A stretch of 64,000 bases of DNA, taken from a virus. Taxonomy: Duplodnaviria > Heunggongvirae > Uroviricota > Caudoviricetes. The notes under the pieces were generated by a model. It saw only the letters and a list, made by a program, of their open reading frames with translations. It searched no databases and was not told where the DNA came from. The position numbers and the translations under genes were made by a program. This document shows, in pieces, positions 1 through 64,000 of the stretch. The DNA is taken from the IMG/VR virus record IMGVR_UViG_3300028666_000024, positions 1 through 64,000 of that record; one strand, written 5' to 3'. The number at the start of each line of letters is the position of its first letter. Positions within the stretch are counted from its first letter, which is position 1.

Positions 1-126
1 TCTTTCAAAGTTCTTTCAAAGTTCTTTCAAAGTTCTTTCAAAGTTCTTTCAAAGTTCTTTCAAAGTTCTTTCAAAGTTCTTTCAAAGTTCTTTCAAAGTT
101 CTTTCAAAGTTCTTTCAAAGTTCTTT
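1..126. repeat. Tandem repeat, 11-bp unit 'ttctttcaaag', ~11.5 copies
   Basis: Read directly; perfect copies from the window edge to ~126. Confidence 0.9.
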
Positions 127-241
127 CTTCTCCTTGATGAAAATGTATAATCCAAAACATATGCCGGGAATGAAGACACAAGCAATGAGAGAACCAGAGA
201 ACTTCAGAAATTGAATATCAAAACAATCAAGATGAATCATT

Positions 242-607
242 TTAAATCTCCCTTTGAAAAAATTTTGAAATCATCTTTGGAATGTTTTCAAATCCTCGTC
301 CCCAATTGTTGACTCCTCCAGTATAATCCTTCTCATCCTTTGCCAGTCTAACAATGAAGGATAAGGATGCAGTATCTTTGTTCGTTCCGCGATAGTCTGA
401 AGTCATTAGATAAACAACCACAGAGTCTATCCGAACAAAGGCTGAACAATAATAATGTCCTTTGTTAAATGTTATCTGAGCGGAGGGAAATGAACGCTTG
501 AGCAATGCTTTGATATTTTTGGATTGTTGAAGAGAGAGAGGACCGTTGATAGTTCCTGATTCGGATTGAACACCAGAAACATAAACTGATTTATCTTTGG
601 AAATCAT
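242..607 (-). CDS. hypothetical protein (121 aa)
   Basis: ORF with AAGGAG RBS upstream of the ATG at 607. Confidence 0.55.
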   Translation of the reverse strand: MISKDKSVYVSGVQSESGTINGPLSLQQSKNIKALLKRSFPSAQITFNKGHYYCSAFVRIDSVVVYLMTSDYRGTNKDTASLSFIVRLAKDEKDYTGGVNNWGRGFENIPKMISKFFQREI

Positions 608-642
608 TTGAAATCTCCTTTGAAACGCGGGCTCCCTCGCTG

Positions 643-843
643 TTATGTGTTATCCTTGGCCATGACGATATCTATGTACATCCGGTTGGCTGTATCGGTA
701 TTTTTGCCGTATCTGCGTTTACAGAGCTTTTCGGCGGCCATGTGCGCCGCGCCCCATGTCGCATACGATCTGGTGTATAGCGTAGCCATTGTCCCCAACT
801 GATCAACTACGTTGCCGATAATCTTTGTCGTCTTGGCTTCCAT
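643..843 (-). CDS. small GC-rich hypothetical protein (66 aa), moron-like
   Basis: ORF in a locally GC-rich island; start lies in the 130-bp promoter/UTR repeat shared with the 10396 gene; GGAGAG RBS. Confidence 0.5.
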   Translation of the reverse strand: MEAKTTKIIGNVVDQLGTMATLYTRSYATWGAAHMAAEKLCKRRYGKNTDTANRMYIDIVMAKDNT

Positions 844-905
844 GTTCTCTCTCCTCGGTTTGATTATTTTCCTTCTTACTGCCTTCCTTTAAAATATACA
901 ACTAA

Positions 906-934
906 AATATACAACATGCCGGGATAAAAGTCAA
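906..934 (-). promoter_or_regulatory. sigma70-like promoter TTGACT-N17-TATATT (minus strand), spacer contains CCCGGCATG
   Basis: Revcomp reads TTGACTtttatcccggcatgttgTATATT; drives the 643..843 gene. Confidence 0.5.
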
Positions 935-960
935 ATGTTTTTAAATCTATTTTAAAATAT

Positions 961-1045
961 CTTTGAAACTCCATATCCTTATATAAGTCTGTACTCTTTG
1001 AAACTCCATATCCTTATATAAGTCTGTACTCTTTCAAACTCTTTA
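961..1045. repeat. Tandem direct repeat, ~35-bp unit x2.4 (ctttgaaactccatatccttatataagtctgtact)
   Basis: Read directly. Confidence 0.8.
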
Positions 1046-1065
1046 GGAATCTACTTTAAAAGTTC

Positions 1066-1094
1066 TTGCATTTAATTGTGCAATGAATTATATT
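1066..1094 (+). promoter_or_regulatory. sigma70-like promoter TTGCAT-N17-TATATT
   Basis: ttgcat ttaattgtgcaatgaat tatatt, ~75 bp upstream of the 1169 gene. Confidence 0.5.
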
Positions 1095-1168
1095 TTAAAT
1101 AACAAAGATTTGAAATTATTTTTAAATCTGTTTTAAATACCCTTCACAACTTTTCAAAGGAATTTAAA

Positions 1169-1501
1169 ATGTCTTCCAAATCCTCAAACAATGTATCACT
1201 TATCCCGGCAGTTGATCCAACAGAGGAAAAGGCACTAACACCACTCAAGGCAAAGAGTATCCCTCCGAAGAAAGTTTATACCTCGGCATGGGTCTCTCTT
1301 TCAACATGGGCGAAACGTAATGGGATCTCTCCCTCCCTTGCAACCCTTCGTATTCCCACCCTCAAGGCAGCTCTGGTTTTGCGTGATCCGGAATCCAAAA
1401 GAATTATTGGTGTCCGTGGTGATGTCAAGACCGTGGCAAATCTCCATAAGGCAAAGGAAGCAAAGACAAAGGCAGCAAAGAAAGTCTCTGTCTCGATATA
1501 A
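1169..1501 (+). CDS. lysine-rich small protein (110 aa), possible DNA-binding/histone-like
   Basis: ORF with AAAGGA RBS; K/A-rich C-terminal tail. Confidence 0.55.
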   Translation: MSSKSSNNVSLIPAVDPTEEKALTPLKAKSIPPKKVYTSAWVSLSTWAKRNGISPSLATLRIPTLKAALVLRDPESKRIIGVRGDVKTVANLHKAKEAKTKAAKKVSVSI

Positions 1502-1593
1502 CAATCATATCCTCTGTCGGGACTTTCAAAGTAATTAATAAAACTTTGAAAGTCCTTTTAAATTAATTTTGAAAATTTGTGAAAGGTTATAAA

Positions 1594-2058
1594 ATGTATG
1601 AAACTCCTTTGAAATTGATTAAAATAACTTCAAACAATTTGATAGTTTGGGAAGTTAATGGTAGAATTATTGATGAAGATACAGCACTTGCTATTTTAAA
1701 AACGGCAGGTGTTGAATACTTTCCAAAAACTTTACAAAATGTTTTTAACCCTTCTGAAAGCTTTACATCTGATTTTAAACCTTCTGAATCTTTTCGTTTC
1801 AAAATTGGAGATGTTGTTATAGTCAATGGAAGATCATCAAATAAAGATGAAATATTTAATGAAAAAGGAATAATTGAAAAAGTTGATAAATATGGTCCGT
1901 GGATATATCTGATAAAACTTATTGCTAGTAATTATATTCCGGGATGGTTTAAGCAGGAGTCTGTATATAGTTTAGAACCAATTCAAAAACCAATTCAAAA
2001 ACCAATTCAAAAACCAATTCAAAAATCTGTAAAAAGAAAATTCTTCTTCAATGATTAA
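1594..2058 (+). CDS. repeat-containing protein with C-terminal KRKFFFND tail
   Basis: ATG at 1594 with GAAAGG RBS (the track start at 1579 is GTG); internal PIQK x4 and PSESF x2 repeats. Confidence 0.6.
   Translation: MYETPLKLIKITSNNLIVWEVNGRIIDEDTALAILKTAGVEYFPKTLQNVFNPSESFTSDFKPSESFRFKIGDVVIVNGRSSNKDEIFNEKGIIEKVDKYGPWIYLIKLIASNYIPGWFKQESVYSLEPIQKPIQKPIQKPIQKSVKRKFFFND
1978..2025. repeat. 12-bp tandem repeat 'ccaattcaaaaa' x4 (encodes PIQK)
   Basis: Read directly. Confidence 0.9.
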
Positions 2059-2071
2059 AAAGGAGTTGTAA

Positions 2072-2248
2072 ATGAAAAGCTTTATATTTGTTTTTGAAAA
2101 TAAAGAAACAAAGAAAGTGTCGGAAAGAAAACCTGTACCTGCAAAAAATCTCAAAGAAGCACAGGAGTTGGCACGAATACTATGTCCTAGATCTAATATA
2201 GTCAAATCAGTTATACAACTATCAAAGGAGAAAACTAAATCTCTTTGA
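2072..2248 (+). CDS. small hypothetical protein (58 aa)
   Basis: AAAAGGAG RBS 8 nt upstream of the ATG; not in the ORF track because it is <60 aa. Confidence 0.5.
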   Translation: MKSFIFVFENKETKKVSERKPVPAKNLKEAQELARILCPRSNIVKSVIQLSKEKTKSL

Positions 2249-2292
2249 AATTTAACTTCGAAAGATTTTGAAAATTCTTTGAAAATAATTCT

Positions 2293-2321
2293 TGACTTTG
2301 ATTGTGAAATGTAGTATATTT
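2293..2321 (+). promoter_or_regulatory. sigma70-like promoter TTGACT-N17-TATATT
   Basis: ttgact ttgattgtgaaatgtag tatatt; no substantial ORF downstream, only a 5-codon MNPPA mini-ORF at ~2405 with a GGAGG RBS. Confidence 0.5.
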
Positions 2322-2580
2322 TAAAGGTAGTTGTTCGGGACCAACCAACCGATGGTTTTATAATACTAATTAAAACTTTATAAATCTATGGAGGATAACA
2401 AGAAATGAATCCACCGGCCTGATAAGAACCCCCTTTAAAATTGTACCCTGAATATTAAACTTGTGATGAATACCCGGAGATGATATACGTCTTCGGGTTT
2501 TTCTTTTTAATCATCTTTCAAACTCTTTCGAAGTCTGCCTTTCAAAGTATCTTTCAAATATTTTTAAATCTAATTTTCAA

Positions 2581-2640
2581 ATCCTTTCAAATCCTTTCAA
2601 ATCCTTTCAAATCCTTTCAAATCCTTTCAAATCCTTTCAA
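2581..2640. repeat. 10-bp tandem repeat 'atcctttcaa' x6
   Basis: Read directly. Confidence 0.9.
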
Positions 2641-2829
2641 ATATTTTAAACCTTTTAAAAGATGTTGCAAACCCTCTAAATCTACTTTGCAAATTTACTT
2701 TTAAAATTTTACAAATAAACAATGGGGCAGATAGAGGGCGGTGTGTAACAGGTGTTACTTGTTAAGTTCTTTAAAATCAAGAGGTTGCAAAGGGATTTTT
2801 CTCACTCTAAAACCAATTTTACAATTCTT

Positions 2830-3025
2830 TTAAATTCAAACAGTTAGGAAGGATTTAAAGTGTTTCAAAATGGAACACTTTAGAAGGATTTAAAAGTGTT
2901 TCAAAATGAAACAGTGTTTCAAAATGGAACACTTTAGAAGGATTTAAAAGTATTGCAGAAGTGTTGCAAACCTTTCTAAAGGATTTAAAGTATTGTAAAC
3001 TGTTTTCAAAATAAAACAGTTACCC
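2830..3025. repeat. Iteron-like cluster of direct repeats and hairpins (agtgtttcaaaatggaacact x2, aggatttaaa(a)g x4, aactgttttcaaaataaaacagtt)
   Basis: Read directly; inside a ~1 kb non-coding stretch, 2330-3340. Confidence 0.6.
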
Positions 3026-3347
3026 GGCGCAACCAATCAACAGAAATGCATTTTGAAATATTAATCCGATAAGTGCTCCGATAAAACATGTTGGGATACA
3101 TATTGAGATTGACAAAGCTTTCCAATATTTTCAATTCTTATTAATTTTCATTTTTAATCCTTAATAAGAAATTATAATCTTTGCAAAAGAACTTAAGGAA
3201 ATCTATTATTAAGATAAATGGTTTCAGACTAATATATTCGAAATCTTTTGAGTTTAAAGCAATTATAATTTTTATTAAATTTAAAATTCTTTACAGGAAT
3301 ACTTTTCAAATATTTTAAAAGGATTTCAAAGTTTTCATTAGAGATAT

Positions 3348-3797
3348 TCATAGACCTGTTCTTTCTTCATCAATTTCTTTTATAGTGTTAAAGAGATTTT
3401 TGGCGAAATTATATTTAGCATCATTTACTTTATTAATATCATTCAAGTCATTGATTTTAAAATATGTAATCCATTTATTCAATCCTGATATTATATTATT
3501 TTGATGAAATGTAAATACAACAGAAGATAATGATGAATTGATAGTAACTTCGGCAATCAGATTACATTTGTAAAAAATCTCCAAATAGTGATTACGATTA
3601 TAAACGGTAAGTGTTTCAGTTTTAAAGATTTTAGAATGATTTAGAGATAAAATCCATTTAAAGAATGTATTTTGAATTTTTTCCAAGAATTCCTTTTCAA
3701 ATTCTTTTTTTCTTCTATCATTTTCTTTTTGTTGATTGATTTTGAATTGACGAGTATTATTTGAAAGTTCTATCAAAAGATTTTCAAGAGTTTTCAT
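3348..3797 (-). CDS. hypothetical protein (~149 aa)
   Basis: ORF; start trimmed to MKTLENL so that ATGA overlaps the upstream gene stop. Confidence 0.45.
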   Translation of the reverse strand: MKTLENLLIELSNNTRQFKINQQKENDRRKKEFEKEFLEKIQNTFFKWILSLNHSKIFKTETLTVYNRNHYLEIFYKCNLIAEVTINSSLSSVVFTFHQNNIISGLNKWITYFKINDLNDINKVNDAKYNFAKNLFNTIKEIDEERTGL

Positions 3798-4048
3798 TCC
3801 AATTCCTTTTTGATTTTGTGAAAGAGGGATGGATGTACTACAGATATTTCTCGATGTGTTGCTTGACATATATCGTTCAGGATATCGGCAAGTTCAGATT
3901 TAGTGAACACCATCAACACATGAACATCTTTTTCGAGTTCATCTTTGATAAATTCTGTTTGTTGGTCTGCACACAATCCGGCGGCATAACCATCATAGTT
4001 TAATTTTTCTTTATAAAATCTTTTCAATAGAAAATTTAAATAATTCAT
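3794..4048 (-). CDS. hypothetical protein (84 aa)
   Basis: ORF with GAAAGGA RBS. Confidence 0.5.
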   Translation of the reverse strand: MNYLNFLLKRFYKEKLNYDGYAAGLCADQQTEFIKDELEKDVHVLMVFTKSELADILNDICQATHREISVVHPSLFHKIKKELE

Positions 4049-4108
4049 TTACAAATCCTTTCAAATTAGTTTCAAGGTTTTCAAGGTTTTCAAATCATTT
4101 TAGAGATA

Positions 4109-5038
4109 TTATTCTCTTATTGCATTAGGGGAGATTGGTACACCATAAGGACTTACCCCTAAGAAGCTGAAAGATATTTGAGTATTGATTGGGAAGAGTG
4201 TTTTGCTATTATCTCTTTCAGTATCCAAGAATCCTCCTCCTACATTGAACTTCACTTGTTTTCCAATCATGTCAGGGGTTCCGCCTTTGACAGATTTGAT
4301 AGTATCATCCCAAGTGAGTTCAACAATCAATCCACCCATTCTACCTTCGTGTTTGCCTTCTCCCGGATATTCACCCACAACAAAACCTTCGTGAGTATAT
4401 TGGGTTTTCCATTTCAAAAGATTTCGAACTCTTTTACATTCATATTTTGAAAGTGGGTTTGCAAACATGAGACCTTCCCAACGTTGTGATTTAGAAAGTT
4501 TTACAGCATTTTGAATATCTTCGATAGAATTTACAGGAGATTGAGTAACATATTTTACGACTGGATTATTCTGTAAATTTGTTATGAAGAGGTGGAAGAG
4601 TTTGATTTGTCTTTTATTCCAATTTTCGTTATTGAAGAAGGGAGATGATAATAATTCAGGAGAAGAGATAGTATCACAAGAGAAAGGTTTATATCCAAAG
4701 ACTTTATATTGGATTTCGTTCCATCTTGAGTCATTGAGGGATTTTTCTTTACCCTGACCACAGATAGACTTAACAATTCCGGTATCATCAGTTTCGTGCC
4801 AGAGTTCACCATCAAGAGGGATTCCTTGCGGGAGATTTTTCAACCACCAATCGGGAGCATTGACAGGTTTTGGTCCTGAATATCTTCCGAGTGTTTCGAG
4901 TTGATATCCATTCCATAGAGTTCTGTGTCCGTTTAATTTTCTGGAATAGAACCAACCGACAAGTTTTTCCATTTGTTCTGTGTTTTTTTCCAGATTGATA
5001 TCAAGACTATGTGCCATCATTGCAGTGAAGGTGCTCAT
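4109..5038 (-). CDS. ATP-dependent polynucleotide ligase-like nucleotidyltransferase (DNA/RNA ligase superfamily)
   Basis: Motif I-like KLNGHR (KxNGxR), motif IV EGLMF, motif V LLKWK; order and spacing match a minimal ligase plus OB domain. Confidence 0.55.
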   Translation of the reverse strand: MSTFTAMMAHSLDINLEKNTEQMEKLVGWFYSRKLNGHRTLWNGYQLETLGRYSGPKPVNAPDWWLKNLPQGIPLDGELWHETDDTGIVKSICGQGKEKSLNDSRWNEIQYKVFGYKPFSCDTISSPELLSSPFFNNENWNKRQIKLFHLFITNLQNNPVVKYVTQSPVNSIEDIQNAVKLSKSQRWEGLMFANPLSKYECKRVRNLLKWKTQYTHEGFVVGEYPGEGKHEGRMGGLIVELTWDDTIKSVKGGTPDMIGKQVKFNVGGGFLDTERDNSKTLFPINTQISFSFLGVSPYGVPISPNAIRE

Positions 5039-5066
5039 GATTTATTTCCTTTCGAGACAAAGAATT

Positions 5067-5231
5067 TTAGTTATCCTCCGGAAAAATACAATAGAGGAAT
5101 GTTATTATCAAACTTATCAGAGATAAAGTTAAAGAAAAAAATAACAAGTCTTTATTATGTGTTAATGCAGTAGCAACCCAAGATCCTGTCAAAAAACCTC
5201 CCCAAATAAATCCAAGAATAACGCTCTTCAT
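5067..5231 (-). CDS. small membrane protein (~54 aa)
   Basis: AAGGAG RBS; hydrophobic segments. Confidence 0.4.
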   Translation of the reverse strand: MKSVILGFIWGGFLTGSWVATALTHNKDLLFFSLTLSLISLIITFLYCIFPEDN

Positions 5232-5435
5232 TTTAAATCTCCTTTGTAAGAATTTCTTCTTTGAAAGTTTTTGTAAATGGACCTTTCCAACCTCGAAGAT
5301 CTGTGAATGTAAACCAGACACAACATATTAAGATACCTTCTTTAGTCAACAATATTTTTTCTATTACCATCCTCGGTCCTCCCTTACTACTACCTTTCAA
5401 TCTAACAATATCACCAACAGCAAGTTTTTTTCATT

Positions 5436-5783
5436 TCAAATCTCCTTTTTCAAATTTTTTTGAAGATATTTTAAAATTGTTTTATGAAGTTTGTTTTGGT
5501 GTTCATTAAGAATTCTTTCATTTCTTGTCTGCCATACCTCATCAATCTTGTTATAAATGTTAAGAACTCTTTGTTGTTGATCTTCTGTTAGTTTTATCCA
5601 AGACGGAAACCAACCATATTTTAAAGAACCCCACACTTTAGTTTTATAACCAATCAAGAAATTACTTCTCCTACCTATTTGAATTTTCTTCCATTTAAAA
5701 TCTCCTTCCTGATTAATTTTGAAGGTTTCTAAAGGAATACTTTCAATCAATTGTAAAATTATTTCTAATTCTTCCTGACTCAT
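5436..5783 (-). CDS. hypothetical protein (115 aa)
   Basis: ORF with AAGGAG RBS; ATGA overlap with the downstream gene. Confidence 0.55.
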   Translation of the reverse strand: MSQEELEIILQLIESIPLETFKINQEGDFKWKKIQIGRRSNFLIGYKTKVWGSLKYGWFPSWIKLTEDQQQRVLNIYNKIDEVWQTRNERILNEHQNKLHKTILKYLQKNLKKEI

Positions 5784-6307
5784 TTTGAAATCTCCTTTAC
5801 AAGAATTTCTTTAAACATCGGCCAAATCTTTTCAAGAAACAACAACAGTTGAAAATTTATTTCCATCACACAGGGAATAGATTCGTAATCATGATACAAA
5901 CATTCACATAATGGACTTTCTACGATACTTTGGCAATAAGTTATTTCTGAATAAAAATCTAAAGAGAATTTAACCCAATTCCAACAATCATATGTTTCTT
6001 CTTTTGTAATTTTTCTTTCCCTGCGATTTCTTATAATATCTTTCAAAATGATTTTTTTAGTTTTATCGGCATTAAATTCTTTTGGAAGATTCATTCCCAA
6101 TTTCTTTATCAAGTAACCTTTATCAAGACTTATCAAGAATCTTTTAATATCTGTTCCCATAAAATTCCAACGATATCTATAATCTCCGTAGTCTGATTGG
6201 ATATCAAGAAATCCATCATCAGAGATTATAATGTTTGCCCACATGGAATATTCTCCACTTCGGATATAATATCTTTCAGAAGATTTCTTTTCAAAGGTAT
6301 AGTTCAT
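5780..6307 (-). CDS. hypothetical protein (175 aa)
   Basis: ORF with overlapping stop/start at both ends. Confidence 0.55.
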   Translation of the reverse strand: MNYTFEKKSSERYYIRSGEYSMWANIIISDDGFLDIQSDYGDYRYRWNFMGTDIKRFLISLDKGYLIKKLGMNLPKEFNADKTKKIILKDIIRNRRERKITKEETYDCWNWVKFSLDFYSEITYCQSIVESPLCECLYHDYESIPCVMEINFQLLLFLEKIWPMFKEILVKEISK

Positions 6308-7314
6308 CAGATCTCTTTCTTTATGAATTGGTTAAAGATTTCAAATTTGTCATATATTAAAATTTCAGATAAACCCACATATCTTATATTTTTAATTTCT
6401 GGAGGGAATATAATTTTCATTTTATTCAATACCTCAGTTGGGATAACAATTTCTTCATCTGCATCGAAAGGAATATTTAAAAACATAGAAAAGAGAGTAA
6501 AAAGAGTAAAAAGATTTTCTTTTTCAATATCTTTTAAATTTAATTTTAAAAACTTTTCAAATAAACACTTTCGAACATCAGAAAGTTTGAAATTATCACC
6601 AAGTTCTTTTTTATAAAGATTATCTCCGGTTTCCTTTATAAAAGAATGAGATTTTCTAAAGTTATAATATTTTGAAGTATTTAGTTGAAGGAAGTTTTCT
6701 TTATCAAAACTATCGAGCCAAACAGTAACATTTTTCTTAATTTCAATTTCATTATGACATCCATCTTTATCCATATATTGATTAATCCGAAGAAGTTGTC
6801 CTTTACCTAGAAAAACCTCTTTATTTGTTATTGATTCATAGATATGTCCGGGTTTGAAATTTTTTATTGGTTTCTCTTTTCTTTTAATATCAACAACACA
6901 TGCATCATTATACAACTTTGAACCAATCAGAATAAGTTTCATCTGTGAGCCAATTATTCCAAAGACAAACTTTCCTTTCAATCTCCCACCTGCATCTATC
7001 CCTTCATTCAGGATAACATCCATCAAGACATCTTCCCGGAGATCATAACGATACTTGTTATTAATCAATATCTTGTATGCTCTTCCACCCTCTCCCCTAT
7101 GTTCTAATGTTTTTATCACAACATCTTCAATCGGAACGTTGTCACAAGGAGTTTGAGCATAGGTATTTTCTTTTCCATTTTTGACCCAACTAAGTGCAGT
7201 TTCAAGGGTTTTGGGATTTGTGGCATCAACCGGGAAAATATCTATTACTTTTTTCCCTTGATAATTTTTATAAATCTTTTCAACGATTATTAATTTCTTT
7301 GGAATTGAGGACAT
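6307..7314 (-). CDS. hypothetical protein (335 aa)
   Basis: Long ORF. Confidence 0.55.
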   Translation of the reverse strand: MSSIPKKLIIVEKIYKNYQGKKVIDIFPVDATNPKTLETALSWVKNGKENTYAQTPCDNVPIEDVVIKTLEHRGEGGRAYKILINNKYRYDLREDVLMDVILNEGIDAGGRLKGKFVFGIIGSQMKLILIGSKLYNDACVVDIKRKEKPIKNFKPGHIYESITNKEVFLGKGQLLRINQYMDKDGCHNEIEIKKNVTVWLDSFDKENFLQLNTSKYYNFRKSHSFIKETGDNLYKKELGDNFKLSDVRKCLFEKFLKLNLKDIEKENLFTLFTLFSMFLNIPFDADEEIVIPTEVLNKMKIIFPPEIKNIRYVGLSEILIYDKFEIFNQFIKKEI

Positions 7315-7389
7315 TTTAAATCTTTTCTTCTTTTAAAAGATTCTTTACAAAGTCTTTAGAATGTTTTGGATTTATAATCATAAAGTTTT

Positions 7390-7674
7390 TCACGATTTAT
7401 TCTTTCTAAACGCAGGAAGTAAAATAATATTACCTAGTTCATCTTTTTTCCAATTGATTTTAAATTTTGAAAGCAACATTTTATAAAGTTTCCAAATTAA
7501 ATCTAACAACAATATTATTGCAAGAATAGGATACGTGATAGGACCGAAGAAAACAAATATTAATAAAATATTTAAGTCACTAGTTGTTAGAGTATCTCCA
7601 CAAATAAGATTGTTTATGATTATAAAACCACCACCACCAATCAAAATCCAAAGTAATATAATTTCAACTATCAT
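7390..7674 (-). CDS. small membrane protein (94 aa)
   Basis: Very hydrophobic ORF. Confidence 0.5.
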   Translation of the reverse strand: MIVEIILLWILIGGGGFIIINNLICGDTLTTSDLNILLIFVFFGPITYPILAIILLLDLIWKLYKMLLSKFKINWKKDELGNIILLPAFRKNKS

Positions 7675-7928
7675 AGAGCAGTCTCCTTTAAATGTTTTGA
7701 GTTTGTTTTGAGCAGAGTAGAATACTTTCTTTTTCTTCGAAGCTCTTTGATATTTTTATAGAACTCAATACTTTGTTTTGTCATTTCATCTTCAAACTCA
7801 AGATTGGAAAGAACTTTTCTACGATTATCTGCAAAGGATGTAGTTATATCTCCAGTTTGAAGCATAGATATTCCATCAAGATAACGATAATGAAACGGCA
7901 GAGAAAATTTGGTTGTTAGGTCAGACAT
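7671..7928 (-). CDS. hypothetical protein (85 aa)
   Basis: ORF with ATGA overlap with the downstream gene. Confidence 0.5.
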   Translation of the reverse strand: MSDLTTKFSLPFHYRYLDGISMLQTGDITTSFADNRRKVLSNLEFEDEMTKQSIEFYKNIKELRRKRKYSTLLKTNSKHLKETAL

Positions 7929-8055
7929 GATACTTTTCTTTGATAAATTGTTTAGAATACCTTTTTTAAATCTCTTTAGAAGCCTTTTAATCCATTTTAA
8001 AGTCTTCAGACGTATCTAAAGAGGTTTAAAGACTTCTGATTGATTATAGAGCCTC

Positions 8056-8562
8056 TTAGGACTGTTTAATTGAAATCTCTTCCTTTTTAACGGCAAAGTG
8101 AGGGAGAAAGAATCCATAACCATTTTTGCAAGGACGAATCAGATTCATTTGATTTTTGAGAAGAGTGTGTTCTGGATAGAGATCATGTCCATGAATAACT
8201 TCTTCATCCCATTCTATTCCGTAAAAGATTTTGCCATAGACACCGAGGATAGTTCCCTTCATTCCCGGTTTAATATTAGGACTTAGACAAGTTTCTTCTA
8301 TACATCTGACACGATCTCCCGGTTGATATATCACTGTGGGGATTTGACAGAGTTTCTTATTGTAATCTATCATCTCATGTGATATTGGATGATTAATAAG
8401 TTTTGGAAATCGTGGAAATCGTGTGAATAAATTCCACAAGATAATCGGCCACAAGAAAGCAACTAAACCAAAATTCTTTTTAACTCCAACCAACCAACAG
8501 AGGATCATCATTACCAATCCGATAATAATATAAATTTCTATAAAATGACAAAAGAAATGCAT
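8056..8562 (-). CDS. membrane-anchored hypothetical protein (~168 aa)
   Basis: Start at MHFFCHF with an AAGGAG RBS; one TM segment plus a soluble domain. Confidence 0.5.
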   Translation of the reverse strand: MHFFCHFIEIYIIIGLVMMILCWLVGVKKNFGLVAFLWPIILWNLFTRFPRFPKLINHPISHEMIDYNKKLCQIPTVIYQPGDRVRCIEETCLSPNIKPGMKGTILGVYGKIFYGIEWDEEVIHGHDLYPEHTLLKNQMNLIRPCKNGYGFFLPHFAVKKEEISIKQS

Positions 8563-8587
8563 TTTAAACTCCTTCTTGTTAAAATTG

Positions 8588-8956
8588 TTAATCTTCGAAA
8601 AAGAACTTCCGTTTCTTTTCAATTTTATCTTTAGAATTTTCAGAAATTATTTTAAATCTTTTCAAATTTAATTCTGATTTGAAATTTGTTTTCTTTATAA
8701 AGTTTAATGACTGTGCTAATAAATCTAACGCCTGTGGATTATCAAATTTAAAGATTACTGTCTTATCTCCTGCAACTTGCAAACCATTTTTAACATCTTT
8801 AATTGATTTTTCTATAGATGTAGATGTTTCTGTTATGATTAAACAAATATCATCTACTCCTCCCTGATTCCTTTTTGCTGTATAGAAACTGATACCATCA
8901 TTTTTATCTGCTTCAAATACAAAGGTGAGGATGTTGTTTTCTTTTTTAATTGTCAT
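8588..8956 (-). CDS. hypothetical protein with C-terminal KRKFFFED tail (122 aa)
   Basis: ORF. Confidence 0.55.
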   Translation of the reverse strand: MTIKKENNILTFVFEADKNDGISFYTAKRNQGGVDDICLIITETSTSIEKSIKDVKNGLQVAGDKTVIFKFDNPQALDLLAQSLNFIKKTNFKSELNLKRFKIISENSKDKIEKKRKFFFED

Positions 8957-8988
8957 AGTTCTGATTCTCTTTGCTTTCTAACTTTCCG

Positions 8989-9933
8989 TTATCCCGGCAT
9001 TCCAACGTAAGGCTCAGGTTTCAAAAGTTTTTCAATTTTATCAAGTTTTTCGAAGACATCTTTTGAACTTATAAATTCATAATCTGTTTGAGAAATTTCA
9101 GAACCCATCTTTTCAAAACTTCCAAAGTGTTCTTCAAGAATCTCCTGCAACAAGATTTTTAAATCTCCCTGTCTTGGGAATTGTGAAAGATTGGATTTAT
9201 TTTTGATTTCTTCAAGATTTGACATTCTCTTTTGAAATTCATTATCAAATCTGTCGAAGTCTCCCCATTCACCTTTCCGCATCAACTTACATTCTTCTTT
9301 GTTTCTTTCAAGGTCAATGTCATTTGTAAGAAGGATCTGTTCGAGTTGGTCAATGAGTCTGAGAGTATGATAGGCCATTTTCACATCATAACCATGTTTA
9401 GCAACCAAATTTTTTCGTTCTTCAGTTTCAGGATTACGCTGTCTGATACGATGCATTTGTCCGTTGGCATATCCCTTAAATGCATGGAAGGTTTTCATTG
9501 ACAAGAACTTCTGACGATTATCACGGAGCATCCATCCCATTTTTGTTCCAACAGTAACCAGAGGACGCTTGACAAAAAGTATCTCAACAAGATTTGGAGA
9601 ACCTTTCAGTCCCGCATGGATAAAGAATTCAATGAGAGAAACCCACTCCGCTTCAAACATCTTTCCATCTATGTTGACTTTTCCGTCTTTTCCTTTGAGT
9701 TCTTTTCTGGAGAATGCTGGAACCTGATCAAATCCTAAAATAAATCCAAACTTCTGAGGGAAAAGATGTTCGGCCTTTGGGAGAATTATTCCGAGCAGGT
9801 CATAATCGGAAGTAGGAGTTTGACAACCATATGCCTGAGAACCACCTATTGTTTCAAGCATCAGGTTATTAACCATCCACTGTTCGGATTTTTCAAACTT
9901 GCCGTGCTGAGAATACCATTGAGTGTAGTTCAA
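8989..9933 (-). CDS. Pol-beta superfamily nucleotidyltransferase (314 aa)
   Basis: GGSQAYGCQTPTSDYDLLG (hG[GS]x9-13DxD) followed by a helical C-domain; TTG start overlaps the upstream stop (TTGA). Confidence 0.5.
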   Translation of the reverse strand: MNYTQWYSQHGKFEKSEQWMVNNLMLETIGGSQAYGCQTPTSDYDLLGIILPKAEHLFPQKFGFILGFDQVPAFSRKELKGKDGKVNIDGKMFEAEWVSLIEFFIHAGLKGSPNLVEILFVKRPLVTVGTKMGWMLRDNRQKFLSMKTFHAFKGYANGQMHRIRQRNPETEERKNLVAKHGYDVKMAYHTLRLIDQLEQILLTNDIDLERNKEECKLMRKGEWGDFDRFDNEFQKRMSNLEEIKNKSNLSQFPRQGDLKILLQEILEEHFGSFEKMGSEISQTDYEFISSKDVFEKLDKIEKLLKPEPYVGMPG

Positions 9934-10079
9934 TTTTTAAAAATTCCCATAAAATATCCATAGGTATAGTTAATAATACATACAACAGCAACAACCCAAA
10001 ATAATTTTGAACCATCTGCTGTGGGATAGATTGCACCTGCAAGAATGAAACTAATAAAATATATAACAAGATTAAGCAT
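9930..10079 (-). CDS. small membrane peptide (~49 aa)
   Basis: Hydrophobic ORF; translationally coupled to the NTase. Confidence 0.35.
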   Translation of the reverse strand: MLNLVIYFISFILAGAIYPTADGSKLFWVVAVVCIINYTYGYFMGIFKN

Positions 10080-10087
10080 TATAATAC

Positions 10088-10192
10088 CTAGCCTGATCGT
10101 GCCGATTCGACAGCTACCGGCAGCCGCTCGGTCATTGACTGGTTGGCGCTGTTTGATCCGTGGCGGTAGATCAGATAGTTTGTGATTTTCAT
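10088..10192 (-). CDS. small GC-rich peptide (34 aa)
   Basis: Strong AAGGAG RBS at 9 nt; GC-rich island. Confidence 0.4.
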   Translation of the reverse strand: MKITNYLIYRHGSNSANQSMTERLPVAVESARSG

Positions 10193-10207
10193 AATTAGTA
10201 ACTCCTT

Positions 10208-10225
10208 GCGGGGATTTCTCCCCGC
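10208..10225. promoter_or_regulatory. GC stem-loop gcgggg-atttct-ccccgc between two small GC-rich genes
   Basis: Perfect 6-bp inverted repeat; no T-run, so not a classical terminator. Confidence 0.4.
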
Positions 10226-10240
10226 CGGTTTAGGATGTGG

Positions 10241-10396
10241 TTATGCTACGATGATCTTAAAATCCGTGCTCGGGCGGTATGCATCTGCCATGGCGCGGCA
10301 GCGTTTGTAGGATGTGCTGCGCGTCTCTGTGAGCCGTCCAGCTGAGCGCCTGCCAAAAGTCGCGACCGCTACATATTCCCTTTTTGCCTTTTCCAT
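10241..10396 (-). CDS. small GC-rich protein (51 aa), moron-like
   Basis: Start and 5'UTR lie in the 130-bp repeat shared with the 643..843 gene. Confidence 0.45.
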   Translation of the reverse strand: MEKAKREYVAVATFGRRSAGRLTETRSTSYKRCRAMADAYRPSTDFKIIVA

Positions 10397-10445
10397 GTTC
10401 TCTCTCCTCGGTTTGATTGTTTTCCTTCTTACTGCCTTCCTTTAA

Positions 10446-10474
10446 AATATACAACATGCCGGGATAAAAGTCAA
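10446..10474 (-). promoter_or_regulatory. sigma70-like promoter TTGACT-N17-TATATT (second copy of the 906-934 promoter)
   Basis: Identical to the 906-934 promoter; sits in the 130-bp repeat 10392-10515. Confidence 0.5.
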
Positions 10475-10653
10475 ATGTTTTTAAATCTATTTTAAAATAT
10501 CTTTGAAACTCCAAAATTCAAACATTTTCAACCCCTTTTTAAAGAATGTTTAATTTCGTTGTATTTAAAATATATTATGGGTGAATCAGAGTCAAGAATT
10601 ATTTGAGGTATTTTTTATTTATTTGATTTTGTTTGAAAATTGCCGGGACATCA

Positions 10654-11292
10654 TTAATCTTCAGTAAAAAAGAATCTTCTACGTTTTAAAATAATCTTTT
10701 CAATTGGAATTTCAACAGATTTTTCAACAGATTTTTCAAGATTTTTAATTTTCTCTTCAAGAATTTTAATTTTCTCTTCAAGATTTCTATTTTCTATTTT
10801 TAAATTATATAAATCCTTTGATTTATTTTCTTCTACTAATTTTTTTAAAAAATCCTCTACATTGGAAGGTATACCATAAGAAGGCATATCATACATAATA
10901 TCACCTGTTTGATTGGAAGGTATACCATAAGAAGGCATATCATACATAATATCACCTGTTTGATTGGAAGGTATACCATAAGAAGGCATATCATACATAA
11001 TATCACCTGTTTGATTGGAAGGTATACCATAATCAGGCATATCATACCTAATATTACCTGTATTGGTTGGTCCTTTTATATTTAAATCATTAAAAAAATT
11101 CTGAATATCTACATTGGAAGGTATACCATAATCAAGCATATTAGAACTCTTCAATTTAATAGCACCTGTTTGCATTGTTAATTGTTCAGAAGATTTTTGT
11201 AACTCATCTAAATCAATGGCAACTTCTGGAAACCTTTTCATTCCTTGAGAACCATACTTTTGAAGTTCTTGAAAACTTTTTGGTGTTGTCAT
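10654..11292 (-). CDS. repeat protein (17-aa unit x4, YDMPSYGIPSNQTGDIM) with C-terminal KRRRFFFTED tail
   Basis: ORF with a 51-bp DNA tandem repeat at 10862-11040. Confidence 0.6.
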   Translation of the reverse strand: MTTPKSFQELQKYGSQGMKRFPEVAIDLDELQKSSEQLTMQTGAIKLKSSNMLDYGIPSNVDIQNFFNDLNIKGPTNTGNIRYDMPDYGIPSNQTGDIMYDMPSYGIPSNQTGDIMYDMPSYGIPSNQTGDIMYDMPSYGIPSNVEDFLKKLVEENKSKDLYNLKIENRNLEEKIKILEEKIKNLEKSVEKSVEIPIEKIILKRRRFFFTED

Positions 11293-11324
11293 TTGTATTT
11301 CATCCCTCCCAAATAAAGCTGACG

Positions 11325-12116
11325 TTATCCTATCATAAAATCATTAGGGGCACTTTCCATTTTGCAATCATCAAGAGCAGATTCATATTCCTGCTTGCCG
11401 TCTTCATAGATTGCATCACCGTTAAGAGACAATCCATCAGGAAGTGAACCAGAATATTTACCAAGAATATAACGACCCCAAAGCATTTTTGTCCGACCAG
11501 TACACATCTTCTTAACTGTTGGATGATTATATAACTCACAATCATCTAATCTTCGATATGTAATAAGAACTCCTGTGTATTGTTGATCTGGAGTTGGAGT
11601 TATTCGAATGATTTCTTTACCGGGAATATATTTAGCTCGGAATTGTTTACCAAAAATCTCATCAATATTTTTTATATATTGTTGAGCTATTGTATAATTT
11701 GTAAGTGTCAAACCATCATTAACTCCCATAGCACCACCCGGACCACCCGGATAATTACCCTGAACCACCCAACTGTCATGCAGCAACATATGTGTAGGAG
11801 TGAATAATGTATTAATTCCATCAAGTCCAACTGCAACCGAAAAATCATATATTGCTTCAACCCCACTTAATGTATTTCCATTTGAATCTTTAACAGCAGA
11901 TAAAGGATAATCCGTCTGTCCAACAGTTGTGGTAAACGTAATATATTCTGTGCATGTTCCATCCTCATATGCATACCTACTAAAAGTCTGACAACAATCT
12001 ATCACACATTGAGAAATTGTATCTTCTGGAAGTTCAACGTTGATAGCAGGAGCACCGAGCATAGTCTGAATATAACTTACCATATCACCACTTGTTGTTA
12101 TTGTCTTAAAAACCAT
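11325..12116 (-). CDS. hypothetical protein (264 aa), possibly structural
   Basis: ATG at 12116 with a GGAG RBS (the track start is TTG at 12128). Confidence 0.5.
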   Translation of the reverse strand: MVFKTITTSGDMVSYIQTMLGAPAINVELPEDTISQCVIDCCQTFSRYAYEDGTCTEYITFTTTVGQTDYPLSAVKDSNGNTLSGVEAIYDFSVAVGLDGINTLFTPTHMLLHDSWVVQGNYPGGPGGAMGVNDGLTLTNYTIAQQYIKNIDEIFGKQFRAKYIPGKEIIRITPTPDQQYTGVLITYRRLDDCELYNHPTVKKMCTGRTKMLWGRYILGKYSGSLPDGLSLNGDAIYEDGKQEYESALDDCKMESAPNDFMIG

Positions 12117-12274
12117 ATTTATCTCCAATTGTTTATTTCAATAACTATTTATAATTCTTTCAAACCTTTCATAAAAACTTCTCAACCCTCCTTTTAAAAA
12201 TTTATTTGTAAAGATTTGATTTAAAATATTTTACAAAAGATTTTAAAATTCTTTCTCTATGAAATAATATCTAT

Positions 12275-12544
12275 TTATTCTAACAATAGTTCTGCTTCTT
12301 CTTTAAGTTTCTTAGCACAATACGACATAACATACCAATCATACCATTTAATTTGTGTATCTCCCGGTTTATGTTCTTCTGGTGTTCCGTTCCACTCATT
12401 AGCTTTCTTGTTGATTTCTTCCCATTGTTCTTCCGTTAATGAGTTTCTAATTTCTTTTGGAAGATCATTACAACAATGTCTTGCAAAAGATTCAGAAGCA
12501 ATTTTCAATAGTTTGGATGCTAGAAGCAGTTCATGTTTTTTCAT
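12275..12544 (-). CDS. hypothetical protein (89 aa)
   Basis: ORF. Confidence 0.5.
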   Translation of the reverse strand: MKKHELLLASKLLKIASESFARHCCNDLPKEIRNSLTEEQWEEINKKANEWNGTPEEHKPGDTQIKWYDWYVMSYCAKKLKEEAELLLE

Positions 12545-12546
12545 TG

Positions 12547-13305
12547 TTATTTACTCCTCTTATCATTTTTGATTGTCAGTTTGGAGGTATTACAACTCCC
12601 GACATATCCACCAGATAATGTATTGATTGTCAGTTTGGAGGTCTCATAACTCCGGACATCTCCACTAGACACTGTATTGATTGTCAGTTTGGAGGTATCA
12701 AAACTCCGGACATCTCCACTAGACACTGTATTGATTGTCAGTTTGGAGGTATTATAACTCCCGACATCTCCACCAGACACTGTATCGATTGTCACTTTGG
12801 AGGTATCATAACTCCAGACATTTTCACCAGATAATGTATTGATTGTCAGTTTGGTGGTATCATAACTCAGGACATATCCACCAGATAATGTATTGATTGT
12901 CAGTTTGGATTTATTATAACTCCTGACATATCCAGCAGACACTGTATTGATTTTAACATTACCGGATAAAATAATCAAATTCAATTTGGTGAACTCAATT
13001 GGAATTTTTGTATCTTTTCGAATGATATGAGTTTTCGCCCATTCGTTCATTTTATCTCGACAAGCAATTTCTGCTTCTTTGATATTAAACCATTCCGGCA
13101 GAAAATCCTGATCTGTTTTAAATATCCAATTCTCTATAGGAGTTCGATAATCATTATCCTTTGGAGAAATTTCTATTCGAACAAAATCAGGTTTCTTTGT
13201 TTTGTCGTTCAATTTATTTTCCGATATGATATCCTCATGACTATCAGAATATTTGGAAAATAAAACATCATTCTGAGTTACGATGAAAGAGGCTGAGTTA
13301 CACAT
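12547..13305 (-). CDS. paralog family member 1: MCNSASF N-domain plus 7 x 18-aa repeats
   Basis: Conserved N-terminal ~125 aa, 18-aa repeats (KLTINTVSGGDVRSYDTS-like), C-terminal TIKNDKRSK; conserved AAAGGACATTAATTAAT-ATG upstream. Confidence 0.8.
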   Translation of the reverse strand: MCNSASFIVTQNDVLFSKYSDSHEDIISENKLNDKTKKPDFVRIEISPKDNDYRTPIENWIFKTDQDFLPEWFNIKEAEIACRDKMNEWAKTHIIRKDTKIPIEFTKLNLIILSGNVKINTVSAGYVRSYNKSKLTINTLSGGYVLSYDTTKLTINTLSGENVWSYDTSKVTIDTVSGGDVGSYNTSKLTINTVSSGDVRSFDTSKLTINTVSSGDVRSYETSKLTINTLSGGYVGSCNTSKLTIKNDKRSK

Positions 13306-13332
13306 ATTAATTAATGTCCTTTAGATATAAGT

Positions 13333-13479
13333 TTATATTTCAAAATCTTCAAAATTCATTTCTAAATCGTTCATTGCCTGTATCTTTGCTGCTTCTTCAC
13401 TAATAATAATTGAACCACATTCAGGACAGGTGAAATCAAATTCATTAACCAACACACCACAGAAAGGACATTCGTTCAT
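13333..13479 (-). CDS. zinc-ribbon peptide (48 aa; CPFCG...CPECG)
   Basis: AAGGAG RBS; two CPxCG motifs. Confidence 0.5.
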   Translation of the reverse strand: MNECPFCGVLVNEFDFTCPECGSIIISEEAAKIQAMNDLEMNFEDFEI

Positions 13480-13509
13480 GATACCTTCTCCTTTGTCTCA
13501 GGTTCGAAG

Positions 13510-14196
13510 TTAAGTTTCTAAATCCTTTTCAAAGTTGTCAAGATTTTCAAGCATACCCTGTAAATGTTCTGCTTTTGATTTTGCTTTTGCTATTGCAGGA
13601 TTATAATCAGGTAGAGATTTTTGAATTGCTTTACGTTTGTTAGGTTTAATTCTTTTTCCTTTCAATGCTCCAGTCATATCAGGTTTAATTTGACCATTGG
13701 AATATCTTGATTCCTCGACAACTAAAGATTCTTTCATTGTTCTGTCCTTCTCAAGTTTTTCCAATTGTTCAGAAGATTGTCTTTCTTCAAAAAATTTTTC
13801 AACTGGTTCAGAAGGTTTTGTTAAAATATTTGTAAGTTCTTGAGAAGTCATTCTGGTAGGTTTTGTTATCAATGGTTTTGACAAGGGAATTTCTTTTTCA
13901 ATTTCTTCTTTGAGTTCTTCTCTTGTCACATCAACTAACTCAACTTCGGGAAAATTTATAAGATTATTAATAGATTCAGAAACAATCTTTACATTTGTTT
14001 CAACAACCTTTGGAGGATTTTGTTGAAGTTTAAAATTATTAAAAATCTTTACCATGCTGCTTTTCTCTAATGCTTCTGCAAGTTCATCTGGCAACTCATA
14101 TACTTTACCATCTCTAGGTATAGCATATTTATTACCCCTCCATATTGTTCTTATTATAGTATTTACTTCCCACACATTCATCACAAACATAGACAT
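13510..14196 (-). CDS. hypothetical protein (228 aa)
   Basis: ORF. Confidence 0.55.
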   Translation of the reverse strand: MSMFVMNVWEVNTIIRTIWRGNKYAIPRDGKVYELPDELAEALEKSSMVKIFNNFKLQQNPPKVVETNVKIVSESINNLINFPEVELVDVTREELKEEIEKEIPLSKPLITKPTRMTSQELTNILTKPSEPVEKFFEERQSSEQLEKLEKDRTMKESLVVEESRYSNGQIKPDMTGALKGKRIKPNKRKAIQKSLPDYNPAIAKAKSKAEHLQGMLENLDNFEKDLET

Positions 14197-14561
14197 TATG
14201 CAACCTCCGGGACTTCAAATTCAGTTTTGGTTTCATCAATCTTATCAACCAAGACATCGTTCAGGGCTTCAACATAAAGTTCCTTATTACGAATACCAAC
14301 GAGTTCTTTAACCATAATACCTTTGTTAAATATTTGAATTGTAGGGAGAGCACATATATTCTGCTTCTCTGTTACTACACTATTCAAATCTATATCAATT
14401 TTTAAAAACTTTACTTTGTCTTTAAAACCTTCTTCAACATTTTCAAGTGTAGAAGTTGCAACACGACAGGGACCACACCATGAAGCGTAAAAATCAACAA
14501 CTACAGGAACTTCAGACTTTAAAACATTATTTTCAAAATTTACATCATTTGTTGAATTCAT
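14196..14561 (-). CDS. trx: thioredoxin
   Basis: WCGPC active-site motif (FYASWCGPCRV). Confidence 0.85.
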   Translation of the reverse strand: MNSTNDVNFENNVLKSEVPVVVDFYASWCGPCRVATSTLENVEEGFKDKVKFLKIDIDLNSVVTEKQNICALPTIQIFNKGIMVKELVGIRNKELYVEALNDVLVDKIDETKTEFEVPEVA

Positions 14562-14664
14562 TTACAAATCCTTTCATATAATATTTTCATTGATAAATTT
14601 TAAAGTTCTTTATAACTTCTGGTTCAAACATTTAAAATAATCCTTTTCAGATTATATTTATAGA

Positions 14665-14795
14665 AAGAGAAGGAAGGATTCGAACCCACGGACACCGCGC
14701 TGTATACACACGGAGTCAACTCTACAGGTTTTGATAGTATACATACCATAATACACCTGATAGTTTGCCTTAAACCTCTCGACCACATCTCTTTC
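14665..14795 (-). ncRNA. tRNA-like element (~128 nt) with an internal ~40-nt insertion
   Basis: Acceptor AGAGATG/CTTCTCT (6 of 7 bp), U8, 3-bp D-stem with GG loop, T-arm GTGGG-TTCGAAT-CCTTC contiguous with the acceptor; the core is ~40 nt too long for any standard tRNA. Confidence 0.4.
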
Positions 14796-14802
14796 CTTTT
14801 AA

Positions 14803-14922
14803 TTACTTAACGATAAGACTAAGCTGACCACACGCTGCACCGGCATTAATTTCGGCCTGAGTTGCAAATGCTACAGCATAATCATATCCCGCTGCTTCCA
14901 ACTGATTAACAATTGCTTCCAT
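14803..14922 (-). CDS. small peptide (39 aa) downstream of the radical-SAM gene
   Basis: GAAAGGA RBS; Ala/Gly-rich (MEAIVNQLEAAGYDYAVAFATQAEINAGAACGQLSLIVK). Confidence 0.35.
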   Translation of the reverse strand: MEAIVNQLEAAGYDYAVAFATQAEINAGAACGQLSLIVK

Positions 14923-14950
14923 GTTGCTCTATCCTTTCTATGGTTACGTG

Positions 14951-15736
14951 TTAGAGTAAATTCTTTCCCTTGATAATTCCTGTATCATAACCATTTCCTA
15001 TAGATACATCGTTGATATTTATAGGTGAGAGTTTAATGAAAAAAAACTCAGGGTCGAAATACTTCTTTAACTTTACAATATCAAAATCCTTTTCGTCTGC
15101 AAGTGTAAGATTGACAGTGGTTTTCAGGTTACTATTGGTTCGAATCTGTCCCAATTCTTTAATCGACATCTTGTTTTGAATAGGAATCAGATTGTTTCTT
15201 CGCTCCTCATCCAGACTATGTAAACTAATCTGGAGAGATATATTACCCTTAATCCAAGAAAAATCAGAATCCTTGATACCAATTGTGGAAAGATAATGGT
15301 GGGTTCCGGGAAAAAGATTTTCAAGTTTCCAAATTGCAGTTCTTACTTCATCAATGTTTAGAAACGGTTCTCCCATCCTTGTATAATTAATCTTATGTTC
15401 CGCCGCCGATTCAAACGGTTGACTATACTTCTCCTGAATAAATAAAACTTGTTGAACTATTTCATCCCAATCAAGAGAAGCACAAGTATCAAGCTTGCCT
15501 GTTGCACATATTTTACAACCAACAGGACAACCAGACATACAAGATACACCAATCATCCAACGTTCGGATCTACTCCCACAGTTACCAGACTCAAGAGTGT
15601 TTTGTTTCCTACCCACTGCATCCTTTGTATAAAATGGTAGATAGGTATCCGTTGTTTCAATAGGCAAACCATCAATAGTTTCCAATTTATAAACTACACC
15701 ATTCCCGAAAGATTTACTATCTACCATTCGTAACAT
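14951..15736 (-). CDS. radical SAM enzyme, RlmN/Cfr-like (261 aa)
   Basis: GCPVGCKICATG (CxxxCxxC as in RlmN GCxxxCxFCxTG), MGEPFLN (GGE motif), ISLHSLDEERRNNLIP (like RlmN ISLHAxxDxxRxxLxP). Confidence 0.65.
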   Translation of the reverse strand: MLRMVDSKSFGNGVVYKLETIDGLPIETTDTYLPFYTKDAVGRKQNTLESGNCGSRSERWMIGVSCMSGCPVGCKICATGKLDTCASLDWDEIVQQVLFIQEKYSQPFESAAEHKINYTRMGEPFLNIDEVRTAIWKLENLFPGTHHYLSTIGIKDSDFSWIKGNISLQISLHSLDEERRNNLIPIQNKMSIKELGQIRTNSNLKTTVNLTLADEKDFDIVKLKKYFDPEFFFIKLSPININDVSIGNGYDTGIIKGKNLL

Positions 15737-15738
15737 AA

Positions 15739-16557
15739 TTATTTACTCCTCCTATCATTTTTGATTGTCAGTTTGGAGGTCTCATAACTCTGGACATATC
15801 CACCAGCACCAGACACTGTATCGATTGTTAGTTTGGAGGTATCACGACTCTGGACAACTCCACCAGATAATGTATCGATTGTCACATTGGAGGTCTCATA
15901 CCTCCTGACATATCCACCAGACACTGTATCGATTGTCACATTGGAGGTATCATAACTCCGGACATCTCCACTAGACACTGTATTGATTGTCAGTTTGGAG
16001 GTATTATAACTCCTAACATCTCTACCAGACACTGTATCGATTGTCACTTTGGAGGTATTATAACTCCAGAGATCTCCACCAGACACTGTATCGATTGTCA
16101 CTTTGGAGGTATCATAACTCCCGACATATCCACCAGATATTGTATTGATTATCAGTTTGGAGGTATTATAACTCCGGACATCTCCACCAGATAATGTATC
16201 AATTGTCACATTACCAGATAAAATAATCAAATTCAGTTTGGTTAACTCAATTGGAATTTTTGTATCTTTTCGAATGATATGAGTTTTCGCCCATTCGTTT
16301 ATTTTATCTCGACAAGCAATTTCTGCTTCTTTGTTGTTAAACCATTCCGGCAGAAAATCCTGATCTGTTTTAAATATCCAATTCTCCATAGGAGTTCGAT
16401 AATCATTATCCTTTGGAAAAATTTCTATTCGAACAAAATCCGGTTTCTTTGTTTTATCGTTTAATTTATTTTCCGATATGATATCTTCATGACTATCTGA
16501 ATATTTGGAAAAGAAAACATCATTTTGAGTTACGATGAACGAGGCTGAGTTACACAT
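15739..16557 (-). CDS. paralog family member 2 (8 repeats)
   Basis: Same architecture as member 1. Confidence 0.8.
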   Translation of the reverse strand: MCNSASFIVTQNDVFFSKYSDSHEDIISENKLNDKTKKPDFVRIEIFPKDNDYRTPMENWIFKTDQDFLPEWFNNKEAEIACRDKINEWAKTHIIRKDTKIPIELTKLNLIILSGNVTIDTLSGGDVRSYNTSKLIINTISGGYVGSYDTSKVTIDTVSGGDLWSYNTSKVTIDTVSGRDVRSYNTSKLTINTVSSGDVRSYDTSNVTIDTVSGGYVRRYETSNVTIDTLSGGVVQSRDTSKLTIDTVSGAGGYVQSYETSKLTIKNDRRSK

Positions 16558-16559
16558 AT

Positions 16560-16685
16560 TAATTAATGTCCTTTTTTTTAGAACTTGTAATTAAAATCTT
16601 TTCATTTACCAATACCTTGTCTATTGATTCATAAACAAGCTTTGGAGAATTTTTTTCAATCTTTTTAATTCTTCTTCCGAAAGTC
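16560..16685 (-). CDS. small basic peptide (~41 aa)
   Basis: AAGGAG RBS; its stop abuts the start of family member 2. Confidence 0.35.
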
Positions 16686-16844
16686 ATTTTGAAATCTCCT
16701 TCTTTTGAAATAGGTTTATTAATCTTTATCTTTGATTATCATGGTGATTATGATAGCACCGATGATTAACATTCCAAAAATACAGACTATAGCTCCAAGA
16801 ATCTCACCTAACATTCATTTTCTCCTTGATTAAATTTAAAGAGA

Positions 16845-16918
16845 GATGGGAAGGATTTGAACCTCGCCGTCTTAGGATATATCTCCCGGCCTTACCACTT
16901 GGCTACATCTCTCATAGG
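16845..16918 (-). ncRNA. tRNA-like element (~73 nt) with no canonical anticodon stem
   Basis: Perfect 7-bp acceptor AGAGATG/CATCTCT, U8, GCC/GGC D-stem with GG loop, TTCAAAT T-loop; the anticodon arm cannot be folded; lies immediately 3' of the NAMPT stop. Confidence 0.35.
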
Positions 16919-18307
16919 TTACTTAGTTGAATTCTCCCGCACCTGATCAAAGGTCATATCCCTAATCAACTTTCCATTTTCAAATACAACTTCGAGAATG
17001 TCAACACCTTCAGAAGATTCAGAAACAGTTTTAAAACCTTCGGAAGTTTTGATAAGTTTCAGACGACCTCTTTTGCTTGCCTTCGTCTTATCCTTCGGGT
17101 CTTTGTAAATATCATACCAGATTCCATTACGACATTGAGCGGAAGACTTGAAAGCAAAACGCATAGTGTCCCTGTTGATCTTCTGAAGAAGTCCACCACC
17201 CATACCATAGGGATAAACACATTCGACAGACCATCCATTTACAACCAGAGCATCAAGAATCTCATTAATCTTTTCAATATCAAGACCATCACCCCAAAGA
17301 ATACCTATCTTCTGGTTAATGACTTTGAAACCTTTCTTGTTGACAAAACCTCCAAAGTTCTTGTAAACTGAATCGAGAATCTTCAGAATGCCAGTAACAG
17401 GGTCTCCACTATCAGGACGGATAACAAACCTACCGGGACGAGCAAGAATTTCATCTTTTAAAATTTTTCCATAATATTCATCAACACATCTGTCAATGTC
17501 ATAAGAATCACTTACAACACTAAGAATACCACTTGGAAATTTTTTAATAAGATTTTTGATTATTTCAAGTTCCCCTGCCGGACCAAATGCTGTCATAACA
17601 CTATGCTCGGCAGCAACAACAGAAAATGCAAGAGTGTTAAGATTTGCTTTATAATACTCCATTGCATAGTCTATTGCAGCTATTGTATCTGTCCCTTTAA
17701 AATTAACTAGGTGAGCCATACCACCCATACCGGCAGACTCAACAGAAGACACCCCCCTAAAACCAAAATCATGCAACATAAAATCCAACCCACCAAAATT
17801 ATCACCATCTTCACAAGTTACATTAAGATAACTCTTCAACATCTTTTTCACTTCAAAAGAGAGAGTTGATACTGTTGAAGAAAACCACACATGAGAAATC
17901 AAACTTTCTAGGTGGTTAGTCAACCACGCACATTTAGGATCTGTATTCTCAACTGTTAAGAGAACATTAGAAACAGGAACAACTAATCCTTCGGGAATAG
18001 CTTTAATTTTTATTGGTAATCTTCCACTATATTTTTCAAGAATATAATCCCATCGTTCCCGACAAAAAATACTACTATCTCCAAAATGAATTGCTGCTAT
18101 CTTTTCAGCAATATTAATTTTTTCTTTTGTAATAACAACACCTTCGAGATATTTCTTAATAATTGCTTGAAGACCAAAGAATAATACAGAGTCCCATTTT
18201 GATCCTTTTCTCGACTCAAAGTAACTATAAACATATTCAGTGTTTTTGGGATATTGAAGATGATGACTCCATTTATAAGAGTCAGATAAATTAATAATAT
18301 TTTCCAT
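16919..18307 (-). CDS. nadV: nicotinamide phosphoribosyltransferase (NAMPT/NadV)
   Basis: Family-typical length and motifs (FGFRGVSS, KGTDTIAAIDYAMEYY). Confidence 0.8.
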   Translation of the reverse strand: MENIINLSDSYKWSHHLQYPKNTEYVYSYFESRKGSKWDSVLFFGLQAIIKKYLEGVVITKEKINIAEKIAAIHFGDSSIFCRERWDYILEKYSGRLPIKIKAIPEGLVVPVSNVLLTVENTDPKCAWLTNHLESLISHVWFSSTVSTLSFEVKKMLKSYLNVTCEDGDNFGGLDFMLHDFGFRGVSSVESAGMGGMAHLVNFKGTDTIAAIDYAMEYYKANLNTLAFSVVAAEHSVMTAFGPAGELEIIKNLIKKFPSGILSVVSDSYDIDRCVDEYYGKILKDEILARPGRFVIRPDSGDPVTGILKILDSVYKNFGGFVNKKGFKVINQKIGILWGDGLDIEKINEILDALVVNGWSVECVYPYGMGGGLLQKINRDTMRFAFKSSAQCRNGIWYDIYKDPKDKTKASKRGRLKLIKTSEGFKTVSESSEGVDILEVVFENGKLIRDMTFDQVRENSTK

Positions 18308-18382
18308 AATTCACCTCTTTCTTAAAAGTTGTTTATATTATATAACTTTATTAACCACTTTTTCCAATCTTCAATTGACATT

Positions 18383-19456
18383 TCAAGTATACCTAAGAAA
18401 ATAATTCAAAATGTGAACGTGATCATCATGGAATTGTTCTTCATTGTTGTAAATATCATTGAACGGCATCCAGAAAGCTTCACTTGCATCATCAGCACCT
18501 TTAACATTAGGAAGAGGTCTGTCTCCGTCAAGTTCAATAAAATATGCATGAGTAATAGAACGACCAAGTACAGAACGGTTTGGATGATCAAAAACCTTAG
18601 AACTTCTTATCTTGCTTCGGAGATAGTCATGTTGCTCTACAATTTGAGTTTCTTCATAAAGTTCCCGAAGCATACTATCTTCAATGGTTTCTGTAATACC
18701 AAGATATCCTCCCGGCAGTGCAAGTTTTCCATTACCAATAACACCACCGCGCCTGACAACAAGAAGATGTCCAGCCTGAACCACGATAGCATCAGTTGTT
18801 ACAAGAGTAGGAGCGAAAGGAGCACTGGTCCACTTCGCTTTGTAATCTTTGATATATGCATACTCTTGACAAAGTTTAGAATATTCCGAAGTTTTAGAAA
18901 AATCTTCAAGAAATTTTAAAACAGGTTTTGAAACAAGTTTAGAATCTTCAATCTCTTTAATCTTAACACAACCAGTTGGAGAGAGTTCAAAATATAAATC
19001 CCTAACATCAGTTGCATTGACAATCTTACCATCAACCTTTACTGCTAATTGTTCATTAAGATAATATTGAGGAAACCATTTCAAATATCGGGAACTCTGA
19101 TCTTTAAAGTGACCGATAAGTACAACCTTTGAATTATTACCAGTAACTCTACGAATCTCATTCTGAAGAGAGGAGATCCAGCAATTATCATCATAAGGAC
19201 TATCTCTCAGGGGAACAGTGATTAGATCAAACAAATTTTTATCAATCTCCTTCAGTTGTTCATTCATTGCATTACGGAGCATCTGAACACGATCCACATA
19301 ACTCCAAGGGTTCTTGATTGTCTTGGATGCTTTATGAGAACCAAAAACAACTATAACCTTGTTAGCTAACTTGAAACCTTCCATGATAAGTTTCTCATGT
19401 GCAACAGTCAAAGGTTCTGCACGAAGGATGAATACTGTGTAGTCTGCCTTACTCAT
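18383..19456 (-). CDS. natV: bifunctional NMN adenylyltransferase / Nudix ADP-ribose pyrophosphatase (NadM/NatV-like)
   Basis: N-terminal cytidylyltransferase-like domain (VFILRAEPLTVAHEK) plus C-terminal Nudix box (GGYLGITETIEDSMLRELYEETQI). Confidence 0.75.
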   Translation of the reverse strand: MSKADYTVFILRAEPLTVAHEKLIMEGFKLANKVIVVFGSHKASKTIKNPWSYVDRVQMLRNAMNEQLKEIDKNLFDLITVPLRDSPYDDNCWISSLQNEIRRVTGNNSKVVLIGHFKDQSSRYLKWFPQYYLNEQLAVKVDGKIVNATDVRDLYFELSPTGCVKIKEIEDSKLVSKPVLKFLEDFSKTSEYSKLCQEYAYIKDYKAKWTSAPFAPTLVTTDAIVVQAGHLLVVRRGGVIGNGKLALPGGYLGITETIEDSMLRELYEETQIVEQHDYLRSKIRSSKVFDHPNRSVLGRSITHAYFIELDGDRPLPNVKGADDASEAFWMPFNDIYNNEEQFHDDHVHILNYFLRYT

Positions 19457-19517
19457 TAGATTTATGCTCCCTTAGAAAAAATTCAGCTTCAGCTAGTTTA
19501 CTTCTACTTATTCTCCT

Positions 19518-19787
19518 TTAAGGTTTTTCTATTATAACCCAATAACCAACAATAAATCTATTTTCCCCATTCTCTTTACCACACTCACAAACAGCCTTTA
19601 TTTTAAAGTCTGGATGTTGATAGAGCCAATGTGAAAGAGAAATTCCAAAATCATCTCTAAAACAATTTGAAAATAAATAAACTCCACAACCATAATCAAT
19701 AGGTTTTGTAAAGTCTGTTTCAGCAAAGATACTGGTAAACAACACAACAAGAATAATTAATACTTTATGTATTAGAGACATCGACAT
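19518..19787 (-). CDS. small secreted Cys-containing protein
   Basis: N-terminal signal-peptide-like hydrophobic segment. Confidence 0.4.
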   Translation of the reverse strand: MSMSLIHKVLIILVVLFTSIFAETDFTKPIDYGCGVYLFSNCFRDDFGISLSHWLYQHPDFKIKAVCECGKENGENRFIVGYWVIIEKP

Positions 19788-20940
19788 ACTCCTCATCGTT
19801 AAGTTTCAAAGCATTCATAATATACTTTTCAAGATACTTTCGACCTTTTTGAATCTCCATCATTTTAAAATAGTCTTGAAGCATTTTGATTTTTCCTTCA
19901 TAAATCAAAAACATCAAGGAAGGAAGAGTCCAGTCTTTTGCACCCGCAGCGAAAGATTTCTTATCCAAATCAAAATTTGCCGCAATACATTCATTTTGAA
20001 TCTTTGAGCAAAAATCCTTATACTTCCGTTCAATCAGACTTATCTTCTCACCAAACTCCGGGAAATACCCCTTAAACTCATCCTGCTCCCCGGAATGTAC
20101 TAAACCAACCAAAGCACGGAGAGAACGGCTTCCTGAGTCTTTGAGATGTGCTATCGAAACATACGTCGGATTCTTAATTTTAATCCGTCTGAAACTTAAT
20201 CCATCAACCTCATAGTGATTATAATCGACAGCAACATATCCCTCTTCAAGTTGCTGTAAAAGTTTAATTCTTTCAAATAGATTATTTTCAGAATTAATTT
20301 TAAAAGATTCAGGATATTTTACATCAAGAATAGACCGTGCAATATACCAAACAAAATTCTTACTACATTCAATATATGTTCCGGCATGACGCACAGTCAA
20401 TAGTGTTAATGATCTTTCTTTGTATGGTGTGATTACTTTATTATCAGGAGAAGTCAATTCAAAAACATATGTGAAATTTTTTGAAATAAACTTCCAAAAA
20501 TTTTTATACTGTTCAGAAGTTTTATAAAATAATTCTTTGAAAGTTAATTCTGAGAACGGCATCTTGGAATTATTTTCAATTACCTGTCTTGTTGCAAAGA
20601 ACCAACGATCCCGATACCAAAAAACATTAATCATACTTCCATCAATCTTCTGGAGAGCATAGGAGTTCTTATAATCAAAATCTTCTGTCTCTTGAAGAAC
20701 TTCTCCTTTGTTATAAAACCTTCGAAAAGGATATGCTATAACATTCCATGTATCAAGTTCAAGAACAATACCACGACATTCATTTACTATAGGATGATTC
20801 TTTGGTGACTCTGTTTGAGAATAATTCAAAATCACCAGAGGATAGATGGCATCTCTGTATGGATTTGCTTTGACTCCAAATTCAATTTCTAAATCTTTTA
20901 AAGTCTTACCTGAGCGAAGATATTCTTGAATTTTAAACAT
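19765..20940 (-). CDS. rnlA: RNA ligase 1 (T4 RnlA-like)
   Basis: NECRGIVLE (like T4 ALECRGIMFE) and motif I KIDGSM (like T4 KEDGSL); 391 aa. Confidence 0.8.
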   Translation of the reverse strand: MFKIQEYLRSGKTLKDLEIEFGVKANPYRDAIYPLVILNYSQTESPKNHPIVNECRGIVLELDTWNVIAYPFRRFYNKGEVLQETEDFDYKNSYALQKIDGSMINVFWYRDRWFFATRQVIENNSKMPFSELTFKELFYKTSEQYKNFWKFISKNFTYVFELTSPDNKVITPYKERSLTLLTVRHAGTYIECSKNFVWYIARSILDVKYPESFKINSENNLFERIKLLQQLEEGYVAVDYNHYEVDGLSFRRIKIKNPTYVSIAHLKDSGSRSLRALVGLVHSGEQDEFKGYFPEFGEKISLIERKYKDFCSKIQNECIAANFDLDKKSFAAGAKDWTLPSLMFLIYEGKIKMLQDYFKMMEIQKGRKYLEKYIMNALKLNDEEYVDVSNT

Positions 20941-21038
20941 TTATATGCTCCTATTTTCAAAATTAATTTTATAACATTTATAATGTCTTGAAGTTGTCAA
21001 CTTTTGCAACTGTTCTAAAGATAATTTTGAAATTTTAT

Positions 21039-21959
21039 TTACTCCAACCTATTGTCATTTTTGATTGTCAGTTTGGAGGTATCACGACTCTGGACATCTC
21101 CACCAGATAATGTATCGATTGTTAGTTTGGAGCTATGATAACTCCTGACAACTCCACCAAACACTGTATCGATTGTCAGTTTGGAGGTATCACAACTCTG
21201 GACATATCCACTAGATAATGTATTGATTGTCATTTTGGAGGTCTCAAAACTCCAGACATCTCCACCAGACAATATATCAATTGTTAGTTTGGAGGAATGA
21301 TAACTCAGGACATCTCCACCAGACAATATATCAATTGTCAGTTTGGAGGTATGATGACTCAGGACACATCCACTATATAATGTATTGATTGTCACATTGG
21401 AGGTATCAAAACTCCGGACATTTCCACCAGATAATGTATTAATTGTCAGTTTGGAGGTCTCATAACTCAGGACATCTCCACCAGACATTTTATCGATTGT
21501 CACATTGGAGGTATCATAACTCCGGACATATCCACCAGACACTGTATTGATTGTCAGTTTGGAGGTATCATAACTCCGGACATATCCACCAGATAATGTA
21601 TCAATTGTCACATTACCAGATAAAATAATCAAATTCAATTTGGTGAACTCAGCCGGAATTTTTGTATCTTTTCGAATGATATGAGTTTTCGCCCATTCGT
21701 TCATTTTATCTTGACAGGCGATTTCTGCTTCTTTGATATTAAACCATTCCGGCAGAAAATTCTGATCTGTTTTAAATATCCAATTCTCCATAGGAGTTCG
21801 ATAATCAGTATCCTTTGGAGAAATTTCTATTCGAACAAAATCAGGTGTATCTGTTTTGTCATTCAATTTATTTTCCGATATGATATCTTCATGACTATCT
21901 GAATATTTGGAAAACAAAACATCATTTTGAGTTACGATGAAAGAGGCAGAGTTACACAT
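21039..21959 (-). CDS. paralog family member 3 (11 repeats)
   Basis: Same architecture; C-terminus is NDNRLE. Confidence 0.8.
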   Translation of the reverse strand: MCNSASFIVTQNDVLFSKYSDSHEDIISENKLNDKTDTPDFVRIEISPKDTDYRTPMENWIFKTDQNFLPEWFNIKEAEIACQDKMNEWAKTHIIRKDTKIPAEFTKLNLIILSGNVTIDTLSGGYVRSYDTSKLTINTVSGGYVRSYDTSNVTIDKMSGGDVLSYETSKLTINTLSGGNVRSFDTSNVTINTLYSGCVLSHHTSKLTIDILSGGDVLSYHSSKLTIDILSGGDVWSFETSKMTINTLSSGYVQSCDTSKLTIDTVFGGVVRSYHSSKLTIDTLSGGDVQSRDTSKLTIKNDNRLE

Positions 21960-22061
21960 ATTGATTAATGTCCTTTTAAATAATAACCTGCTCCGAGTTG
22001 TGAGGAATCCTGATCACATTCGTAACTCAGGAGTAAAACCTCAGAGCAGGTTATTTGTTCT

Positions 22062-23723
22062 TTACTCTTCCTTCTTAGACAGACCACTGAATTGACTTGA
22101 CTTCTTGATGGGTTTCGTTATCGCCGACGCAGTTTTGAAAGCATCTGCATTGTAAACATAAACCCCACCATTGTTTGCCGAAAGATACTTCCCGCTTGCT
22201 GACTGCCGAAGAGCTGTAATCTTTTCAGCATAGGTCTTACTGATCGGAACGATATAGTTTTCACCGGCATCCTTCGGCGTGAATGGGTCTATCTCACTAT
22301 CCAATCGGTTGGCGATGTCACATGCATTTCTTATTTCTGCACCTGTCCAACCTTCATCATCAGGACGAACATCCTTGACGTTTGGATATTTCTTCAACCA
22401 TATCTCCCATATCTTTGCCCGCTCTGCTGCATTGGGAAGGTCAAAGAACCACTGCCCGAAAGTAAACCGGCGCTGGAGTTCGGGAGGAATTGCAGCAGCA
22501 CTATTACAGGAAGCAATCCAGAAGGTATTTTTTCCGGCCAAAGCCTTGATGATTGACAGGGCACGTTTAGTTCTCTCCCCGGTTTCACCGACCAAACTTC
22601 CCTTGAGAGCAGACAGGTCAAGAGTAATCGTTGGAACACCACCATAGGCACCGAGAGCAACCGAAGAAAGAGATTTTCCAGAACCAGCAGGACCGATTGC
22701 AATAGTCCCGGAACACTGCTCCTCTTCCATAAAGGTAAGCATTGCACCGAGTATCTCTTGTGAAGTACCACTGGTATCACCAACACCACCGTTTGCATAA
22801 CCGGCACCGGCGATTGACTTCTCGATTTCTTCAATCCGGATAACGGCATTGGGAGGATTTTTTCCAGTCATGATGCGCCGAGCAAATTCCTTGAAAGGAT
22901 CAAGTCCTCCGATATCTTCGGGTCTCATTCCGGACATATCGACCGTCAGACCTGCAACGCTGTTGATGGTTTGAGTCCAACGCTTGCGGAGAATCTCAGG
23001 TTCAAAACCCTTATCAGGACTGATTGACAGAGACACACTCTGTTCCGTTGCATAGGCAGACAGACCGCGAGTTGACTGAAGGGATGTCTTCGTTGCATCT
23101 GCATCAATCGTAACACCAATCTTTTCCAATTCCGCGCGAGCATCGTTCAGCGTACTGTTAATTATCTTTTCCCTTGCTTCATCATTGGGAACACCATCAT
23201 CGATTTGAAAAAGATCTTGTGAAAGAGATGGAGGAATCGTTGTTCCCTGTGCTGTGAGAAGGATAAGCAGTTTTCCACTCTGTTTGAAAATATCGCGAAG
23301 GTTTGCTATTGCCTGTTCAACCGCGACTTCCTTGAGTATACGCTGTGCTCCAAGAATACAAACAACGATTTTTGCAGGGTCGAAAGAACCCTCATCACTC
23401 TCAACCATGGTCCATTTCTTTTCGTCAAGCAGGACGTTCAGTGCATCAACCGGCTGGAGCAACATTGCCGGGATAGGAATCATTGGAGGATTGGGATCAA
23501 AGGAACCGGGATCTTTAAAGAGGATTAATTTTTCCACAACGGGTTTGCCTGATTCATTAACCGACTGATAACCCCTCACCATATCCCATGCAATGATCGG
23601 GGTTTTTGCCGACAAATTTTCGGCTATGTCCTTCAGACTGGCAAAATCATCTGAAGTATTAACTATTGCCAGCGGAACACCAACCAACCTTGCCCGTTTA
23701 ATCTCATCAATAAGGATACTCAT
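22062..23723 (-). CDS. AAA-type ATPase (553 aa), GC-rich, with atypical Walker B
   Basis: Walker A GPAGSGKS; SRH-like CNSAAAIPPELQRRF; no canonical hhhhDE motif; local GC clearly above the genome background. Confidence 0.6.
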   Translation of the reverse strand: MSILIDEIKRARLVGVPLAIVNTSDDFASLKDIAENLSAKTPIIAWDMVRGYQSVNESGKPVVEKLILFKDPGSFDPNPPMIPIPAMLLQPVDALNVLLDEKKWTMVESDEGSFDPAKIVVCILGAQRILKEVAVEQAIANLRDIFKQSGKLLILLTAQGTTIPPSLSQDLFQIDDGVPNDEAREKIINSTLNDARAELEKIGVTIDADATKTSLQSTRGLSAYATEQSVSLSISPDKGFEPEILRKRWTQTINSVAGLTVDMSGMRPEDIGGLDPFKEFARRIMTGKNPPNAVIRIEEIEKSIAGAGYANGGVGDTSGTSQEILGAMLTFMEEEQCSGTIAIGPAGSGKSLSSVALGAYGGVPTITLDLSALKGSLVGETGERTKRALSIIKALAGKNTFWIASCNSAAAIPPELQRRFTFGQWFFDLPNAAERAKIWEIWLKKYPNVKDVRPDDEGWTGAEIRNACDIANRLDSEIDPFTPKDAGENYIVPISKTYAEKITALRQSASGKYLSANNGGVYVYNADAFKTASAITKPIKKSSQFSGLSKKEE

Positions 23724-23890
23724 AACAACCTCCTGATTTTGTTTTAGTGGTGATCAATTCCTCACCCCCTTAAAATACAACATCCCGGAACTAAATGCAA
23801 GTATTTTTAAAAGAAAATTTCAAAATGTTGTGAATCTTTTTTAAAAGTTCTAACATCTTGAATTTCAAAGACTTACAAAAACTATGAATT

Positions 23891-24325
23891 TTACTGTCTG
23901 TGAGGACGAGTTTTGAAAATCTTCTTATAGAGTACACGATTCAATTTTGCGCACCAGAGTTTATCCGAGGAGATTTTTCGTTCAATCTTTGGAATGTCTT
24001 TAAGGAGTGCAAAGTAAATATCAACGAGCCAGTCATGATAGGCGATGTTATCATCAATCCTTTTTGATGCAGCATTACGCCATGTTAAGAGATCTTCCTT
24101 ATCGTGTTGGATGAGAGTCTTGTCCCTCTTATCATCAACATTTTTTTCAAGGATCTCTGGATAAGGTTTACTGAGTTCTTCATGTAAAGCAGCCATTGGT
24201 GGATTAACATTCATAGCATAAATTTCTGGATAAGGTTTACTGAGTTCTTCATGTAAAGCAGCCATTGTGACCGACCGATTATCAAATGTCTTCTTAACTA
24301 CTGTCTTGATTTTCTTCTTCGTCAT
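23891..24325 (-). CDS. hypothetical protein with duplicated 17-aa segment (PPMAALHEELSKPYPEI x2)
   Basis: ORF plus a DNA tandem duplication. Confidence 0.5.
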   Translation of the reverse strand: MTKKKIKTVVKKTFDNRSVTMAALHEELSKPYPEIYAMNVNPPMAALHEELSKPYPEILEKNVDDKRDKTLIQHDKEDLLTWRNAASKRIDDNIAYHDWLVDIYFALLKDIPKIERKISSDKLWCAKLNRVLYKKIFKTRPHRQ

Positions 24326-24362
24326 AATTGTTTACCTTTCTTAAAGTTTAAAGTGTTTGAAA

Positions 24363-25511
24363 TTAAATTTTATCTTCTGATTTTGAATCTTCTGCATCTT
24401 GTTTTAAAAGATACTCAGGGTTTACTGCCTTAAAACTAATGCTTTGATCATAAGTTCTCCACACAATGCCTTCTCTTTGGCGCTTTAACAACTTACTATC
24501 TCCAACACTCCATTTGATAATATCATCAACAGTGTCAGGAATTTGAACCTCAGTACCAAGCACAGGAACCATTTTTAAATTAAGTTGGAAGCAAATATTT
24601 CTCAACTGATCTAAGGAGTATCGTTCCCCGGTCTTGATGTTAATAATATTAAAGATGTAAAAATCCAATTGAGAAAGTTTATAAATATTTTTTTGAATTC
24701 CCGGCCCGATAACCTCTCCCTGAATTGCTAACTGAATTTTTGTCTTCTTGTAATAATCTTTCAAAATCTGTTTTAAATTATAAATCTTTGCAACCTGCGA
24801 CCAGTTAGAATTATCCCTTTCAGATTTTCTAACGTTATGAGAACAGATTCCAAATTCACTTACAAACCAGCCGAGTTTTTTAAACCACCAAGTACCGGAC
24901 TGTCCTTCTAACTTCTCAGTGAGATAATATAACTTTGACTTATCTTTGACAAGGAAAGGAAGATTCTGAATTCTCTCCTCATCTGTGCGTTTGATAAATC
25001 CCGGCCATCCTTTTGTGTTTCTGTTGCAATAATTTCTATACCATTTAAAACGTTTCAAATACTTATAGTGCCATGCTCTCTTTTTAGGAGTTGTTGTATT
25101 ACTCTCCCTATCAGATTGAGATTCATACTTTACAATTCCCATAAGTTCTGTGAGATCATCACCCTCTTTGTAAGACTTTGGAATTTTATTTCCAATCTGT
25201 TTTAAACAGTTTTCAACATTGGGAAGGGAAATAAGAAGTCCCTCACTGATTTGCTTCTTCAGTTTTATAATCTTAACACGATACTTACGAGACAACATAA
25301 AGGCAAAGTATTCAATTTTTGGAACAATGCTATCTGTTTCAATATAGAGAGCAAGATCACCAACTTTAAATTCATCCTTATTCACCACGCAGTGCCATCC
25401 CAACACTGTAACAACTTCAATTTTATCTGCACCGGGAATTGTATCAAGAGAAATAATCTTCTCAACATGTGCTAATACTCTTCCAGACTTCTCGATTATT
25501 TCTTCGCTCAT
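24363..25511 (-). CDS. RNA ligase, DraRnl/Rnl5-like, with N-terminal tRNA-binding-type OB fold
   Basis: N-terminal GADKIEVVTVLGWHCVVNKDEFKVGDLALYIE (Myf/Trbp111-like OB pattern); motif I TEKLEGQSG, motif IV EGIVWR, motif V FKAVN..LLK. Confidence 0.55.
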   Translation of the reverse strand: MSEEIIEKSGRVLAHVEKIISLDTIPGADKIEVVTVLGWHCVVNKDEFKVGDLALYIETDSIVPKIEYFAFMLSRKYRVKIIKLKKQISEGLLISLPNVENCLKQIGNKIPKSYKEGDDLTELMGIVKYESQSDRESNTTTPKKRAWHYKYLKRFKWYRNYCNRNTKGWPGFIKRTDEERIQNLPFLVKDKSKLYYLTEKLEGQSGTWWFKKLGWFVSEFGICSHNVRKSERDNSNWSQVAKIYNLKQILKDYYKKTKIQLAIQGEVIGPGIQKNIYKLSQLDFYIFNIINIKTGERYSLDQLRNICFQLNLKMVPVLGTEVQIPDTVDDIIKWSVGDSKLLKRQREGIVWRTYDQSISFKAVNPEYLLKQDAEDSKSEDKI

Positions 25512-25530
25512 AAATTCAATCCTTTCTTAT

Positions 25531-25914
25531 TTAATCGTAAAAGAAAAACTTTCTACGCTTTATAATTAATTCTTGTTTCGGTTGAATTAATTCTTGTTTC
25601 GGTTGAATTATCTTCCTGAAATATTCACTTGTATTATTATTAATCGATAACATATTCATTGTATATAGTTTAACATCAGGTAATATATTATAATATTTTC
25701 CTAATAGTGTCATTGAATAATTAAAAACTACTTGTTTATCAAATTGAATTACTGCATATGTATCATATTGAAAACGATATTCATCTTTAAGTATTCCAAC
25801 AATCATTCCAATCATTCCAACTTCAAATATTATTCTACCTCCAATTTTATTTATATTCTCGTTGTAATTTTTTATTACTTCAAGTTTATCTCCAAGGTTA
25901 TATTTATTAATCAT
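25531..25914 (-). CDS. hypothetical protein with C-terminal RRKFFFYD tail (127 aa)
   Basis: ORF; IQPKQEL x2 repeat before the tail. Confidence 0.55.
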   Translation of the reverse strand: MINKYNLGDKLEVIKNYNENINKIGGRIIFEVGMIGMIVGILKDEYRFQYDTYAVIQFDKQVVFNYSMTLLGKYYNILPDVKLYTMNMLSINNNTSEYFRKIIQPKQELIQPKQELIIKRRKFFFYD

Positions 25915-26047
25915 TTTAAATTACTTTCTGAAGTTTTTTCAATTACTTTCTGAAGTTTTTCAATTGTAATAATATAATTCATGGTAAAATCAAAAATCAA
26001 GAACTATTTGCTAAGAATTATAAATACTTTTAAAGGACTTTCAAACT

Positions 26048-26713
26048 ATGAATTTTGACGATTATCTTTCAAAAACTTTAATAAAAGAAGAATTTTATAT
26101 TGATATGAATTGGAAAAATTTAGATCATTTGCTTATGACTAATGATGCTCCGGTTGCATATAACAAACATATTCCTGTTGCTGTTAATCCTACCAAACCT
26201 GAATTTATAAAGATTGCAAAAGATTCGAGAAGTGCTTACTATCTTGATAATCGTTTGTTTCATGGTGTTCGAATTGGTGTTATTAATTTCTGGCAAAAAG
26301 ATTCCGTACCTGATATTTATGTATGGCCCGGAAGTCTTTTTCATATATCGATTTATATACATCTTAGAAATGAAAAGATTATCAGTTATAAATCTCCATT
26401 CAATTGTGATCATGCATGGGATTTCTATTTGTCATGGGATGATTCACAACCAAATACAATCTTCACTGAATATCTTGATGATGTTGAATTTTTAAATCTT
26501 CAAAATAAATCTGCTGGTGGTGATTTATATTACAAAAAATTTCAAAAGATGTTCGAAAGATTATTTCCTATACAACATATTAAATTACAATCTACTCTTG
26601 AAAATGTTCTGGTGTTTCCAAAAACTCAAACTGTAGATAATGGAATTGAATCATCAGACCTTAACGAGCCTAAGTATGCAAGTTCGATAAGAGATTTTCA
26701 TTCTGAGTATTAG
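26048..26713 (+). CDS. hypothetical protein (221 aa), opposite strand to its neighbours
   Basis: ORF. Confidence 0.5.
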   Translation: MNFDDYLSKTLIKEEFYIDMNWKNLDHLLMTNDAPVAYNKHIPVAVNPTKPEFIKIAKDSRSAYYLDNRLFHGVRIGVINFWQKDSVPDIYVWPGSLFHISIYIHLRNEKIISYKSPFNCDHAWDFYLSWDDSQPNTIFTEYLDDVEFLNLQNKSAGGDLYYKKFQKMFERLFPIQHIKLQSTLENVLVFPKTQTVDNGIESSDLNEPKYASSIRDFHSEY

Positions 26714-26912
26714 AATCATAAACATATTTAAACGAAAATATAGATTTAGTTGGTATAGTTATTGGTTGAACTCCAACTATTTCATTTGCTATTAAACAAG
26801 GATATCTTTTGTATAGGAAACATTTTTTCTCAACAGCGTAAATTAGACTGGCAAGACTATATCCTGTTATGTATTCTTTCCAAAATTTTAAAATTTTAAA
26901 TTTAAAATCCAT
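26670..26912 (-). CDS. hypothetical small protein (80 aa)
   Basis: ORF, convergent overlap with the 26048 gene. Confidence 0.3.
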   Translation of the reverse strand: MDFKFKILKFWKEYITGYSLASLIYAVEKKCFLYKRYPCLIANEIVGVQPITIPTKSIFSFKYVYDSNTQNENLLSNLHT

Positions 26913-27432
26913 ATCTCTCTTTCAATATTCCAATAGTTTTCAAAGCATCTTTATGAAGTATTCCAATCCCACCTGCTTCACGAAACTTTTCAATGTTGAA
27001 AGACATATCGTCAATTAGAATTGCTCTATCGTCAGCATATCTTTCCTTATCTTCATCAAAAATAAAAGGGATAGCAGGACCAAGATGATTAGTAACCCAA
27101 AGTTCTTTACCTTGATAACATTCTTCCATATCCTTTATTGGTTTTGAAAGAATGACAGGATGATACTTTTCAAGGAAGTTCCATAGTAATTTACCATCAG
27201 GCATCCAATTCATCTTTGACCAGAAATCTACACCACCCTTTTTAATTATATCAACAAAGATTTCTCTGCCGTATATCCGTTCATATTCACGAGGAGATTC
27301 ACATTCATAATTTGTAAGAGTTTGAAATTGTAAATTGAAATCACATATCACACCATCCATATCAAGATAGACTGTATGTCTTGTGTTAAAATAATAATCT
27401 CCGAACTTATTTGACTGTGCTATATCCATCAA
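26902..27432 (-). CDS. HAD-superfamily 5'(3')-deoxyribonucleotidase-like phosphatase
   Basis: Motif I VYLDMDGVICDF (DxDGV). Confidence 0.6.
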   Translation of the reverse strand: MMDIAQSNKFGDYYFNTRHTVYLDMDGVICDFNLQFQTLTNYECESPREYERIYGREIFVDIIKKGGVDFWSKMNWMPDGKLLWNFLEKYHPVILSKPIKDMEECYQGKELWVTNHLGPAIPFIFDEDKERYADDRAILIDDMSFNIEKFREAGGIGILHKDALKTIGILKERYGF

Positions 27433-27639
27433 TTATTCCCCTCCACAGGCATCATCCCAATCAGCCTGAAGTTCTCTATAAGTTTCTTCTGAATCAGAAC
27501 ATATATCATCATAACATGCCTGACAGATTCTTTCACCAACAAGAAAAATATTCAACTCTTCTCCCGGCAAAAGATTTACTTCAACACAACTATCACACTG
27601 AGAACATCTATATGACACTATAGATATATTATTTTCCAT
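27433..27639 (-). CDS. Cys-rich zinc-finger-like small protein
   Basis: CSQCDSC...CQAC; AAGGA RBS at the trimmed start. Confidence 0.45.
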   Translation of the reverse strand: MENNISIVSYRCSQCDSCVEVNLLPGEELNIFLVGERICQACYDDICSDSEETYRELQADWDDACGGE

Positions 27640-28048
27640 TTTTATTTCCTTTAACTTTGATAAATAAACTTCTTTTGTATTCAGATCTATGTTCTTCACA
27701 AAATTGTGGATATATAAAAACCCTTGGAAGAACTAAAATCTCAAACGTTTCGTTACATCCTTTAAGTTGACATGTCTGAATAATAACTTTAGGCTCTGAA
27801 AAGGAATGCTTTATTGTTTGATTAGGATTGTTATCAGTCTGTATCTTCCTCTTCAGATCATTCTTTTCTTTATCTATAACCTTTCTGTATACTGGTTTGC
27901 GGTGTTCATCACAAAATTTTCCCTTTGCTGTAGAATAAAATGTTTCTTCACAATCGGGGAATTGACAACTCTTTTTAAATTTTTTATAATGTGTTTTCTC
28001 TTCTGAATGTTTATTTGAAACTTTATTAAGACTAATAATTGTATTCAT
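27629..28048 (-). CDS. duplicated Cys/His zinc-binding motif protein (139 aa)
   Basis: CQFPDC..FCDEHR and CQLKGC..FCEEHR. Confidence 0.5.
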   Translation of the reverse strand: MNTIISLNKVSNKHSEEKTHYKKFKKSCQFPDCEETFYSTAKGKFCDEHRKPVYRKVIDKEKNDLKRKIQTDNNPNQTIKHSFSEPKVIIQTCQLKGCNETFEILVLPRVFIYPQFCEEHRSEYKRSLFIKVKGNKNGK

Positions 28049-28091
28049 TGATCTCCTGTTTAGCAGTCTGAAATTTAAAAATCTTTAAATC

Positions 28092-28334
28092 TTAATACAA
28101 TTCAATATTTTTACAATCTGTTTTAAAAATTTCTTTACAATTTTTTATTTTAAAACAAGTTTTACAAACTGATTCATCCCACTCTTTTCTAAACTGAGCG
28201 GCATTCTTTTGAACCCACTCCAACATATATTTATCTCCGGGATCTTCATGAATCCGCTCTCCCTCATAATACTTATCAAGTTCAATCTTATTCTTTTCAA
28301 CTTCATTAAAATTTCTAAACTCTCGTTCTGTCAT
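28092..28334 (-). CDS. hypothetical protein (~80 aa)
   Basis: GGAGG RBS at the trimmed start. Confidence 0.45.
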   Translation of the reverse strand: MTEREFRNFNEVEKNKIELDKYYEGERIHEDPGDKYMLEWVQKNAAQFRKEWDESVCKTCFKIKNCKEIFKTDCKNIELY

Positions 28335-28412
28335 GGCACTTATCCTCCACAACAACTATTTATGAAGTTTGTGTCAATTTATTAAATAATAGTTCTGGTA
28401 ATAGGATTTCTC

Positions 28413-28625
28413 CTAAACCATCACCTCCGGAACATAATTGTGTTTCTTATCCTTCTTGATATCATTCATCTTGATCCTCGACCATGTAACGGTATTTGCT
28501 GAAACATGACGACTCTTGTTGTGTTGCTTGCTAAGAGTTTGTCCCTTTATAATCTTCTTTGTTATTGAATGTCTCCTACCCTTGATATGTTTCTCTCTCC
28601 TTGCAACCTCTTGTAAATTTACCAC
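28413..28625 (-). CDS. small basic protein (70 aa)
   Basis: GTG start with a GAAGGAGG RBS; K/R/H-rich. Confidence 0.45.
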   Translation of the reverse strand: MVNLQEVARREKHIKGRRHSITKKIIKGQTLSKQHNKSRHVSANTVTWSRIKMNDIKKDKKHNYVPEVMV

Positions 28626-28669
28626 AACTCCTCCTTCGTAAGAATTTTTAAAGTGATTTGAAATTAATT

Positions 28670-28717
28670 TAAAATTGGTAGACTTTTTGAATTGAGATTA
28701 ACGTGACAGGTTATCGT
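28670..28717. repeat. Direct repeat, copy 1 (taaaattggtagactttttgaattgagattaacgtgacaggttatcgt)
   Basis: Copy 2 at 29081-29142 carries an internal 14-bp duplication; an inverted partial copy (aaaagtctacc) is at 29189-29199. Confidence 0.8.
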
Positions 28718-29028
28718 CCACCTCCTTTAATTAGTTTTCCACAAAATGGGCAAAACCTCATACCCTCAGTGTGTAGCAACTTTTCAAAAAGTCCATCGCA
28801 CGCGGTCCTATAAAAAGCAATATCCTTTACGGCAGTTAATTGCCACTCGCACACATCGACAGGAGCGAGGCGTGGACAACACTCCTGATTGTATTTGGCT
28901 GTTTTAGTATAATCAATGATGGTTTTGTTATCACTATTTCCGCACCGTAATTTTTTGCCTTGATGCTTATTTGCTATCCAATAGCACTGGTTTTTAAACT
29001 CCTCCCACTCCTCATTGACCCGAAGCAT
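28711..29028 (-). CDS. Cys-rich GC-rich protein (105 aa) flanked by ~47-bp direct repeats
   Basis: AAGGGG RBS; CPFCGK and several other Cys; GC higher than the surroundings. Confidence 0.5.
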   Translation of the reverse strand: MLRVNEEWEEFKNQCYWIANKHQGKKLRCGNSDNKTIIDYTKTAKYNQECCPRLAPVDVCEWQLTAVKDIAFYRTACDGLFEKLLHTEGMRFCPFCGKLIKGGGR

Positions 29029-29080
29029 CTTCTACCCCTTTCGCGAGTCGTTCAGCGGCAAGGCAGGCTGAACAACGATG

Positions 29081-29142
29081 AAAATTGGTAGACTTTTTGA
29101 ATTGAGATTAACGTGACATAATTAACGTGACAGGTTATCGTA
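29081..29142. repeat. Direct repeat, copy 2
   Basis: See copy 1. Confidence 0.8.
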
Positions 29143-29238
29143 GTTCACCTGCACAATGCTCCGTTGTGTTTCAATTCCAGTTACGTTTCTGTTTAAAAGT
29201 CTACCAAAAGATTTACTGTAAGTCTTTACTGTAAGTCT

Positions 29239-30081
29239 TTACTGCTTAACAGGAATCTGCAACATCATTCCACCACTAGAACCCTCAACCTGTGGTCGGG
29301 CACCATTCCACTTATCAATAGCTGCCCTCTGAATCTTGAGTTGTTCCCATTGAATAAGTTGTGGAGTAAGAGAAGAAGTAAGAATATTATTTGCTTTTGC
29401 TTCACCTTCTGCAATAGCAATCTTCTTCTGTGCCTCTGCCTGTGCCGTTATGATTTCATTCTGAACCTGTCCTGCCATTTGTGTAGCAGTAATCTTTGCG
29501 TTCAGAGCATTAACAACTTGCTCAGGAAGACGAAGAGCACCGATGAAACCGAACTGGACTATACTATCTCCGTATGTATTAATCTTATTGTTGATACGAA
29601 TAACTACAGAATCAAGTAGTTCTTCCTTCTTCGGCCCGTAAATTTCATCAACTGTATACTTTGAGGCAACATCCGAGAAAGCATCCCTTGCTACGTTATG
29701 CAGGAATCCATTTGTATACATAGTCAAATCATCACTTCGAAACTGCACATAGAAGGAAGGAATCTTTGACTTGATAAGTTGGTGACTGAGATTGATATCT
29801 GCATTAATCACCATACCTTCTTTGGAGTTGAAAGTAATATCCTCTCCTGATTCCTTTGTCCATACCGTTGTCTGAACAAAAGTTGGATATTCAACAATCT
29901 GTTTTGCAATTGGGTTGAACCAAATCCAACCTGTCTGCAAAGGAATCTGATCTGCTCCCCGATTGTCTCCGAGTTTGTTAATTACAATACCCTCATGTCC
30001 CGGCCCGATTGTGGTACAACCCGCGAAAAGAATTGCGGCGAACGAAAGAAGAACTGTAAGATTGATAAATCTCCGACTCAT
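29239..30081 (-). CDS. SPFH/band-7 (prohibitin/HflKC-like) lipoprotein
   Basis: Lipobox ILFAGC after a basic N-terminus; band-7 domain with a coiled-coil AQAEAQKKIAIAEGEAKA. Confidence 0.7.
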   Translation of the reverse strand: MSRRFINLTVLLSFAAILFAGCTTIGPGHEGIVINKLGDNRGADQIPLQTGWIWFNPIAKQIVEYPTFVQTTVWTKESGEDITFNSKEGMVINADINLSHQLIKSKIPSFYVQFRSDDLTMYTNGFLHNVARDAFSDVASKYTVDEIYGPKKEELLDSVVIRINNKINTYGDSIVQFGFIGALRLPEQVVNALNAKITATQMAGQVQNEIITAQAEAQKKIAIAEGEAKANNILTSSLTPQLIQWEQLKIQRAAIDKWNGARPQVEGSSGGMMLQIPVKQ

Positions 30082-30302
30082 ATTATAGAGTCTCCTTCTT
30101 AGTTGATGTGAAAACTTTGAGAGTAAATTTAAAAATCCATTCTGCTGAAAAAACTCCACCGATAATCAAAACAAAACCTATGATAAGTCCTATAATATTT
30201 GCTACCGTATTAGACATATCTGCAAGGTTTGCTCCAATCTGAAATACAACACCACCAACAAACAACCACACTAACCAAAGAGAAACAGCAACAACATTCA
30301 TA
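29870..30302. repeat. 433-bp direct repeat copy A (flanks the MTase insertion)
   Basis: Near-identical to 32180-32612. Confidence 0.85.
30083..30301 (-). CDS. small membrane protein (NfeD-like partner of SPFH), duplicated copy A, no RBS
   Basis: Identical to 32393..32611 except near the start, but lacks that copy's RBS. Confidence 0.4.
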   Translation of the reverse strand: MNVVAVSLWLVWLFVGGVVFQIGANLADMSNTVANIIGLIIGFVLIIGGVFSAEWIFKFTLKVFTSTKKETL

Positions 30303-30474
30303 TTGCCGAAAGGTTTTTGAGGGAAATTGATATTTGATTTCAGCATAAACATGTTTATCAAAAGGCTCACCCGCAGCGTGTCCAGATAGTGTCCCAGATA
30401 ATGGTTCTGGCACACTGGAATTTATTACAGCTCTTTTTAGGGCAGAATAATCTACGAACATTAAGAAGCTCTTT

Positions 30475-32091
30475 TCAGATAAATAATTTATCGAGGTTTA
30501 TTTGAATTTGTTCTAAGATGCTAATATCTTTTGATTCAATATACCTTTGTGTTAGTTTGGATATTAAATTATGCAATTCGACTTCAGCAGTTAAATCAAA
30601 ATTAATTTTTCTAAAGGGAATATTTGCTATTGGCTTTTCTGAAAATTCAACAATACTGCCTTTGACTATCCCATTGTGTCTTAACCAATCAAAAACATAT
30701 TTACTATTTAAAAATGCCAATATATAGAAAATACTTTCTTTCGTTTCTTCTTTTTTAAATATTGCTGTGACATCTTGAGTTGGAAAAATCCCTTTATTAA
30801 CCATAGCAAATCGAAAGTATTTTTTGCTGGAGATTCTTTCCTTGCACGGTACAAATATTCTTTCAACTTCTTTATTAAATAAATTAAAACTTCTTAAAAA
30901 TACCCATTCCCAATAATTAGCTTTTTGTTTGTACTGATAACGTTCATTTAAAAGTTTTTTATAAGGTTGCAATTGCTTATAAAAATTTGGAAACAATACC
31001 TGAAATTGTTCTTCCGTAAGAAGCTCATCTTTTATAAAAAGGTAATTAGTAATTTCATTGTGGTAAAAGGGAACAAGATTTTTTGCTTTTACAACTTTTA
31101 AAATATGTTTATTTTCATTTTCATTTAAATCAAAATTGCTTATCTGAAATGCTTTATCTAAACCGCTAACCATACCATTTCCAATATCACAAAATTCTTT
31201 AATCAAATACAATTCATGGGAATTTGGATTCGCAGTTTTTTCTTCAAAAAGACTGAGAACTTCGGTTAAATTTGAATTAATATTTGGTTTTTTACATTTT
31301 TCTTCAAAAAGAGTGAGTTCCTTTATTATGTCTGCATGAGCGAGTATCCAATTTTGATTTTTCTCAAATTGTGGAATATTAAGATATTCAGTCTTTTCTT
31401 GCTGCACTCTTCCTTTTAGGTTAATCAAAATGCTATTATTCAACTTTTGAGTTGAATAATATTTTGCTATCTTTATTTTATTGTTTTTTATGTTTTGTGA
31501 TTTAACAAATTTAAATATAATTGTTGATACAGCTGCATTCTCAAAAATAGGAGTTTCGTTAAAGTGGTAAATATCCACAAAATAACCTTTTTTTATCATA
31601 TAATTGCGGAGCGTTATTGAATTTGTTGTATTTAGCCAATATTCAGGCGTAATAAAAATCAATTGCCCATTTTCCTTTAATAATTCTATGGATTTAATTA
31701 TAAATATTGAAGAGTAATCACATAGGGAATTGCAATATTTATTCCATAAAATATTATTTGATAATTCATCTTTTAATTCTGTTTCAAGATTTTTCCAGCG
31801 GATATACGGAGGATTTCCTATAATAAGATCAAATTTATTTTCAATATCATCTGAGATAAAACTCCGATTTTTAACAAAGCTTATGTAAGAGGGCTTGATG
31901 ATTGATTTATCTATCTCATAGGCAGTTATATTATTAAATCCTTTTTCTTTTATGATGTCCAAAAAAACACCTTCACCACAGCAAGGCTCAAGTATTTTAG
32001 AATCTTTATCTAATTCAGCTAAAGAAACCATAAATCGTGCAACAATTTCTGGAGTCATATATTGACCAAACCTATTTTTATCATTAGCCAT
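30475..32091 (-). CDS. N6-adenine DNA methyltransferase (gamma-class, NPPY)
   Basis: Motif I ILEPCCGEGVF and motif IV IIGNPPYIRW; C-terminal target-recognition region. Confidence 0.75.
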   Translation of the reverse strand: MANDKNRFGQYMTPEIVARFMVSLAELDKDSKILEPCCGEGVFLDIIKEKGFNNITAYEIDKSIIKPSYISFVKNRSFISDDIENKFDLIIGNPPYIRWKNLETELKDELSNNILWNKYCNSLCDYSSIFIIKSIELLKENGQLIFITPEYWLNTTNSITLRNYMIKKGYFVDIYHFNETPIFENAAVSTIIFKFVKSQNIKNNKIKIAKYYSTQKLNNSILINLKGRVQQEKTEYLNIPQFEKNQNWILAHADIIKELTLFEEKCKKPNINSNLTEVLSLFEEKTANPNSHELYLIKEFCDIGNGMVSGLDKAFQISNFDLNENENKHILKVVKAKNLVPFYHNEITNYLFIKDELLTEEQFQVLFPNFYKQLQPYKKLLNERYQYKQKANYWEWVFLRSFNLFNKEVERIFVPCKERISSKKYFRFAMVNKGIFPTQDVTAIFKKEETKESIFYILAFLNSKYVFDWLRHNGIVKGSIVEFSEKPIANIPFRKINFDLTAEVELHNLISKLTQRYIESKDISILEQIQINLDKLFI

Positions 32092-32169
32092 ATTTTATCC
32101 AATTTAAGAAATTATATTTAATGGACATACGAGTCTTTTATAAATGATCTCAATGCCTAAACCATTAAA

Positions 32170-32469
32170 TTATTCTAAGGTCTGAACAAAAGTTGGATAT
32201 TCAACAATCTGTTTTGCAATTGGGTTGAACCAAATCCAACCTGTCTGCAAAGGAATCTGATCTGCTCCCCGATTGTCTCCGAGTTTGTTAATTACAATAC
32301 CCTCATGTCCCGGCCCGATTGTGGTACAACCCGCGAAAAGAATTGCGGCGAACGAAAGAAGAACTGTAAGATTGATAAATCTCCGACTCATATTATAGAG
32401 TCTCCTTCTTAGTTGATGTGAAAACTTTGAGAGTAAATTTAAAAATCCATTCTGCTGAAAAAACTCCAC
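32170..32469 (-). pseudogene. truncated 5' fragment of the SPFH gene (first ~97 codons), duplicated copy B
   Basis: Identical to the N-terminus of 29239..30159, then diverges and stops. Confidence 0.7.
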
Positions 32470-32612
32470 CGATAATCAAAACAAAACCTATGATAAGTCC
32501 TATAATATTTGCTACCGTATTAGACATATCTGCAAGGTTTGCTCCAATCTGAAATACAACACCACCAACAAACAACCACACTAACCAAAGAGAAACAGCA
32601 ACAACCTTCATA
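32180..32612. repeat. 433-bp direct repeat copy B
   Basis: See copy A. Confidence 0.85.
32393..32611 (-). CDS. small membrane protein (72 aa), copy B with AAGGAG RBS
   Basis: RBS AACAAGAAGGAGTATCAAT-ATG. Confidence 0.55.
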   Translation of the reverse strand: MKVVAVSLWLVWLFVGGVVFQIGANLADMSNTVANIIGLIIGFVLIIGGVFSAEWIFKFTLKVFTSTKKETL

Positions 32613-32628
32613 TTGATACTCCTTCTTG

Positions 32629-33084
32629 TTAATAGTTTAGTCCGTTAAAATATTTTGCAAACAATTTCAAACTATTTTTAATCTTTTCCAAATCTCTCTT
32701 TTGGAATTCTTTATACTTTTCATAACCAAAATTTTCAAGATTATCAATTATATTTTCAGTTTCTTTTGACAAATAATCATTACAAACCATTTCAAATCCT
32801 TCAATGATTATTTCTAAATCTCTTTTAAAAATATTTATCCCTTCTTTATAATTATCTGTTCCTACCGATACAGGAGGATAGGACTGAGTAATTTTTTTAA
32901 AATATTTCAGACGAGGTATAATAAACTTTGCTATTGTTCTATCCAAATTCCAAACCTCAACATCAGAATATCCTCTTGTTATCTTTTGAAATATCTGCTT
33001 GCAATTAAATAAAGTTAAGTGCCAACGAAACAACCGATAGATCCAGTAATAAATATTTAAAATTGATTTAAAGAAGTTTTTCAT
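32629..33084 (-). CDS. hypothetical protein (151 aa)
   Basis: ORF. Confidence 0.5.
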   Translation of the reverse strand: MKNFFKSILNIYYWIYRLFRWHLTLFNCKQIFQKITRGYSDVEVWNLDRTIAKFIIPRLKYFKKITQSYPPVSVGTDNYKEGINIFKRDLEIIIEGFEMVCNDYLSKETENIIDNLENFGYEKYKEFQKRDLEKIKNSLKLFAKYFNGLNY

Positions 33085-33086
33085 CT

Positions 33087-33557
33087 TTAGAAAACTTTAT
33101 ACTCTCTTTCCAGAATTTTGATTGCATATTCTACTTCTTTATCACCAAGACCTAACATATCGTTACAAAGAACAAGTCTATCCATCAGATGAGCCATATC
33201 CGAACAATCATCAAGAATAACGAAGGAAGTTATCTTTTGATTTGTTACATATTCAAATTTTGGTTTATCGATGAATGCTTGAATCTCATATCCCCTATCA
33301 ATATTACTTTTGAATACAGGAGTTATGCCAACAACCTTTCCTTTGAAACCCTGAAGCGCGAGAAATCTATGCATTACTCTTGCAGATATTTCTTTTCTCC
33401 AATCACTTGAAAGAACAACAACTGCTCCTGTTGCTTCTATAATTTTGTTTAATTTCTCAACATGATACCGGGAGGGAATATCATGAAATTGATCCTGTGT
33501 ATCATCAGGGATAGCATTCATCACACCATCTATATCAAGGAATATTATTTTACACAT
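33087..33557 (-). CDS. HAD-superfamily phosphatase (156 aa)
   Basis: Motif I IIFLDIDGVMN. Confidence 0.55.
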   Translation of the reverse strand: MCKIIFLDIDGVMNAIPDDTQDQFHDIPSRYHVEKLNKIIEATGAVVVLSSDWRKEISARVMHRFLALQGFKGKVVGITPVFKSNIDRGYEIQAFIDKPKFEYVTNQKITSFVILDDCSDMAHLMDRLVLCNDMLGLGDKEVEYAIKILEREYKVF

Positions 33558-33585
33558 TTTTAAATTTTCTCCTTTTAAAACTATT

Positions 33586-33786
33586 TCAATTTTTCAAAAC
33601 TAATTTAAAATTTTCACCATCTTTTTCAAGTTCTGTTGCCGCATACAAATGAACAACTTCACCCTTCTCCGTTATGCAATATGAATACATTCCATCTATA
33701 TGTTCAAAAATTATAAAGGTTGAACCATCAGACACTTCACAATTAATTCTTGAACCTTTTTTCAAATCACAAAGCAACATTTTTAA
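33586..33786 (-). CDS. hypothetical small protein
   Basis: AAGGAG RBS before the internal ATG. Confidence 0.35.
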   Translation of the reverse strand, partial: LKMLLCDLKKGSRINCEVSDGSTFIIFEHIDGMYSYCITEKGEVVHLYAATELEKDGENFKLVLKN

Positions 33787-33982
33787 TTCTCCTTGCATAT
33801 AAATATCCAACGGTGAAGAACCAAAGAAAATCTACCTGAGATACTATTACTGTATTAGATGTAGCATATGATGAATACCAGAATTTTTTCCTCGGATAAG
33901 GTTGTAATCCTATAATTAAAATTAGATACTTTATTTTTATTGTTAGAATTGAACCTTTGATTTTTACTTTCATGTCATTCAA
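33767..33982 (-). CDS. hypothetical small hydrophobic protein
   Basis: ORF. Confidence 0.25.
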   Translation of the reverse strand: MNDMKVKIKGSILTIKIKYLILIIGLQPYPRKKFWYSSYATSNTVIVSQVDFLWFFTVGYLYARRIKNVAL

Positions 33983-34019
33983 AATATATCATGGCAAAAT
34001 GAAAGTCAAGATATTTAAT

Positions 34020-34751
34020 TTATAAATTTTTCAAATCATTTATGAAAAGTTTATAACACTCTTTCCAAGTTTCAAACTGCTTTATATCAGAGAAGTCAAC
34101 AGGAGATTGAATGTTATTTTCATCTATATAAATAACATTACATCCACACAAATAGGCTTCATATGTAAGAACAGTTAATTTATCAAAAGTGTATAAAATA
34201 TTTGTTTGATTTAAAAATTCTGCCAAAGATATTCTTGTTGCAGGGAAATCTTTTGTTATCTCAATTGTGTTAGGTTGAAATATTATTGGTTTATTTCTTT
34301 TTTCGAGAATTGCCTTATAAACCCAACAAGCATTATAAAGTCGGGTTTTATTATAATTTTTAAAAAAACTTTCTGTCGTTGGAATTGCTAAATATTTTCC
34401 TGAACTTAAATAAGAATGTTTTAAATTATAAGCAATTGTATATTCATTTGTTCCAAAATCTTTCAAAGTTAAATTAAAAAATTCAGGAACATTTAATAAA
34501 TATCTTACAACTTTATTAGCTTGTAAAGGATTTCCTTTTATATTTTCACAATAGATTACAATATCATTTTTACCAATTACTCTGTTTTTTATATAATGAT
34601 CTATAAACCCATGTGTGAGAATAATACAGTCGAACCCACTCCGTATAAGAAGATTTTGAAGTTTATAAAGAACTCTTGTGCCATTACTCAGATGTGTATA
34701 TGGATATGCCAAAATAAAAACCTTAAAGGTATTATCTTGTATCATATTCAA
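34020..34751 (-). CDS. hypothetical protein (243 aa)
   Basis: ORF. Confidence 0.5.
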   Translation of the reverse strand: MNMIQDNTFKVFILAYPYTHLSNGTRVLYKLQNLLIRSGFDCIILTHGFIDHYIKNRVIGKNDIVIYCENIKGNPLQANKVVRYLLNVPEFFNLTLKDFGTNEYTIAYNLKHSYLSSGKYLAIPTTESFFKNYNKTRLYNACWVYKAILEKRNKPIIFQPNTIEITKDFPATRISLAEFLNQTNILYTFDKLTVLTYEAYLCGCNVIYIDENNIQSPVDFSDIKQFETWKECYKLFINDLKNL

Positions 34752-34770
34752 AGTTTGATTTGTATCATTG

Positions 34771-35394
34771 TCAAGATACTCCGTTGATTAAATCCTCAAT
34801 AGAACACATACTGCTTATCTTTGTTTGAGCATATAACAATAGCAGTGTATTATTTAAAGATTTATCAACCATCTCTTCAGGATAGAAGGCAGGTTTGATA
34901 TAGGTCATGGTTCCTTTTTCTTTGTCAATATATACTGAGGGATCAAGGATTTTCCATAGACCGACAGGCATCTTCTTCATAACAAAAATTCTCAACTCTT
35001 TAGAATCATTACAAACGAAGATTGCAGCTTTTGCAGAGGCTTCCTTATACTTAACATGGATTGTATAGAGAGAATACTTGCTTTTGGTTTTTAATTCGAA
35101 GGCAATACTATAATCATCTTTGTCACGGTCTTTGCAATATTGCTGAACATAATCCAAAACATCTATCAAATTCATTTCATATTCTATTGTTTGTGAATAC
35201 CAAACACACATCAGTTCTTCATATATCCCTGCCTGTGATGGATCTCTTTCCAAACCATATTCCATGATAAGTCTAATCTGTTGAAAGATTTCTTCTTTGA
35301 ACTTTCCACCGGCCTGCACCAAATCTTTAATAGGATTTTCACTCTCATAATCCGGAAGGTCTGGTGCTTCATAACTATTTTCAAAATCAGACAT
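34771..35394 (-). CDS. hypothetical protein (207 aa)
   Basis: ORF. Confidence 0.5.
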   Translation of the reverse strand: MSDFENSYEAPDLPDYESENPIKDLVQAGGKFKEEIFQQIRLIMEYGLERDPSQAGIYEELMCVWYSQTIEYEMNLIDVLDYVQQYCKDRDKDDYSIAFELKTKSKYSLYTIHVKYKEASAKAAIFVCNDSKELRIFVMKKMPVGLWKILDPSVYIDKEKGTMTYIKPAFYPEEMVDKSLNNTLLLLYAQTKISSMCSIEDLINGVS

Positions 35395-35519
35395 TTGAAA
35401 GTTCCTTTGTTAAATTCTTTAAGAATTTTTATAAATTGAAAAAACTTTCCAAAGTTTTAAATTCATTTTGTAAATCCTTTAAAAGAAATGTCGGGAACGA
35501 TGCTTTATACCAACATCAA

Positions 35520-35598
35520 TGGCAGTGCCGATGGGATTTCAACCCACGATAACCACAGTGACAGTGTGGTGCATTAAAGCAGACTATGCTACGGCACT
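35520..35598 (-). tRNA. tRNA-Asp (GTC), CCA encoded
   Basis: Hand-folded: acceptor AGTGCCG/CGGCACT, anticodon stem CCACA/TGTGG, loop CTGTCAC, T-arm GTGGG-TTGAAAT-CCCAT. Confidence 0.7.
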
Positions 35599-35612
35599 AA
35601 ATTTAAAATTGG

Positions 35613-35686
35613 CTGGCAAGGCAGGGATCGAACCTGCGACAACCAAATTAACAGTTTGGTGTTCATACCAACTGAACTACTTGCCA
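35613..35686 (-). tRNA. tRNA-Asn (GTT)
   Basis: Acceptor TGGCAAG/CTTGCCA, D GTTC/GAAC, anticodon loop CTGTTAA, T-arm GCAGG-TTCGATC-CCTGC. Confidence 0.7.
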
Positions 35687-35689
35687 ATA

Positions 35690-35764
35690 TCTAACTGACA
35701 GGATTTGAACCTGTGTTGACTTGCTCCCAAAGCAAGTGCCTCAACCAAACTAGGCTACAGTTAG
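35690..35764 (-). tRNA. tRNA-Pro (TGG)
   Basis: Acceptor CTAACTG/CAGTTAG, D GCCT/AGGC, anticodon loop TTTGGGA, T-arm ACAGG-TTCAAAT-CCTGT. Confidence 0.7.
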
Positions 35765-35770
35765 TTTATA

Positions 35771-35844
35771 TAGCGGGAGTCAGATTCGAACTGACGATAG
35801 GGAGCTTATGAGGCTCCTGTCTTAGACCACTAGACAACCCCGCA
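35771..35844 (-). tRNA. tRNA-Met or Ile2 (CAT) with a 1:72 mismatch
   Basis: Anticodon loop CTCATAA, D GTCT/AGAC, T-arm GTCAG-TTCGAAT-CTGAC; position 1 T and 72 T are unpaired. Confidence 0.6.
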
Positions 35845-35857
35845 GTCAATATCAAAA

Positions 35858-35934
35858 TGGAGCAGCAAGTGGGATTTCAACCCACGTAATTTCGCTTGGA
35901 AGGCGAACACATGAAGCATCTATGTTATTGCTGC
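35858..35934 (-). tRNA. tRNA-Gly (TCC), CCA encoded
   Basis: Acceptor GCAGCAA/TTGCTGC, anticodon loop CTTCCAA, T-arm GTGGG-TTGAAAT-CCCAC. Confidence 0.65.
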
Positions 35935-36021
35935 AATTTCAAATTTATTTCAAATCCCTTTTAAAATAATTCATGGGAATATCAAAGTCAAGTCTTTTAT
36001 TCTCATTCAATAGTTTTTCTT

Positions 36022-36612
36022 TTAAGGCTTTCGAGGAGTCTTCGGCCTTGTTGGTTCAGTCCTTCGGACAATATTTTTATTTTGTTTTGGAACTTCAACA
36101 GGTTTTTTAGGATTAATTGTTATAGTCGGTGCATTATCCTGTGCTAAATAATTCTTTGCTATAGTATATAGATGTTTGCACAAAAATAGTTTTCCCATAG
36201 GATTTGTGATTTTTGTCCATTGCCTGTTATGGGTTTTAATCTCTGCACTTCTTCTGGCAGCATCCTGAGCATACTTTGGTTCAAGATTGAAGGTAGCTAA
36301 CCCCTTCTTCACGAACGGAGCGTAGAGGCGTGTGTAGAAGTCTAAACAGTCACAATAGACCTGATAGATTTTTAAATTTTTAGGATCATATAAAACATAT
36401 CCTTTGTGTGGTTGATCCACATCAGGTTCAGTATGTTCTATGGATCTGGTAGAAAATTCAATCTTATCCAGTTTCATTTTCTTACCTTCAATTTCAAAGA
36501 TCTGATTTCTAACTTGTCGAATTTTCATACCTCTAATAGTTCTGCCGGGATCTGTGTTCCTTAAAAGACTATCCCGCGCAACCCATTCAACTAAAAATTC
36601 AACAAAATTCAT
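36022..36612 (-). CDS. SWIM zinc-finger protein (196 aa)
   Basis: CxCxnCxH: YCDCLDF....LCKHLY. Confidence 0.5.
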   Translation of the reverse strand: MNFVEFLVEWVARDSLLRNTDPGRTIRGMKIRQVRNQIFEIEGKKMKLDKIEFSTRSIEHTEPDVDQPHKGYVLYDPKNLKIYQVYCDCLDFYTRLYAPFVKKGLATFNLEPKYAQDAARRSAEIKTHNRQWTKITNPMGKLFLCKHLYTIAKNYLAQDNAPTITINPKKPVEVPKQNKNIVRRTEPTRPKTPRKP

Positions 36613-36772
36613 TTAAAACTCCGATTCAAAAGGCTTCAAAAGTATTTATAATGCTTGCAGAATTCTTCTGAAATAAGTTTTTAAATACTCCTTGCATATT
36701 CAATCGGCAGGAATTATATTAACAATGTTTCAAAACAATATTTAAAATAATTCTCAATCTTGAAAATAGTTC

Positions 36773-36802
36773 TTGACTTCGATATTTTCAATGAAGTATT
36801 TT
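36773..36802 (+). promoter_or_regulatory. sigma70-like promoter TTGACT-N18-TATTTT
   Basis: Upstream of the 36848 gene. Confidence 0.4.
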
Positions 36803-36847
36803 AAAACTGTTTCAAACACTTTCAAACAATCTTTGTGAGGAGGATCT

Positions 36848-37465
36848 ATGAAATACCGTTGCACTTTTATTGAAGAATGTTTGGGGACTCTTGCCAACGA
36901 TCCCAAAATAACAGAACTTTATATTGCGTCTCTGGCACCGGATGCAATAAGTCGGGAAGAGGAAGTTGCTGCTATTGGTGTTGATGCAGTTGTTAAAAAA
37001 GCAATGACTGTTTTTCCAAGAGAGAATGGAAGAATTTTCATATGGGATTATCAAATCAAGGGGATGTTCAAGGGTGCATGTGGAGCACTGCGCAAGAGTG
37101 ATGGTGATTATCTCTCAAAGGAAGTTACCGCTCATAAACAACTTATCAACCAACTTATTTTTCCCAAACCTCGAAAAATCTTTATTAATATTCCCGAAGG
37201 GTTGAGTATCGGAAACTGCCAACGGCCTCTTCGTGGACAAACTGCACAAGGAGAAACAATCTCTCTTGCAAATTCAGAAACTGTTCCTGCCGGTTCTTTT
37301 TTTGAATTCACAGTTAAAAGTTATACAACCGAATATGAATCCAAGAAAAAGAAACTCAATGTCAAAACTCTGGTTGAGGAGTGGTTGTCCTACGTTGAAG
37401 ATAGTGGGTTCCTTCAATGGCGGAATGCAGGAAAGGGAAGATTTGTTTGGGAAGAAATAAAGTAG
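36848..37465 (+). CDS. hypothetical protein (205 aa)
   Basis: ORF with a GAGGAGGA RBS. Confidence 0.55.
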   Translation: MKYRCTFIEECLGTLANDPKITELYIASLAPDAISREEEVAAIGVDAVVKKAMTVFPRENGRIFIWDYQIKGMFKGACGALRKSDGDYLSKEVTAHKQLINQLIFPKPRKIFINIPEGLSIGNCQRPLRGQTAQGETISLANSETVPAGSFFEFTVKSYTTEYESKKKKLNVKTLVEEWLSYVEDSGFLQWRNAGKGRFVWEEIK

Positions 37466-37492
37466 TACAACCGGCACGATGTTTGTGCATAC

Positions 37493-37814
37493 TGTGATGG
37501 TTAAGTGATGTCAAGTGAAGTGTTGGTGAGGTAGAGGGTAGTGAGGTGATGGTAAGGTAACGTGAAGTATAGTGGAGTATAGTGATGGTTAAGTGCAGTA
37601 ATGTTTAGTCTAGTAATGGTAAAGTGCAGTAATGTTTAGTTTAGTAATGGTATGGTGAAGTTATGTTTAGTTTAGTAATGGTAAGGTGACGTGATGTTTA
37701 GTAGTGGTAAAGTAATGTACTGTGGTGTTTAGTTTAGTAATGGTAAGGTGACGTGATGTTTAGTAGTGGTAAAGTAATGTACTGTGGTGTTTAGTAATGG
37801 TGTGGTGAAGTGTT
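37493..37814 (+). repeat. Cytosine-depleted G/T/A-only tandem array, ~31-bp period (gtttagtttagtaatggtaaggtgacgtgat and variants), ~10 units
   Basis: Only ~9 C in ~320 nt of the plus strand; units repeated, the last two pairs near-identical. Confidence 0.85.
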
Positions 37815-37869
37815 CAAACACTTTTCAAAGGAGTTTATGATGCATATCCTGTAGTTTAACAATCTAACT

Positions 37870-37952
37870 GGCCGGATGGTGGAAAGGTAGACACAAGGGA
37901 CTTAAAATCCCTCGGAAGCAATTCTGTGAGAGTTCAAATCTCTCTTCGGCCA
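37870..37952 (+). tRNA. tRNA-Leu (TAA), type II
   Basis: Acceptor GGCCGGA/TTCGGCC, D GTG/CAC with GG loop, anticodon stem AGGGA/TCCCT, loop CTTAAAA, long variable arm, T-arm GAGAG-TTCAAAT-CTCTC. Confidence 0.7.
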
Positions 37953-38083
37953 CTTTCAAACTTCTTTCAAAGAAAACTTTAAAATGCCTGAAATTCTTTT
38001 AAAAATAAATTGTAAAGAACAAACATGCAGTCTGTGTGATTGGTTTGATTATACTTGTTTAAAATCACAAAAGGAGATTTCAA

Positions 38084-38419
38084 ATGAAAATTCTAATTCT
38101 TGAAGACAGTTTGGAAAGAGTTAAAAAGTTCCGAGAAAAATTCATCGGTCATGAAGTTGTGGTAACTGAGTTTTCAAAAGAATGTATCAAACTTCTTTCT
38201 GAAAATACATATGATGCAATCTTTCTTGACCATGATCTTGGTGGAGCAATAATGGTTTCATCTGGAGAAAATACAGGATATGAGGTTGCTGAATGGTTAT
38301 CTAAAAATCCTGTATATCAACCAAGAACAATCATTATCCATTCGTTTAATCCTTCGGGTGCTAAAAATATGAAGGCAGTATTATCTAACGCAATAATCAA
38401 TCCGGGAGCATGGTTGTGA
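38084..38419 (+). CDS. stand-alone CheY-like receiver (REC)-domain protein (111 aa)
   Basis: ILILEDS ... AIFLDHDLGG ... IIIHSFN pattern matches the REC fold acidic pocket; AAGGAG RBS. Confidence 0.45.
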   Translation: MKILILEDSLERVKKFREKFIGHEVVVTEFSKECIKLLSENTYDAIFLDHDLGGAIMVSSGENTGYEVAEWLSKNPVYQPRTIIIHSFNPSGAKNMKAVLSNAIINPGAWL

Positions 38420-38907
38420 TATTTTGTAATGATAAAATCAAATTCCGCTCAGAAGAACTTGCTCTGAACTATGCGGAAATGATGAAGAGAAAAGGAATCT
38501 TCATTCATCCATATCATTGTGCTATTCATAACTGTTGGCATCTCGGTCACGCTCAAAAAGAATTTAAAAGTATTGATGAAAGAATTCATAATATTTTTAA
38601 ACTTATAAATAACGACTTAACGGAAAATCGTTCCTTTATAAGAATGAAAAATTTACTTAATAATATTTTCAAGAGAATTGATTTAAAAGAAATTCCAAGA
38701 TTTGCAATCGATATTAATAAAAACTTTACAATTAAATGGAATAAGTCTTTTTATTTCAATGCTTATGTTCCCGGTAATCCAAATCAAAAAATCAATTTCA
38801 GTTATGGAAAGTTAAACGAATCTCATCATAAATATGGAGCGGGAGCATCTGATAGACAAGTAGCGGAAATTCTTATTAACAATTTGAAAAGGGATGGTGT
38901 TATATGA
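38410..38907 (+). CDS. hypothetical protein (165 aa)
   Basis: ORF, overlaps its neighbours by 8-10 nt. Confidence 0.5.
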   Translation: MVVIFCNDKIKFRSEELALNYAEMMKRKGIFIHPYHCAIHNCWHLGHAQKEFKSIDERIHNIFKLINNDLTENRSFIRMKNLLNNIFKRIDLKEIPRFAIDINKNFTIKWNKSFYFNAYVPGNPNQKINFSYGKLNESHHKYGAGASDRQVAEILINNLKRDGVI

Positions 38908-39149
38908 CAATTTTAAAATCTGACATTGAAAAGAAATTAACTGAGAAAGAGGAACAGGAATTCAAAGAGTTAGAAAAGAGTATTGATGAATTTTTGTATG
39001 AAAATTATGTTGGTAATTTTTTATTGTACTATCCCGATAAACCTATCAACTTAAAACTTCAACGTAAAATAGTTGATAAATATAGCGCCGCTGGATGGAA
39101 AGTAAGGTTTGGTACTCATATGGATGGAATTTTTGTAATATTTTCTTAA
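38904..39149 (+). CDS. hypothetical protein (81 aa)
   Basis: ORF. Confidence 0.5.
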   Translation: MTILKSDIEKKLTEKEEQEFKELEKSIDEFLYENYVGNFLLYYPDKPINLKLQRKIVDKYSAAGWKVRFGTHMDGIFVIFS

Positions 39150-39164
39150 CAAGGAGATTTCAAA

Positions 39165-40340
39165 ATGATTGTTAAATATGAACAAGGTTTACAAAGAATT
39201 CCTATTAAAAGATGGTTGGAAGATGTTGAAGATTCTGCATGGCAACAAGCTTTAAATCTTTCAAACCTTCCCTTTACCTTCAGTCACATTGCCCTCATGC
39301 CCGACTGTCACAGCGGATATGGAATGCCTATTGGTGGAGTTATGGCAACCAAAGGAGTTATTGTTCCTAATGCTGTAGGTGTAGATGTTGGTTGTGGTAT
39401 GTGTGCTGTCAAGACTCCTTGGAAAATAGAAGAGATTGACAAAGTAGTTCTCAAAAAGATTATGGGCATCATTAGAAAAGTTATCCCTGTTGGTTTTAAT
39501 AAACATAAAGAACCACAAAACAAAAAATATATGCCTGACCCCTTCTGTTCTCTTGTTGTAGAAAAAGAATATGATAACGCTCTATGTAGTCTCGGAACGC
39601 TCGGTGGGGGCAATCACTTCCTAGAAATTCAGAAAGATACTGAAGGTTTTGTTTGGATAATGATTCACTCAGGTAGTCGTAATCTCGGAAAGAAAGTTGC
39701 TGAATATTATAACAAACTTGCTATAATTCTCAATGAAAAATATCATTCTAGTGTTCCTACAAACTTTCAACTTGCTTTCCTTCCAATGGATACTAATATT
39801 GGAATGGACTACGAGATGGATATGAATTTTTGTGTTGAGTTTGCATTGAAGAATCGTATGCTCATGATAGAAAGAATAGCAGAAACCTTTGACAAAGTTA
39901 TGAGTTCAAATAAAATTGATTTGTCTCAGGTGATTAACATTGCACACAACTATGCCCGGATGGAACACCACTTCGGGGAAAATGTTATGGTTCATCGAAA
40001 AGGAGCAACATCTGCCCGTAAGGATGAAATTGGAATCATTCCCGGTTCTCAAGGTTCTAAATCTTACATTGTAAAAGGTTTAGGAAATGTTCAAAGTTTT
40101 ACAAGTTGTTCTCATGGTGCCGGAAGAAAAATGTCAAGAAAATCCGCTTCCGAAAATCTTAACCTCGAAGAAGAAATTAAAAAACTTGATGACCAAGGAA
40201 TCATTCATAGTATCAGACATAAAAATGATCTTGATGAAGCAGATGGAGCATATAAAGATATCAAAACCGTTATGGAAAATCAATCTGACCTTGTTGAAAT
40301 TGTAACAGAACTATCACCATTAGCAGTTGTGAAAGGATAA
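39165..40340 (+). CDS. rtcB: RtcB RNA ligase (3'-phosphate/5'-hydroxyl)
   Basis: Metal-site His/Cys pattern; C-terminal SCSHGAGR (GMP-His site); 391 aa. Confidence 0.85.
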   Translation: MIVKYEQGLQRIPIKRWLEDVEDSAWQQALNLSNLPFTFSHIALMPDCHSGYGMPIGGVMATKGVIVPNAVGVDVGCGMCAVKTPWKIEEIDKVVLKKIMGIIRKVIPVGFNKHKEPQNKKYMPDPFCSLVVEKEYDNALCSLGTLGGGNHFLEIQKDTEGFVWIMIHSGSRNLGKKVAEYYNKLAIILNEKYHSSVPTNFQLAFLPMDTNIGMDYEMDMNFCVEFALKNRMLMIERIAETFDKVMSSNKIDLSQVINIAHNYARMEHHFGENVMVHRKGATSARKDEIGIIPGSQGSKSYIVKGLGNVQSFTSCSHGAGRKMSRKSASENLNLEEEIKKLDDQGIIHSIRHKNDLDEADGAYKDIKTVMENQSDLVEIVTELSPLAVVKG

Positions 40341-40344
40341 CTCA

Positions 40345-41109
40345 ATGTGTAAATCTGCCTCTTTCATCGTAACTCAGAATGATGTTTTATTTTCCAAATA
40401 TTCTGATAGTCATGAGGATATCATATCGGAAAATAAATTGAATGACGAAACAAATACACCTGATTTTGTTCGAATAGAAATTTTTCCAAAGGATAATGAT
40501 TATCGAACTCCTATGGAGAATTGGATATTTAAAACAGATCAGGATTTTCTGCCGGAATGGTTTAATATCAAAGAAGCAGAAATCGCCTGTCGAGATAAAA
40601 TAAACGAATGGGCGAAAACTCATATCATTCGAAAAGATACAAGAATTCCGACTGAGTTCACCAAACTAAATTTGATTATTTTATCCGGTAATGTGAAAAT
40701 CGATACAGTGTCTGGTGGAGATGTCTGGAGTTATAATAAATCCAAACTGACAATCAATACATTATCTGGTGGATATGTCCTGAGTTATGATACCTCCAAT
40801 GTGACAATCGATACAGTGTCTGGTGGAGATGTTAGGAGTTGTGATACCTCCAAACTGACAATCAATACAGTGTCTAGTGGAGATGTCCGGAGTTATGATA
40901 CCTCCAAACTGACAATCAATACATTATCTAGTGGAGTTGTCCAGAGTCGTGATACCTCCAAACTAACAATCAATACAGTGTCTGGTGCTGGTGGATATGT
41001 CTGGAGTTATAATACCTCCAAACTAACAATCGATACATTATCTGGTGGATATGTTATGAGTCGTGATACCTCCAAACTAACAATCAAAAATGATAAGAGG
41101 AGTAAATAA
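40345..41109 (+). CDS. paralog family member 4 (7 repeats; starts MCKSASF)
   Basis: Conserved AAAGGATAACTCA-ATG upstream. Confidence 0.8.
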   Translation: MCKSASFIVTQNDVLFSKYSDSHEDIISENKLNDETNTPDFVRIEIFPKDNDYRTPMENWIFKTDQDFLPEWFNIKEAEIACRDKINEWAKTHIIRKDTRIPTEFTKLNLIILSGNVKIDTVSGGDVWSYNKSKLTINTLSGGYVLSYDTSNVTIDTVSGGDVRSCDTSKLTINTVSSGDVRSYDTSKLTINTLSSGVVQSRDTSKLTINTVSGAGGYVWSYNTSKLTIDTLSGGYVMSRDTSKLTIKNDKRSK

Positions 41110-41437
41110 ATGAGACAATCTCTTTATTGGGATAATTTTAATAAACGAGCAATTGAAACTGCCGACTGTATAAAGAATGGGAAAAAATACCAGTCCGGAG
41201 AGTTTCTTGTTTCATAACAAACTTCATGATATTCGGAAGTGAATCAATTGATTTCACGTGTGTTTCTGCCATCAGGAGAGATGTTTGGATGTAGTCATTT
41301 AATTAGGGATGGTATAATGGTTCCTCCGGGTGAAATGTCAAAAGAATGCCTCTATGGATGTAACAGGAGACTTGTTAGTTTCAACGAAGAGGTTTCAAGA
41401 CTGTTGAAAATTTAAAATAGATTTTAAAAGAAAATAT

Positions 41438-41466
41438 TTGACTTCTTTCCCGGCATGAATTATATT
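41438..41466 (+). promoter_or_regulatory. sigma70-like promoter TTGACT-N17-TATATT with CCCGGCATG in the spacer
   Basis: ttgact tctttcccggcatgaat tatatt. Confidence 0.5.
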
Positions 41467-41502
41467 TTGAATGTAGGAAGAATTTGAAACAATTATCAAA
41501 GG

Positions 41503-41733
41503 ATGGAAGATATGGCAATAGATTCGAGTCTCAATCGTATCACAACGGAATGGATTGGAGATACCCTGAAAATAACAACGAATAAGTTTTCTCCGGCAAT
41601 TCATAGCACGGCTGAAAATATGATTGGGGATATCTGCAAGGATGTTGGTCAGGGTAATCCTGTTAGTCGGCAGCATAAGGCAGGAGTCCCGGCACATACT
41701 CACACACACGATGGGATTACACACTCACATTAA
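41503..41733 (+). CDS. small protein with His-rich C-terminus (HTHTHDGITHSH)
   Basis: Preceded by a promoter and RBS on the plus strand. Confidence 0.5.
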   Translation: MEDMAIDSSLNRITTEWIGDTLKITTNKFSPAIHSTAENMIGDICKDVGQGNPVSRQHKAGVPAHTHTHDGITHSH

Positions 41734-41745
41734 TCAGGAGAAGTT

Positions 41746-42285
41746 ATGAAAGTTCTCTATTATCTGATTGTAACCATCGACATCTTTACTGACAACGAAA
41801 CAATTCTCTCTGTCAAACCTGATTGGTTGAAGAATAGAAAAACTTTCAAAGTCACGGAAGACACCGGGGACGAGCAGATTAAAAAACATCGGAAGTATGT
41901 CGGGGAAGTTGATGCTCTGACACTTGCAAAGATTTGGGAAGATGGTTGGGAGACTTGTCAAACGATGGGTTCAATTTCCGAGATGGGATTCCTACCGGCT
42001 GTTGCTTGGGATTACACCGGGGATTATTACAACATCAATATCTATGTCAGTCCTAACCCAAGTCTTTCACCCGAAGAATTTAAAATCTATAACAACCTTT
42101 CCAAAGAAGAAAAGGAAATTAAAAATAATATTATCAATAATGAGATTTCAAAGATTTTGAAACTTCTTGATAAAGAAGATTTTAAATCAACTTCTGAAAA
42201 TGAAGATGGAGAAGAAATTTCAAATTACCCTTCAGAAGTTTCAGTATCGATGGAACAATGTGAACTCATCCTCAAACAAACGTGA
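41746..42285 (+). CDS. hypothetical acidic protein (179 aa)
   Basis: ORF. Confidence 0.5.
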   Translation: MKVLYYLIVTIDIFTDNETILSVKPDWLKNRKTFKVTEDTGDEQIKKHRKYVGEVDALTLAKIWEDGWETCQTMGSISEMGFLPAVAWDYTGDYYNINIYVSPNPSLSPEEFKIYNNLSKEEKEIKNNIINNEISKILKLLDKEDFKSTSENEDGEEISNYPSEVSVSMEQCELILKQT

Positions 42286-42292
42286 GGTTATT

Positions 42293-42604
42293 ATGGAAAA
42301 TGTAAAACCCAAAAGTGACAAAATTCCAAGAGTGAGTATGAAAGATTTCTTGGAAAAGTTTGAACCGGAAATCAGACCTGCTATTCTTGATGTACGGAAA
42401 AGGGATGGTGTTGCTGGTGTCGCTGGATTGAAATGTGAAGTTATGAATTCATCACGTTTTGGACTACTCACGGCCCTGATATATGGTCCGGGTTGCACAT
42501 TCAAAACTCTGGAAGAAATGACTGAGCGCAATGGAGGTGTTTACATTACTGGTCTTCCGAGTTCAGCAAGTTTTGTTTATTTCTATACGGAAGATAAGGA
42601 GTAA
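42293..42604 (+). CDS. hypothetical protein (~104 aa)
   Basis: GAGG RBS before the internal ATG. Confidence 0.45.
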   Translation: MENVKPKSDKIPRVSMKDFLEKFEPEIRPAILDVRKRDGVAGVAGLKCEVMNSSRFGLLTALIYGPGCTFKTLEEMTERNGGVYITGLPSSASFVYFYTEDKE

Positions 42605-42605
42605 T

Positions 42606-42672
42606 ATTCATAACGGCCCCTATGTCCGGAGTTGTGATACCTCCAAACTGACAATCAAAAATGATAAAAGGA
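42606..42672 (+). pseudogene. orphan 3' fragment of a family gene (last repeat plus KNDKR codons) fused upstream of member 5
   Basis: tatgtccggagttgtgatacctccaaactgacaatcaaaaatgataaaagg matches the family C-terminal coding sequence. Confidence 0.6.
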
Positions 42673-42679
42673 TAACTCA

Positions 42680-43501
42680 ATGTGTAACTCAGCCTCGTTC
42701 ATCGTAACTCAAAATGATGTTTTCTTTTCCAAATATTCCGATAGTCATGAAGATATCATATCGGAAAATAAATTGAATGACAAAACAGATACACCTGATT
42801 TTGTTCGAATAGAAATCTCTCCAAAGGATAATGATTATCGAACTCCTATAGAGAGTTGGATATTTAAAACAGATCAGGATTTTCTGCCGGAATGGTTTAA
42901 TATCCAAGAAGCAGAAATCGCCTGTCGAGATAAAATAAACGAATGGGCGAAAACTCATATCATTCGAAAAGATACAAAAATTCCGGCTGAGTTCACCAAA
43001 TTGAATTTGATTATTTTATCCGGTAATGTGACAATCGATACATTATCTGATGGATGTGTCCAGAGTTATGAGACCACCAAACTGACAATCAATACATTAT
43101 CTGGTGGAGATGTCCGGAGTTATGATACCACCAAACTGACAATCAATACAGTGTCTAGTGGAGATGTCCGGAGTTATAATACCTCCAAAGTGACAATCAA
43201 TACAGTGTCTAGTGGATATGTCCGGAGTTATGATACCTCCAAAGTGACAATCAATACATTATCTGGTGGAGATGTCCGGAGTCATCATACCTCCAATGTG
43301 ACAATCGATAAAATGTCTGGTGGAGATGTCTGGAGTTATAATAAATCCAAAGTGACAATCGATAAAATGTCTGGTGGAGATGTCTGGAGTTATAATAAAT
43401 CCAAAGTGACAATCGATACAGTGTTTGGTGGAGATGTCCAGAGTCGTGATACCTCCAAACTGACAATCAAAAATGATAAAAGGATAACTCAAAATGTGTA
43501 A
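42680..43501 (+). CDS. paralog family member 5 (8 repeats); C-terminus reads through into the next copy's RBS region
   Basis: Ends KNDKRITQNV, overlapping the start of member 6. Confidence 0.8.
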   Translation: MCNSASFIVTQNDVFFSKYSDSHEDIISENKLNDKTDTPDFVRIEISPKDNDYRTPIESWIFKTDQDFLPEWFNIQEAEIACRDKINEWAKTHIIRKDTKIPAEFTKLNLIILSGNVTIDTLSDGCVQSYETTKLTINTLSGGDVRSYDTTKLTINTVSSGDVRSYNTSKVTINTVSSGYVRSYDTSKVTINTLSGGDVRSHHTSNVTIDKMSGGDVWSYNKSKVTIDKMSGGDVWSYNKSKVTIDTVFGGDVQSRDTSKLTIKNDKRITQNV

Positions 43502-44306
43502 CTCAGCCTCTTTCATCGTAACTCAAAATGATGTTTTGTTTTCCAAATATTCAGATAGTCATGAAGATATCATATCGGAAAATAAATTGAATGACAAAAC
43601 AAAGAAACCGGATTTTGTTCGAATAGAAATTTCTCCAAAGGATAATGATTATCGAACTCCTATGGAGAATTGGATATTTAAAACAGATCAGGATTTTCTG
43701 CCGGAATGGTTTAATATCCAAGAAGCAGAAATCGCCTGTCGAGATAAAATAAACGAATGGGCGAAAACTCATATCATTCGAAAAGATACAAGAATTCCGA
43801 CTGAGTTCACCAAACTAAATTTGATTATTTTATCCGGTAATGTGACAATCGATACAGTGTCTGCTGGATATGTCCGGAGTTATAATACCTCCAAAATAAC
43901 AATCAATACATTATCTGGTGGATATGTCCTGAGTTATGATACCTCCAATGTGACAATCGATACAGTGTCTGGTGGAGATGTTAGGAGTTGTGATACCTCC
44001 AATGTGACAATCGATACAGTGTCTGGTGGAGATGTTAGGAGTTGTGATACCTCCAAACTGACAATCAATACAGTGTCTGGTGGAGATGTTAGGAGTTGTG
44101 ATACCTCCAAACTGACAATCGATAAAATGTCTGGTGGATATGTCTGGAGTTTTGATACCTCCAAAGTGACAATCGATACAGTGTCTGGTGGATATGTCCG
44201 GAGTTATCATACATCCAATGTGACAATCGATACAGTGTCTGGTGGAGATGTTTGGAGTTTAAATACCTCCAAACTGACAATCAAAAATGATAAGAGGAGT
44301 AAATAA
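43494..44306 (+). CDS. paralog family member 6 (8 repeats)
   Basis: Tandem with member 5. Confidence 0.8.
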   Translation: MCNSASFIVTQNDVLFSKYSDSHEDIISENKLNDKTKKPDFVRIEISPKDNDYRTPMENWIFKTDQDFLPEWFNIQEAEIACRDKINEWAKTHIIRKDTRIPTEFTKLNLIILSGNVTIDTVSAGYVRSYNTSKITINTLSGGYVLSYDTSNVTIDTVSGGDVRSCDTSNVTIDTVSGGDVRSCDTSKLTINTVSGGDVRSCDTSKLTIDKMSGGYVWSFDTSKVTIDTVSGGYVRSYHTSNVTIDTVSGGDVWSLNTSKLTIKNDKRSK

Positions 44307-44570
44307 ACTACAGACTATTTATCAACCTTTAATCTTTCAAATCTTTTCAAAGGAGTTTTCAAATGAGTATCGGTCTTGGTGGAATTCTGTTTGTTGTTTT
44401 TTTGATTCTGAAGTTGGTGTAATTTCATGTTCATGGTGGTTTGTGTTTATGCCGCTTTATGCAGGATTTGTGTTAGCAATCTTATTTTGGATTTTTGCAC
44501 TATGTCTTACAGGAATAGCAGAGGTATTGTTTCCTAGGAAGTGGTAGAAAGTCTTTCAAACAATTTTAAA

Positions 44571-44617
44571 AGAAAAGCTTGATAAGTATTGTAAACCTTA
44601 TCAAGCTTTCTTTATTT
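44571..44617. terminator. Bidirectional intrinsic terminator hairpin (gaaaagcttgataag / cttatcaagctttc)
   Basis: 15-bp stem, with T-runs on both sides, between convergent genes. Confidence 0.6.
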
Positions 44618-44630
44618 TAAAACTAATTAA

Positions 44631-46313
44631 TTATACTTTCTTCAAATTCTTAATCTTCGAGGTAGGTTTCTTAACAGGTAGAATTTTCTGTTGAGTTTTT
44701 CCATTACCCTTCTCAGACCAAGTATTTTTACTCAAACCCTTCTTTTTAACACTTGGAAGTTTAACTGATAGATGAACCTGATTTGGTTTTTCAACCTTAC
44801 CGGCAGGACCACCAGATTGAGTTTTAGAAGATATAACCGGCTTCTTCACATCCAAAATCTTCTTAGGTGGTTTAGAAGGTTTAGCAGTTAGTGCGGCAGA
44901 CGGTGGTGCTTTCTTCGCAACGGCGGGTGCTTTATTTGTATTTAGAATCTTCTGCATTGTCTTCATTCCACTTTGATGAGTCCATTTATTAGTTGGTCCC
45001 TTTTTCGGTTTAGCAGACTCTGGTTTTGATGCTGCACCCTTACCAGTAAACAACTTTGCCTTCTTCAACCAATTTTTACACTTTTTACAATCCTCATCAA
45101 GAAGATTTTCAACTTCAGAAATTAATTCCAAAGCTTCTAAATCTTTCAAATCACCATTTTGAAGTGCATAAAGTTCTCCAATTTGATCTTCGGAAAGGAC
45201 AGTTCTAAATTCTTTGACAACATCTTCAGAAAGTTCAGATGTATCAATAGGTAATTCCTGTTCAAATTCTTCAATATCAGAAATCTTCAGTGATAATAAG
45301 TTACCTGATTCATCAAGAACATTAATTGCTTCTGGATCATTTTCAACTTCTTCGACAACAGAATACCATTTGCCTTTAGAACAAACCAACTTTCCAATCA
45401 TCTTTTCAATTTCAAAATTTACAATCTCTGGAAGAATTCCATCAATACTTTGAAAGTCTTCAGAAAGGATTTGGGAAAATTTTAATTTGAAAGATTCTTC
45501 AAAACCTTCTTCCTTTTCTTTATCTTCCTCTTCAGGAGATTCATCTTTCTCTTCTTTCTCCTTACCTTCCTTCTCTTCCTTTTCCTTGTCTTCGTCTTTA
45601 TCCTTCTCTTCTTTATCTTTCTTTTCATCCTCATCAGCAAGAATTTCATCCAGACCTTCGAGAGTAACAGTATAATCATGTTGAGAATAAAAGTCCTGCA
45701 TGAACTCAACTACAGTCTTGATGGTTTCCTTATCGGAGATTTCCATTCTTTCAAGTTCCTCTTCATTGTTTTCTGTAACAGTAAGCAACTCTTCTTCCTC
45801 ATCATACTTGATAGTTACAGTCTGCTCTTCATCTTCAGAGGTTGGTTCAGTCTCTACCTTGTTGGGTTGGTCGTTAATCATTCCATCACCTTCACCCGGA
45901 GTCTTATCAGATGGTTCACCAATAGCATCACCAATAGCATCTCCCTCTTCCTCAATAGTTTTCTTACCCTTCTTTTTCTTCGAAGATTCAGTTGTGATTG
46001 TTGGTTCGGAACCTTTAGAAGCATTATTAATTACAATCTTAATCTGACCTTCTGTCAAATTTTCAATCTTATTTACAAGATAATCAATATTCTCTTTGAC
46101 AAATTGAACATCAATATTTTTAGGGGCTGTCTTAGGATCAGAGAGTTCGGTTCTAATCTTCTCAATAGCTTGTTCTTTGTCAGCATATATCTCATTGAAC
46201 GCCTCACACAAAACTGGTACGGCAAGTTTCCATTTGTTTAAAATAAGATCTTTGGCCTCTTTAAGATTTTCATTTCGATAAATAGACAGATAATCAGCAA
46301 AACTAAAACTCAT
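44631..46313 (-). CDS. highly acidic protein with low-complexity E/D/K core and basic K/P-rich C-terminus (560 aa)
   Basis: ORF; composition resembles scaffold or internal virion proteins. Confidence 0.55.
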   Translation of the reverse strand: MSFSFADYLSIYRNENLKEAKDLILNKWKLAVPVLCEAFNEIYADKEQAIEKIRTELSDPKTAPKNIDVQFVKENIDYLVNKIENLTEGQIKIVINNASKGSEPTITTESSKKKKGKKTIEEEGDAIGDAIGEPSDKTPGEGDGMINDQPNKVETEPTSEDEEQTVTIKYDEEEELLTVTENNEEELERMEISDKETIKTVVEFMQDFYSQHDYTVTLEGLDEILADEDEKKDKEEKDKDEDKEKEEKEGKEKEEKDESPEEEDKEKEEGFEESFKLKFSQILSEDFQSIDGILPEIVNFEIEKMIGKLVCSKGKWYSVVEEVENDPEAINVLDESGNLLSLKISDIEEFEQELPIDTSELSEDVVKEFRTVLSEDQIGELYALQNGDLKDLEALELISEVENLLDEDCKKCKNWLKKAKLFTGKGAASKPESAKPKKGPTNKWTHQSGMKTMQKILNTNKAPAVAKKAPPSAALTAKPSKPPKKILDVKKPVISSKTQSGGPAGKVEKPNQVHLSVKLPSVKKKGLSKNTWSEKGNGKTQQKILPVKKPTSKIKNLKKV

Positions 46314-46333
46314 ATAATACCCCTTTGTTTATA

Positions 46334-46448
46334 TTTAAAATTTTAACTCTTGAATTTCATCACCATTATCAGGATCTTCTATATTGTAATAATCCTGAAA
46401 AGATTGGAAGTCTTCTAAAACATCATCAATTTCTTCTTCCAAATTCAT
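46334..46448 (-). CDS. small acidic peptide (37 aa)
   Basis: GGAG RBS. Confidence 0.3.
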
Positions 46449-46552
46449 TCTTAATCTCCTGAAAAGACTTCGTAAAGACTTCGTAAAAGACTTCGTAAAG
46501 TATTTATAATGCAATTAGATAACTAAATTTATACAAGATAACATACACAGAG

Positions 46553-47116
46553 TTATATTCCTGCGTTAATATCAATAGTGTGATACTCCATCAATCTAAA
46601 TTTTAAATTAGATGTCCAAGTAACTTCATTTGAACTTCCATATTCTAAAGCAAGACTACTAATCATAGTCGGTAAACAATCTTTAAAACTTATAGTTGCT
46701 ATTGTTTTTTTTGCAGCATTAAGGAAATTTACATCTACAGAATTTATAAAATATTTTGAAATAAGATTTGAATTTGTTGTATCAATATCTCCGTAACGCA
46801 AACTTCTAATCCAGTCTAAAAAATTTAAATAATTAATTGCATTTTGTGAAAGAACAAATGTAATCTGAAATTCAGAAAGTGTGTCGTTAATTTTAGAAAA
46901 AGGATGATTTATGGTCACACCGCTGAAGTTACTTGGAATTGTTTGAATATTATAATCTGGAATTACTATTGATTTAATGTAGTTATCATAATATCTTTTA
47001 TCTATCTTGATATGACTTGGAAGGTTTGAAAACACAACTGAAAAAAAATCATTCTTTATCGTGTTTGGAAAATTATCCGTCACTACACTTAAATTAAAAT
47101 CTGCTTCTGTTTCCAT
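46553..47116 (-). CDS. hypothetical protein (187 aa)
   Basis: ORF. Confidence 0.5.
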   Translation of the reverse strand: METEADFNLSVVTDNFPNTIKNDFFSVVFSNLPSHIKIDKRYYDNYIKSIVIPDYNIQTIPSNFSGVTINHPFSKINDTLSEFQITFVLSQNAINYLNFLDWIRSLRYGDIDTTNSNLISKYFINSVDVNFLNAAKKTIATISFKDCLPTMISSLALEYGSSNEVTWTSNLKFRLMEYHTIDINAGI

Positions 47117-47172
47117 TTTTAAATCCTCTGAAAATCCTTGTAAAAGTATTTATAACTCTTTCAAAATTCTTC

Positions 47173-47201
47173 TTGCATTCTTTCCCGGCATGATATATAT
47201 T
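47173..47201 (+). promoter_or_regulatory. sigma70-like promoter TTGCAT-N17-TATATT with CCCGGCATG in the spacer
   Basis: ttgcat tctttcccggcatgata tatatt. Confidence 0.5.
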
Positions 47202-47249
47202 TAAAAGGTGAACCATATTTCAAACTGATTTTAAAAACTTCTCAAAGGA

Positions 47250-47750
47250 TTGAAAATTATGAAAACACTTTTAAAACTCTTTTCAATCATTCTTATTTGT
47301 TTTTGTGTTGGTTACTCACAAGACAGTTCTTCTCATAAAGACTTTCATTTTTTGAAACTCACATACTATTTGACTTTAGGAGTGCTACCAGAATATAATC
47401 AATCTGTTGCTACAGGTGTTAATAATTATGGAAGTGAATTTAAACCAATTGTTGCTCCTGTTGAAACAAACCTTGGGACAGATTTTATATTTTTTAACCA
47501 TTTTAAAATTTTTTTTAATATTAATAATTATGAATATTTGACTAATTATGATATTACTGCCGCTTATCCGTTTCAAATTACATATATTATTGGAACTGAA
47601 ATTATTTTAAATAAAAACATAACATTAGGATTTAATCATGAATGTACTCATCCTGTAATTTACAATTCTACTCTTCAAATGTCTTCAAATTATTATTATC
47701 ATAATCAAACAAACATATTTATAACATTTTCAAATACAAGTTATTTTTAA
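47250..47750 (+). CDS. small outer-membrane beta-barrel protein (Lom/OmpX/Ail-like)
   Basis: Signal peptide MKIMKTLLKLFSIILICFCVGYSQ, alternating beta-strand pattern, C-terminal ...TSYF; ~166 aa; adjacent to the tail fiber gene, as lom is in lambda. Confidence 0.5.
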   Translation: MKIMKTLLKLFSIILICFCVGYSQDSSSHKDFHFLKLTYYLTLGVLPEYNQSVATGVNNYGSEFKPIVAPVETNLGTDFIFFNHFKIFFNINNYEYLTNYDITAAYPFQITYIIGTEIILNKNITLGFNHECTHPVIYNSTLQMSSNYYYHNQTNIFITFSNTSYF

Positions 47751-50011
47751 TCTGTTTCATAAGTTAATGTAAAATTTAAAAAATCTCCATTTGAAATTCC
47801 TGTTGGATAGTTAATTACAAGATATGATGTTGTTCCCCAATAAATTTTATGACTTAATGTAAATGTTGCTGGACCAGAACCATTACCATTATATAAATAA
47901 AAAGGAAGCCATGATTGTGCTTGATAAAATATTGAAGATGGAGCATATAATGATGTAAATAAAGAATTTGCCGATAAAGAAATAGTTAAAAATGATCCTG
48001 AAGGTGATCCCGGACAAATTATTTTTCCATACATTATAACAGTTTTACCTATTTTTGTTGCTCTTAAAAATCCTCCAGTAAAACTAAACCCATTAGTAAG
48101 TGTAACTCCAGAACTTAAATTAACCCATTGTCCAATATAATTTGTATTACCATTTTCAAAGTAATGTCCTGTCGCGCTCACACTTGTTGCACTCAAATTA
48201 TTTAAAGTTGTGTTTCCATTCGCGCTCAAGGTTCCATTAATTACAGCATCCTCTCCATAATAACTACCATTCCATATATTTACTCCACCATTATCAAGAT
48301 ATAGATTTTTAAACGTTTTACCAGTTGATTGTCCTATATCCAAATCGTTCATAAGACCCTGATCTGGAATCAAAGTATCTGATATTTTTAAAAATCCATC
48401 TGTAGAACCATGTATATAATTTACATATAGATTTCCATAGTGTTTGCTTGTAGTTCCTAAATCAAATGAATTGTCTGATACAGGAACAAGTGATTTAGCA
48501 ATACTAATAAACGGGCTTTCTGTAGTTAAAATATTAAAATCTCCTGTGACAGCATGAACACTTGCAAAAGATGGTCCGGGAAAAGTTCCAAGATTTGAAA
48601 CTCCATTTTTTGGAAGAATATCTCCGCTCAGATAAATATCATTAAATTGACTTAAATTACTTCCTAAATCTATTTCATTACTTCCCGGCACTATAGTAGT
48701 TTCAAGAGTGATTTCACCACCACTAGCAGAGGTTATATAATCTACGTTGAGAGATGAGTTATATATGTTTTGAAATGGTTTATCTGAAGTTCCTAATGAT
48801 CTCATAGCACTATCTGGAACAATTGTAGAGTTTAGAATTATTTCACCATTACCATCTACACCACCATTGTTTCCAATAACGTTTGTATTCAGTCCACCAC
48901 TCAGGATAGTTATACCATCATTCCCCACTTGAAGATAGGCTGTAGAGGCTCCTGAAGCGTTTTGTGAGATATATAGAGTTCCATCGCTTCCAACATTCAT
49001 AGTTTGAAAATTATCATTACCGAGCGAGCCTGAAGTATCTAATCTCAATGTATCAGCAGAGGTTAGATTATTTAATGAAATTGAACCATCTAACGGACGA
49101 AGGTGAAGAGCTGCGAGAAGATCATTACCACCAGCTAGAGCACCAACACCAACGGCAGTATCAGTATAAAGACCGTTTACTGTTCTGTCCCAATATTCAC
49201 TGGAAGGTTGATATACAATGTTACTAAAATCTCCGGCACTTGTTTGAAACTCTAAATCAATATCACAAACAAAATCATCGAAACCAATCTCCGAAACATC
49301 TGAAATAACAATAGGATAATTTGAAACAAAAGCATCAGCAAAATAGACAGGATCACCAATTTCATTTCCATTTGAAGAAACAGCAACTGCATAAAGAGCA
49401 ATTCTATTAAATTTAAAATTTCCATTTGAAGAATTAAGATGTATTTTAAAACGTCCTCTTGTTTTTCCCATATCATCTATAACAGGATAAAATTGATTAA
49501 CTTTCCAAAATAAAGATTCATCGAGTGAATTATTATTAGCATAAAAATTTGAACTAACTAATCCATCATGTGAAACTCCTTGATTTCCCCATGAAGTATC
49601 TGCTGAGGTTGGAGGTGTCATTGGTGGTTGTCCAGAAGCAGATAGAATATTATAATCACTCAGAGGAAGATTAGTTGTTCCATTAAAAAATGTATTAATA
49701 CCAATACCAACTGAATCAGTAATAGTTCTATTATTTTGACTTACAATAAAAGAATCATCAACATTAAAATAACCGGGAAGATTCCATATCATTTCACATG
49801 AATTTGGAGGGCAATTTGGTGTTCTTGAAAATATTTCTCCTGATAGACTTGAATAAGCTGAAGTATTAACAGCAACCCCGGTACAAACATCCTTATCGAG
49901 TCTATAGTCATAAACAGGGACAAAGTATTTAATATTGATAAGTGGACCTTCAGGTGATGATTCATTTATCTTGTTTAATCCAGCACTTGTTATTACGATA
50001 TTTATTGCCAC
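47747..50011 (-). CDS. tail fiber protein (754 aa)
   Basis: Long G/S/T/N-rich ORF at the distal end of the baseplate module. Confidence 0.55.
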   Translation of the reverse strand: MAINIVITSAGLNKINESSPEGPLINIKYFVPVYDYRLDKDVCTGVAVNTSAYSSLSGEIFSRTPNCPPNSCEMIWNLPGYFNVDDSFIVSQNNRTITDSVGIGINTFFNGTTNLPLSDYNILSASGQPPMTPPTSADTSWGNQGVSHDGLVSSNFYANNNSLDESLFWKVNQFYPVIDDMGKTRGRFKIHLNSSNGNFKFNRIALYAVAVSSNGNEIGDPVYFADAFVSNYPIVISDVSEIGFDDFVCDIDLEFQTSAGDFSNIVYQPSSEYWDRTVNGLYTDTAVGVGALAGGNDLLAALHLRPLDGSISLNNLTSADTLRLDTSGSLGNDNFQTMNVGSDGTLYISQNASGASTAYLQVGNDGITILSGGLNTNVIGNNGGVDGNGEIILNSTIVPDSAMRSLGTSDKPFQNIYNSSLNVDYITSASGGEITLETTIVPGSNEIDLGSNLSQFNDIYLSGDILPKNGVSNLGTFPGPSFASVHAVTGDFNILTTESPFISIAKSLVPVSDNSFDLGTTSKHYGNLYVNYIHGSTDGFLKISDTLIPDQGLMNDLDIGQSTGKTFKNLYLDNGGVNIWNGSYYGEDAVINGTLSANGNTTLNNLSATSVSATGHYFENGNTNYIGQWVNLSSGVTLTNGFSFTGGFLRATKIGKTVIMYGKIICPGSPSGSFLTISLSANSLFTSLYAPSSIFYQAQSWLPFYLYNGNGSGPATFTLSHKIYWGTTSYLVINYPTGISNGDFLNFTLTYETD

Positions 50012-50080
50012 GTTTAAAACTCCTTTAAAATCTTCTTCTCAAATATTTATAATTCTTTATGAAACTCTTTATGAAACTCT

Positions 50081-51559
50081 TTAAACTATTTGATTAACTT
50101 CGCCGGTTAAATTATTTTGTAAAATAACCCCAATAGTATCATTTTTTATTTTTTCGATATAATTTCCAATTCTCATATATCTTCTGTATCGAATAATTCC
50201 TTTGACATAAAAACCTAAATTTCTTTCAATATATCCTGAAAGTTGTTTGAATACACAATTGATAGGTCTGATTGAGTCAATTGCTCTTATCACTGCTGCT
50301 CTACGTGTAATGTCTGAAACTATATCAACAGATGAATCAATATCTATCTTCAAAGCAAAATGAGGAGTTGAATATGAGTTTTGTGGAACATCTTGTAATT
50401 GTTTTGAATAATCTAAATACCAACTCCATTTTTGATTAGAATTCATATCTGTATAATATTTTATTAAATCACCAACAAGACCGAAAGAATAAAGCATAAC
50501 CTGCACTGCTGATTCTGTTGTTTTAATTTTATACCACATCGGTAAATTAGAAACCATAAATCTAAGATACTTATTAATATCTCCTTGATTTAAAATATTT
50601 TCTGTTGTTCCGAAATTTCCAAGTTCACTTCCAACATCATCTCTGTAAACATTTAAACTATATCCTAAGTTCTTTGCAAAGTATTGAATGAAATCTATAT
50701 CAATTAAATCTGGATCATGTGTTTCTGATAATCTAAAAATCTTTTCAAGAATAGAAAATTTAGTTGTTGTTAGTTCATCTTCAATCATATATCTTTCATT
50801 TTGAGAAGAACCTAAATTATAACCATTAGTAAAACCAGAAAACCCTTCATTTGAATATCCATCAACTCCATCAAACATATTATTTAAAAAATCTTCAAAA
50901 AACTTTAGAAAACTTGCAACATCTGTTTCTAAATAGTTGCTCGGAAGATATTTCAAAAGACTTAGATTTCTATTTTGAGAATATCTATTTGGAATATCAT
51001 TTGATAATATTGTAAAATAAGTCCTATTAAAATATTTTAAACATTTAAAAGATTCAATCTCTTGAGAACTATTTATAAAATCATTTGAAATAATGTTATA
51101 AGAATTATCAAGTTCAATAAGTTCTCCCTCAAGATCATTTTCAAAAATAAATTGATTGTCTGTTGTTGGAAAACTCATTTGAAAATTTATTGTAAGATTT
51201 AATTTATTTACAAAATTTAAAATAGTTGGATCATTCTCGTCAATAGAAAAAGAATCAAACCACGCAGATAAAGATGGTTGACTTGACAAATTTTCTAATA
51301 ACTTTTGAACAATTGTTATTTCTGAATCTGCTGATGTTGCTGTTGCTGAAATATAAAGTCCATTATCAATACCTAATGTATATGTTCCTATTAAAATAGA
51401 TGTCACTTTAAATGATGCGGAATAAATATCTCCATCTCTTAGTGAATCTAATACAGAATAATTCAGAGAAAATCTTCCATTAGAATTTCTTATTGTAATT
51501 CCTGAAAGATCAGTCTCTGAAAAATTTCCCTGAATTGGTATTAAGATAGTATTGATCAT
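50081..51559 (-). CDS. baseplate/tail fiber-associated protein (492 aa)
   Basis: Position in the module. Confidence 0.45.
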   Translation of the reverse strand: MINTILIPIQGNFSETDLSGITIRNSNGRFSLNYSVLDSLRDGDIYSASFKVTSILIGTYTLGIDNGLYISATATSADSEITIVQKLLENLSSQPSLSAWFDSFSIDENDPTILNFVNKLNLTINFQMSFPTTDNQFIFENDLEGELIELDNSYNIISNDFINSSQEIESFKCLKYFNRTYFTILSNDIPNRYSQNRNLSLLKYLPSNYLETDVASFLKFFEDFLNNMFDGVDGYSNEGFSGFTNGYNLGSSQNERYMIEDELTTTKFSILEKIFRLSETHDPDLIDIDFIQYFAKNLGYSLNVYRDDVGSELGNFGTTENILNQGDINKYLRFMVSNLPMWYKIKTTESAVQVMLYSFGLVGDLIKYYTDMNSNQKWSWYLDYSKQLQDVPQNSYSTPHFALKIDIDSSVDIVSDITRRAAVIRAIDSIRPINCVFKQLSGYIERNLGFYVKGIIRYRRYMRIGNYIEKIKNDTIGVILQNNLTGEVNQIV

Positions 51560-52155
51560 TATTTTTTCTGTTCAATTGGAGTTTTTCTAATAAATTGTAA
51601 ATCTCCGTTTGGTAATTTTCCGACCTTGGCATTTAATGTTGATATATGAGTCCATTTATTATTTTTTAAATTTTTTGTAAAGGACAAATTATGATGAACA
51701 AAATATCCCTTTGGAATAACTTTAATAAGATTTGTTTTGATAGCATTTCTTATTTCTGTTTGCATCCATCCGGGTTTTGATGCACTTGTATATGTTGCAG
51801 CGATAGTTTTTAAAATAGTATTTGGTCCTGTTGTTATAATAACTTCACCACAATTTCCACTAGGTTCTGTGTCAACATAAACAGTTCCATCCAAAACTTC
51901 AGGAAGCCAAAATCCTTTATCTACAACAACATCAGAGTCTGCATAAATTCTTATTTCGTTTGCACTACAATTTCCACAATAATCCAATCTAAGTAAATCT
52001 GATTGAAGTGCGGGACCATACCCAACAGGATAAGCAGACAAATTAGTAATGAGTTTATAATTTGCTCCACTTGGTACTTTAGATTGAAAATTAGTCATAT
52101 CTTCTTGATAAAGTTTATTTGGATCTCCAACCCATGTCTGTATAATATTAACCAT
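51559..52155 (-). CDS. baseplate protein (198 aa)
   Basis: Position; overlapping stop/start. Confidence 0.4.
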   Translation of the reverse strand: MVNIIQTWVGDPNKLYQEDMTNFQSKVPSGANYKLITNLSAYPVGYGPALQSDLLRLDYCGNCSANEIRIYADSDVVVDKGFWLPEVLDGTVYVDTEPSGNCGEVIITTGPNTILKTIAATYTSASKPGWMQTEIRNAIKTNLIKVIPKGYFVHHNLSFTKNLKNNKWTHISTLNAKVGKLPNGDLQFIRKTPIEQKK

Positions 52156-52762
52156 TTGAACCTCCTAAAAATGACATTTGTATAAGCACATTAACTGCAA
52201 AACCACATCCGTTATATAAATTTAAAACACTATTACCATCAGAATCATTTTCTATATCAAAATTAATGTAGTTATCTCCATATCCACTAGATAGAAATAT
52301 CACATTTCCATTTCCAACACTGCTTCCACCTACATCATATAAATCGTCATCTACTAATAATATGGGGGAAAAATAACCAGATCCATCAGTAACAGTTGTT
52401 CCCATAAAACTTCCTGCTCCACATCGAGCACCACCACCATTTTGATTTACTATAACATTTCCCTTCATAACACTAGATTTATTATCTCTAGTTGCCAATA
52501 TACCCAAAGTTATAATATCATTAGGATCCATATTGATAAGAGTTTCAGGTTGTAAAAATTTATAAATTCCTGTATATCCATCACTTGAATCTGTTGTAAA
52601 AGAAAACTTATCATATTTTATATCACCACTCAAAATTTTTGGTTCATCAAGCATAATAGATGTTCGACAAGGACCAAGATTATTTATAATATCATCTTTG
52701 GTCATATTTCTTTCAATTATATTTTTTGATACTGCACCAGATTCTGTATAAATATTACTCAT
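52148..52762 (-). CDS. baseplate protein (gpI-like position, 204 aa)
   Basis: Position. Confidence 0.4.
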   Translation of the reverse strand: MSNIYTESGAVSKNIIERNMTKDDIINNLGPCRTSIMLDEPKILSGDIKYDKFSFTTDSSDGYTGIYKFLQPETLINMDPNDIITLGILATRDNKSSVMKGNVIVNQNGGGARCGAGSFMGTTVTDGSGYFSPILLVDDDLYDVGGSSVGNGNVIFLSSGYGDNYINFDIENDSDGNSVLNLYNGCGFAVNVLIQMSFLGGSNG

Positions 52763-52778
52763 TGTTTAGACTCCCTTT

Positions 52779-55385
52779 TTAATTTTTATATTGAAACTTT
52801 AAATCACAACTTACTCTTGGAATTTCAGTTCCTATAGAATATCCATATAAGTATTTATTGTTTGTAAAAACACTTTGTCCTATATCTCCATTTGTGTTTA
52901 TTAAACTCTGTCTGATAAATCTTGTATAGTCTTTATGAAGTGCTCCTATTATTCTTAAAAAATTATTAGATTTCAAAAAAGGATTTCCAATTAATTTTTG
53001 AGTTTCTAAATATTTTTTTATTACATTGAAAAAATCTCTCTCTGTTAAAATTCCATAATTTCCTGCCATCGTACTATTTAGTAGAAATGGTAAACCTGAT
53101 AATGATAATGAAGAAGGCCAATTGATATTAACCCACCCTGCTAACAATCCATTTACAAAATCATCATAATAAAAATTTCCACCAGTTGCAGAAGTTAAAG
53201 GATTTATAGGATAATCTGGAACAAAATTAACATCAGAATATTTTACACCATTAACACTTTGAATCAGTTTGATAATATTACTTAAATAAATAGGAGTATT
53301 AAAATCTGATTGATCGTCTAAAAATTTATAAATAGAATTTGTTATAGAATTCTTCACGGTTCCTACATCAAATAAAGGATTTATATAAATTGTTCCTGAT
53401 AAACTAAAATCTTGAATAATAGGACTAACGTAAATATTATTAACAGTTATTTCAGATCTTTGATTAAGACTATTAACAACATCAAGAATATTTTGAGATA
53501 TACTTCCATTTATATTGAAAAGAGTTTTTGTTGGAGATCCACTAAGATGCATGTTGTTAATTAAACCACCATTAACATCAACAAGACTTTTAACATAACA
53601 CACACTATTTGGATCGGAGGATAGATTAAACGTGTTGTTTGCTGATGTATAATAAAAATTTAAACCAGTGAAAGCAGAATTTCCATAATTACTATTTAAT
53701 AAATTATTTCCACCGCGTTGGTCTGTTATTGTCCCTATTGAAGTATTAATCATAGAGGTTATTGAATTCATATCTATAGGGAGAGTTATATCCGACCAAT
53801 CAAGATTAAAAATATAAGATGCAGATAAATCAGGATTATTATCTGATGTATAGCAAATTTTAACAGTCATTATAGTGCTTGTTGGATTTGAACTTAAAAC
53901 ATCATTATAAAATGTACTTGCTAAGGGAGTTCCAAATATATTCCAATTACCACTAGAAGTTTGATAAGTTTTCAACTGTCCTATCTGGTCTTGAGCAACA
54001 TAAATATTTAAATAACTTTGCATAGGAACACTATTTATATCATAATCTGCATCCAACACAACCTGAGATAAATCATCCTTCGGAGAGTATGGTGAATTAT
54101 CTGTTTGATAAAGACTTCCTAAACAAGTAAATAATGCAATATTAAACATCTTAGGATCAAATGGAAGATTTTGATTATTAATCTCTTCTTGTTCTCCCCA
54201 AGCAAGTGCATTTTTTATAACTATTGGAGTTGTTAAAGTTTTTAAATAATTTTGATAATCCTGTGCTGTAACAACTCGATCAAGAGAATAATATATTGCA
54301 GGAGCATTTATCTTGATAGAATCTAAACTTTCCATATCCGCTCCACCGGAAGGATTAGTTATAAAATTAAATGTTAAAAGACTACTATCGACAGTAGTAT
54401 TATTGTTCAAGAGAATGGAAGAATTTGCTCCGTTAAAATTAACCAACTCACCTATCAATCCTGTTTGATTTCCTTTTGAACCTATTGTAGAAAGATACTG
54501 AACATAAATATTATCATAAGAAGTTTGAGCACCACCAGCAACAATATCATTATTTACCTTAGCACCAAGACTTGCAAAGTTAGCATCACCAAAAAGCAAT
54601 TCAACCCCCTCATCAATTGCCGAACGAATCACACACATATTGATTGTTTGATTTTGTGCCAACGCCTGAATTGTTTTAATATTAATAAGAGATCTTGAAT
54701 CTATTTGAAACTCTGTTGTTGAATTTTGTTCGTTGGGATCTGTGCAAACCCATACTCTTGTCATAGGATTATCAAAATCATTTTCCCCGTAACAATTACT
54801 AAATGTTGGATCACTGATTCTATATGACTGAAATTTCTGACCACAAAGAGGATTTGTTGAACCGTTTATAGTTTGAGTCTTTTTCAATCCTTCAATCAAA
54901 GTAATATCTTTTCCAAACTCATCTGTAGTAAAAGTATATGGTTCTCCACTATTAAGAATATCATCTGTAATAAGCAAAGATACTGTGTTTTTCAAAATAT
55001 AATTAAAATTACTATATGAAAATTGAGTGTATTGAGGAATTTGTAAAATAGTATTTGAATTTTGAATCATATTTAAAATATCTGTTGATAATGTAATTGA
55101 AATGTTTGCAGAGGAAGGGATAGGTCTTTGAACAGAATATCCAAGACTTCGAGCGTTTACAATACCTGAACCTCTTAGTTTAGAAGTATCCAACCATGAT
55201 TCTTCCGTGCGCCGTTCCATATAATGCATAAGGAATTCAGCAACCCCACCAAAAATTTCATTAATCATTACTCCAACATCAGACTCCCTAATATTTACAA
55301 ATCTTGAATCATTCTTCATTGTTTGAATAATTTGAGATACTATACCGTTATATGATATATCATTATATTTTAAAAGATTATTCAT
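52779..55385 (-). CDS. baseplate wedge protein (gpJ/gp6-like, 868 aa)
   Basis: Large ORF immediately downstream of the gp25-like gene. Confidence 0.5.
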   Translation of the reverse strand: MNNLLKYNDISYNGIVSQIIQTMKNDSRFVNIRESDVGVMINEIFGGVAEFLMHYMERRTEESWLDTSKLRGSGIVNARSLGYSVQRPIPSSANISITLSTDILNMIQNSNTILQIPQYTQFSYSNFNYILKNTVSLLITDDILNSGEPYTFTTDEFGKDITLIEGLKKTQTINGSTNPLCGQKFQSYRISDPTFSNCYGENDFDNPMTRVWVCTDPNEQNSTTEFQIDSRSLINIKTIQALAQNQTINMCVIRSAIDEGVELLFGDANFASLGAKVNNDIVAGGAQTSYDNIYVQYLSTIGSKGNQTGLIGELVNFNGANSSILLNNNTTVDSSLLTFNFITNPSGGADMESLDSIKINAPAIYYSLDRVVTAQDYQNYLKTLTTPIVIKNALAWGEQEEINNQNLPFDPKMFNIALFTCLGSLYQTDNSPYSPKDDLSQVVLDADYDINSVPMQSYLNIYVAQDQIGQLKTYQTSSGNWNIFGTPLASTFYNDVLSSNPTSTIMTVKICYTSDNNPDLSASYIFNLDWSDITLPIDMNSITSMINTSIGTITDQRGGNNLLNSNYGNSAFTGLNFYYTSANNTFNLSSDPNSVCYVKSLVDVNGGLINNMHLSGSPTKTLFNINGSISQNILDVVNSLNQRSEITVNNIYVSPIIQDFSLSGTIYINPLFDVGTVKNSITNSIYKFLDDQSDFNTPIYLSNIIKLIQSVNGVKYSDVNFVPDYPINPLTSATGGNFYYDDFVNGLLAGWVNINWPSSLSLSGLPFLLNSTMAGNYGILTERDFFNVIKKYLETQKLIGNPFLKSNNFLRIIGALHKDYTRFIRQSLINTNGDIGQSVFTNNKYLYGYSIGTEIPRVSCDLKFQYKN

Positions 55386-55396
55386 TTATAAATTCC

Positions 55397-55783
55397 TTAT
55401 TGTATAATTATTTTGTAAAAATTTCCCTTTAATCCAGTAGCATTGATAATATATGGAATACTGATAGATGCAGAATGATTATCACTATTAATATTCAATC
55501 TTACTTGTGATTCAATTACACTAACTCTATTATCCCACATTTCGATTGCTTTTACAATATCATCTATAAGTTGATTACCCGCCTTTGTATCACCTATTTC
55601 AAAAACTCTCAACATCAAAGGACTTCCAAAGGAAAGATTAAAAAGTCTTTCTCCAATCATTGTTCCTAAAATACTTTCAATAGATTGATTTAAAACTCCT
55701 TCATTTACAACTTCACCTTTAGAAATTAGATTGAATGAAATATCATAAGCATAGTTATTTATTTGAAAATTATTTATAGACAT
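55397..55783 (-). CDS. baseplate wedge protein gp25/gpW-like (128 aa)
   Basis: ILGTMIGERLFNLSFGSPL matches the GPW_gp25 signature; typical size. Confidence 0.6.
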   Translation of the reverse strand: MSINNFQINNYAYDISFNLISKGEVVNEGVLNQSIESILGTMIGERLFNLSFGSPLMLRVFEIGDTKAGNQLIDDIVKAIEMWDNRVSVIESQVRLNINSDNHSASISIPYIINATGLKGNFYKIIIQ

Positions 55784-55803
55784 TTAGAACCCTTTAAAAG
55801 TAT

Positions 55804-56313
55804 TTATAATATTGACAACATAACTGCACCCGGAGAAGAAATATATATACCATGAGATCCGGTAAGCACAGTTGTGTTATCAATCATAGTCTTCACATAT
55901 ATAATAATCTGTGTTGCTAAATTTAACATTGCTATATCCTGTGTCGTTGCAAAACTCTTAACTAAAATAAAAGGTGTTACTAATTTTAATTTTCCCAATG
56001 TAAGAGAGAATGATGAATCAACTGGTTTTATCTCTCCTTTTAATAACTCATTAGTAATCAATGAACCAAACAATATAAAAGACTTTGGATTTATAATATT
56101 AAAATCATTCCATGAAATTTTTGCTGTGAATGATACTATTGGATCTGTAGTTGGTATTGATGATATTCCGACCCAACTATAAGTAATTATCATATTGTTT
56201 TCAAGATAATCTTTCAAAGTTGAAGAAAAAACTTTCAAAGCATTTTTAGGATTATCAATTGATTTTAAATTTTTAACCCAAGCATTTTTTAAATCTTCAG
56301 GAACCATTGCCAT
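55804..56313 (-). CDS. baseplate-associated protein (169 aa)
   Basis: Position. Confidence 0.4.
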   Translation of the reverse strand: MAMVPEDLKNAWVKNLKSIDNPKNALKVFSSTLKDYLENNMIITYSWVGISSIPTTDPIVSFTAKISWNDFNIINPKSFILFGSLITNELLKGEIKPVDSSFSLTLGKLKLVTPFILVKSFATTQDIAMLNLATQIIIYVKTMIDNTTVLTGSHGIYISSPGAVMLSIL

Positions 56314-56922
56314 TTAACTTACCATATCCCCTGTATGTGAAGTTCCTGTAAATAAACAAAAAGGTAAAGCACAAAATCCACCTGATCCTGTTGGTGTTAC
56401 CATATTCATTTTTCCATCTATTTGAACTGTTCCTGCATTACCATCAATTATAACCTTTGCAGTTCCAACATTAAAAGTAATCTTTTTAGAATTAACAACA
56501 ACTGATCCATCACTTCTATCAACTGTGAAATAATCTCCCTTAGATGTTTGAAAGAAAACCATTGTATCTGGATAGTTTGTAAGTCTCTGACTCGGTAAGT
56601 TATTTCTATCTACTACCTTTGTTGTATAGATGGGACAATAAATATCTCCTCTATCAAATCTAACATTAACAATTGCACCTATAGGAGGAACAACAAAGGA
56701 ACCATCAAAGAGAGTATTTTCAGGTAGACTCCAAGGTAAATCTGAATCTGGAATAGAATCAGTGAATAGATTATATACCCTGACCTTACATCTTCCTATC
56801 TTCTCAGGATCATTATTATCAACTACAATACCCTGATAATCATAAGAATAATCATCTTTATAATCTCTTGTCAAAATTTCTTTTTGAAGTTCTGAAATAT
56901 CTCTGTTGAAATCTTTTCTCAT
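56314..56922 (-). CDS. baseplate spike/hub protein, gpV-like (202 aa)
   Basis: VVDNNDPEKIGRCKVRV, OB-fold spike N-terminal signature. Confidence 0.55.
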   Translation of the reverse strand: MRKDFNRDISELQKEILTRDYKDDYSYDYQGIVVDNNDPEKIGRCKVRVYNLFTDSIPDSDLPWSLPENTLFDGSFVVPPIGAIVNVRFDRGDIYCPIYTTKVVDRNNLPSQRLTNYPDTMVFFQTSKGDYFTVDRSDGSVVVNSKKITFNVGTAKVIIDGNAGTVQIDGKMNMVTPTGSGGFCALPFCLFTGTSHTGDMVS

Positions 56923-56923
56923 A

Positions 56924-58117
56924 TTATCCTTTTACTAAATCTGAATCTCCATATCCATTTCTATGTAGTGAAAGTTCTTTTTCAAACAATCCACCTTTCG
57001 AAGCCTTATACATGATTCCACACACCAACCAATCACCAGAATATATTTCCTGAATCTCATTTGTTTTTATCAAACTTGGAATCATTACATTTACTTTATC
57101 AAATAATCTAACATCACTTATTGAATTAATCCTAAGAACCATTCTCTGACTCATATTAACTGCTTGTAAATATTTATTATTAATCATACTTTGATAATAA
57201 TCTGGATATAATTCAAGTGGTAAATATCCACCGTTATATGAATCAACAACTGATGCCGTCTGATTGATATTCTTCGCAAGAGGATTTTTAGAAGTATTAA
57301 AAAGACTCCTTTGAAAACCTTTTGAAAGATTGTAATGAATTTCCTGCATACCATAACCTATCTTTTTGTTATAATATCCCTGAATATTCTCCACTTTATA
57401 ACCAACATACCAAAGAATATTTGCATCTGCTTGATTTTGAAAGACATCCGCTGTTCCATTTTTAACACTATATTGTGCTGTCTTTGAATCTGATTGATTT
57501 GCTTTGTTTAAAAAACTGGTTATGTTGAAATTTCCATACACATCTGCATAGGAAAACAAAATATCATCTTTAATGTTCGAACGATCTAAAACATGTTGAA
57601 TCATATCAAAATTTGTAGAATTGATTTGAAGCCATTTCATAGCGTCCTGAGTGCTCAAATTTTGGGTTTGTTGCACTTTCAATCCCAACTCTGTTCCAAT
57701 TTGTGATAAAACCGACCTAGAAGGTTGTTTGGAGAAGGATCTTGTTTTGATAGGGTAGAACGCTGTCGGTGCCTTCAAGATGCCGTTAATCGTAAATATA
57801 ACCCCTCCATTACCTGCAAGAACATCAACCGTATAATTATCCAGTAAAAATTTGGAGATTATATGTTTATCGTCCCTATTTTTTCCAATCTCTATAAAAA
57901 TTTCTGTCTCATCTTTAAGATTAAACACCTCAAAAAGGGTTCCATCATCTGTAATTGTCAGTTCAATTCTAGGAAAAATGTCAAAAATCCACTCACGAAT
58001 CACTATCAAACTGACCGCAGAAGGTGAAATATCAGCGTTTCCGATTCTTAATTTGAGGAAATAGTTCTCATTTCCGGTAAGATCTATCGGTGTTTGGCCT
58101 GTTGGTGTTTGTGACAT
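56924..58117 (-). CDS. baseplate hub, late control protein D-like (397 aa)
   Basis: Size and position between gpX-like and gpV-like. Confidence 0.45.
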   Translation of the reverse strand: MSQTPTGQTPIDLTGNENYFLKLRIGNADISPSAVSLIVIREWIFDIFPRIELTITDDGTLFEVFNLKDETEIFIEIGKNRDDKHIISKFLLDNYTVDVLAGNGGVIFTINGILKAPTAFYPIKTRSFSKQPSRSVLSQIGTELGLKVQQTQNLSTQDAMKWLQINSTNFDMIQHVLDRSNIKDDILFSYADVYGNFNITSFLNKANQSDSKTAQYSVKNGTADVFQNQADANILWYVGYKVENIQGYYNKKIGYGMQEIHYNLSKGFQRSLFNTSKNPLAKNINQTASVVDSYNGGYLPLELYPDYYQSMINNKYLQAVNMSQRMVLRINSISDVRLFDKVNVMIPSLIKTNEIQEIYSGDWLVCGIMYKASKGGLFEKELSLHRNGYGDSDLVKG

Positions 58118-58185
58118 ATCAAATTTATCCTGTTTATTAAACTATTATGAACTATTTATAAAATTTGAAATGATTGGCATAGGTC

Positions 58186-58213
58186 TTGCAATAGTTTTAA
58201 ATGCTTCTAAAAT
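58186..58213 (+). promoter_or_regulatory. putative promoter TTGCAA-N16-TAAAAT for the moron
   Basis: Read directly. Confidence 0.35.
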
Positions 58214-58240
58214 ATTATCAATCTTTCACAGGAGGTCTTT

Positions 58241-58477
58241 ATGGCCCGTACAAAGTTTGACACCACCAAAATCAGTATCGGTGAATTGCAGGAAGCACTT
58301 GATTTTCTCCGTTGGCAACATGAACGTGGTCGTGAGACTCCGTTCGTTCCTCAGCAGTTCGGTATCAAGAGGAGTTATGTTCATTCCGGCAAATACTCCA
58401 AACAACATATCGCCGCGAAAGAAACTGCAAAACGCAAACCCAAAATTGTTCATATCCCGGTTGCAGCGAAAGTATAA
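58241..58477 (+). CDS. GC-rich moron protein (78 aa) on the opposite strand inside the tail module
   Basis: AGGAGG RBS; own promoter and downstream terminator; GC well above the surroundings. Confidence 0.55.
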   Translation: MARTKFDTTKISIGELQEALDFLRWQHERGRETPFVPQQFGIKRSYVHSGKYSKQHIAAKETAKRKPKIVHIPVAAKV

Positions 58478-58494
58478 CTTTAACCACTTTCAAA

Positions 58495-58538
58495 AGACTT
58501 GATAAGGAAATTTAAAACCTTATCAAGTCTTTTTTAAT
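58495..58538 (+). terminator. Intrinsic terminator (agacttgataagg / ccttatcaagtct followed by TTTTT)
   Basis: 13-bp stem plus T-run; same cttgataag core as the 44571 terminator. Confidence 0.65.
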
Positions 58539-58547
58539 AAAACTTCG

Positions 58548-58886
58548 TTAATTTTGTAATCCTCTACTCGATATATAAAAATCTTCAATATCCTGTCTAT
58601 CCGGAACTGCAATTATCTGACCTATCTCCATATCATTCCATACATCATCTATATTGTTATATTTAAATATAATCCACCAGAGACTTGTATCACCGTAAAG
58701 TTTATAACTCAATAAATCTGGTCTTCCTAAATCCTGTTCTCGAATCTGATAATATGATAATGGTCTTTTGATTTGAAAAGAAAGATTGTAAAAATTATTC
58801 AAAATGTCTAGTTCTAAAGAATTATCAATCAGATTTGAAAAGTAAAAGTTTGTTCGGTCGAAACGTGCCATTATCTTTGTACCCAC
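58548..58886 (-). CDS. LysM-like tail protein (gpX-like, 112 aa)
   Basis: GDTSLWWIIFKYNNIDDVWNDMEIGQIIAVP LysM pattern; position between TMP and gpD. Confidence 0.5.
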   Translation of the reverse strand: MGTKIMARFDRTNFYFSNLIDNSLELDILNNFYNLSFQIKRPLSYYQIREQDLGRPDLLSYKLYGDTSLWWIIFKYNNIDDVWNDMEIGQIIAVPDRQDIEDFYISSRGLQN

Positions 58887-59992
58887 TTTCCATCTACTAA
58901 TTTTACTTTTACAGGACCATTAGTATTACCCATTGCACCATAACCAGAACCAAAACTAATAGCAGACGACATAGGATTTGATTTTGTAGCTGGAGAAGCA
59001 GGGGTTGATGGTGCTTTTGGTGCAACTTCTAAACTATCATTCTTAACCGGAGAAGGTGGGGGAAGTTTATTAAAAGTTCCTGAGTATGTTCCGTCACCTA
59101 CTCCTTGAAATCCATTTGTAGAACTGAAAGAAACTCTATTCCCTACATTCATACCACCGTTTATTCTTGCCTGTGAAAGTTCTCCATTTTTATCTAACAT
59201 CAAAGCCTCTCTTGATTTTAAAGATAATTGGAAGTCTGCATAAAGTGGTCCCGCTGCTGTCATTTCATATGAAAAATTTGTAGTTACATTAATTAACACC
59301 ATATCAGTAAGAGTCAACCAATTTCCAATTTCAACATCAATAGTATCTGGAGAGTTTGACCAATTAATTGTTGTTCCATTTATTCCGTTTGCTGCCCCTG
59401 TTGTGAGATTATTAAGTCCATATCCTGCTGTTGCTGCGTTTTTCTCACCTATCAGTGGAGTAAGAAGATCTCTTGCTGTTCCTCCAACTCTACTTCCTGC
59501 ATTGTCTATTTGTTCTTTTGTCATATTAATAGTAAACAATGAATCTGCTTGTTTAGGAATACAAAGGGAAGCGAAAATCATTGCCGCTTGAAGTGGTAGT
59601 CCATTATTATTGAAATCAAATACTCTCATCTTCGGCATAATTTCTAAGTAACCAGAATTTTTATAAAACAGTCTTGTAAAGAGTCCTGTATTTTCAAAAC
59701 TTCTTCCACCAAGTTCATTTCCAACATTTATTACTCCGTTTATTCCTTCAAGAATAGGATTACTTCCCACAACAGAAGTTATGAGATTATCTAATCCTAT
59801 AACATCCCAAGTCGCTGTAACATTAAAACTAATATTATCATTCAAGATACCGTAAATATCAGAAGTGTTATGAAGTTCTTTTTTACCAGTAGGATTACAT
59901 TTTATATGAATACCATATTGACCTCCTTTATCTGGATCAATAGTATTAGCAAACGTTACCGCTGAGAAAAGTGTTCTTGGAATTGGTGCCAT
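58871..59992 (-). CDS. tail/baseplate protein (gpU- or DNA-circularisation-like position, 373 aa)
   Basis: Position. Confidence 0.4.
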   Translation of the reverse strand: MAPIPRTLFSAVTFANTIDPDKGGQYGIHIKCNPTGKKELHNTSDIYGILNDNISFNVTATWDVIGLDNLITSVVGSNPILEGINGVINVGNELGGRSFENTGLFTRLFYKNSGYLEIMPKMRVFDFNNNGLPLQAAMIFASLCIPKQADSLFTINMTKEQIDNAGSRVGGTARDLLTPLIGEKNAATAGYGLNNLTTGAANGINGTTINWSNSPDTIDVEIGNWLTLTDMVLINVTTNFSYEMTAAGPLYADFQLSLKSREALMLDKNGELSQARINGGMNVGNRVSFSSTNGFQGVGDGTYSGTFNKLPPPSPVKNDSLEVAPKAPSTPASPATKSNPMSSAISFGSGYGAMGNTNGPVKVKLVDGKWVQR

Positions 59993-59994
59993 GA

Positions 59995-62418
59995 TTAACC
60001 TGCGTTCGAAATTGAAACTGTTGAAGAATTTTTCATCTTTATACCTAATATAGCTTTCTGAATTAAATCACCATTTTCTTTTGTAACTCTTATTAAATCT
60101 TTTATAGAATCTCCATCTATTGCTCCGGGTTTCAATTTTGAAATAGTATTCATATAATCTTCTTTATTGATAGCATCCTTGTTAATAATATCTATAGCAG
60201 CATCACCTATACCTGAACCAATACTCGGAGTTGTCATAGGAGATGGAGATGAAGTCGGAGTTGTCATAGGAGATGGAGATGAAGCATGAGAAATATTAGA
60301 ACGACTACCCTTCTGTTCAATATGCCAACTTTCTGCTGTTGAAGGAGTAGAAAAAGATCCACCAAGTTTCAACGGCCTCCACATTCCCCATTTATCAAGC
60401 AAACCACTATTCTCAAGGTAATCACCATCTTGAACATCAATTGCCTTTCCAAAATTATGCATACTATGTCCGGGCTTTGCAACCATTCCAAGTTTACCTT
60501 CACGGATAGATTTTTCATAAAGAGCCTGTTGTTTTCCTATATCTCTATATCCACTATTGATTTGTAGTGGTTTGCCCGTAGCATCAAAATAATCTTTTGC
60601 CAATCCTTGTAAATTATTCATAAGACTTGGTTGTAAATCTTTCACATCAACATCAGGACTTGCTAACCGGAATGCATTTTTCAAAAATGTTCCAACACTT
60701 CCAGAAGCAGATTTCAAAACATTTACACCACTTGAAAAGGACTTCTTTACAAAATTTTTAACTTTTGACACTGGTGATTTATTACCCATATCAATTGGAA
60801 CATCACCAACTCCCTTACCAATACCAACTGGAGATGGAGAACCAGAAGACGTTGCTGAATGGTTGCTACCGGAAGAACTACCTACTGAAGTGTTTCCTCC
60901 AATAGATTTCATAATATCCTTAACAATAGTAATCATTGCAAATATAGGATTATCTTGTAGACCAAATTTTCCTAAATCCAACAACCCACCTAAGATATCT
61001 CCACTTGAAAACTTTTTAAAAGCATCTTTAATGGAATTTATAGGTTTCATAATAGAATCTTTCAAACCATTTCCAAAACCTTTTAAAGTCTTCTTTCCAA
61101 ATGAAGCAGCACCATTTGATAGATTATTAACTGCTGGAATCTTATTCAATAAATTGAAAATATCAACTGTATTAACCATCAACGGACCAAGGAAGGGAAC
61201 GCAACTTGCGACACCATAAGCAAGACTTCCAAATGCTTTTAATGGTTTACCTGCTTTAAACTCTGAAATTGCTGTGAAGATAGATGCAAGTGGTTGAAAG
61301 ATAGGACCAATGAAAGGAATTTTAGCAAGACCTTCTATCCCATGCACAAGACCTTTACCAACATTCATAATACCTTTACCAACACCTTTAACAGCACCTT
61401 TGATAGCAGCATCTGGTTTGATAATCTTTGCATCTCGTAACATCAAGAAAGCATCCATAGCCAACGAGAGGGGAATACCTACACCCGGAATCATCGAAAG
61501 AGTTCCAGAAGCAAGTTCACCAAATGCTCCTATCCAATCACCCTTCTTTGCTCTATCATATGCAAAATATAATCCTAATGCTGGACCTAAGATAAGTGAT
61601 AAGAAAGGAACCTTCTGAAGTGCTTTTAAACCACCTTTACCAACTAACTTTGAAATTCCTTTTATACCTGATTTTTCACCTACTTTTAATGCCTCTTCTC
61701 CACCTTTACCAACTAACTTTGAAATTCCTTTTATACCTGATTTTTCACCTACTTTTAATGCCTCTTCTCCACCTTTGACAAGTCCTTTATTACCAACTTT
61801 TTCTAATTTACCACCTATATCATAAAACTTTGAACCAAACTTTTCAAAAGTCTTTCCAAACTTTCCAAACTTTGAACCAGCATCCAAAAGTTTAGAACCA
61901 ATCTTTTCAAATTGTTTAGAAAATCCCTTGGCAATATTTGGAAATATCTTTTCAAATTCCTTTGCAAACTTTGGAACACTCTTAGCGGCTCCCATGATAA
62001 ACTTATCAAATAACTTTGCAACTGGAAGAAGGAACATTTTATCGAATGCCTTTACCATACTGTTGAGAAATTCACCCTTACCTGTCAGAAGGAAACCTAA
62101 TAACCCTCCCAAAAGTAATAGTTTTCCAAGACCCATTGTTGTACCTTTGAGCATATTTTTCAACATGTCTTTGGAAGTCTTGACTAAATCTTTTAATTGA
62201 ATGAGAGATTCTTTTTGATACTTCTTTGTAAAGTCTTCAGAACGAGTATAGTCTTTGGTTCCGTTGAGCATTCCAGTAGGAGATTTGGCAACAGTTTTCA
62301 TTGTATCTTTCGGAAGACTCTTTACCAATCCTGAAAAATTAGAATTTAGTTGAGAAAGTTCCTTCGAAAGTTTCTGAATATCATTAGAAAGAGATTTTAA
62401 ATCTTGTTCACCAGCCAT
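59995..62418 (-). CDS. tape measure protein with C-terminal peptidase M15 (LAS) domain
   Basis: Long K/G-rich helical repeat protein; C-terminal SGYRD...HSMHNFGKAIDV...WHIEQ; 25-aa tandem duplication. Confidence 0.65.
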   Translation of the reverse strand: MAGEQDLKSLSNDIQKLSKELSQLNSNFSGLVKSLPKDTMKTVAKSPTGMLNGTKDYTRSEDFTKKYQKESLIQLKDLVKTSKDMLKNMLKGTTMGLGKLLLLGGLLGFLLTGKGEFLNSMVKAFDKMFLLPVAKLFDKFIMGAAKSVPKFAKEFEKIFPNIAKGFSKQFEKIGSKLLDAGSKFGKFGKTFEKFGSKFYDIGGKLEKVGNKGLVKGGEEALKVGEKSGIKGISKLVGKGGEEALKVGEKSGIKGISKLVGKGGLKALQKVPFLSLILGPALGLYFAYDRAKKGDWIGAFGELASGTLSMIPGVGIPLSLAMDAFLMLRDAKIIKPDAAIKGAVKGVGKGIMNVGKGLVHGIEGLAKIPFIGPIFQPLASIFTAISEFKAGKPLKAFGSLAYGVASCVPFLGPLMVNTVDIFNLLNKIPAVNNLSNGAASFGKKTLKGFGNGLKDSIMKPINSIKDAFKKFSSGDILGGLLDLGKFGLQDNPIFAMITIVKDIMKSIGGNTSVGSSSGSNHSATSSGSPSPVGIGKGVGDVPIDMGNKSPVSKVKNFVKKSFSSGVNVLKSASGSVGTFLKNAFRLASPDVDVKDLQPSLMNNLQGLAKDYFDATGKPLQINSGYRDIGKQQALYEKSIREGKLGMVAKPGHSMHNFGKAIDVQDGDYLENSGLLDKWGMWRPLKLGGSFSTPSTAESWHIEQKGSRSNISHASSPSPMTTPTSSPSPMTTPSIGSGIGDAAIDIINKDAINKEDYMNTISKLKPGAIDGDSIKDLIRVTKENGDLIQKAILGIKMKNSSTVSISNAG
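61620..61770. repeat. 75-bp tandem duplication inside the TMP (encodes GGEEALKVGEKSGIKGISKLVGKGG x2)
   Basis: Read directly. Confidence 0.85.
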
Positions 62419-62640
62419 TGTTTATTACCTTATGAAAATCTTTACAAGTATTTATAATCCTACTTTCCAACTCCGAAAAGACTTTCAAGATTCATACCAC
62501 CTTGTCCATCCTGTTTTGCTTTTTGCTCTGCTGCTTTCTGCTCCCCTAAACGTTTAAAGAGAAGTTGAAATTCAAAAAAGTCACAATTTTCAAAACTTGT
62601 AGGGTTACAATGAAAATTATAACCCATTTGAAACTGCATC

Positions 62641-63465
62641 TCAATTAGATCTTGCAAATTCAACTGTGGGAATAAAGAAGTCTGGTGATCCAAGAAACGT
62701 GATTGCCATAGGCTGTTCACCTCCACATTCAGAACACTGAGCAATAACCACAGGACGAATGCCGAAAGAATAATGTTCAATATATGAAACAAAGAAAGCA
62801 TAGTCATATGGAATCATGTTTGCAATATAAGAATACTTTTCCAAAATATTCATCTCTTTGTCGTTTATTGTTTGAATAAGAACTGCTTGTGAAATAACAT
62901 CAGAATCAGCATCTTTCATAACCTTTGTTGAATTTTTAAAATTTTCTGCTGTTCTTTCATCTCTTACCCTTGGATATTCAAACCTGATAACATCACCACT
63001 ATTAGGAAGTTTAACCGTAAGTTTATCTGTAGTAAAACTCTCATCAAGATATTTAATATCAAGTTTGTCAATAAAAAGGTCATACGAAAATTCCTTATCA
63101 CACAAACTACATTTTCCTTTAAGTGTGTATCCTGAATTGGGGTAGGTGTTCGCTCGCTCCCAAAAAATAAGGAAAAGTTTGTCTGCGCTCATTACACTAT
63201 CAATATCAATCCCCTTTATAACTCTTTTCAAAACTGAATTTATAATATTGTCAGCATTTTCAGAATTGATATTACAAAGTTGTTTCAATTCTAAAATCTT
63301 CATAGGACGACCAAAAATCTTAGTTTCTTCAGGATAAAATTGTCCTCTACTCGGCAAACCATTAATCTCATAAAAATTAGGATCTGTCGTCTGCACTACT
63401 ACAGGTTGCTCTACAGAAGTTGGTTGATTGGATGAAACAGTTGTATCATCTACAAACTTAGGCAT
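62641..63465 (-). CDS. tail assembly chaperone (gpG/gpE-like position, 274 aa)
   Basis: Immediately upstream of the TMP; an overlapping ORF (62460..62807) in the +1 frame suggests a G/GT-type frameshift product. Confidence 0.45.
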   Translation of the reverse strand: MPKFVDDTTVSSNQPTSVEQPVVVQTTDPNFYEINGLPSRGQFYPEETKIFGRPMKILELKQLCNINSENADNIINSVLKRVIKGIDIDSVMSADKLFLIFWERANTYPNSGYTLKGKCSLCDKEFSYDLFIDKLDIKYLDESFTTDKLTVKLPNSGDVIRFEYPRVRDERTAENFKNSTKVMKDADSDVISQAVLIQTINDKEMNILEKYSYIANMIPYDYAFFVSYIEHYSFGIRPVVIAQCSECGGEQPMAITFLGSPDFFIPTVEFARSN

Positions 63466-63610
63466 TGAATTCTCCTTTGAAAATATTTTTATTAAAATCT
63501 TTATCTGAATTATATTCTATTGGTGTTGTACTAATATTTGATTCTTTAAATTGATTATTCATACATGTTTTACAAACATCTGTTCCGACCATTTGACAAC
63601 AGCAAACCAT
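63460..63610 (-). CDS. small Cys-rich protein (50 aa; MVCCCQ...C..C)
   Basis: GGAGG RBS; its stop overlaps the chaperone start (ATGCCTAA). Confidence 0.4.
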
Positions 63611-63712
63611 AATTATCCTCCTATTCAATACTCTTTCAAAATATTTAAAATTTTGTTTTAAATTATCGGCAACTTTTTAAATCATTGCCGATAATTTGCT
63701 GAGGTTTAAAAT

Positions 63713-63973
63713 TTACTGATTTTCAATTTCTTTTAAAAGCAATTCAGAAGCTTTTAAAATTATTGGTTTTAAAGCATTTGAAATTTTTCCATCATTATCT
63801 AACTTGTTGATAGATGTAGATGCACACTCAATTGCTCTTCTCAAATTTTCCTGCTTCAGAACTGTTTCATTCATATGACTTTGAACTGTTTTTTCCTCAA
63901 GTTCAAGTTTCATCTTATCAAGTTCAAAAGCACAACAAGCATCTTCAAAATCTTTCTGCACATTCTCTTCCAT
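63713..63973 (-). CDS. hypothetical protein (86 aa)
   Basis: ORF near the window edge. Confidence 0.45.
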   Translation of the reverse strand: MEENVQKDFEDACCAFELDKMKLELEEKTVQSHMNETVLKQENLRRAIECASTSINKLDNDGKISNALKPIILKASELLLKEIENQ

Positions 63974-64000
63974 ACGATTCTCCGTTTCCCCACGAATTTA

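Follow-up and report, generated by a model that had tools for sequence, protein, structure and literature searches.

In phage T4, the C-termini of gp43, gp55, and gp33 act as interchangeable clamp-binding epitopes, and each is joined to the body of its protein by an unstructured linker that is divergent in sequence and variable in length (PMC2988020). The C-termini read SLDFLFG in gp43, SLDFLYEAND in gp55, and NTLDFLL in gp33, and a cyanophage gp43 ends in STLDDFFS. In E. coli, the clamp peptide of the Pol III alpha subunit is its extreme C-terminus EQVELEFD, while the basic-aromatic APIM peptides RWLVK and RFSLK bind the beta clamp, APIM being able to bind both PCNA and the beta clamp (PMC7261172). 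Here we describe an uncultured T4-like phage in which the same tail stands at the C-terminus of four otherwise unrelated small proteins. Among known systems it comes nearest to the C-terminal epitope by which T4 gp43, gp55, and gp33 bind the clamp, although the sequence differs.

Results

The analysed stretch of 64 kb (hereafter the window) comes from a phage that was placed in the T4 superfamily by its gp13, gp25, and gp53 and by its T4 baseplate and sheath families. T4-type late promoters (TATAAATA) were observed 25 times compared with 8.8 expected and lie upstream of structural genes, implying that late transcription is of the gp55 type. The four ORFs of the original prediction, with their tails, were all confirmed at the coordinates given there. 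The tail comprises eight residues, leading from a basic patch through FFF to a terminal Asp (consensus K/R-R-K/R-F-F-F-x(1-2)-D). Protein 1 ends in KRKFFFND (2032-2055, forward strand; AAA AGA AAA TTC TTC TTC AAT GAT), followed by the stop codon and the RBS of the next gene. The tails encoded on the reverse strand are KRKFFFED in protein 2 (8591-8614; AAA CGG AAG TTC TTT TTC GAA GAT), RRRFFFTED in protein 3 (10657-10683; CGT AGA AGA TTC TTT TTT ACT GAA GAT), and RRKFFFYD in protein 4 (25534-25557; CGT AGA AAG TTT TTC TTT TAC GAT).

The frequency of the tail is far above chance. The pattern [KR]{3}FFF had exactly four matches in the six-frame translation of the window, all in real genes and each 2-3 residues before the stop codon (4/4); given the composition of the 96 ORFs that do not overlap, one would expect 0.005 matches anywhere and 3e-6 proteins with such an end, and 2000 within-protein shuffles gave a mean count of 0.0135 with a maximum of 1. 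Across five tails, i.e., the four described here and one in the nearest relative, Phe occupies 15 of 15 FFF positions, whereas Leu, Ile, and Tyr, whose codons are as AT-rich as those of Phe, are absent from them. Arg at position -2 before FFF and the terminal Asp are likewise invariant in all five. In a local test, a profile made of the tail only gave the true tails 17-22 bits (E = 43-1300).

The bearers of the tail are found in different gene settings. Protein 1 (154 aa; 1594-2058, forward strand), an ORFan, is encoded by the middle gene in a short unit of three, with a sigma-70-like promoter upstream (1143-1170) and a terminator downstream (2472-2498), and has an alternative GTG start at 1579; no true homologue was found among 1.84 billion representatives, and the SH3-like matches were sub-threshold only. 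Protein 2 (122 aa; 8588-8956, reverse strand), also an ORFan, is encoded directly downstream of an RlaP-family gene (8989-9933), and promoters of the TTGACT-17-TATATT type feed this region; around the gene of protein 2 lie those for small membrane proteins with hydrophobic N-terminal segments (8056-8562, 7390-7674, and 5067-5321); among 5.8 billion proteins searched, its sole match was itself. Protein 3 (212 aa, acidic with a pI of 4.9; 10654-11292, reverse strand) is the only one with an obvious coiled coil, and its gene lies 33 nt downstream of a gp13-like neck gene (11325-12128). Since the neck gene is preceded by TATAAATA at 12146-12153, we infer that protein 3 is the product of a late gene. 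Protein 4 (127 aa; 25531-25914, reverse strand) is the first gene product behind a sigma-70-like promoter (26044-26017, 11/12 matches), its stop codon is 20 nt before the start of the RNA ligase gene (24363-25511), and no relatives of it were found in IMG/VR. In sum, sigma-70-like promoters precede the genes of three tail proteins, and the fourth gene belongs to a T4-type late unit.

Nothing significant was found for any of the four proteins in Pfam, PHROGs, and NCBIfam, none of them was detectable as gp33 or gp55 in searches of this type, and a concatenated query of three tail proteins and seven neighbouring proteins was swamped by 8000 low-complexity candidates and gave no result. As far as tested, all four are to be regarded as ORFans. 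Their bodies, which had been described as unrelated, indeed lack significant similarity to one another in pairwise comparison once the tail and the low-complexity linker are set aside. For proteins 2 and 4, the single-sequence models from AlphaFold2 had a pLDDT of 35 and 45, respectively, too low to be informative. Homologues of T4 gp43, gp44, gp45, gp55, and gp62 were not detected by phmmer among the ORFs of the window, of the adjoining 10 kb, or of the loci of 84 relatives. Two proteins of cyanophage BUCT-ZZ01 that end in FF and adjoin gp55 were considered as clamp clients and rejected, as they are actually a tail-tube-like protein and a baseplate protein.

The tandem-repeat linkers that had been noticed before three of the tails are real and consist of perfect or near-perfect DNA repeats. 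A 12-nt unit is present 4.2 times in the linker of protein 1 (1976-2025, forward strand; PIQK four times) and a 21-nt unit 2.2 times in that of protein 4 (25564-25610, reverse strand; IQPKQEL twice), the copies being 100% identical in both; inside protein 3, a 51-nt unit encoding 17 aa with YGIPSN is repeated 4.1 times (10861-11070, reverse strand), and protein 2 has no repeat linker. Prolines occur in four of five linkers, and the linkers are probably disordered or flexible. Their length is free to vary between strains: in a 99.8%-identical strain, only three PIQK copies are found in protein 1, and protein 3 has 178 aa versus 212 aa, with two 17-aa units fewer, but the tails are unchanged despite the fewer repeats.

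The closest relative (L155/L156) has a neck protein 81% identical to that of our phage, and the DNA homology ends at the gp13 stop codon. The L155 gene at the position of protein 3 encodes 94 aa ending in KRKFFFEDD, and only the tail aligns between this product and protein 3 in BLASTP; at the sequence level, the nearest relative has thus kept the tail on a gene that is otherwise diverged beyond recognition. With regard to absence from orthologues, which the original prediction had named as evidence against the motif, the tail is kept in L155 and is absent, within the DNA fragments available, from relatives whose neck protein is at most 56% identical. This absence marks the motif as lineage-specific and, in the genomes compared, confined to a narrow lineage. 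The other objection raised, that the motif is a by-product of AT-rich coding, did not hold, with no occurrence in 80 loci (1.04 Mb) of related AT-rich phages and one unrelated match at a long ORF in IMG/VR. The latter, encoding a tail-tube-like protein, was the only match at the end of a long ORF among 29 found in IMG/VR with a looser DNA pattern, the others being noise, and the pattern for the KRK version had no match there. Among the matches listed from JGI metagenomes and GTDB genomes (at least 120), only noise was found, with no coherent family in bacterial genomes, and none of the listed metagenome and IMG/VR matches came from a relative of this phage. When the relatives were searched for an alternative shared tail, only the family-wide gp13 C-terminus (...PxDFFxG) was found. 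The PDB search with the tail profile gave no chain with the motif, and no natural motif of this kind turned up in literature searches on the motif string and on the term "FFF motif".

Discussion

The tail is non-random, terminal, and under selection at the protein level. It had been proposed that the motif is kept in the protein while the underlying DNA is not conserved; the former is confirmed, and the latter needs to be put more cautiously, as the 18-nt cores are necessarily similar, but their differences are all synonymous or K/R exchanges. The core uses AAA, AAG, AGA, CGT, and CGG for K/R and TTC and TTT for Phe, and a scan with a degenerate DNA pattern that tolerated a single mismatch found the four tail sites and one mismatched site only. 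The six-frame and DNA-pattern scans of the 64-kb window revealed no copies out of frame, in intergenic regions, or on the other strand. TTC accounts for 7 of the 12 Phe codons in the tails compared with 25% genome-wide, so that T runs are broken up (p = 0.015). These data bear on the idea that a nucleic-acid signal, such as an element rich first in A and then in T, a slippery site, or a signal for termination or coupling, translates as KRKFFF by accident. Codons for K/R followed by those for Phe are indeed purine-rich and then T-rich, the RBS of the next gene lies within 10-25 nt of three of the four tails, and the phage itself offers a precedent in several genes whose ends overlap the RBS of the next gene and for this reason read K(K/R)EI. 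However, the variety of basic codons, the mixture of Phe codons with TTC actively breaking T runs, and the lack of copies outside the reading frame all speak against such a signal, and protein 3 and its L155 counterpart have no coupled downstream gene but are followed by an early-type promoter. A signal at the nucleic-acid level is already largely ruled out and seems to us barely conceivable. Basic-plus-aromatic membrane-targeting sequences are known from MinD and FtsY, and three or four basic residues before three Phe could serve as a peripheral membrane anchor, in which the basic patch binds anionic head groups and FFF enters the inner leaflet, recruiting the proteins to the cytoplasmic membrane. 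The position of the protein 2 gene among those of small membrane proteins would suit this, as would the designer peptides of the literature that combine K/R with FFF and are membrane-active or self-assembling amphiphiles. Sequences of the MinD, FtsA, and FtsY type are nonetheless amphipathic helices of 8-15 residues with interchangeable hydrophobic residues, a net positive charge, and no acidic terminus, a description that the tails do not match. With a core of six residues, the tail is too short for an amphipathic helix, lipid anchors tolerate swaps whereas Phe is never replaced by Leu, Ile, Trp, or Tyr, Arg at position -2 is invariant, and an anionic membrane would repel the invariant Asp along with the free carboxylate, making this explanation unlikely.

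The terminal, exposed, and aromatic-rich nature of the tail would also fit a C-terminal degron that gives the proteins a short, timed lifetime through a host AAA+ protease (Lon-like, ClpXP, or FtsH) or through the AAA-domain ATPase of the phage (553 aa; 22062-23723), which is encoded 1.8 kb from protein 4. Lon favours aromatic-rich segments, and ClpX reads the basic C-terminus of the MuA type. Known C-terminal degrons, however, have a non-polar (LAA) or basic (RRKKAI) end, and the acidic DD variant of ssrA blocks ClpXP, whereas all the tails end in Asp and are neither ssrA-like nor MuA-like; the strict Arg at -2, FFF, and terminal Asp go beyond what a degron usually needs, one bearer is a late gene adjoining a structural gene, and the ATPase matches no solved structure or characterised unfoldase family, so we regard a degron as improbable. 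The architecture of sticker and spacer, together with literature on K/R-FFF strings as self-assembling, cation-pi adhesive peptides, would allow self-association, with cation-pi and pi-pi contacts of KRK-FFF driving co-assembly or contacts with nucleic acid in a phage factory or compartment. One tail per chain means a valency of one unless the bodies oligomerise, and apart from the coiled coil of protein 3 there is no obvious basis for this; nor are positional invariance and a fixed distance from the C-terminus expected of compositional stickers, and we give little credit to this model. Recruitment of Hsp70 through a DnaK-type site, i.e., a hydrophobic core flanked by basic residues, or mimicry of a sigma factor contacting the RNA polymerase core appears very improbable. 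It draws on a likeness between RK-LFF-N in the RpoH-box segment of sigma-32 (QRKLFFNLR) and RK-FFF-N-D in protein 1, but acidic residues are unfavourable for DnaK, whose central pocket takes Leu by preference, and the terminal position would have no reason.

The proposal of a short linear docking motif gains from the motif being no AT artefact, from its conservation at the protein level, its retention in the relative, and the variable linkers, a combination characteristic of such motifs. On the pattern of sequences seen here, we lean towards a short linear docking motif that is peculiar to this lineage and, borne on a flexible linker, would tether diverse proteins to one hub, and docking to a protein is rather probable. 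The tail would plug unrelated, fast-evolving small proteins into a single common partner; the three Phe could occupy a pocket of hydrophobic or aromatic character, the basic patch could touch an acidic rim, and the terminal Asp with the carboxylate of the chain itself could be read by basic residues. The partner that we consider most likely, by analogy with T4, is the sliding clamp, either of the phage gp45 type or the host beta clamp, although overall this assignment is tentative. For an interface at the core of replication or transcription, one would expect wider conservation than for a tail missing, in the fragments available, at 56% neck identity and below, the sequence does not match the T4 and cyanophage epitope, and no bearer is detectable as gp33 or gp55. 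Alternatively, and with some doubt, the tail might be an address label whose [KR]3-FFF-x-D, at the free C-terminus, is read by a dedicated receptor other than the clamp, e.g., the 553-aa AAA ATPase, for which no characterised family was found either, or a host machine. Fast-evolving accessory ORFans could then be plugged in by gaining eight codons. Such a hub-docking or targeting system is possibly one not yet described in tailed phages, a suggestion that we make with reserve.

Most phage genes are ORFans without a handle for their function, and a shared, strongly selected tail provides a handle on four of them at once, so naming its partner would place all the bearers in one pathway. If the partner is the clamp, the clamp "toolbelt" of T4-superfamily phages carries many accessory proteins beyond the three known in T4, and the epitope is fully rewritable within a lineage, implying co-evolution with the clamp pocket. 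If it is something else, the tail represents a new modular targeting signal in phages. Whichever the partner, the tail could be put to use as a portable tag.

Comparison with known systems

Cargo-loading peptides at the C-terminus of encapsulin cargo and the N-terminal, cleaved capsid-targeting sequence of T4 are further examples of short address tags, and our phage presumably has an HK97-fold capsid. The tails resemble cargo-loading peptides as short terminal tags behind a flexible linker on unrelated proteins, but they have a different consensus, and three of the four bearers are behind early-type promoters. SSB (DDDIPF) and T7 gp2.5 and gp4 carry acidic tails that dock to hubs in replication by way of a disordered linker and a crucial aromatic residue. 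A terminal, aromatic, linker-borne peptide is common to them and to our tails, whereas the order is reversed, with a basic run, FFF, and Asp here and an acidic run before a C-terminal aromatic residue there; moreover, the hub carries the tail in the SSB and T7 systems, while we propose that many clients carry it.

Bacterial beta-clamp motifs are also short peptides, and they occupy a pocket of the ring clamp with their aromatic or hydrophobic residues. No tail has Gln at the position required by QL[SD]LF or QxxLxF, and with the Pol III alpha peptide, which ends in ...EFD at the extreme C-terminus, the tails share only the ...F-x-D end. In the APIM pattern [KR]-[FYW]-[LIVA]-[LIVA]-[KR], positions 1-2 fit, while the tails have Phe at positions 3-4 and lack the basic residue at position 5.

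The T4 and cyanophage epitope [ST]LD(F/D)(L/F)(F/Y/L) differs from [KR]3-FFF-x(1-2)-D, the two agreeing solely in their aromatic cluster and acidic end, and the N-terminal flank is basic here but acidic or polar (Ser/Thr-Leu-Asp) in T4. The bearers here are ORFans, in contrast to the polymerase, sigma factor, and co-activator of T4. Still, in both cases a short motif of hydrophobic or aromatic and acidic residues is found on several unrelated proteins of one T4-type phage, 0-4 residues from the C-terminus in T4 and with FFF 2-3 residues from the stop in the four proteins of the window and the one in L155, and in both a divergent, length-variable linker, unstructured in T4 and predicted from its sequence to be disordered here, joins the motif to the body.

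Genome and repeats of the phage

The window comes from an uncultured T4-superfamily myovirus with AT-rich DNA (GC 29-39% in 4-kb windows). Among its gene products are a neck protein of gp13 type, proteins of the gp25, gp53 and T4-baseplate types, a tape measure and tail fibres, and genes for a sheath and a terminase come just past the right end. It also encodes six tRNAs, a pair of NAD salvage proteins, and for RNA repair two RNA ligases, RtcB, RlaP and a cREC receiver domain. Megablast of the window against INPHARED gave no match, and identity to proteins of cultured phages does not exceed 33% for the sheath and 27% for the neck protein. The same phage is present in three assemblies, with a longest contig of 169,231 bp. 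The tape-measure gene differs between assemblies, encoding 807 aa at 59995-62418(-) and 784 aa at 11048-13402 of L004, the DNA that includes 10 kb past the window; this is a change in repeat number, the DNA on either side being otherwise 100% identical.

Six paralogous genes (12547-13305(-), 15739-16557(-), 21039-21959(-), 40345-41109(+), 42680-43501(+) and 43494-44306(+)) have in common a conserved N-terminal domain (MCNSASFIVTQNDV...), after which a unit of 18 aa (54 nt; SGGDVRSYDTSKLTINTV) is repeated 7-10 times, and match Pfam DUF2807 weakly. Metagenome contigs of this phage stop at these paralogues, which thus break assemblies. A perfect 300-nt direct repeat (29870-30169 and 32180-32479) on either side of the DNA methyltransferase gene 30475-32091 consists of the duplicated 5' end of an SPFH/band-7 gene, with the truncated second copy at 32170-32469; the arrangement suggests a recent insertion or duplication.

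The tail is not a product of composition

Four small proteins, protein 1 (1594-2058(+)), protein 2 (8588-8956(-)), protein 3 (10654-11292(-)) and protein 4 (25531-25914(-)), end in [KR]3-FFF-x(1-2)-D exactly where the original prediction had placed these ORFs and tails. The six-frame translation of the window contains exactly four copies of [KR]{3}FFF, all of them 2-3 residues from the stop of a long ORF. The amino acid composition of 96 non-overlapping ORFs predicts 0.005 copies of [KR]{3}FFF anywhere and 3e-6 proteins ending in [KR]3FFFx(1-2)D, and the motif count never exceeded one in 2000 within-protein shuffles. Chance occurrence in an AT-rich proteome, which had been named as a possible refutation, does not explain the tail, and no such C-terminus occurs in any plausible gene of 80 related AT-rich phage loci (1.04 Mb). 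Scanning IMG/VR with a DNA pattern that fits three of the four tails yielded 29 matches, of which a single one lies at the end of a long ORF, in an unrelated tail-tube-like protein.

The tail cores are encoded by AAA AGA AAA TTC TTC TTC (protein 1), AAA CGG AAG TTC TTT TTC (protein 2), CGT AGA AGA TTC TTT TTT (protein 3) and CGT AGA AAG TTT TTC TTT (protein 4). All nucleotide differences are synonymous or Lys/Arg exchanges, which bears out the claim that the motif is kept at the protein level. A degenerate DNA pattern of the core, with one mismatch allowed, found only the four tail sites and one mismatched site, hence no exact out-of-frame or intergenic copies. With all copies in frame, differing by synonymous or Lys/Arg changes and lacking exact intergenic counterparts, a nucleic-acid signal that is merely translated as the tail is essentially excluded. 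Phe occupies 15/15 FFF positions across the five known tails (four in the window and one in a relative), although Leu, Ile and Tyr codons are equally AT-rich. TTC makes up 7 of the 12 Phe codons in the tails, against a genome-wide 25% (p = 0.015), which looks like avoidance of long T runs.

A second recurrent C-terminus, K(K/R)EI (or KEISK), is found in genes 242-607, 5436-5783 and 6307-7314 (and 5780-6307). These endings arise because the AAGGAG ribosome-binding site for the gene that follows lies in the last codons. They are a DNA-level by-product, in contrast to the FFF tail, which the ribosome-binding site follows without overlap.

Linkers vary and the tail is retained

The tails of proteins 1, 2 and 3 are unchanged in a contig that matches the window at 99.8% identity, whereas there the PIQK unit of the protein 1 linker is present three instead of four times and protein 3 has two fewer 17-aa units. 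The predicted tandem-repeat linkers are real, consisting of perfect or near-perfect DNA repeats, and since their repeat number varies while the tails are kept, linker length is free and the tail fixed. Residues ~55-145 of protein 3 hold five copies of a YGIPSN-containing unit, which could be a second linear motif, and a heptad-like repeat (EEKIKIL/EEKIKNL, KSVEKSVE) lies between these units and the tail.

The neck protein (11325-12128(-)), whose gene adjoins that of protein 3, has 30 homologues. The closest, 81% identical, lies in loci L155/L156 (GC 27-29%), whose nucleotide homology with the window ends exactly at the neck gene stop codon. The next gene there encodes 94 aa with the C-terminus ...QKNKRKFFFEDD, and only nine tail residues can be aligned with protein 3 by BLASTP. 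The tail gene has an early-type TTGAC promoter behind it in both phages. Whichever process was at work, extreme divergence or replacement by a non-orthologous gene, the tail is the part retained by selection at the neck-adjacent gene. Its expected retention in related phages thus holds for the closest relative (81% neck identity) but not at 20-54%: no tail was seen in the available DNA of L158 and L159 (neck 53-54%), L157 (46%) or 80 IMG/VR loci (20-49%). On this sequence evidence, the tail seems limited to a narrow lineage.

Protein 2 found only itself among 5.8 billion proteins, protein 1 had no true homologue among 1.84 billion representatives, protein 4 had no relative in IMG/VR, and family libraries returned nothing significant for any of the four. 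The neck protein and those of the 80 related loci share a conserved C-terminus, ...ES-x-P-x-DF(F/Y)-x-(G/A), which is superficially similar to the T4 polymerase clamp epitope SLDFLFG and is probably a structural contact.

Promoters and gene expression

Proteins 1, 2 and 4 belong to units behind sigma-70-like promoters, while the gene of protein 3 starts 33 nt after the neck gene, itself preceded by the octamer TATAAATA, the T4 late-promoter consensus. This octamer occurs 25 times vs 8.8 expected, among others at 12146, 47147, 50044, 55801, 58153 and 62449 (all - strand), and precedes structural genes (those for neck, tail fibre, gp25-like protein, hub and tape measure) by 15-40 nt. Its excess and siting make a gp55-type late transcription system very probable in this deep-branching T4-like phage. 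In T4, such transcription is activated by the sliding clamp.

A recurrent promoter-like element with identical hexamers, TTGACT-17 nt-TATATT (934-906(-), 2292-2320(+), 10474-10446(-) and 10595-10567(-)), is probably the early promoter type of the phage; L155 has a similar element, TTGACA, after its tail gene. Non-coding tandem arrays near the protein 1 operon (1-127, 11 nt x11.5, TCTTTCAAAGT; 960-1041, 35 nt x2.3; 2575-2642, 10 nt x6.8, TTTCAAATCC) may be iterons or regulatory repeats, and a strong terminator is located at 2472-2498.

Possible functions of the tail

The bearers would share one plan: a body that is globular or coiled, a flexible linker free to vary in length, and at the end an invariant peptide common to unrelated proteins. 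Short linear docking motifs are presented in just this way, and we lean slightly towards such a role. A membrane anchor fits the composition of the tail, but sits poorly with the invariance of both Phe and the terminal Asp. An exposed aromatic tail would also suit a degron, as would the AAA ATPase encoded nearby; against this stand the acidic terminus and the strictness of the motif, and that ATPase is uncharacterised. Self-association via cation-pi contacts is physically plausible, but each chain carries a single sticker. A further, improbable reading starts from a resemblance of the tail to DnaK-type or RpoH-box sequences.

The ATPase gene (22062-23723(-)) encodes 553 aa with a single AAA domain (residues ~340-500) and lies within a locally GC-richer segment (39% vs ~32%). 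Its product has a match in PHROG 8638 (unknown function) but none among solved structures, and its sole full-length relative in cultured phages is the 'ATPase' of Tunturiibacter phage Tunturi_3 (30% identity).

Comparison with known systems

For a docking motif, the best-documented precedent within the T4 superfamily is the clamp-binding epitope, found at the C-termini of gp43 (SLDFLFG), gp55 (SLDFLYEAND) and gp33 (NTLDFLL). The T4 epitopes can stand in for one another, and that of gp55 is attached to the body by a divergent linker of variable length that is probably unstructured (PMC2988020). Clamps in general accept short aromatic peptides, among them the Pol III alpha peptide EQVELEFD, an extreme C-terminus ending in ...FD, and the basic-aromatic APIM peptides, which bind the beta clamp (PMC7261172). 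By analogy, the sliding clamp could be the docking partner, but this is doubtful, as the tail sequence falls outside the T4 and cyanophage consensus, its bearers show no recognisable likeness to replication or transcription proteins, and the motif was not seen in more distant relatives. No homologue of gp43, gp44, gp45, gp55 or gp62 was found in about 74 kb of the at least 169-kb genome or in the relatives' loci.

In agreement with the original prediction that no named motif matches, the tail was named in no publication found, was absent from all chains in a PDB profile search, and in sequence does not conform to the T4 clamp epitope, the bacterial clamp-binding motif or APIM, nor to tails of the SSB type, amphipathic sequences that target membranes or known C-terminal degrons. 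Although limited to an uncultured lineage, the tail is a clean feature with strong statistical and evolutionary support, and can be tested directly with one peptide. Terminal docking peptides shared among phage proteins are already known in kind; what is new is the sequence of this tail, its ORFan bearer set and its putative partner.

Follow-up and report, generated by a model that had tools for sequence, protein, structure and literature searches.

The window, meaning the whole 64,000-nucleotide stretch of DNA analysed here, derives from a large, distant T4-like phage and contains six intact paralogous genes (copies 1–6, Table 1), each exactly at the position and on the strand claimed in an earlier note on this DNA. 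A blastn search of the window with one copy recovers just these six, at 88–90% nucleotide identity, together with a 50-nt 3'-end relic of a seventh copy that is absent from the earlier note. The relic corresponds to the final ~50 nt of an array (...RSCDTSKLTIKNDKR) and continues into the AAAGGATAACTCA spacer before copy 5. Copy 5 runs 8 nt into copy 6 (ATGTGTAA), its stop codon falling within codons 2–3 of the latter. All six genes carry AAAGGA 7–13 nt 5' of the ATG, so that the ribosome-binding context described as common to the family is shared in its core, but it occurs in two flavours split by strand: AAAGGACATTAAT[TC]AAT at the minus-strand copies and AAAGGATAACTCA(AA) at the plus-strand copies.

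Table 1. Positions of the six paralogs and the relic in the window
Feature	Coordinates	Strand	Length	Head domain	Repeat units	Remarks
Copy 1	12547..13305	-	252 aa	12958-13305	seven of 18 aa, 12580-12957
Copy 1 tail	12547-12579	-				LTIKNDKRSK + stop
Copy 2	15739..16557	-	272 aa	16210-16557	eight, 15772-16209	one unit of 20 aa
Copy 2 tail	15739-15771	-
Copy 3	21039..21959	-	306 aa	21612-21959	ten, 21072-21611	longest copy
Copy 3 tail	21039-21071	-				LTIKNDNRLE
Copy 4	40345..41109	+	254 aa	40345-40692	seven, 40693-41076	one unit of 20 aa
Copy 4 tail	41077-41109	+
Relic of seventh copy	42621..42671	+				92-97% identity to unit ends (blastn)
Copy 5	42680..43501	+	273 aa	42680-43027	eight, 43028-43459	two units identical
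Copy 5 tail	43460-43501	+				LTIKNDKRITQNV
Copy 6	43494..44306	+	270 aa	43494-43841	eight, 43842-44273	tandem with copy 5
Copy 6 tail	44274-44306	+

The copies are interleaved with genes for NAMPT, NMNAT/Nudix, an Rnl1-like RNA ligase, an RtcB ligase and an RlmN-like radical-SAM protein, and are co-oriented and tightly packed with those for RtcB, the radical-SAM protein, NAMPT and RNA ligase. Copy 4 starts 4 nt past the RtcB stop codon, and an RlmN/Cfr-like radical-SAM gene (TIGR00048, E 4e-20) lies 2 nt downstream of copy 2. The duplication junctions resemble microhomology events that carried the 3' end of RtcB along. NAMPT and NMNAT/Nudix constitute an NAD+ counter-defence pair of the NARP2 type (bioRxiv 10.1101/2024.02.11.579819). 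The placement of the family among early and RNA-repair genes, as first proposed for this locus, is thus borne out by the NAD-salvage, RNA-repair and early genes that adjoin it both here and in other phages.

A constant head and a variable repeat array

The first 116 residues of the six proteins form a constant head, with 91–94% protein identity and 93–97% DNA identity; copy 4 has Lys3 in place of Asn3. The near-identity reported earlier therefore stands, although the length of ~125 residues then assigned to this domain includes the first degenerate coil of the repeats. Among the six copies the head has a dN/dS of 0.10–0.47 (mean ~0.2) at a dS of ~0.15; it is under purifying selection, and several intact paralogs are maintained. 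Structure prediction for the copy 3 head (model mdc291d1dd15e, pLDDT 93.6) suggests a ~100-residue alpha/beta module that is constant across copies. The invariance of Cys2 noted among these paralogs extends family-wide: an exact Met-Cys start is present in 231 of the 261 sampled members, Cys2 in 247 of 248, and His23, Glu45, Pro70 and Trp72 each in 261 of 261, with Ser6, Arg43 and Asp65 near-invariant. Methionine aminopeptidase can remove an initiator Met that precedes Cys, and the mature head is accordingly predicted to begin with a free cysteine. Cys2 groups with His23 and Glu45 and with Ser6, Arg43 and Asp65, a set that points to a site at which a thiol serves catalysis, covalent reaction or ligand binding. 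The earlier note had suggested searching with this domain by HMM, and no characterised family matched in Pfam, PHROG, NCBIfam and other family searches.

The remainder of each protein consists of 7, 8, 10, 7, 8 and 8 repeat units in copies 1–6, 48 in total, of which 46 are 18 residues long and two are 20 residues with a GA insertion; each array ends in a truncated last unit, LTIKND.... The range previously given, 7–11 repeats of 18 residues, becomes 7–10 plus this truncated unit, and copies 1, 4 and 6 alone have the supposedly common ending TIKNDKRSK exactly, the other three ending in KNDRRSK, KNDNRLE and KNDKRITQNV. In the register used here the unit reads V1-T-I-D-T-V-S-G-G-D10-V-R12-S-Y14-D15-T-S-K18, with a period of 18 (9+9). 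As anticipated, structure prediction gives a high-confidence beta-solenoid for the repeats (AF2 model m3da6b08cfcb4, copy 1) that matches beta-helix structures, namely single-chain right-handed folds like 3jx8, 3ljy and 3pet. The predicted solenoid is a right-handed single chain of 18-residue coils with two strands per coil, in which T2 and D/N4 would form a conserved face. The PF10988 (DUF2807/GIN) beta-helix HMM matches the repeats weakly, scoring 28.8 bits for copy 1, 26.7 bits for copy 5 and 14.7–23.1 bits for the others, four of the six copies being under the Pfam gathering cutoff of 24.2 bits.

Variation within the units is concentrated at four positions. Per-position entropy is highest at 10, 12, 14 and 15 (1.67–2.09 bits), which carry 4–7 alleles each and are the same fixed positions numbered 11, 13, 15 and 16 in the earlier register. 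I3, G9, V11 and S13 are nearly invariant across units, and positions 1, 4, 6, 8 and 18 toggle between two states, some of the two-state variation being correlated (VTIDTV versus LTINTL subtypes); the T-I-N-T-V-S-G-G scaffold, described earlier as invariant, is near-invariant rather than strictly so. The four variable residues occur in 29 different combinations among 46 units, and 46 of the 48 unit sequences are distinct. Synonymous sites are nearly identical among units (piS ~0.1); the ratio of piN to piS is 3.0 (bootstrap 2.4–3.9) at positions 10, 12, 14 and 15 and 0.55 at core positions, in what is a non-standard test over non-independent units that exchange by conversion or duplication. Positions 10, 12 and 14 alternate along one strand with V11 and S13, which are invariant residues of the core, and should therefore lie on one exposed face of the model, forming a ladder of three residues per coil, with position 15 in a turn. 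The original proposal of a beta-solenoid diversified on one face thus agrees with the solenoid model and the four-position variation, while its single exposed face is suggested by the DSSP strand pattern. Neither of the observations that the earlier note gave as refuting it, a head that matches a well-characterised family or variable positions predicted to be buried, was obtained.

Distribution among other phages

The family, an unstudied gene, is common across the early regions of uncultured phages and is large, with 2,197 cluster representatives at E<=1e-3 and 1,414 at E<=1e-10. A tblastn search of INPHARED detected no copy in a cultured phage, the only matches being three metagenome-derived records, and none of the PADLOC or anti-defence families matched. 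The same head is also fused to very different tandem repeats, including a 9-residue GSSQVGEMW unit, units of 8, 13 and 16–17 residues, and an LRR-like unit of ~21 residues; these other types show the same R/W/G and D/Y/N toggles at fixed positions. In two prophages the gene directly follows a cI/Cro-type switch and precedes Gam, RusA, helicase and replication genes, and at other loci it adjoins DnaB, a DnaC-like gene, and SNF2-methyltransferase and ParB-methyltransferase genes. This early-module location suggests that the family is expressed early.

Within the ±10 kb examined, the gene is present only once in most phages, where its place in an early operon is fixed; a repertoire is therefore not the general state of the family. 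In phages with an RtcB or NAMPT like those of the window, the family is absent within 10 kb, so it appears to be accessory here. The comparison of related genomes that had been recommended did reveal copy-number polymorphism: two 99% identical phages, L012 and L013, carry five and two copies, respectively, and one of the L013 copies is a chimera of two L012 paralogs. Copy number has thus changed through recombination in this sister subfamily.

Candidate function and comparison with known systems

We tentatively propose, with a probability of roughly 0.4, that the six genes are functional paralogs of a two-module early phage family and make up a repertoire of binders of intracellular targets. 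The variable face of the solenoid would bind differing targets inside the cell, for which fast-evolving host proteins, for instance defence components, are the most plausible candidates, and the constant head would bring one activity or docking function to each; the decoy or binder role considered in the earlier note is likewise putative. The six copies together would form a specificity repertoire. New specificities may come from ordinary point substitutions favoured by diversifying selection, from repeat units being gained or lost, and from recombination among the paralogs, and would require no dedicated mutator. The position of copy 1, ~400 nt from a head-tail-adaptor-like gene, counts against this proposal. 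A more specific version, which we consider doubtful, makes the Met-Cys head an N-terminal-cysteine enzyme of a new kind, or a covalent trap, that the solenoid guides to different host proteins within a recombination-shuffled counter-defence repertoire; possible reaction partners of its free 1,2-aminothiol, with His23 and Glu45, would be thioesters, aldehydes or peptide bonds.

The repeat protein might instead have a structural or scaffolding role, for instance as a filament, a spacer or part of a cytoskeleton, and bind nothing specifically, its variable sites being unconstrained and its units homogenised by unequal crossing-over. The low piS among units does imply concerted evolution, unit number varies from 7 to 10, the correlated two-state variation is what shuffling of unit types would give, and beta-solenoids such as bactofilin and FapA, the latter matched in relatives, can be structural. 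We nevertheless regard this as unlikely: neutral sites should not exceed synonymous diversity as the four positions do, hypervariability at fixed positions recurs in unrelated repeat types on the same head, and multiple intact paralogs are kept with the head under purifying selection. Virion-associated adhesins or fibres, with the head anchoring the protein to the particle and the beta-helix attaching to different surface receptors or glycans, the arrangement of multi-tailspike phages, are distinctly unlikely. Across phages the genes occupy early or replication modules with no structural gene recurring among their neighbours, and in the window they are packed with RtcB, radical-SAM, NAMPT and RNA ligase genes. 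The proteins are small single-chain solenoids with neither a trimerisation domain nor a known anchor domain, their PHROG tail-family matches are weak and confined to phrog_23130 (E 0.016, 0.033), and an invariant N-terminal Cys/His/Glu set is unexpected in a docking domain; a tail fibre or tailspike receptor-binding protein was rejected on location and family matches alike.

Mobility offers another account, in which the head is a nuclease, the repeats are a DNA-recognition array, and a selfish, homing-endonuclease-like cassette spreads in the manner of the T4 seg/mob genes. Near-identical repeats with a few hypervariable residues do resemble TALE-type codes, and the scattered copies, each fitted exactly between unrelated genes as one unit of RBS and ORF, the relic, and the absence of the family at equivalent examined sites in phages with related RtcB or NAMPT would all fit. 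Yet this is very unlikely, as the constant domain has no GIY-YIG, HNH, LAGLIDADG or PD-(D/E)XK motif and no nuclease match in Pfam, PHROG or NCBIfam, Foldseek matches to GIY-YIG in BFVD are noise (E>3, TM<0.2), and the solenoid is not basic overall (repeat pI 5.7–9.4); the fixed single copy of most phages and the microhomology-like junctions at the RtcB 3' end also argue against it. Prochlorosin-type precursors likewise combine a conserved N-terminus with hypervariable C-terminal paralogs, and a RiPP-like conserved leader with a multi-core peptide modified by a neighbouring enzyme could be read from the radical-SAM gene directly after copy 2 and from spurious-level NCBIfam matches to repeat RiPPs. 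That gene is RlmN/Cfr-like, however, no maturase gene lies beside the other five copies or in the relatives' neighbourhoods, no conserved co-localised protease or transporter was found, and structure prediction confidently folds the C-terminal part into a solenoid, making such precursors extremely unlikely. Least probable of all is a dedicated hypermutation target, e.g. of a diversity-generating retroelement, despite the phage context and the hypervariability at fixed NNT/NNG-type codons. The 64-kb window of the ~169-kb genome has no RT-like ORF or template repeat, substitutions involve all four bases at the first two codon positions and are not adenine-directed, and an RT neighbour is common to none of 26 related loci. 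Over 4.8 kb an independent assembly shows 100% identity, and this span includes copy 2, which is identical to P0004 and to the independent ENA contig L001. The diversification system suggested in the earlier note thus finds no active machinery here.

If the family is a binder repertoire as we propose, a very large phage family, of at least 2,000 clusters at 50% identity, has escaped annotation. It would join a new small domain, whose invariant Cys/His/Glu signature resembles that of an enzyme, to a solenoid binder that is naturally 'engineerable', a scaffold that could interest protein engineering, and phages would be seen to assemble sets of binders through selection and recombination alone, with no need of a DGR. 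Under a counter-defence role, thousands of uncultured phages would encode a new class of counter-defence proteins. The window would then hold six natural specificity variants together beside known counter-defence genes, making target discovery directly testable.

Several known systems resemble parts of this family. The deposited Bacteroidales chains 3jx8, 3ljy, 3lyc and 3pet (putative lipoprotein, adhesin or pectinase), which we take to represent PF10988, share the single-chain right-handed beta-helix fold; known DUF2807 proteins are bacterial and secreted or lipoproteins, and none is known to carry the Met-Cys head, near-identical tandem units or fixed-position hypervariability of the phage family. 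Likeness to the two-sheet beta-solenoids of ice-binding and ice-nucleation proteins (MpAFP region IV, 3p4g; the 16-residue repeats of InaZ) extends to fold and geometry only, since the phage-encoded, intracellular family has a diversified ladder with no TxT/TxN arrays and no Ca2+ motif. Pentapeptide-repeat DNA mimics (Qnr/MfpA) were rejected on the period of 18, the repeat pI and the lack of a Pfam pentapeptide match. With N-terminal-cysteine enzymes the head has in common a near-invariant Cys2, a conserved His and Glu, and the 1,2-aminothiol that Met removal is predicted to expose; however, the resemblance to Ntn hydrolases and class II glutamine amidotransferases raised by Cys2 fails at the level of their four-layer alpha-beta-beta-alpha fold, and neither a SRAP fold nor an HMM match (YedK/HMCES, PF02586) accompanies the Cys2/Glu/His triad. 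DGR variable proteins such as Mtd of a Bordetella phage are also phage-encoded and vary massively at a few defined codons on a ligand-binding surface, which is putative here; the present family differs in having no RT or template repeat in the window and no adenine-specific pattern, and in varying a repeat array, encoded outside the tail module, rather than a C-type-lectin fold. The lamprey VLR LRRs, TALE RVD repeats and poxvirus ankyrin-PRANC families are hypervariable repeat binders whose likeness is one of logic, not homology. Although the phage family differs from these in its beta-solenoid fold, head domain and phage host, it shares near-identical tandem units that vary at a few probably exposed positions, a constant effector or adaptor domain joined to a variable repeat array, and multicopy paralogs reshuffled by recombination.

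Six paralogs with a constant head and a variable repeat array

The six full-length genes proposed in the earlier note are ATG-initiated open reading frames with exactly the boundaries listed in the table. A MAFFT alignment shows the head, residues 1 to 116, to be near-identical across all six copies, and the array tails consist of 18-aa units followed by LTIKND(K/R/N)R. A blastn search of the window with one copy and its flanks recovers six loci only, at 88-90% nucleotide identity over 740-810 nt, and a 3'-end remnant of a seventh copy just upstream of copy 5. Every pairwise comparison of the head indicates purifying selection (dS about 0.15, dN about 0.03, dN/dS 0.10-0.47), and all six copies are thus kept as functional genes. 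Opposite each of the six heads runs an open antisense frame of 61-89 aa (MSFRPFV...), and long antisense ORFs also traverse the repeat arrays; most simply, these would be by-products of the conserved sense sequence.

The duplicated unit comprises the ORF and 13-19 nt upstream. The minus-strand copies share the upstream string AAAGGACATTAAT[TC]AAT-ATG, and the plus-strand copies share AAAGGATAACTCA(AA)-ATG. Before copy 4, which starts 4 nt past RtcB, AAAGGATAACTCA corresponds to the last three RtcB codons plus the spacer (40328-40347). The same string recurs before copies 5 and 6 (42656-42682 and 43470-43496), in place of the ...AAAAGGAGTAAATAA with which the preceding copy would normally end. 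Because of this recurrence, the plus-strand duplications seem to have brought the 3' end of RtcB along, with joining at an AAAGGA microhomology. There is an 8-nt overlap between copies 5 and 6.

Features of the window: family copies, associated frames and neighboring genes
Feature	Position	Strand	Details
Copy 1	12547-13305	-	252 aa; 7 units
Copy 2	15739-16557	-	272 aa; 8 units
Copy 3	21039-21959	-	306 aa; 10 units
Copy 4	40345-41109	+	254 aa; 7 units
Copy 5	42680-43501	+	273 aa; 8 units
Copy 6	43494-44306	+	270 aa; 8 units
Seventh-copy remnant	42621-42671		~50 nt
Antisense ORFs, copies 1-3	13027-13263, 16279-16464, 21681-21902	+	opposite N-domains
Antisense ORFs, copies 4-6	40387-40623, 42689-42958, 43551-43772	-	opposite N-domains
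Short radical-SAM protein	14951-15736	-	261 aa; CxxxCxxC; best match RlmN/Cfr, TIGR00048, E 4e-20, far under the model cutoff
NAMPT and bifunctional NMNAT/Nudix	16919-19456	-	adjacent genes; NAMPT: NF006629, 566 bits; NMNAT/Nudix: E 6e-97
RNA ligase	19765-20940	-	Rnl1-like
RNA ligase	24363-25511	-	DRB0094-type with OB fold
RtcB	39165-40340	+	
Six tRNA genes	35520-35934 (-), 37870-37953 (+)		Asp, Asn, Pro, Met, Gly, Leu
AAA ATPase	22062-23723	-	553 aa; phrog_8638, E 2e-38; directly upstream of copy 3
560-aa protein	44631-46313	-	acidic and lysine-rich low-complexity stretches (EEDKEKEEK...)

Together the arrays hold 48 units, 46 of 18 aa and two of 20 aa. In the register V1 T2 I3 D4 T5 V6 S7 G8 G9 D10 V11 R12 S13 Y14 D15 T16 S17 K18, per-position entropy over the 48 units is highest at 10, 12, 14 and 15 (1.67-2.09 bits); these are the same positions that the earlier note, in its own numbering, had called variable (11, 13, 15 and 16). 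I3, G9, V11 and S13 vary least, with entropies no higher than 0.3 bits, and positions 1, 4, 6, 8 and 18 are mostly two-state, reflecting VTIDTV versus LTINTL subtypes. The units are near-identical at synonymous sites (piS about 0.10), and piN at the four variable codons is 0.315. The ratio of variable-position piN to overall piS is 3.0 (bootstrap 95% range 2.4-3.9), against 0.55 (0.35-0.85) at nine scaffold positions; both ratios are indicative and not a formal test, since units exchange by duplication and conversion and hence are non-independent samples.

In an AlphaFold2 model of copy 1, built from a six-sequence alignment, pLDDT past about residue 120 is at least 84 and exceeds 90 at most positions. 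Each coil contains two strands, at unit positions 18-6 and 10-14, with turns at S7-G8-G9 and D15-T16-S17. In the strand at 10-14, every other residue is variable (10, 12 and 14) and those in between are the invariant V11 and the near-invariant S13, so the variable residues are predicted to point off the core and stack as a single outward-facing ladder; the other strand would contribute a conserved face made up of T2 and D/N4. Nearly all units are distinct (46/48) and the residues at the four variable positions form 29 combinations, so that each paralog would display its own ladder. The arrays belong to the DUF2807/GIN beta-helix class as borderline cases, or are at the very least related to it in structure.

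A large family defined by its head

A word-indexed search returned just three relatives. Exhaustive HMMER searching of 1.84 billion cluster representatives with the N-domain profile identified 2,197 proteins at E<=1e-3, of which 1,414 reach E<=1e-10; almost all of the alignments begin at residue 1. An exact Met-Cys start is present in 231 of 261 sampled members, and those without it are mostly truncated, or are upstream-extended gene calls that hold an in-frame M-C. In this sample, conservation extends to M1 (248/248), C2 (247/248), S6 (250/254), H23, E45, P70 and W72 (each 261/261), R43 (240/261), P48 (252/261) and D65 (256/261).

The N-domain has no Pfam, NCBIfam or PADLOC match in scans that went up to E<=10 and took in 150 relatives. 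A PHROG scan gave only weak, unannotated matches, every one inside the repeats; a profile search of PDB sequences gave a single spurious match (E 1.6), and a faint precomputed match to PF27509 (DUF8349) exists on two relatives only. Source annotations of family proteins read only 'hypothetical protein', no account of either the family or DUF8349 came up in literature searches, and tblastn against INPHARED with the protein or the N-domain returned three metagenomic phage records only. Cys2 had been taken to recall N-terminal-nucleophile (Ntn) enzymes, a resemblance that does not hold: the head fails the fold test for Ntn and SRAP enzymes, and the likeness to both is limited to Cys at position 2.

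Behind the head, the C-terminal parts are tandem repeats whose sequences are very different between members, including 9-aa GSSQVGEMW/R, 8-aa NSTVxAxG, 8-aa GGTVEYIx, 13-aa, 16-17-aa, ~21-aa LRR-like, MORN-like and 4-aa types. The dominant periods are 9 and multiples of 9, and the 18-aa coil of the window fits this theme as 9+9. Similar toggling (R/W/G, D/Y/N/G, E/V) occurs at fixed positions of otherwise identical codons in relatives such as that at locus L017. A phage with a related RtcB encodes a protein (L036, 2474-3322, plus strand) with similar 9-aa solenoid repeats (GNAQIGTVS/YE), and its N- and C-terminal domains differ from those of the family; the 9-residue solenoid module is therefore also combined with other heads.

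Genomic setting and recombination

The window (33% GC) is part of a ~169-kb contig. The phage is a very distant T4-like myovirus whose gp6-like baseplate wedge shares 22-27% identity with its counterparts in cultured T4-likes, and megablast of 10 kb found no match among INPHARED phages. Interspersed among the six copies are genes for thioredoxin, an RlmN/Cfr-like radical-SAM protein, NAMPT, a bifunctional NMNAT/Nudix, an Rnl1-like and a second RNA ligase, an AAA ATPase and RtcB, as well as a tRNA cluster. The NAMPT and NMNAT/Nudix genes, between copies 2 and 3, form a NARP2-type NAD+ reconstitution pair, a described phage counter-defence (bioRxiv 10.1101/2024.02.11.579819). The RNA-repair set of two ligases, RtcB and tRNAs suggests defence against host anticodon nucleases. 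The radical-SAM gene starts 2 nt past copy 2; a truncated RlmN/Cfr-like enzyme is unusual in a phage. The AAA ATPase weakly resembles the anti-phage ATPase IetA/IteA (E 7e-5, 2e-5). The gene for the 560-aa protein, which has no Pfam match, comes immediately after the tandem copies and lies on the other strand. Near the copies, predicted sigma-70 promoters and terminators are no more or less frequent than in shuffled sequence, which makes these scans uninformative.

Across 26 IMG/VR loci, the only recurrent neighbors are ParB-methyltransferase, DEAD/ResIII helicase and primase-DnaB genes. All-vs-all neighbor clustering yields no dedicated partner, only generic replication genes, and no structural gene recurs; the shared neighbors are exclusively early or replication genes. 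In two prophages the family gene directly follows a cI/Cro-type switch and heads an early operon with Gam, RusA, helicase, primase or Rep-O genes; at other loci it adjoins DnaB, a DnaC-like gene or an SNF2-methyltransferase gene. The closest phages found through RtcB or NAMPT, at only 38-66% identity to the window's proteins, have no family member within 10 kb of these genes, and the family is therefore accessory in this phage lineage. At 7 of the 26 loci (L002, L005, L009, L010, L015, L021, L027) the family gene is cut by the contig end, far above expectation for a ~800-nt gene; assemblies break in the repeats, possibly owing to strain-level heterogeneity.

Two IMG/VR phages carrying an LRR-type subfamily, 99.2-99.4% identical across the flanks, show directly that inter-paralog recombination alters copy number and creates new arrays. 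One (L012, 9021-20270) has five copies, one frameshifted and one truncated; the other (L013, 1-6517) lacks ~4.1 kb relative to it and has two, the second a chimera of the 5' part of the second L012 copy and the 3' part of the last. Identical duplicated units within copies 5 and 6 of the window, together with the seventh-copy remnant, appear to point the same way. Over 4,819 nt that include copy 2, an independent ENA assembly (L001) matches the window at 100% identity, and thus gives no sign of rapid hypermutation.

Proposed role and comparison with known systems

The two-module architecture, selection pattern, early location and recombination are best explained, with a probability of roughly 0.4, by an early intracellular binder or effector present as a specificity repertoire of six copies. 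The solenoid would use its variable face to bind diverse targets, the most plausible being host proteins that evolve fast, such as defence components, and the constant head, with a predicted free N-terminal Cys plus His23 and Glu45, would supply one common activity or docking function. Such a repertoire may evolve through diversifying selection on point substitutions, through the gain and loss of units, and through recombination between paralogs.

Among the rivals, an unconstrained structural repeat protein is unlikely, as a piN/piS of about 3 speaks against it, and a virion adhesin or fibre, at odds with the early-module context, is somewhat less likely still. A mobile cassette of the nuclease type, its array a modular binder of nucleic acid, has little to recommend it: no nuclease motif was found. 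The chance of a RiPP precursor is smaller again, and this reading was rejected: the radical-SAM protein beside copy 2 is RlmN/Cfr-like, and the neighbors of relatives are generic replication genes. Least probable of all is the target of a diversity-generating retroelement (DGR), rejected because the variation is not adenine-specific, the second assembly is identical, and the window holds neither a reverse transcriptase nor a template repeat. The leftover probability falls to something else.

With its binder role predicted, we rate the family as a viral hypervariable repeat-binder family; if the head, an uncharacterised domain, proves to be an enzyme, the family could be categorically new. VLRs, TALEs and poxvirus ankyrin families combine a constant domain with a repeat array that varies at few hypervariable surface positions, and are multicopy and recombining. 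The logic of the window family is alike, whereas its fold, head domain and phage setting are all different.

Follow-up and report, generated by a model that had tools for sequence, protein, structure and literature searches.

Probable microhomology-mediated capture of an orphan methyltransferase gene from a HincII-type restriction-modification system into a duplicated membrane-protein/SPFH operon of a phage

Introduction

Orphan methyltransferases are a known means by which phages escape restriction. Their origin in bacterial restriction systems is assumed, and the event that captured them is rarely visible. The phage locus described here, part of a 64-kb window (the whole stretch of 64,000 nucleotides that was analysed), holds a DNA methyltransferase gene in the middle of an operon for a small membrane protein and an SPFH protein, between two copies of one operon segment, and raises the question of where the gene came from, how it was joined to the phage DNA, and what became of the operon that received it. 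An earlier note had read the locus as an insertion of an anti-restriction methyltransferase by duplication and recombination. The anatomy of the locus was analysed by pairwise alignment, profile searches, and comparison with homologous loci.

Results and Discussion

Anatomy of the duplication

Pairwise alignment within the window indicates that positions 29870–30295 and 32180–32605 are identical over 426 nt (100% identity), and the alignment extends the repeat to 436 nt, 29870–30305 (copy A) and 32180–32615 (copy B), with a sole mismatch at 30296/32606 followed by nine identical bases. The alignment ends there on both sides, and given flanking sequences that do not align, the repeat is far beyond chance. 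A repeat search of the window detected 300 nt of it (100% identity, spacing 2,310). The near-exact repeat of 433 bp given by the earlier note, 29870–30302 and 32180–32612, agrees with the alignment within 3 nt, and the two copies are collinear. Both copies, like all genes at the locus, are on the minus strand. Copy B runs from 4 nt upstream of the membrane gene through the complete gene and a 1-nt spacer into the SPFH gene, of which it includes the first 212 nt, and it has its native left context in orf151 (32629–33084, minus strand), which lies directly upstream of the operon, has a weak match to phrog_11543, and has a GC3 of 0.23, typical for the phage backbone. The insert of 1,874 bases between the copies consists, in order, of 88 nt of upstream DNA, the methyltransferase gene, a 13-nt spacer, and codons 1–55 of an endonuclease gene. 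Its ends are exactly the boundaries of the duplication, and the repeats are contiguous phage sequence.

An insert with a flanking direct target duplication superficially resembles a transposition footprint, as if a transposable or homing element had inserted the methyltransferase. However, no transposase, integrase, or homing-endonuclease gene is found in or beside the insert, there are no inverted repeats at its ends (30306/32179), one end lies mid-way through a truncated gene at a microhomology, and 426 nt is orders of magnitude above the lengths of known target-site duplications. We regard transposition as extremely improbable, and the proposal of the earlier note is retained as a cassette in an operon with a direct duplication but not as a target duplication of the transpositional kind.

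Origin of the insert

The intact gene of the insert (30475–32091, minus strand) encodes a gamma-class N6-adenine DNA methyltransferase of 538 aa, identified from Pfam matches and alignment of homologues. The AdoMet-binding motif I (LEPCCGEGVFL) is followed by the catalytic motif IV (NPPY, within IIGNPPY), Pfam matches are to Eco57I (E = 1.7e-22) and N6_Mtase (E = 1.7e-12), and the best solved relative is M.TaqI (E = 1.7e-16, residues 7–198), all of which bears out the NPPY adenine methyltransferase that had been placed between the copies. The protein is 58–70% identical to six homologues, retains every residue invariant among them, and has no frameshift; the sole difference from the homologue alignment is an in-frame 20-aa tandem duplication (31222–31317) in a variable linker. 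Its nearest homologue (locus L001, 67–70% identity) is on a phage contig, and close homologues of the methyltransferase or the nuclease are absent from 50,697 GenBank phage records. Within the 64-kb window the methyltransferase is an orphan, with no intact cognate nuclease there. In the 88 nt of donor DNA that precede it (32092–32179, minus strand, GC 0.23), neither a strong Shine-Dalgarno sequence nor a convincing promoter is present, only a weak GGA before the methyltransferase start, and this stretch is not homologous to the sequences upstream of five homologous loci. The gene is probably co-transcribed with the membrane/SPFH operon.

The segment following the methyltransferase, which the earlier note had called a GC-richer junction, does have a higher GC content (0.39, versus 0.27 in the methyltransferase), but it is not a spacer. 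Positions 30297–30461 (minus strand) are codons 1–55 of a HincII-family restriction endonuclease, matching positions 1–49 of the 247 in Pfam profile PF09226 (E = 2.4e-18), colinear with residues 1–55 of full-length 255-aa homologues, and 83.6% identical over these 55 residues to the full-length nuclease of locus L003. A tblastn search of the window with a full-length homologous nuclease recovered residues 1–55 alone and no other part. After codon 55 the reading frame enters the membrane gene of copy A out of frame and reaches a stop at 30210. In five donor-type loci (L002, L003, L004, L005, and L008, bacterial or unassigned) the methyltransferase is followed directly by a HincII-family nuclease of ∼255 aa, whose reading frame is uninterrupted in all except L002, which has one in-frame stop codon; the L003 nuclease aligns along its entire length with solved HincII (E = 5e-106). 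The nuclease stub next to the methyltransferase shows that the cassette derives from a restriction-modification system, and the insert is a fragment of a HincII-type type II system. Since the stub holds residues 1–55 of ∼255, and the catalytic residues of HincII presumably lie beyond residue 100, the catalytic core would be absent and the stub is predicted to be inert.

The joints

An alignment in which both copies are set against three homologous restriction-modification loci places the joint between nuclease and phage DNA at 30296–30305 (minus strand). Nine nucleotides, CAATATGAA (30305–30297), are common to the nuclease gene, where they encode Gln-Tyr-Glu (codons 53–55), and to the start of the membrane gene. 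Immediately after CAATATGAA comes TAT in the nuclease gene and GGT in the membrane gene; in copy A the continuation is T-GTTGTT. The T at 30296, which is the single mismatch of the repeat, fits the next nuclease codon (Tyr56), although, being one base past the perfect microhomology, it could be a later substitution instead. The probability of a 9-nt identity at a random joint, computed at this base composition, is ∼1e-5, and the location of the joint within this microhomology points to illegitimate recombination. The second joint, at 32179/32180, connects SPFH codon 71 to donor DNA.

The interrupted operon

As the earlier note had described, copy B retains the ribosome-binding site and the membrane gene with a truncated SPFH gene, and copy A retains the full-length SPFH gene with a membrane gene that has lost its ribosome-binding site. 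The membrane gene of copy B (32393–32611, minus strand), encoding 72 aa with two hydrophobic helices, is preceded 7 nt upstream by the Shine-Dalgarno sequence AAGGAG and is presumed to be the expressed copy. The truncated gene that follows it, SPFH' (32170–32391, minus strand, 73 aa), encodes a signal peptide, a lipobox, and SPFH sequence to residue 71, ending in ...FVQT and then Leu-Glu-stop contributed by the insert, and it matches Pfam Band_7 over positions 2–46 only. In copy A the membrane gene (30083–30301, minus strand) keeps its ATG, carries the substitution K2N, has no Shine-Dalgarno sequence, and is overlapped by the out-of-frame tail of the stub; it is probably poorly translated. The full-length gene (29239–30081, minus strand) encodes an SPFH (Band 7/prohibitin-family) lipoprotein of 280 aa and has its own AAGGAG within the duplicated segment. 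The protein matches Pfam Band_7 (PF01145) over profile positions 2–176 of 176 (E = 1.4e-24) and phrog_200 (E = 1.7e-60), has one N-terminal hydrophobic segment, and has a cysteine, Cys22, that is conserved without exception in 20 homologues. Of 60 long ORFs, 37 have a Shine-Dalgarno-like motif in front of them, versus a background of 6–9%, and this enrichment implies that loss or retention of such a motif matters in the phage.

Comparison with other viruses indicates what the operon looks like in its uninterrupted form. Among the best 18 IMG/VR loci with SPFH homologues, a two-helix partner is directly upstream of SPFH in 15 and fused to it in three, and none has anything inserted between partner and SPFH. 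The 72-aa protein aligns with the partner profiles in hhalign at a probability of 82–87% (E = 4e-6 to 1e-5), compared with 98.7% (E = 3e-16) for the partner profiles against each other, and pairwise BLASTP is not significant; its position and topology fit the two-helix partner family of this SPFH subfamily. The resemblance to NfeD-SPFH operons suggested by the earlier note was not borne out: no Pfam family matches the 72-aa protein at E ≤ 0.01, and even a limit as loose as E ≤ 10 brings up no NfeD. Nor is the pair unusual in a phage, as had been thought: tblastn finds SPFH homologues in 690 of the 50,697 phage records, and phrog_200 is a large family. By these comparisons the two-helix protein and SPFH lipoprotein appear to be a common, conserved phage module. 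The comparison with relatives that the earlier note had proposed thus yields an operon uninterrupted in all 18 viral loci but no close relative of the phage itself; neither close relatives nor an empty site were found in IMG/VR, GenBank phages, JGI metagenomes, or a collection of 5.8 billion proteins.

A model for the capture

We consider it likely that the locus arose by microhomology-mediated capture of an orphan anti-restriction methyltransferase from a HincII-type system into a duplicated operon site. In this model a large T4-like phage would have taken up 1,874 bp of a HincII-type type II restriction-modification locus, and the fragment would have been joined into the membrane-protein/SPFH operon by illegitimate recombination at microhomology. 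Plausible routes are a switch of template in the course of recombination-dependent replication, or the joining of the fragment to two separate copies of the genome. Because the joints are 426 bp apart in the "wrong" order, the operon segment lies on both sides of the insert. The operon would remain undisturbed, with the upstream copy supplying the membrane gene and its ribosome-binding site and the downstream copy supplying full-length SPFH with its own. A long duplication of this kind allows a gene to enter mid-operon without destroying the operon. The 426-bp direct repeats are also a substrate for homologous recombination, through which the insert could excise precisely in the form of a 2,310-bp circle, with the original operon restored exactly. 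We infer that the insert is unstable and should persist only as long as the methyltransferase is useful.

Alternatively, the illegitimate joints might have been made earlier elsewhere, in another phage or in a small circle carrying the 426-bp segment and the insert, with a single homologous crossover in the operon (Campbell-type integration) then giving the duplication. The one point on which this explanation departs from the capture model is the site of the illegitimate events. A single-crossover integrant would have exactly this structure, in which direct repeats of the homologous segment, perfectly identical, flank the insert; with a target module that occurs widely in phages, sites for homologous landing are available; the nearest methyltransferase homologue is on a phage contig; and in T4-type phages mini-circles arising from flanking direct repeats have been shown and their reinsertion proposed (PMC2839356). 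However, a recent event in situ predicts perfect identity of the copies equally well, the phage contig with the nearest homologue (L001) has neither the nuclease stub nor the SPFH context, and the search found no second phage with the 426-bp segment and cassette as a unit. Prior joining elsewhere is unlikely.

The linear duplicated arrangement is given as assembled, and the 426-bp exact repeat exceeds short-read length, so short-read assembly alone cannot prove it; no independent contig confirming it was found. Wild-type phage and another molecule carrying the methyltransferase might have been present as a mixed population, with the 426-bp segment threaded twice by the assembler. Against this, shared sequence at the two novel joints amounts to 9 nt at most, much shorter than the k-mers of any assembler, so the joints must be present in real molecules; given both joints, the linear duplication could be replaced only by wild type together with a free 2,310-bp circle or a tandem array, itself what excision from that structure would produce. 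The reading frames, ribosome-binding sites, and microhomology are together biologically coherent. An assembly artefact accordingly seems very unlikely.

Predicted specificity and role of the methyltransferase

HincII and HindII recognize GTYRAC, and this is most likely the sequence methylated by the captured enzyme, a specificity predicted from homologues of 58–70% identity and their nuclease neighbours. The window contains 17 GTYRAC sites, versus 41 expected, but the depletion is limited to the palindromic members, and nearly all palindromic hexamers are depleted in the phage; the depletion is non-specific and gives no evidence of HincII-type pressure. The most likely role of the methyltransferase is to protect phage DNA from HincII-type restriction in hosts.

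A different role, such as epigenetic control of expression or packaging or marking of DNA, or else a non-functional passenger soon to be lost, is in our view quite improbable. Orphan methyltransferases can have regulatory roles (see also the review PMC13076061), and the weak translation signals, the internal 20-aa duplication, and the non-specific avoidance of GTYRAC would be compatible with either reading. On the other hand, the adjacent nuclease stub shows direct descent from a restriction system, the methyltransferase reading frame is intact with all conserved residues kept, the 17 HincII-type sites in 64 kb would otherwise be unprotected, and we infer that, without selection, an unstable 426-bp repeat should vanish fast in a phage type proficient in recombination (PMC2839356).

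A further and more speculative idea, to which we give little credence at present, is that the 2,310-bp unit is a homology-guided mobile cassette, released as a mini-circle and able to re-enter co-infecting phages that carry the two-helix/SPFH module. If so, a phage population could toggle and share anti-restriction methylation with no dedicated recombinase, and the target operon would never be inactivated.

Three scars remain at this locus: a long duplication, a 9-nt microhomology, and a nuclease stub by which the origin is proven. It offers a concrete model, open to testing, of how large lytic phages gain genes, in which illegitimate joining is rescued by duplication and would be reversible through homologous recombination. 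The locus is also a natural construct for measuring the rate at which an insertion is lost once HincII-type host pressure is removed.

Comparison with known systems

As in NfeD-SPFH pairs, the SPFH/Band 7 gene of the receiving operon is immediately preceded, on the same strand, by a gene for a small membrane protein. The operon differs from such pairs in that the 72-aa protein has no NfeD domain and that its partner family is separate from, or fused to the N-terminus of, SPFH. The insert resembles the HincII/HindII system (R.HincII, structures 1KC6 and 2AUD) in that the stub aligns with the nuclease N-terminus, and loci of that type in having methyltransferase, short spacer, and nuclease in the same order; in contrast to them, it retains residues 1–55 alone of ∼255 and is no longer a restriction system.

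T4 insertion/substitution vectors were reportedly described by Selick and colleagues in 1988. In T4-type phages, PeSL cassettes are excised as mini-circles via flanking direct repeats, and their reinsertion has been proposed (PMC2839356). The present locus is like T4 integrants and PeSL cassettes in having foreign DNA between direct repeats of phage sequence, with precise circular excision expected and reinsertion possible. Those repeats, however, are pre-existing promoter-terminator cassettes of 50–100 bp or a cloned plasmid target, whereas the 426-bp coding repeats would have been made by the insertion event itself, and circle excision, shown for PeSL cassettes, is predicted here from the repeat structure.

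Further parallels are lactococcal phages, which acquired functional methyltransferases of host restriction-modification systems (PMC4190342, citing Hill et al., 1991); the LlaI methylase domain of phage phi50 came from pTR2030 (Hill et al., 1991). M.Phi93I and M.Phi93DAM of 936-type phages are likewise phage orphan methyltransferases (PMC4190342). In those cases as in this one, the genome of a lytic phage encodes a type II adenine methyltransferase with no working cognate nuclease and a presumed function in self-protection against restriction, and the bacterial homologues sit in complete restriction-modification systems. The lactococcal enzymes have been shown to protect DNA, whereas protection is predicted here from sequence. 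The present locus differs in its HincII-type donor and in having kept the scars of capture, namely the 55-codon stub, the microhomology joint, and the 426-bp duplication, and it adds a new and well-preserved case to a phenomenon already known.

Gene order and the flanking duplication

A repeat search of the window found positions 29870-30169 and 32180-32479 to be 100% identical at a spacing of 2310. Pairwise alignment with flanks lengthens this repeat to 436 nt (29870-30305, copy A, and 32180-32615, copy B) with a single mismatch at 30296/32606, leaving 426 nt without mismatch (29870-30295 and 32180-32605), and the flanks outside the two copies are unrelated. The alignment thus confirms the near-identical, collinear repeats claimed in the earlier note, whose account of what each copy retains is also borne out by gene order, ribosome-binding sites and ORF ends. 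According to the ORF list, every gene of the region lies on the minus strand. In the direction of transcription, the native phage gene orf151 (33084-32629) is followed by copy B of the membrane gene (32611-32393, 72 aa, with AAGGAG 5' of its start), truncated SPFH' (32391-32170, residues 1-71 and then Leu-Glu-stop), 88 nt of donor upstream DNA (32179-32092), the methyltransferase (32091-30475, 538 aa), a 13-nt spacer (30474-30462), a short ORF starting at 30461 that Pfam matches to a HincII-type nuclease, copy A of the membrane gene (30301-30083), and full SPFH (30081-29239) with its own AAGGAG. Membrane copy A has its ATG and a K2N change and is without a Shine-Dalgarno sequence. Since Shine-Dalgarno-like motifs precede 37 of the 60 long ORFs in the window versus a background of 6-9%, this loss, and the retention of the motif at membrane copy B and SPFH, are functionally meaningful.

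A restriction-system fragment in the insert

The ORF from 30461 corresponds to positions 1-49 of the 247-position Pfam HincII restriction endonuclease model (E 2.4e-18). Contigs L002, L003 and L005 carry methyltransferases 64-66% identical to that of the window, and in these, as in L004 (a duplicate locus) and L008 (a rumen MAG), a ∼255-aa HincII-family nuclease lies a few bases 3' of the methyltransferase. One in-frame stop codon occurs in the L002 nuclease, the other four loci being uninterrupted, and solved HincII is matched along the entire L003 nuclease (E 5e-106). The fragment in the window aligns with residues 1-55 of the ∼255-aa enzymes and ends there, and tblastn found no further nuclease piece in the 64 kb window. 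The order of the homologous loci, together with the Pfam and alignment matches, indicates that the insert is a methyltransferase with the 5' nuclease stub of a HincII-type type II system, a stub that would lack the HincII catalytic core. The segment previously described as a GC-richer junction does have raised GC (0.39), but it is a gene fragment and not a mere junction. Because GC3 is only 0.24 in the stub, versus 0.21 in the methyltransferase, its GC content is the product of a Gly/Ala/Pro-rich sequence.

GC content was discarded as a gauge of the age of the cassette in the phage, as the HincII-type restriction-modification family is AT-rich regardless of host (GC3 0.18-0.25, including in a 56% GC contig) and composition is therefore silent on residence time. 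No HincII-family nuclease fragment was found in 50,697 GenBank phage records. A genome scan for the donor yielded a single match, a rumen MAG at 52% identity, and the closest protein homologues of the methyltransferase reach 67% identity by BLASTP and up to 70% by alignment, so the donor is unsampled.

Methyltransferase

Motif I of the methyltransferase reads LEPCCGEGVFL and precedes an NPPY motif. Pfam assigns the enzyme to Eco57I (E 1.7e-22) and to N6_Mtase (E 1.7e-12), and M.TaqI is its closest solved relative. Alignment with six homologues (58-70% identity) indicates that it is full length with all invariant residues retained, the sole difference being 20 aa duplicated in tandem and in frame within a variable linker. 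At the nucleotide level this 60-nt duplication (31222-31257 and 31282-31317, copies 81% identical, LTLFEEKCKKPNI and LSLFEEKTANPNS) sits in the linker that joins the catalytic part to the target-recognition part; the six homologues lack it. No close homologue of the enzyme was found in the 50,697 GenBank phage records; one IMG/VR phage contig, L001, has an orphan copy, 67-70% identical, without the nuclease stub.

By descent from a HincII-type system, the target of the methyltransferase is most likely GTYRAC, and modification of this sequence would accordingly shield the phage against restriction of the HincII type. The window holds 17 GTYRAC sites versus 41 expected, the depletion being limited to palindromic members. 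Avoidance of GTYRAC as a sign of HincII pressure was discarded as non-specific because palindromic hexamers are, with few exceptions, scarce throughout the phage sequence. Across the whole window about twenty palindromic hexamers occur 0-2 times where base composition predicts 10-44, and this near-general depletion indicates broad restriction-site avoidance by the phage. Promoter and terminator scans gave counts no better than chance.

Joints and mode of insertion

At the joint between nuclease and phage DNA, homologous nuclease genes read ...TTT AGA CAA TAT GAA TAT CTA..., the native start of the membrane gene in copy B reads GTAT CAA TAT GAA GGT TGT..., and copy A reads ...TTT CGG CAA TAT GAA T GT TGT.... 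Alignment of the three places the crossover in or just past the 9-nt identity CAATATGAA; the chance of such an identity at a random joint is calculated as ∼1e-5 at the base composition of the window. The sole repeat mismatch, T at 30296, is the first base of the next nuclease codon (Tyr56), a later substitution being the alternative reading. At the other joint, 32179/32180, the 88-nt donor segment gave no alignment to the upstream regions of six homologous loci.

Mis-threading by the assembler as the source of the duplicated arrangement is very improbable: it would demand both chimeric joints all the same, and with at most 9 nt shared at either joint, no assembler could have made them and both are present in real molecules. 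A transposon was rejected, as the insert contains no transposase, integrase or terminal inverted repeats and transposition does not leave a duplicated footprint of such length. Duplication and insert have exactly the same boundaries, which argues for one event or a single-crossover integration, and not for a tandem duplication with an independent later insertion.

The operon at the insertion site

Profile matches of the SPFH protein are Pfam Band_7 at E 1.4e-24 and phrog_200 "lipoprotein" at E 1.7e-60. The pair had been thought unusual in a phage, a view contradicted for SPFH by phrog_200 and by tblastn, which detects homologues of the protein in 690 phage records out of 50,697; phages of Staphylococcus, Pseudomonas and Burkholderia are among them, as are crAss-like and Lak phages. 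The closest homologues are bacterial (up to 60% identity, many from Patescibacteria) and frequently have an N-terminal extension of ∼70-90 aa with two helices. The 72-aa partner has two hydrophobic helices; NfeD is not among its matches even when the E threshold is raised to 10, and both NfeD membership and the proposed resemblance to NfeD-SPFH operons were accordingly dropped.

Among the 18 best IMG/VR SPFH loci (43-53% SPFH identity at the top of the list), the two-helix partner is encoded in 15 by its own ORF of 67-95 aa, whose end abuts the SPFH start, and in three it is fused to SPFH. Profile comparison indicates that the separate ORFs are homologous to the fused extensions (P 98.7%, E 3e-16), and the 72-aa protein shows a moderate match to each of the two profiles (P 82-87%, E 4e-6 to 1e-5); profile comparison is the sole support here, pairwise BLASTP of the 72-aa protein against the fused N-termini not being significant. 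Because the partner adjoins or is fused to SPFH in all 18 loci, the target is a conserved two-gene phage module. The in-frame fusion, 5' of the lipobox, is seen in loci L013, L014 and L016 and in proteins P0121 and P0122; many Patescibacteria-like bacteria and a number of phages have it, most phages having a separate partner gene. The module, widespread and of unknown function, is thus polymorphic for gene fission/fusion.

The module is uninterrupted in 18 of 18 relatives examined, and this is the closest stand-in at hand for the ancestral operon. A blastn search of GenBank phages with 28600-33600 found no sister phage, only a 60-nt Lak-phage match within SPFH; scans of IMG/VR with a 32-mer of the repeat, with SPFH and with the HAD protein found neither an empty site nor the same junction; and two scans of JGI metagenomes (junction 26-mer, degenerate SPFH 32-mer) found no sister. 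A protein search with concatenated orf151 and orf105 gave one 37%-identical match, in a T4-like contig without SPFH.

Genomic background

From its encoded genes, the window is assigned to a large lytic phage that is a distant relative of T4, because it contains a baseplate wedge gp6-like protein, a gp63-like RNA ligase/tail-fibre attachment protein, an RNA ligase, nicotinamide phosphoribosyltransferase and tRNAs. A five-tRNA array (Asp, Asn, Pro, Met, Gly) lies at 35520-35934 and a separate tRNA-Leu at 37870-37953. Near them are a HAD 'Swiss Army Knife RNA repair' domain protein (33087-33557) and RNA ligase genes at 19765-20940 and 24363-25511, which together with the tRNA genes suggest a tRNA-repair toolkit.

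GC3 of the two-gene module and neighbouring orf105 is 0.35-0.41 versus ∼0.23 for the phage backbone, and the phage may have acquired the module, too, at some earlier time. Cys-rich orf105 (28711-29028, minus strand; GC3 0.41, raised like the SPFH operon) is bracketed by a 47-nt direct repeat CGATAACCTGTCACGTTAATCTCAATTCAAAAAGTCTACCAATTTT at 28671-28717 and 29081-29141. The downstream copy overlaps the orf105 stop codon. Within the upstream copy 14 nt are duplicated in tandem, and before it lies the seemingly degraded C-terminus of an orf105-like gene (HCAGELR-stop versus FCGKLIKGGGR-stop). These elements may form a second, older duplication-flanked cassette adjoining the SPFH operon. A second GC-rich island at 22001-24000 (0.41-0.48 versus 0.33 for the window) contains a 553-aa ORF (22062-23723) matching phrog_8638, of unknown function, which may be another horizontally acquired gene.

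Two paralogous gene trios carry arrays of 54-nt (18-aa) repeats, one at 12447-13084, 15699-16336 and 20939-21738 and the other at 40586-41101, 42921-43598 and 43735-44412, the latter also with near-identical 300-nt 5' regions (40344, 42679, 43493); both sets possibly encode repeat-rich fibre or surface proteins. Tandem repeats comprise 11-nt units at the window start (1-138), 10-nt units (2565-2650), 51-nt units (10861-11112), 31-nt units directly before tRNA-Leu (37525-37800), and an exact 69-nt doublet within an 807-aa ORF (61631-61768). A dispersed repeat of ∼136 nt, 98-100% identical at 838-973 and 10391-10513, 9.5 kb apart, may be a repeated regulatory region.

Proposed mechanism and comparison with known systems

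Microhomology-mediated illegitimate recombination would have linked a fragment of a HincII-type locus to the phage DNA during replication, at two points separated by 426 bp, both joints together producing insertion and duplication at one stroke; an equivalent route would be integration, through one homologous crossover, of a circle carrying the segment and the insert. Each operon gene is left with one copy that can be expressed, and an intact methyltransferase, transcribed in the same direction, is gained. Recombination between the 426-bp direct repeats is expected to release a 2,310-bp circle and restore the exact original operon, so the continued presence of the insert suggests that the event was very recent or that the insert is under ongoing selection. 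We infer the methylation specificity, expression and instability of the insert. The value of the locus lies in its unusually complete record of capture and its non-disruptive, reversible architecture.

Excision between far shorter flanking repeats has been demonstrated in T4-type phages (PMC2839356). Capture of host methyltransferases by phages is already known, and the protection that such acquired enzymes confer has been shown by experiment in lactococcal phages (PMC4190342, within which the phage phi50 example is credited to Hill et al. 1991).
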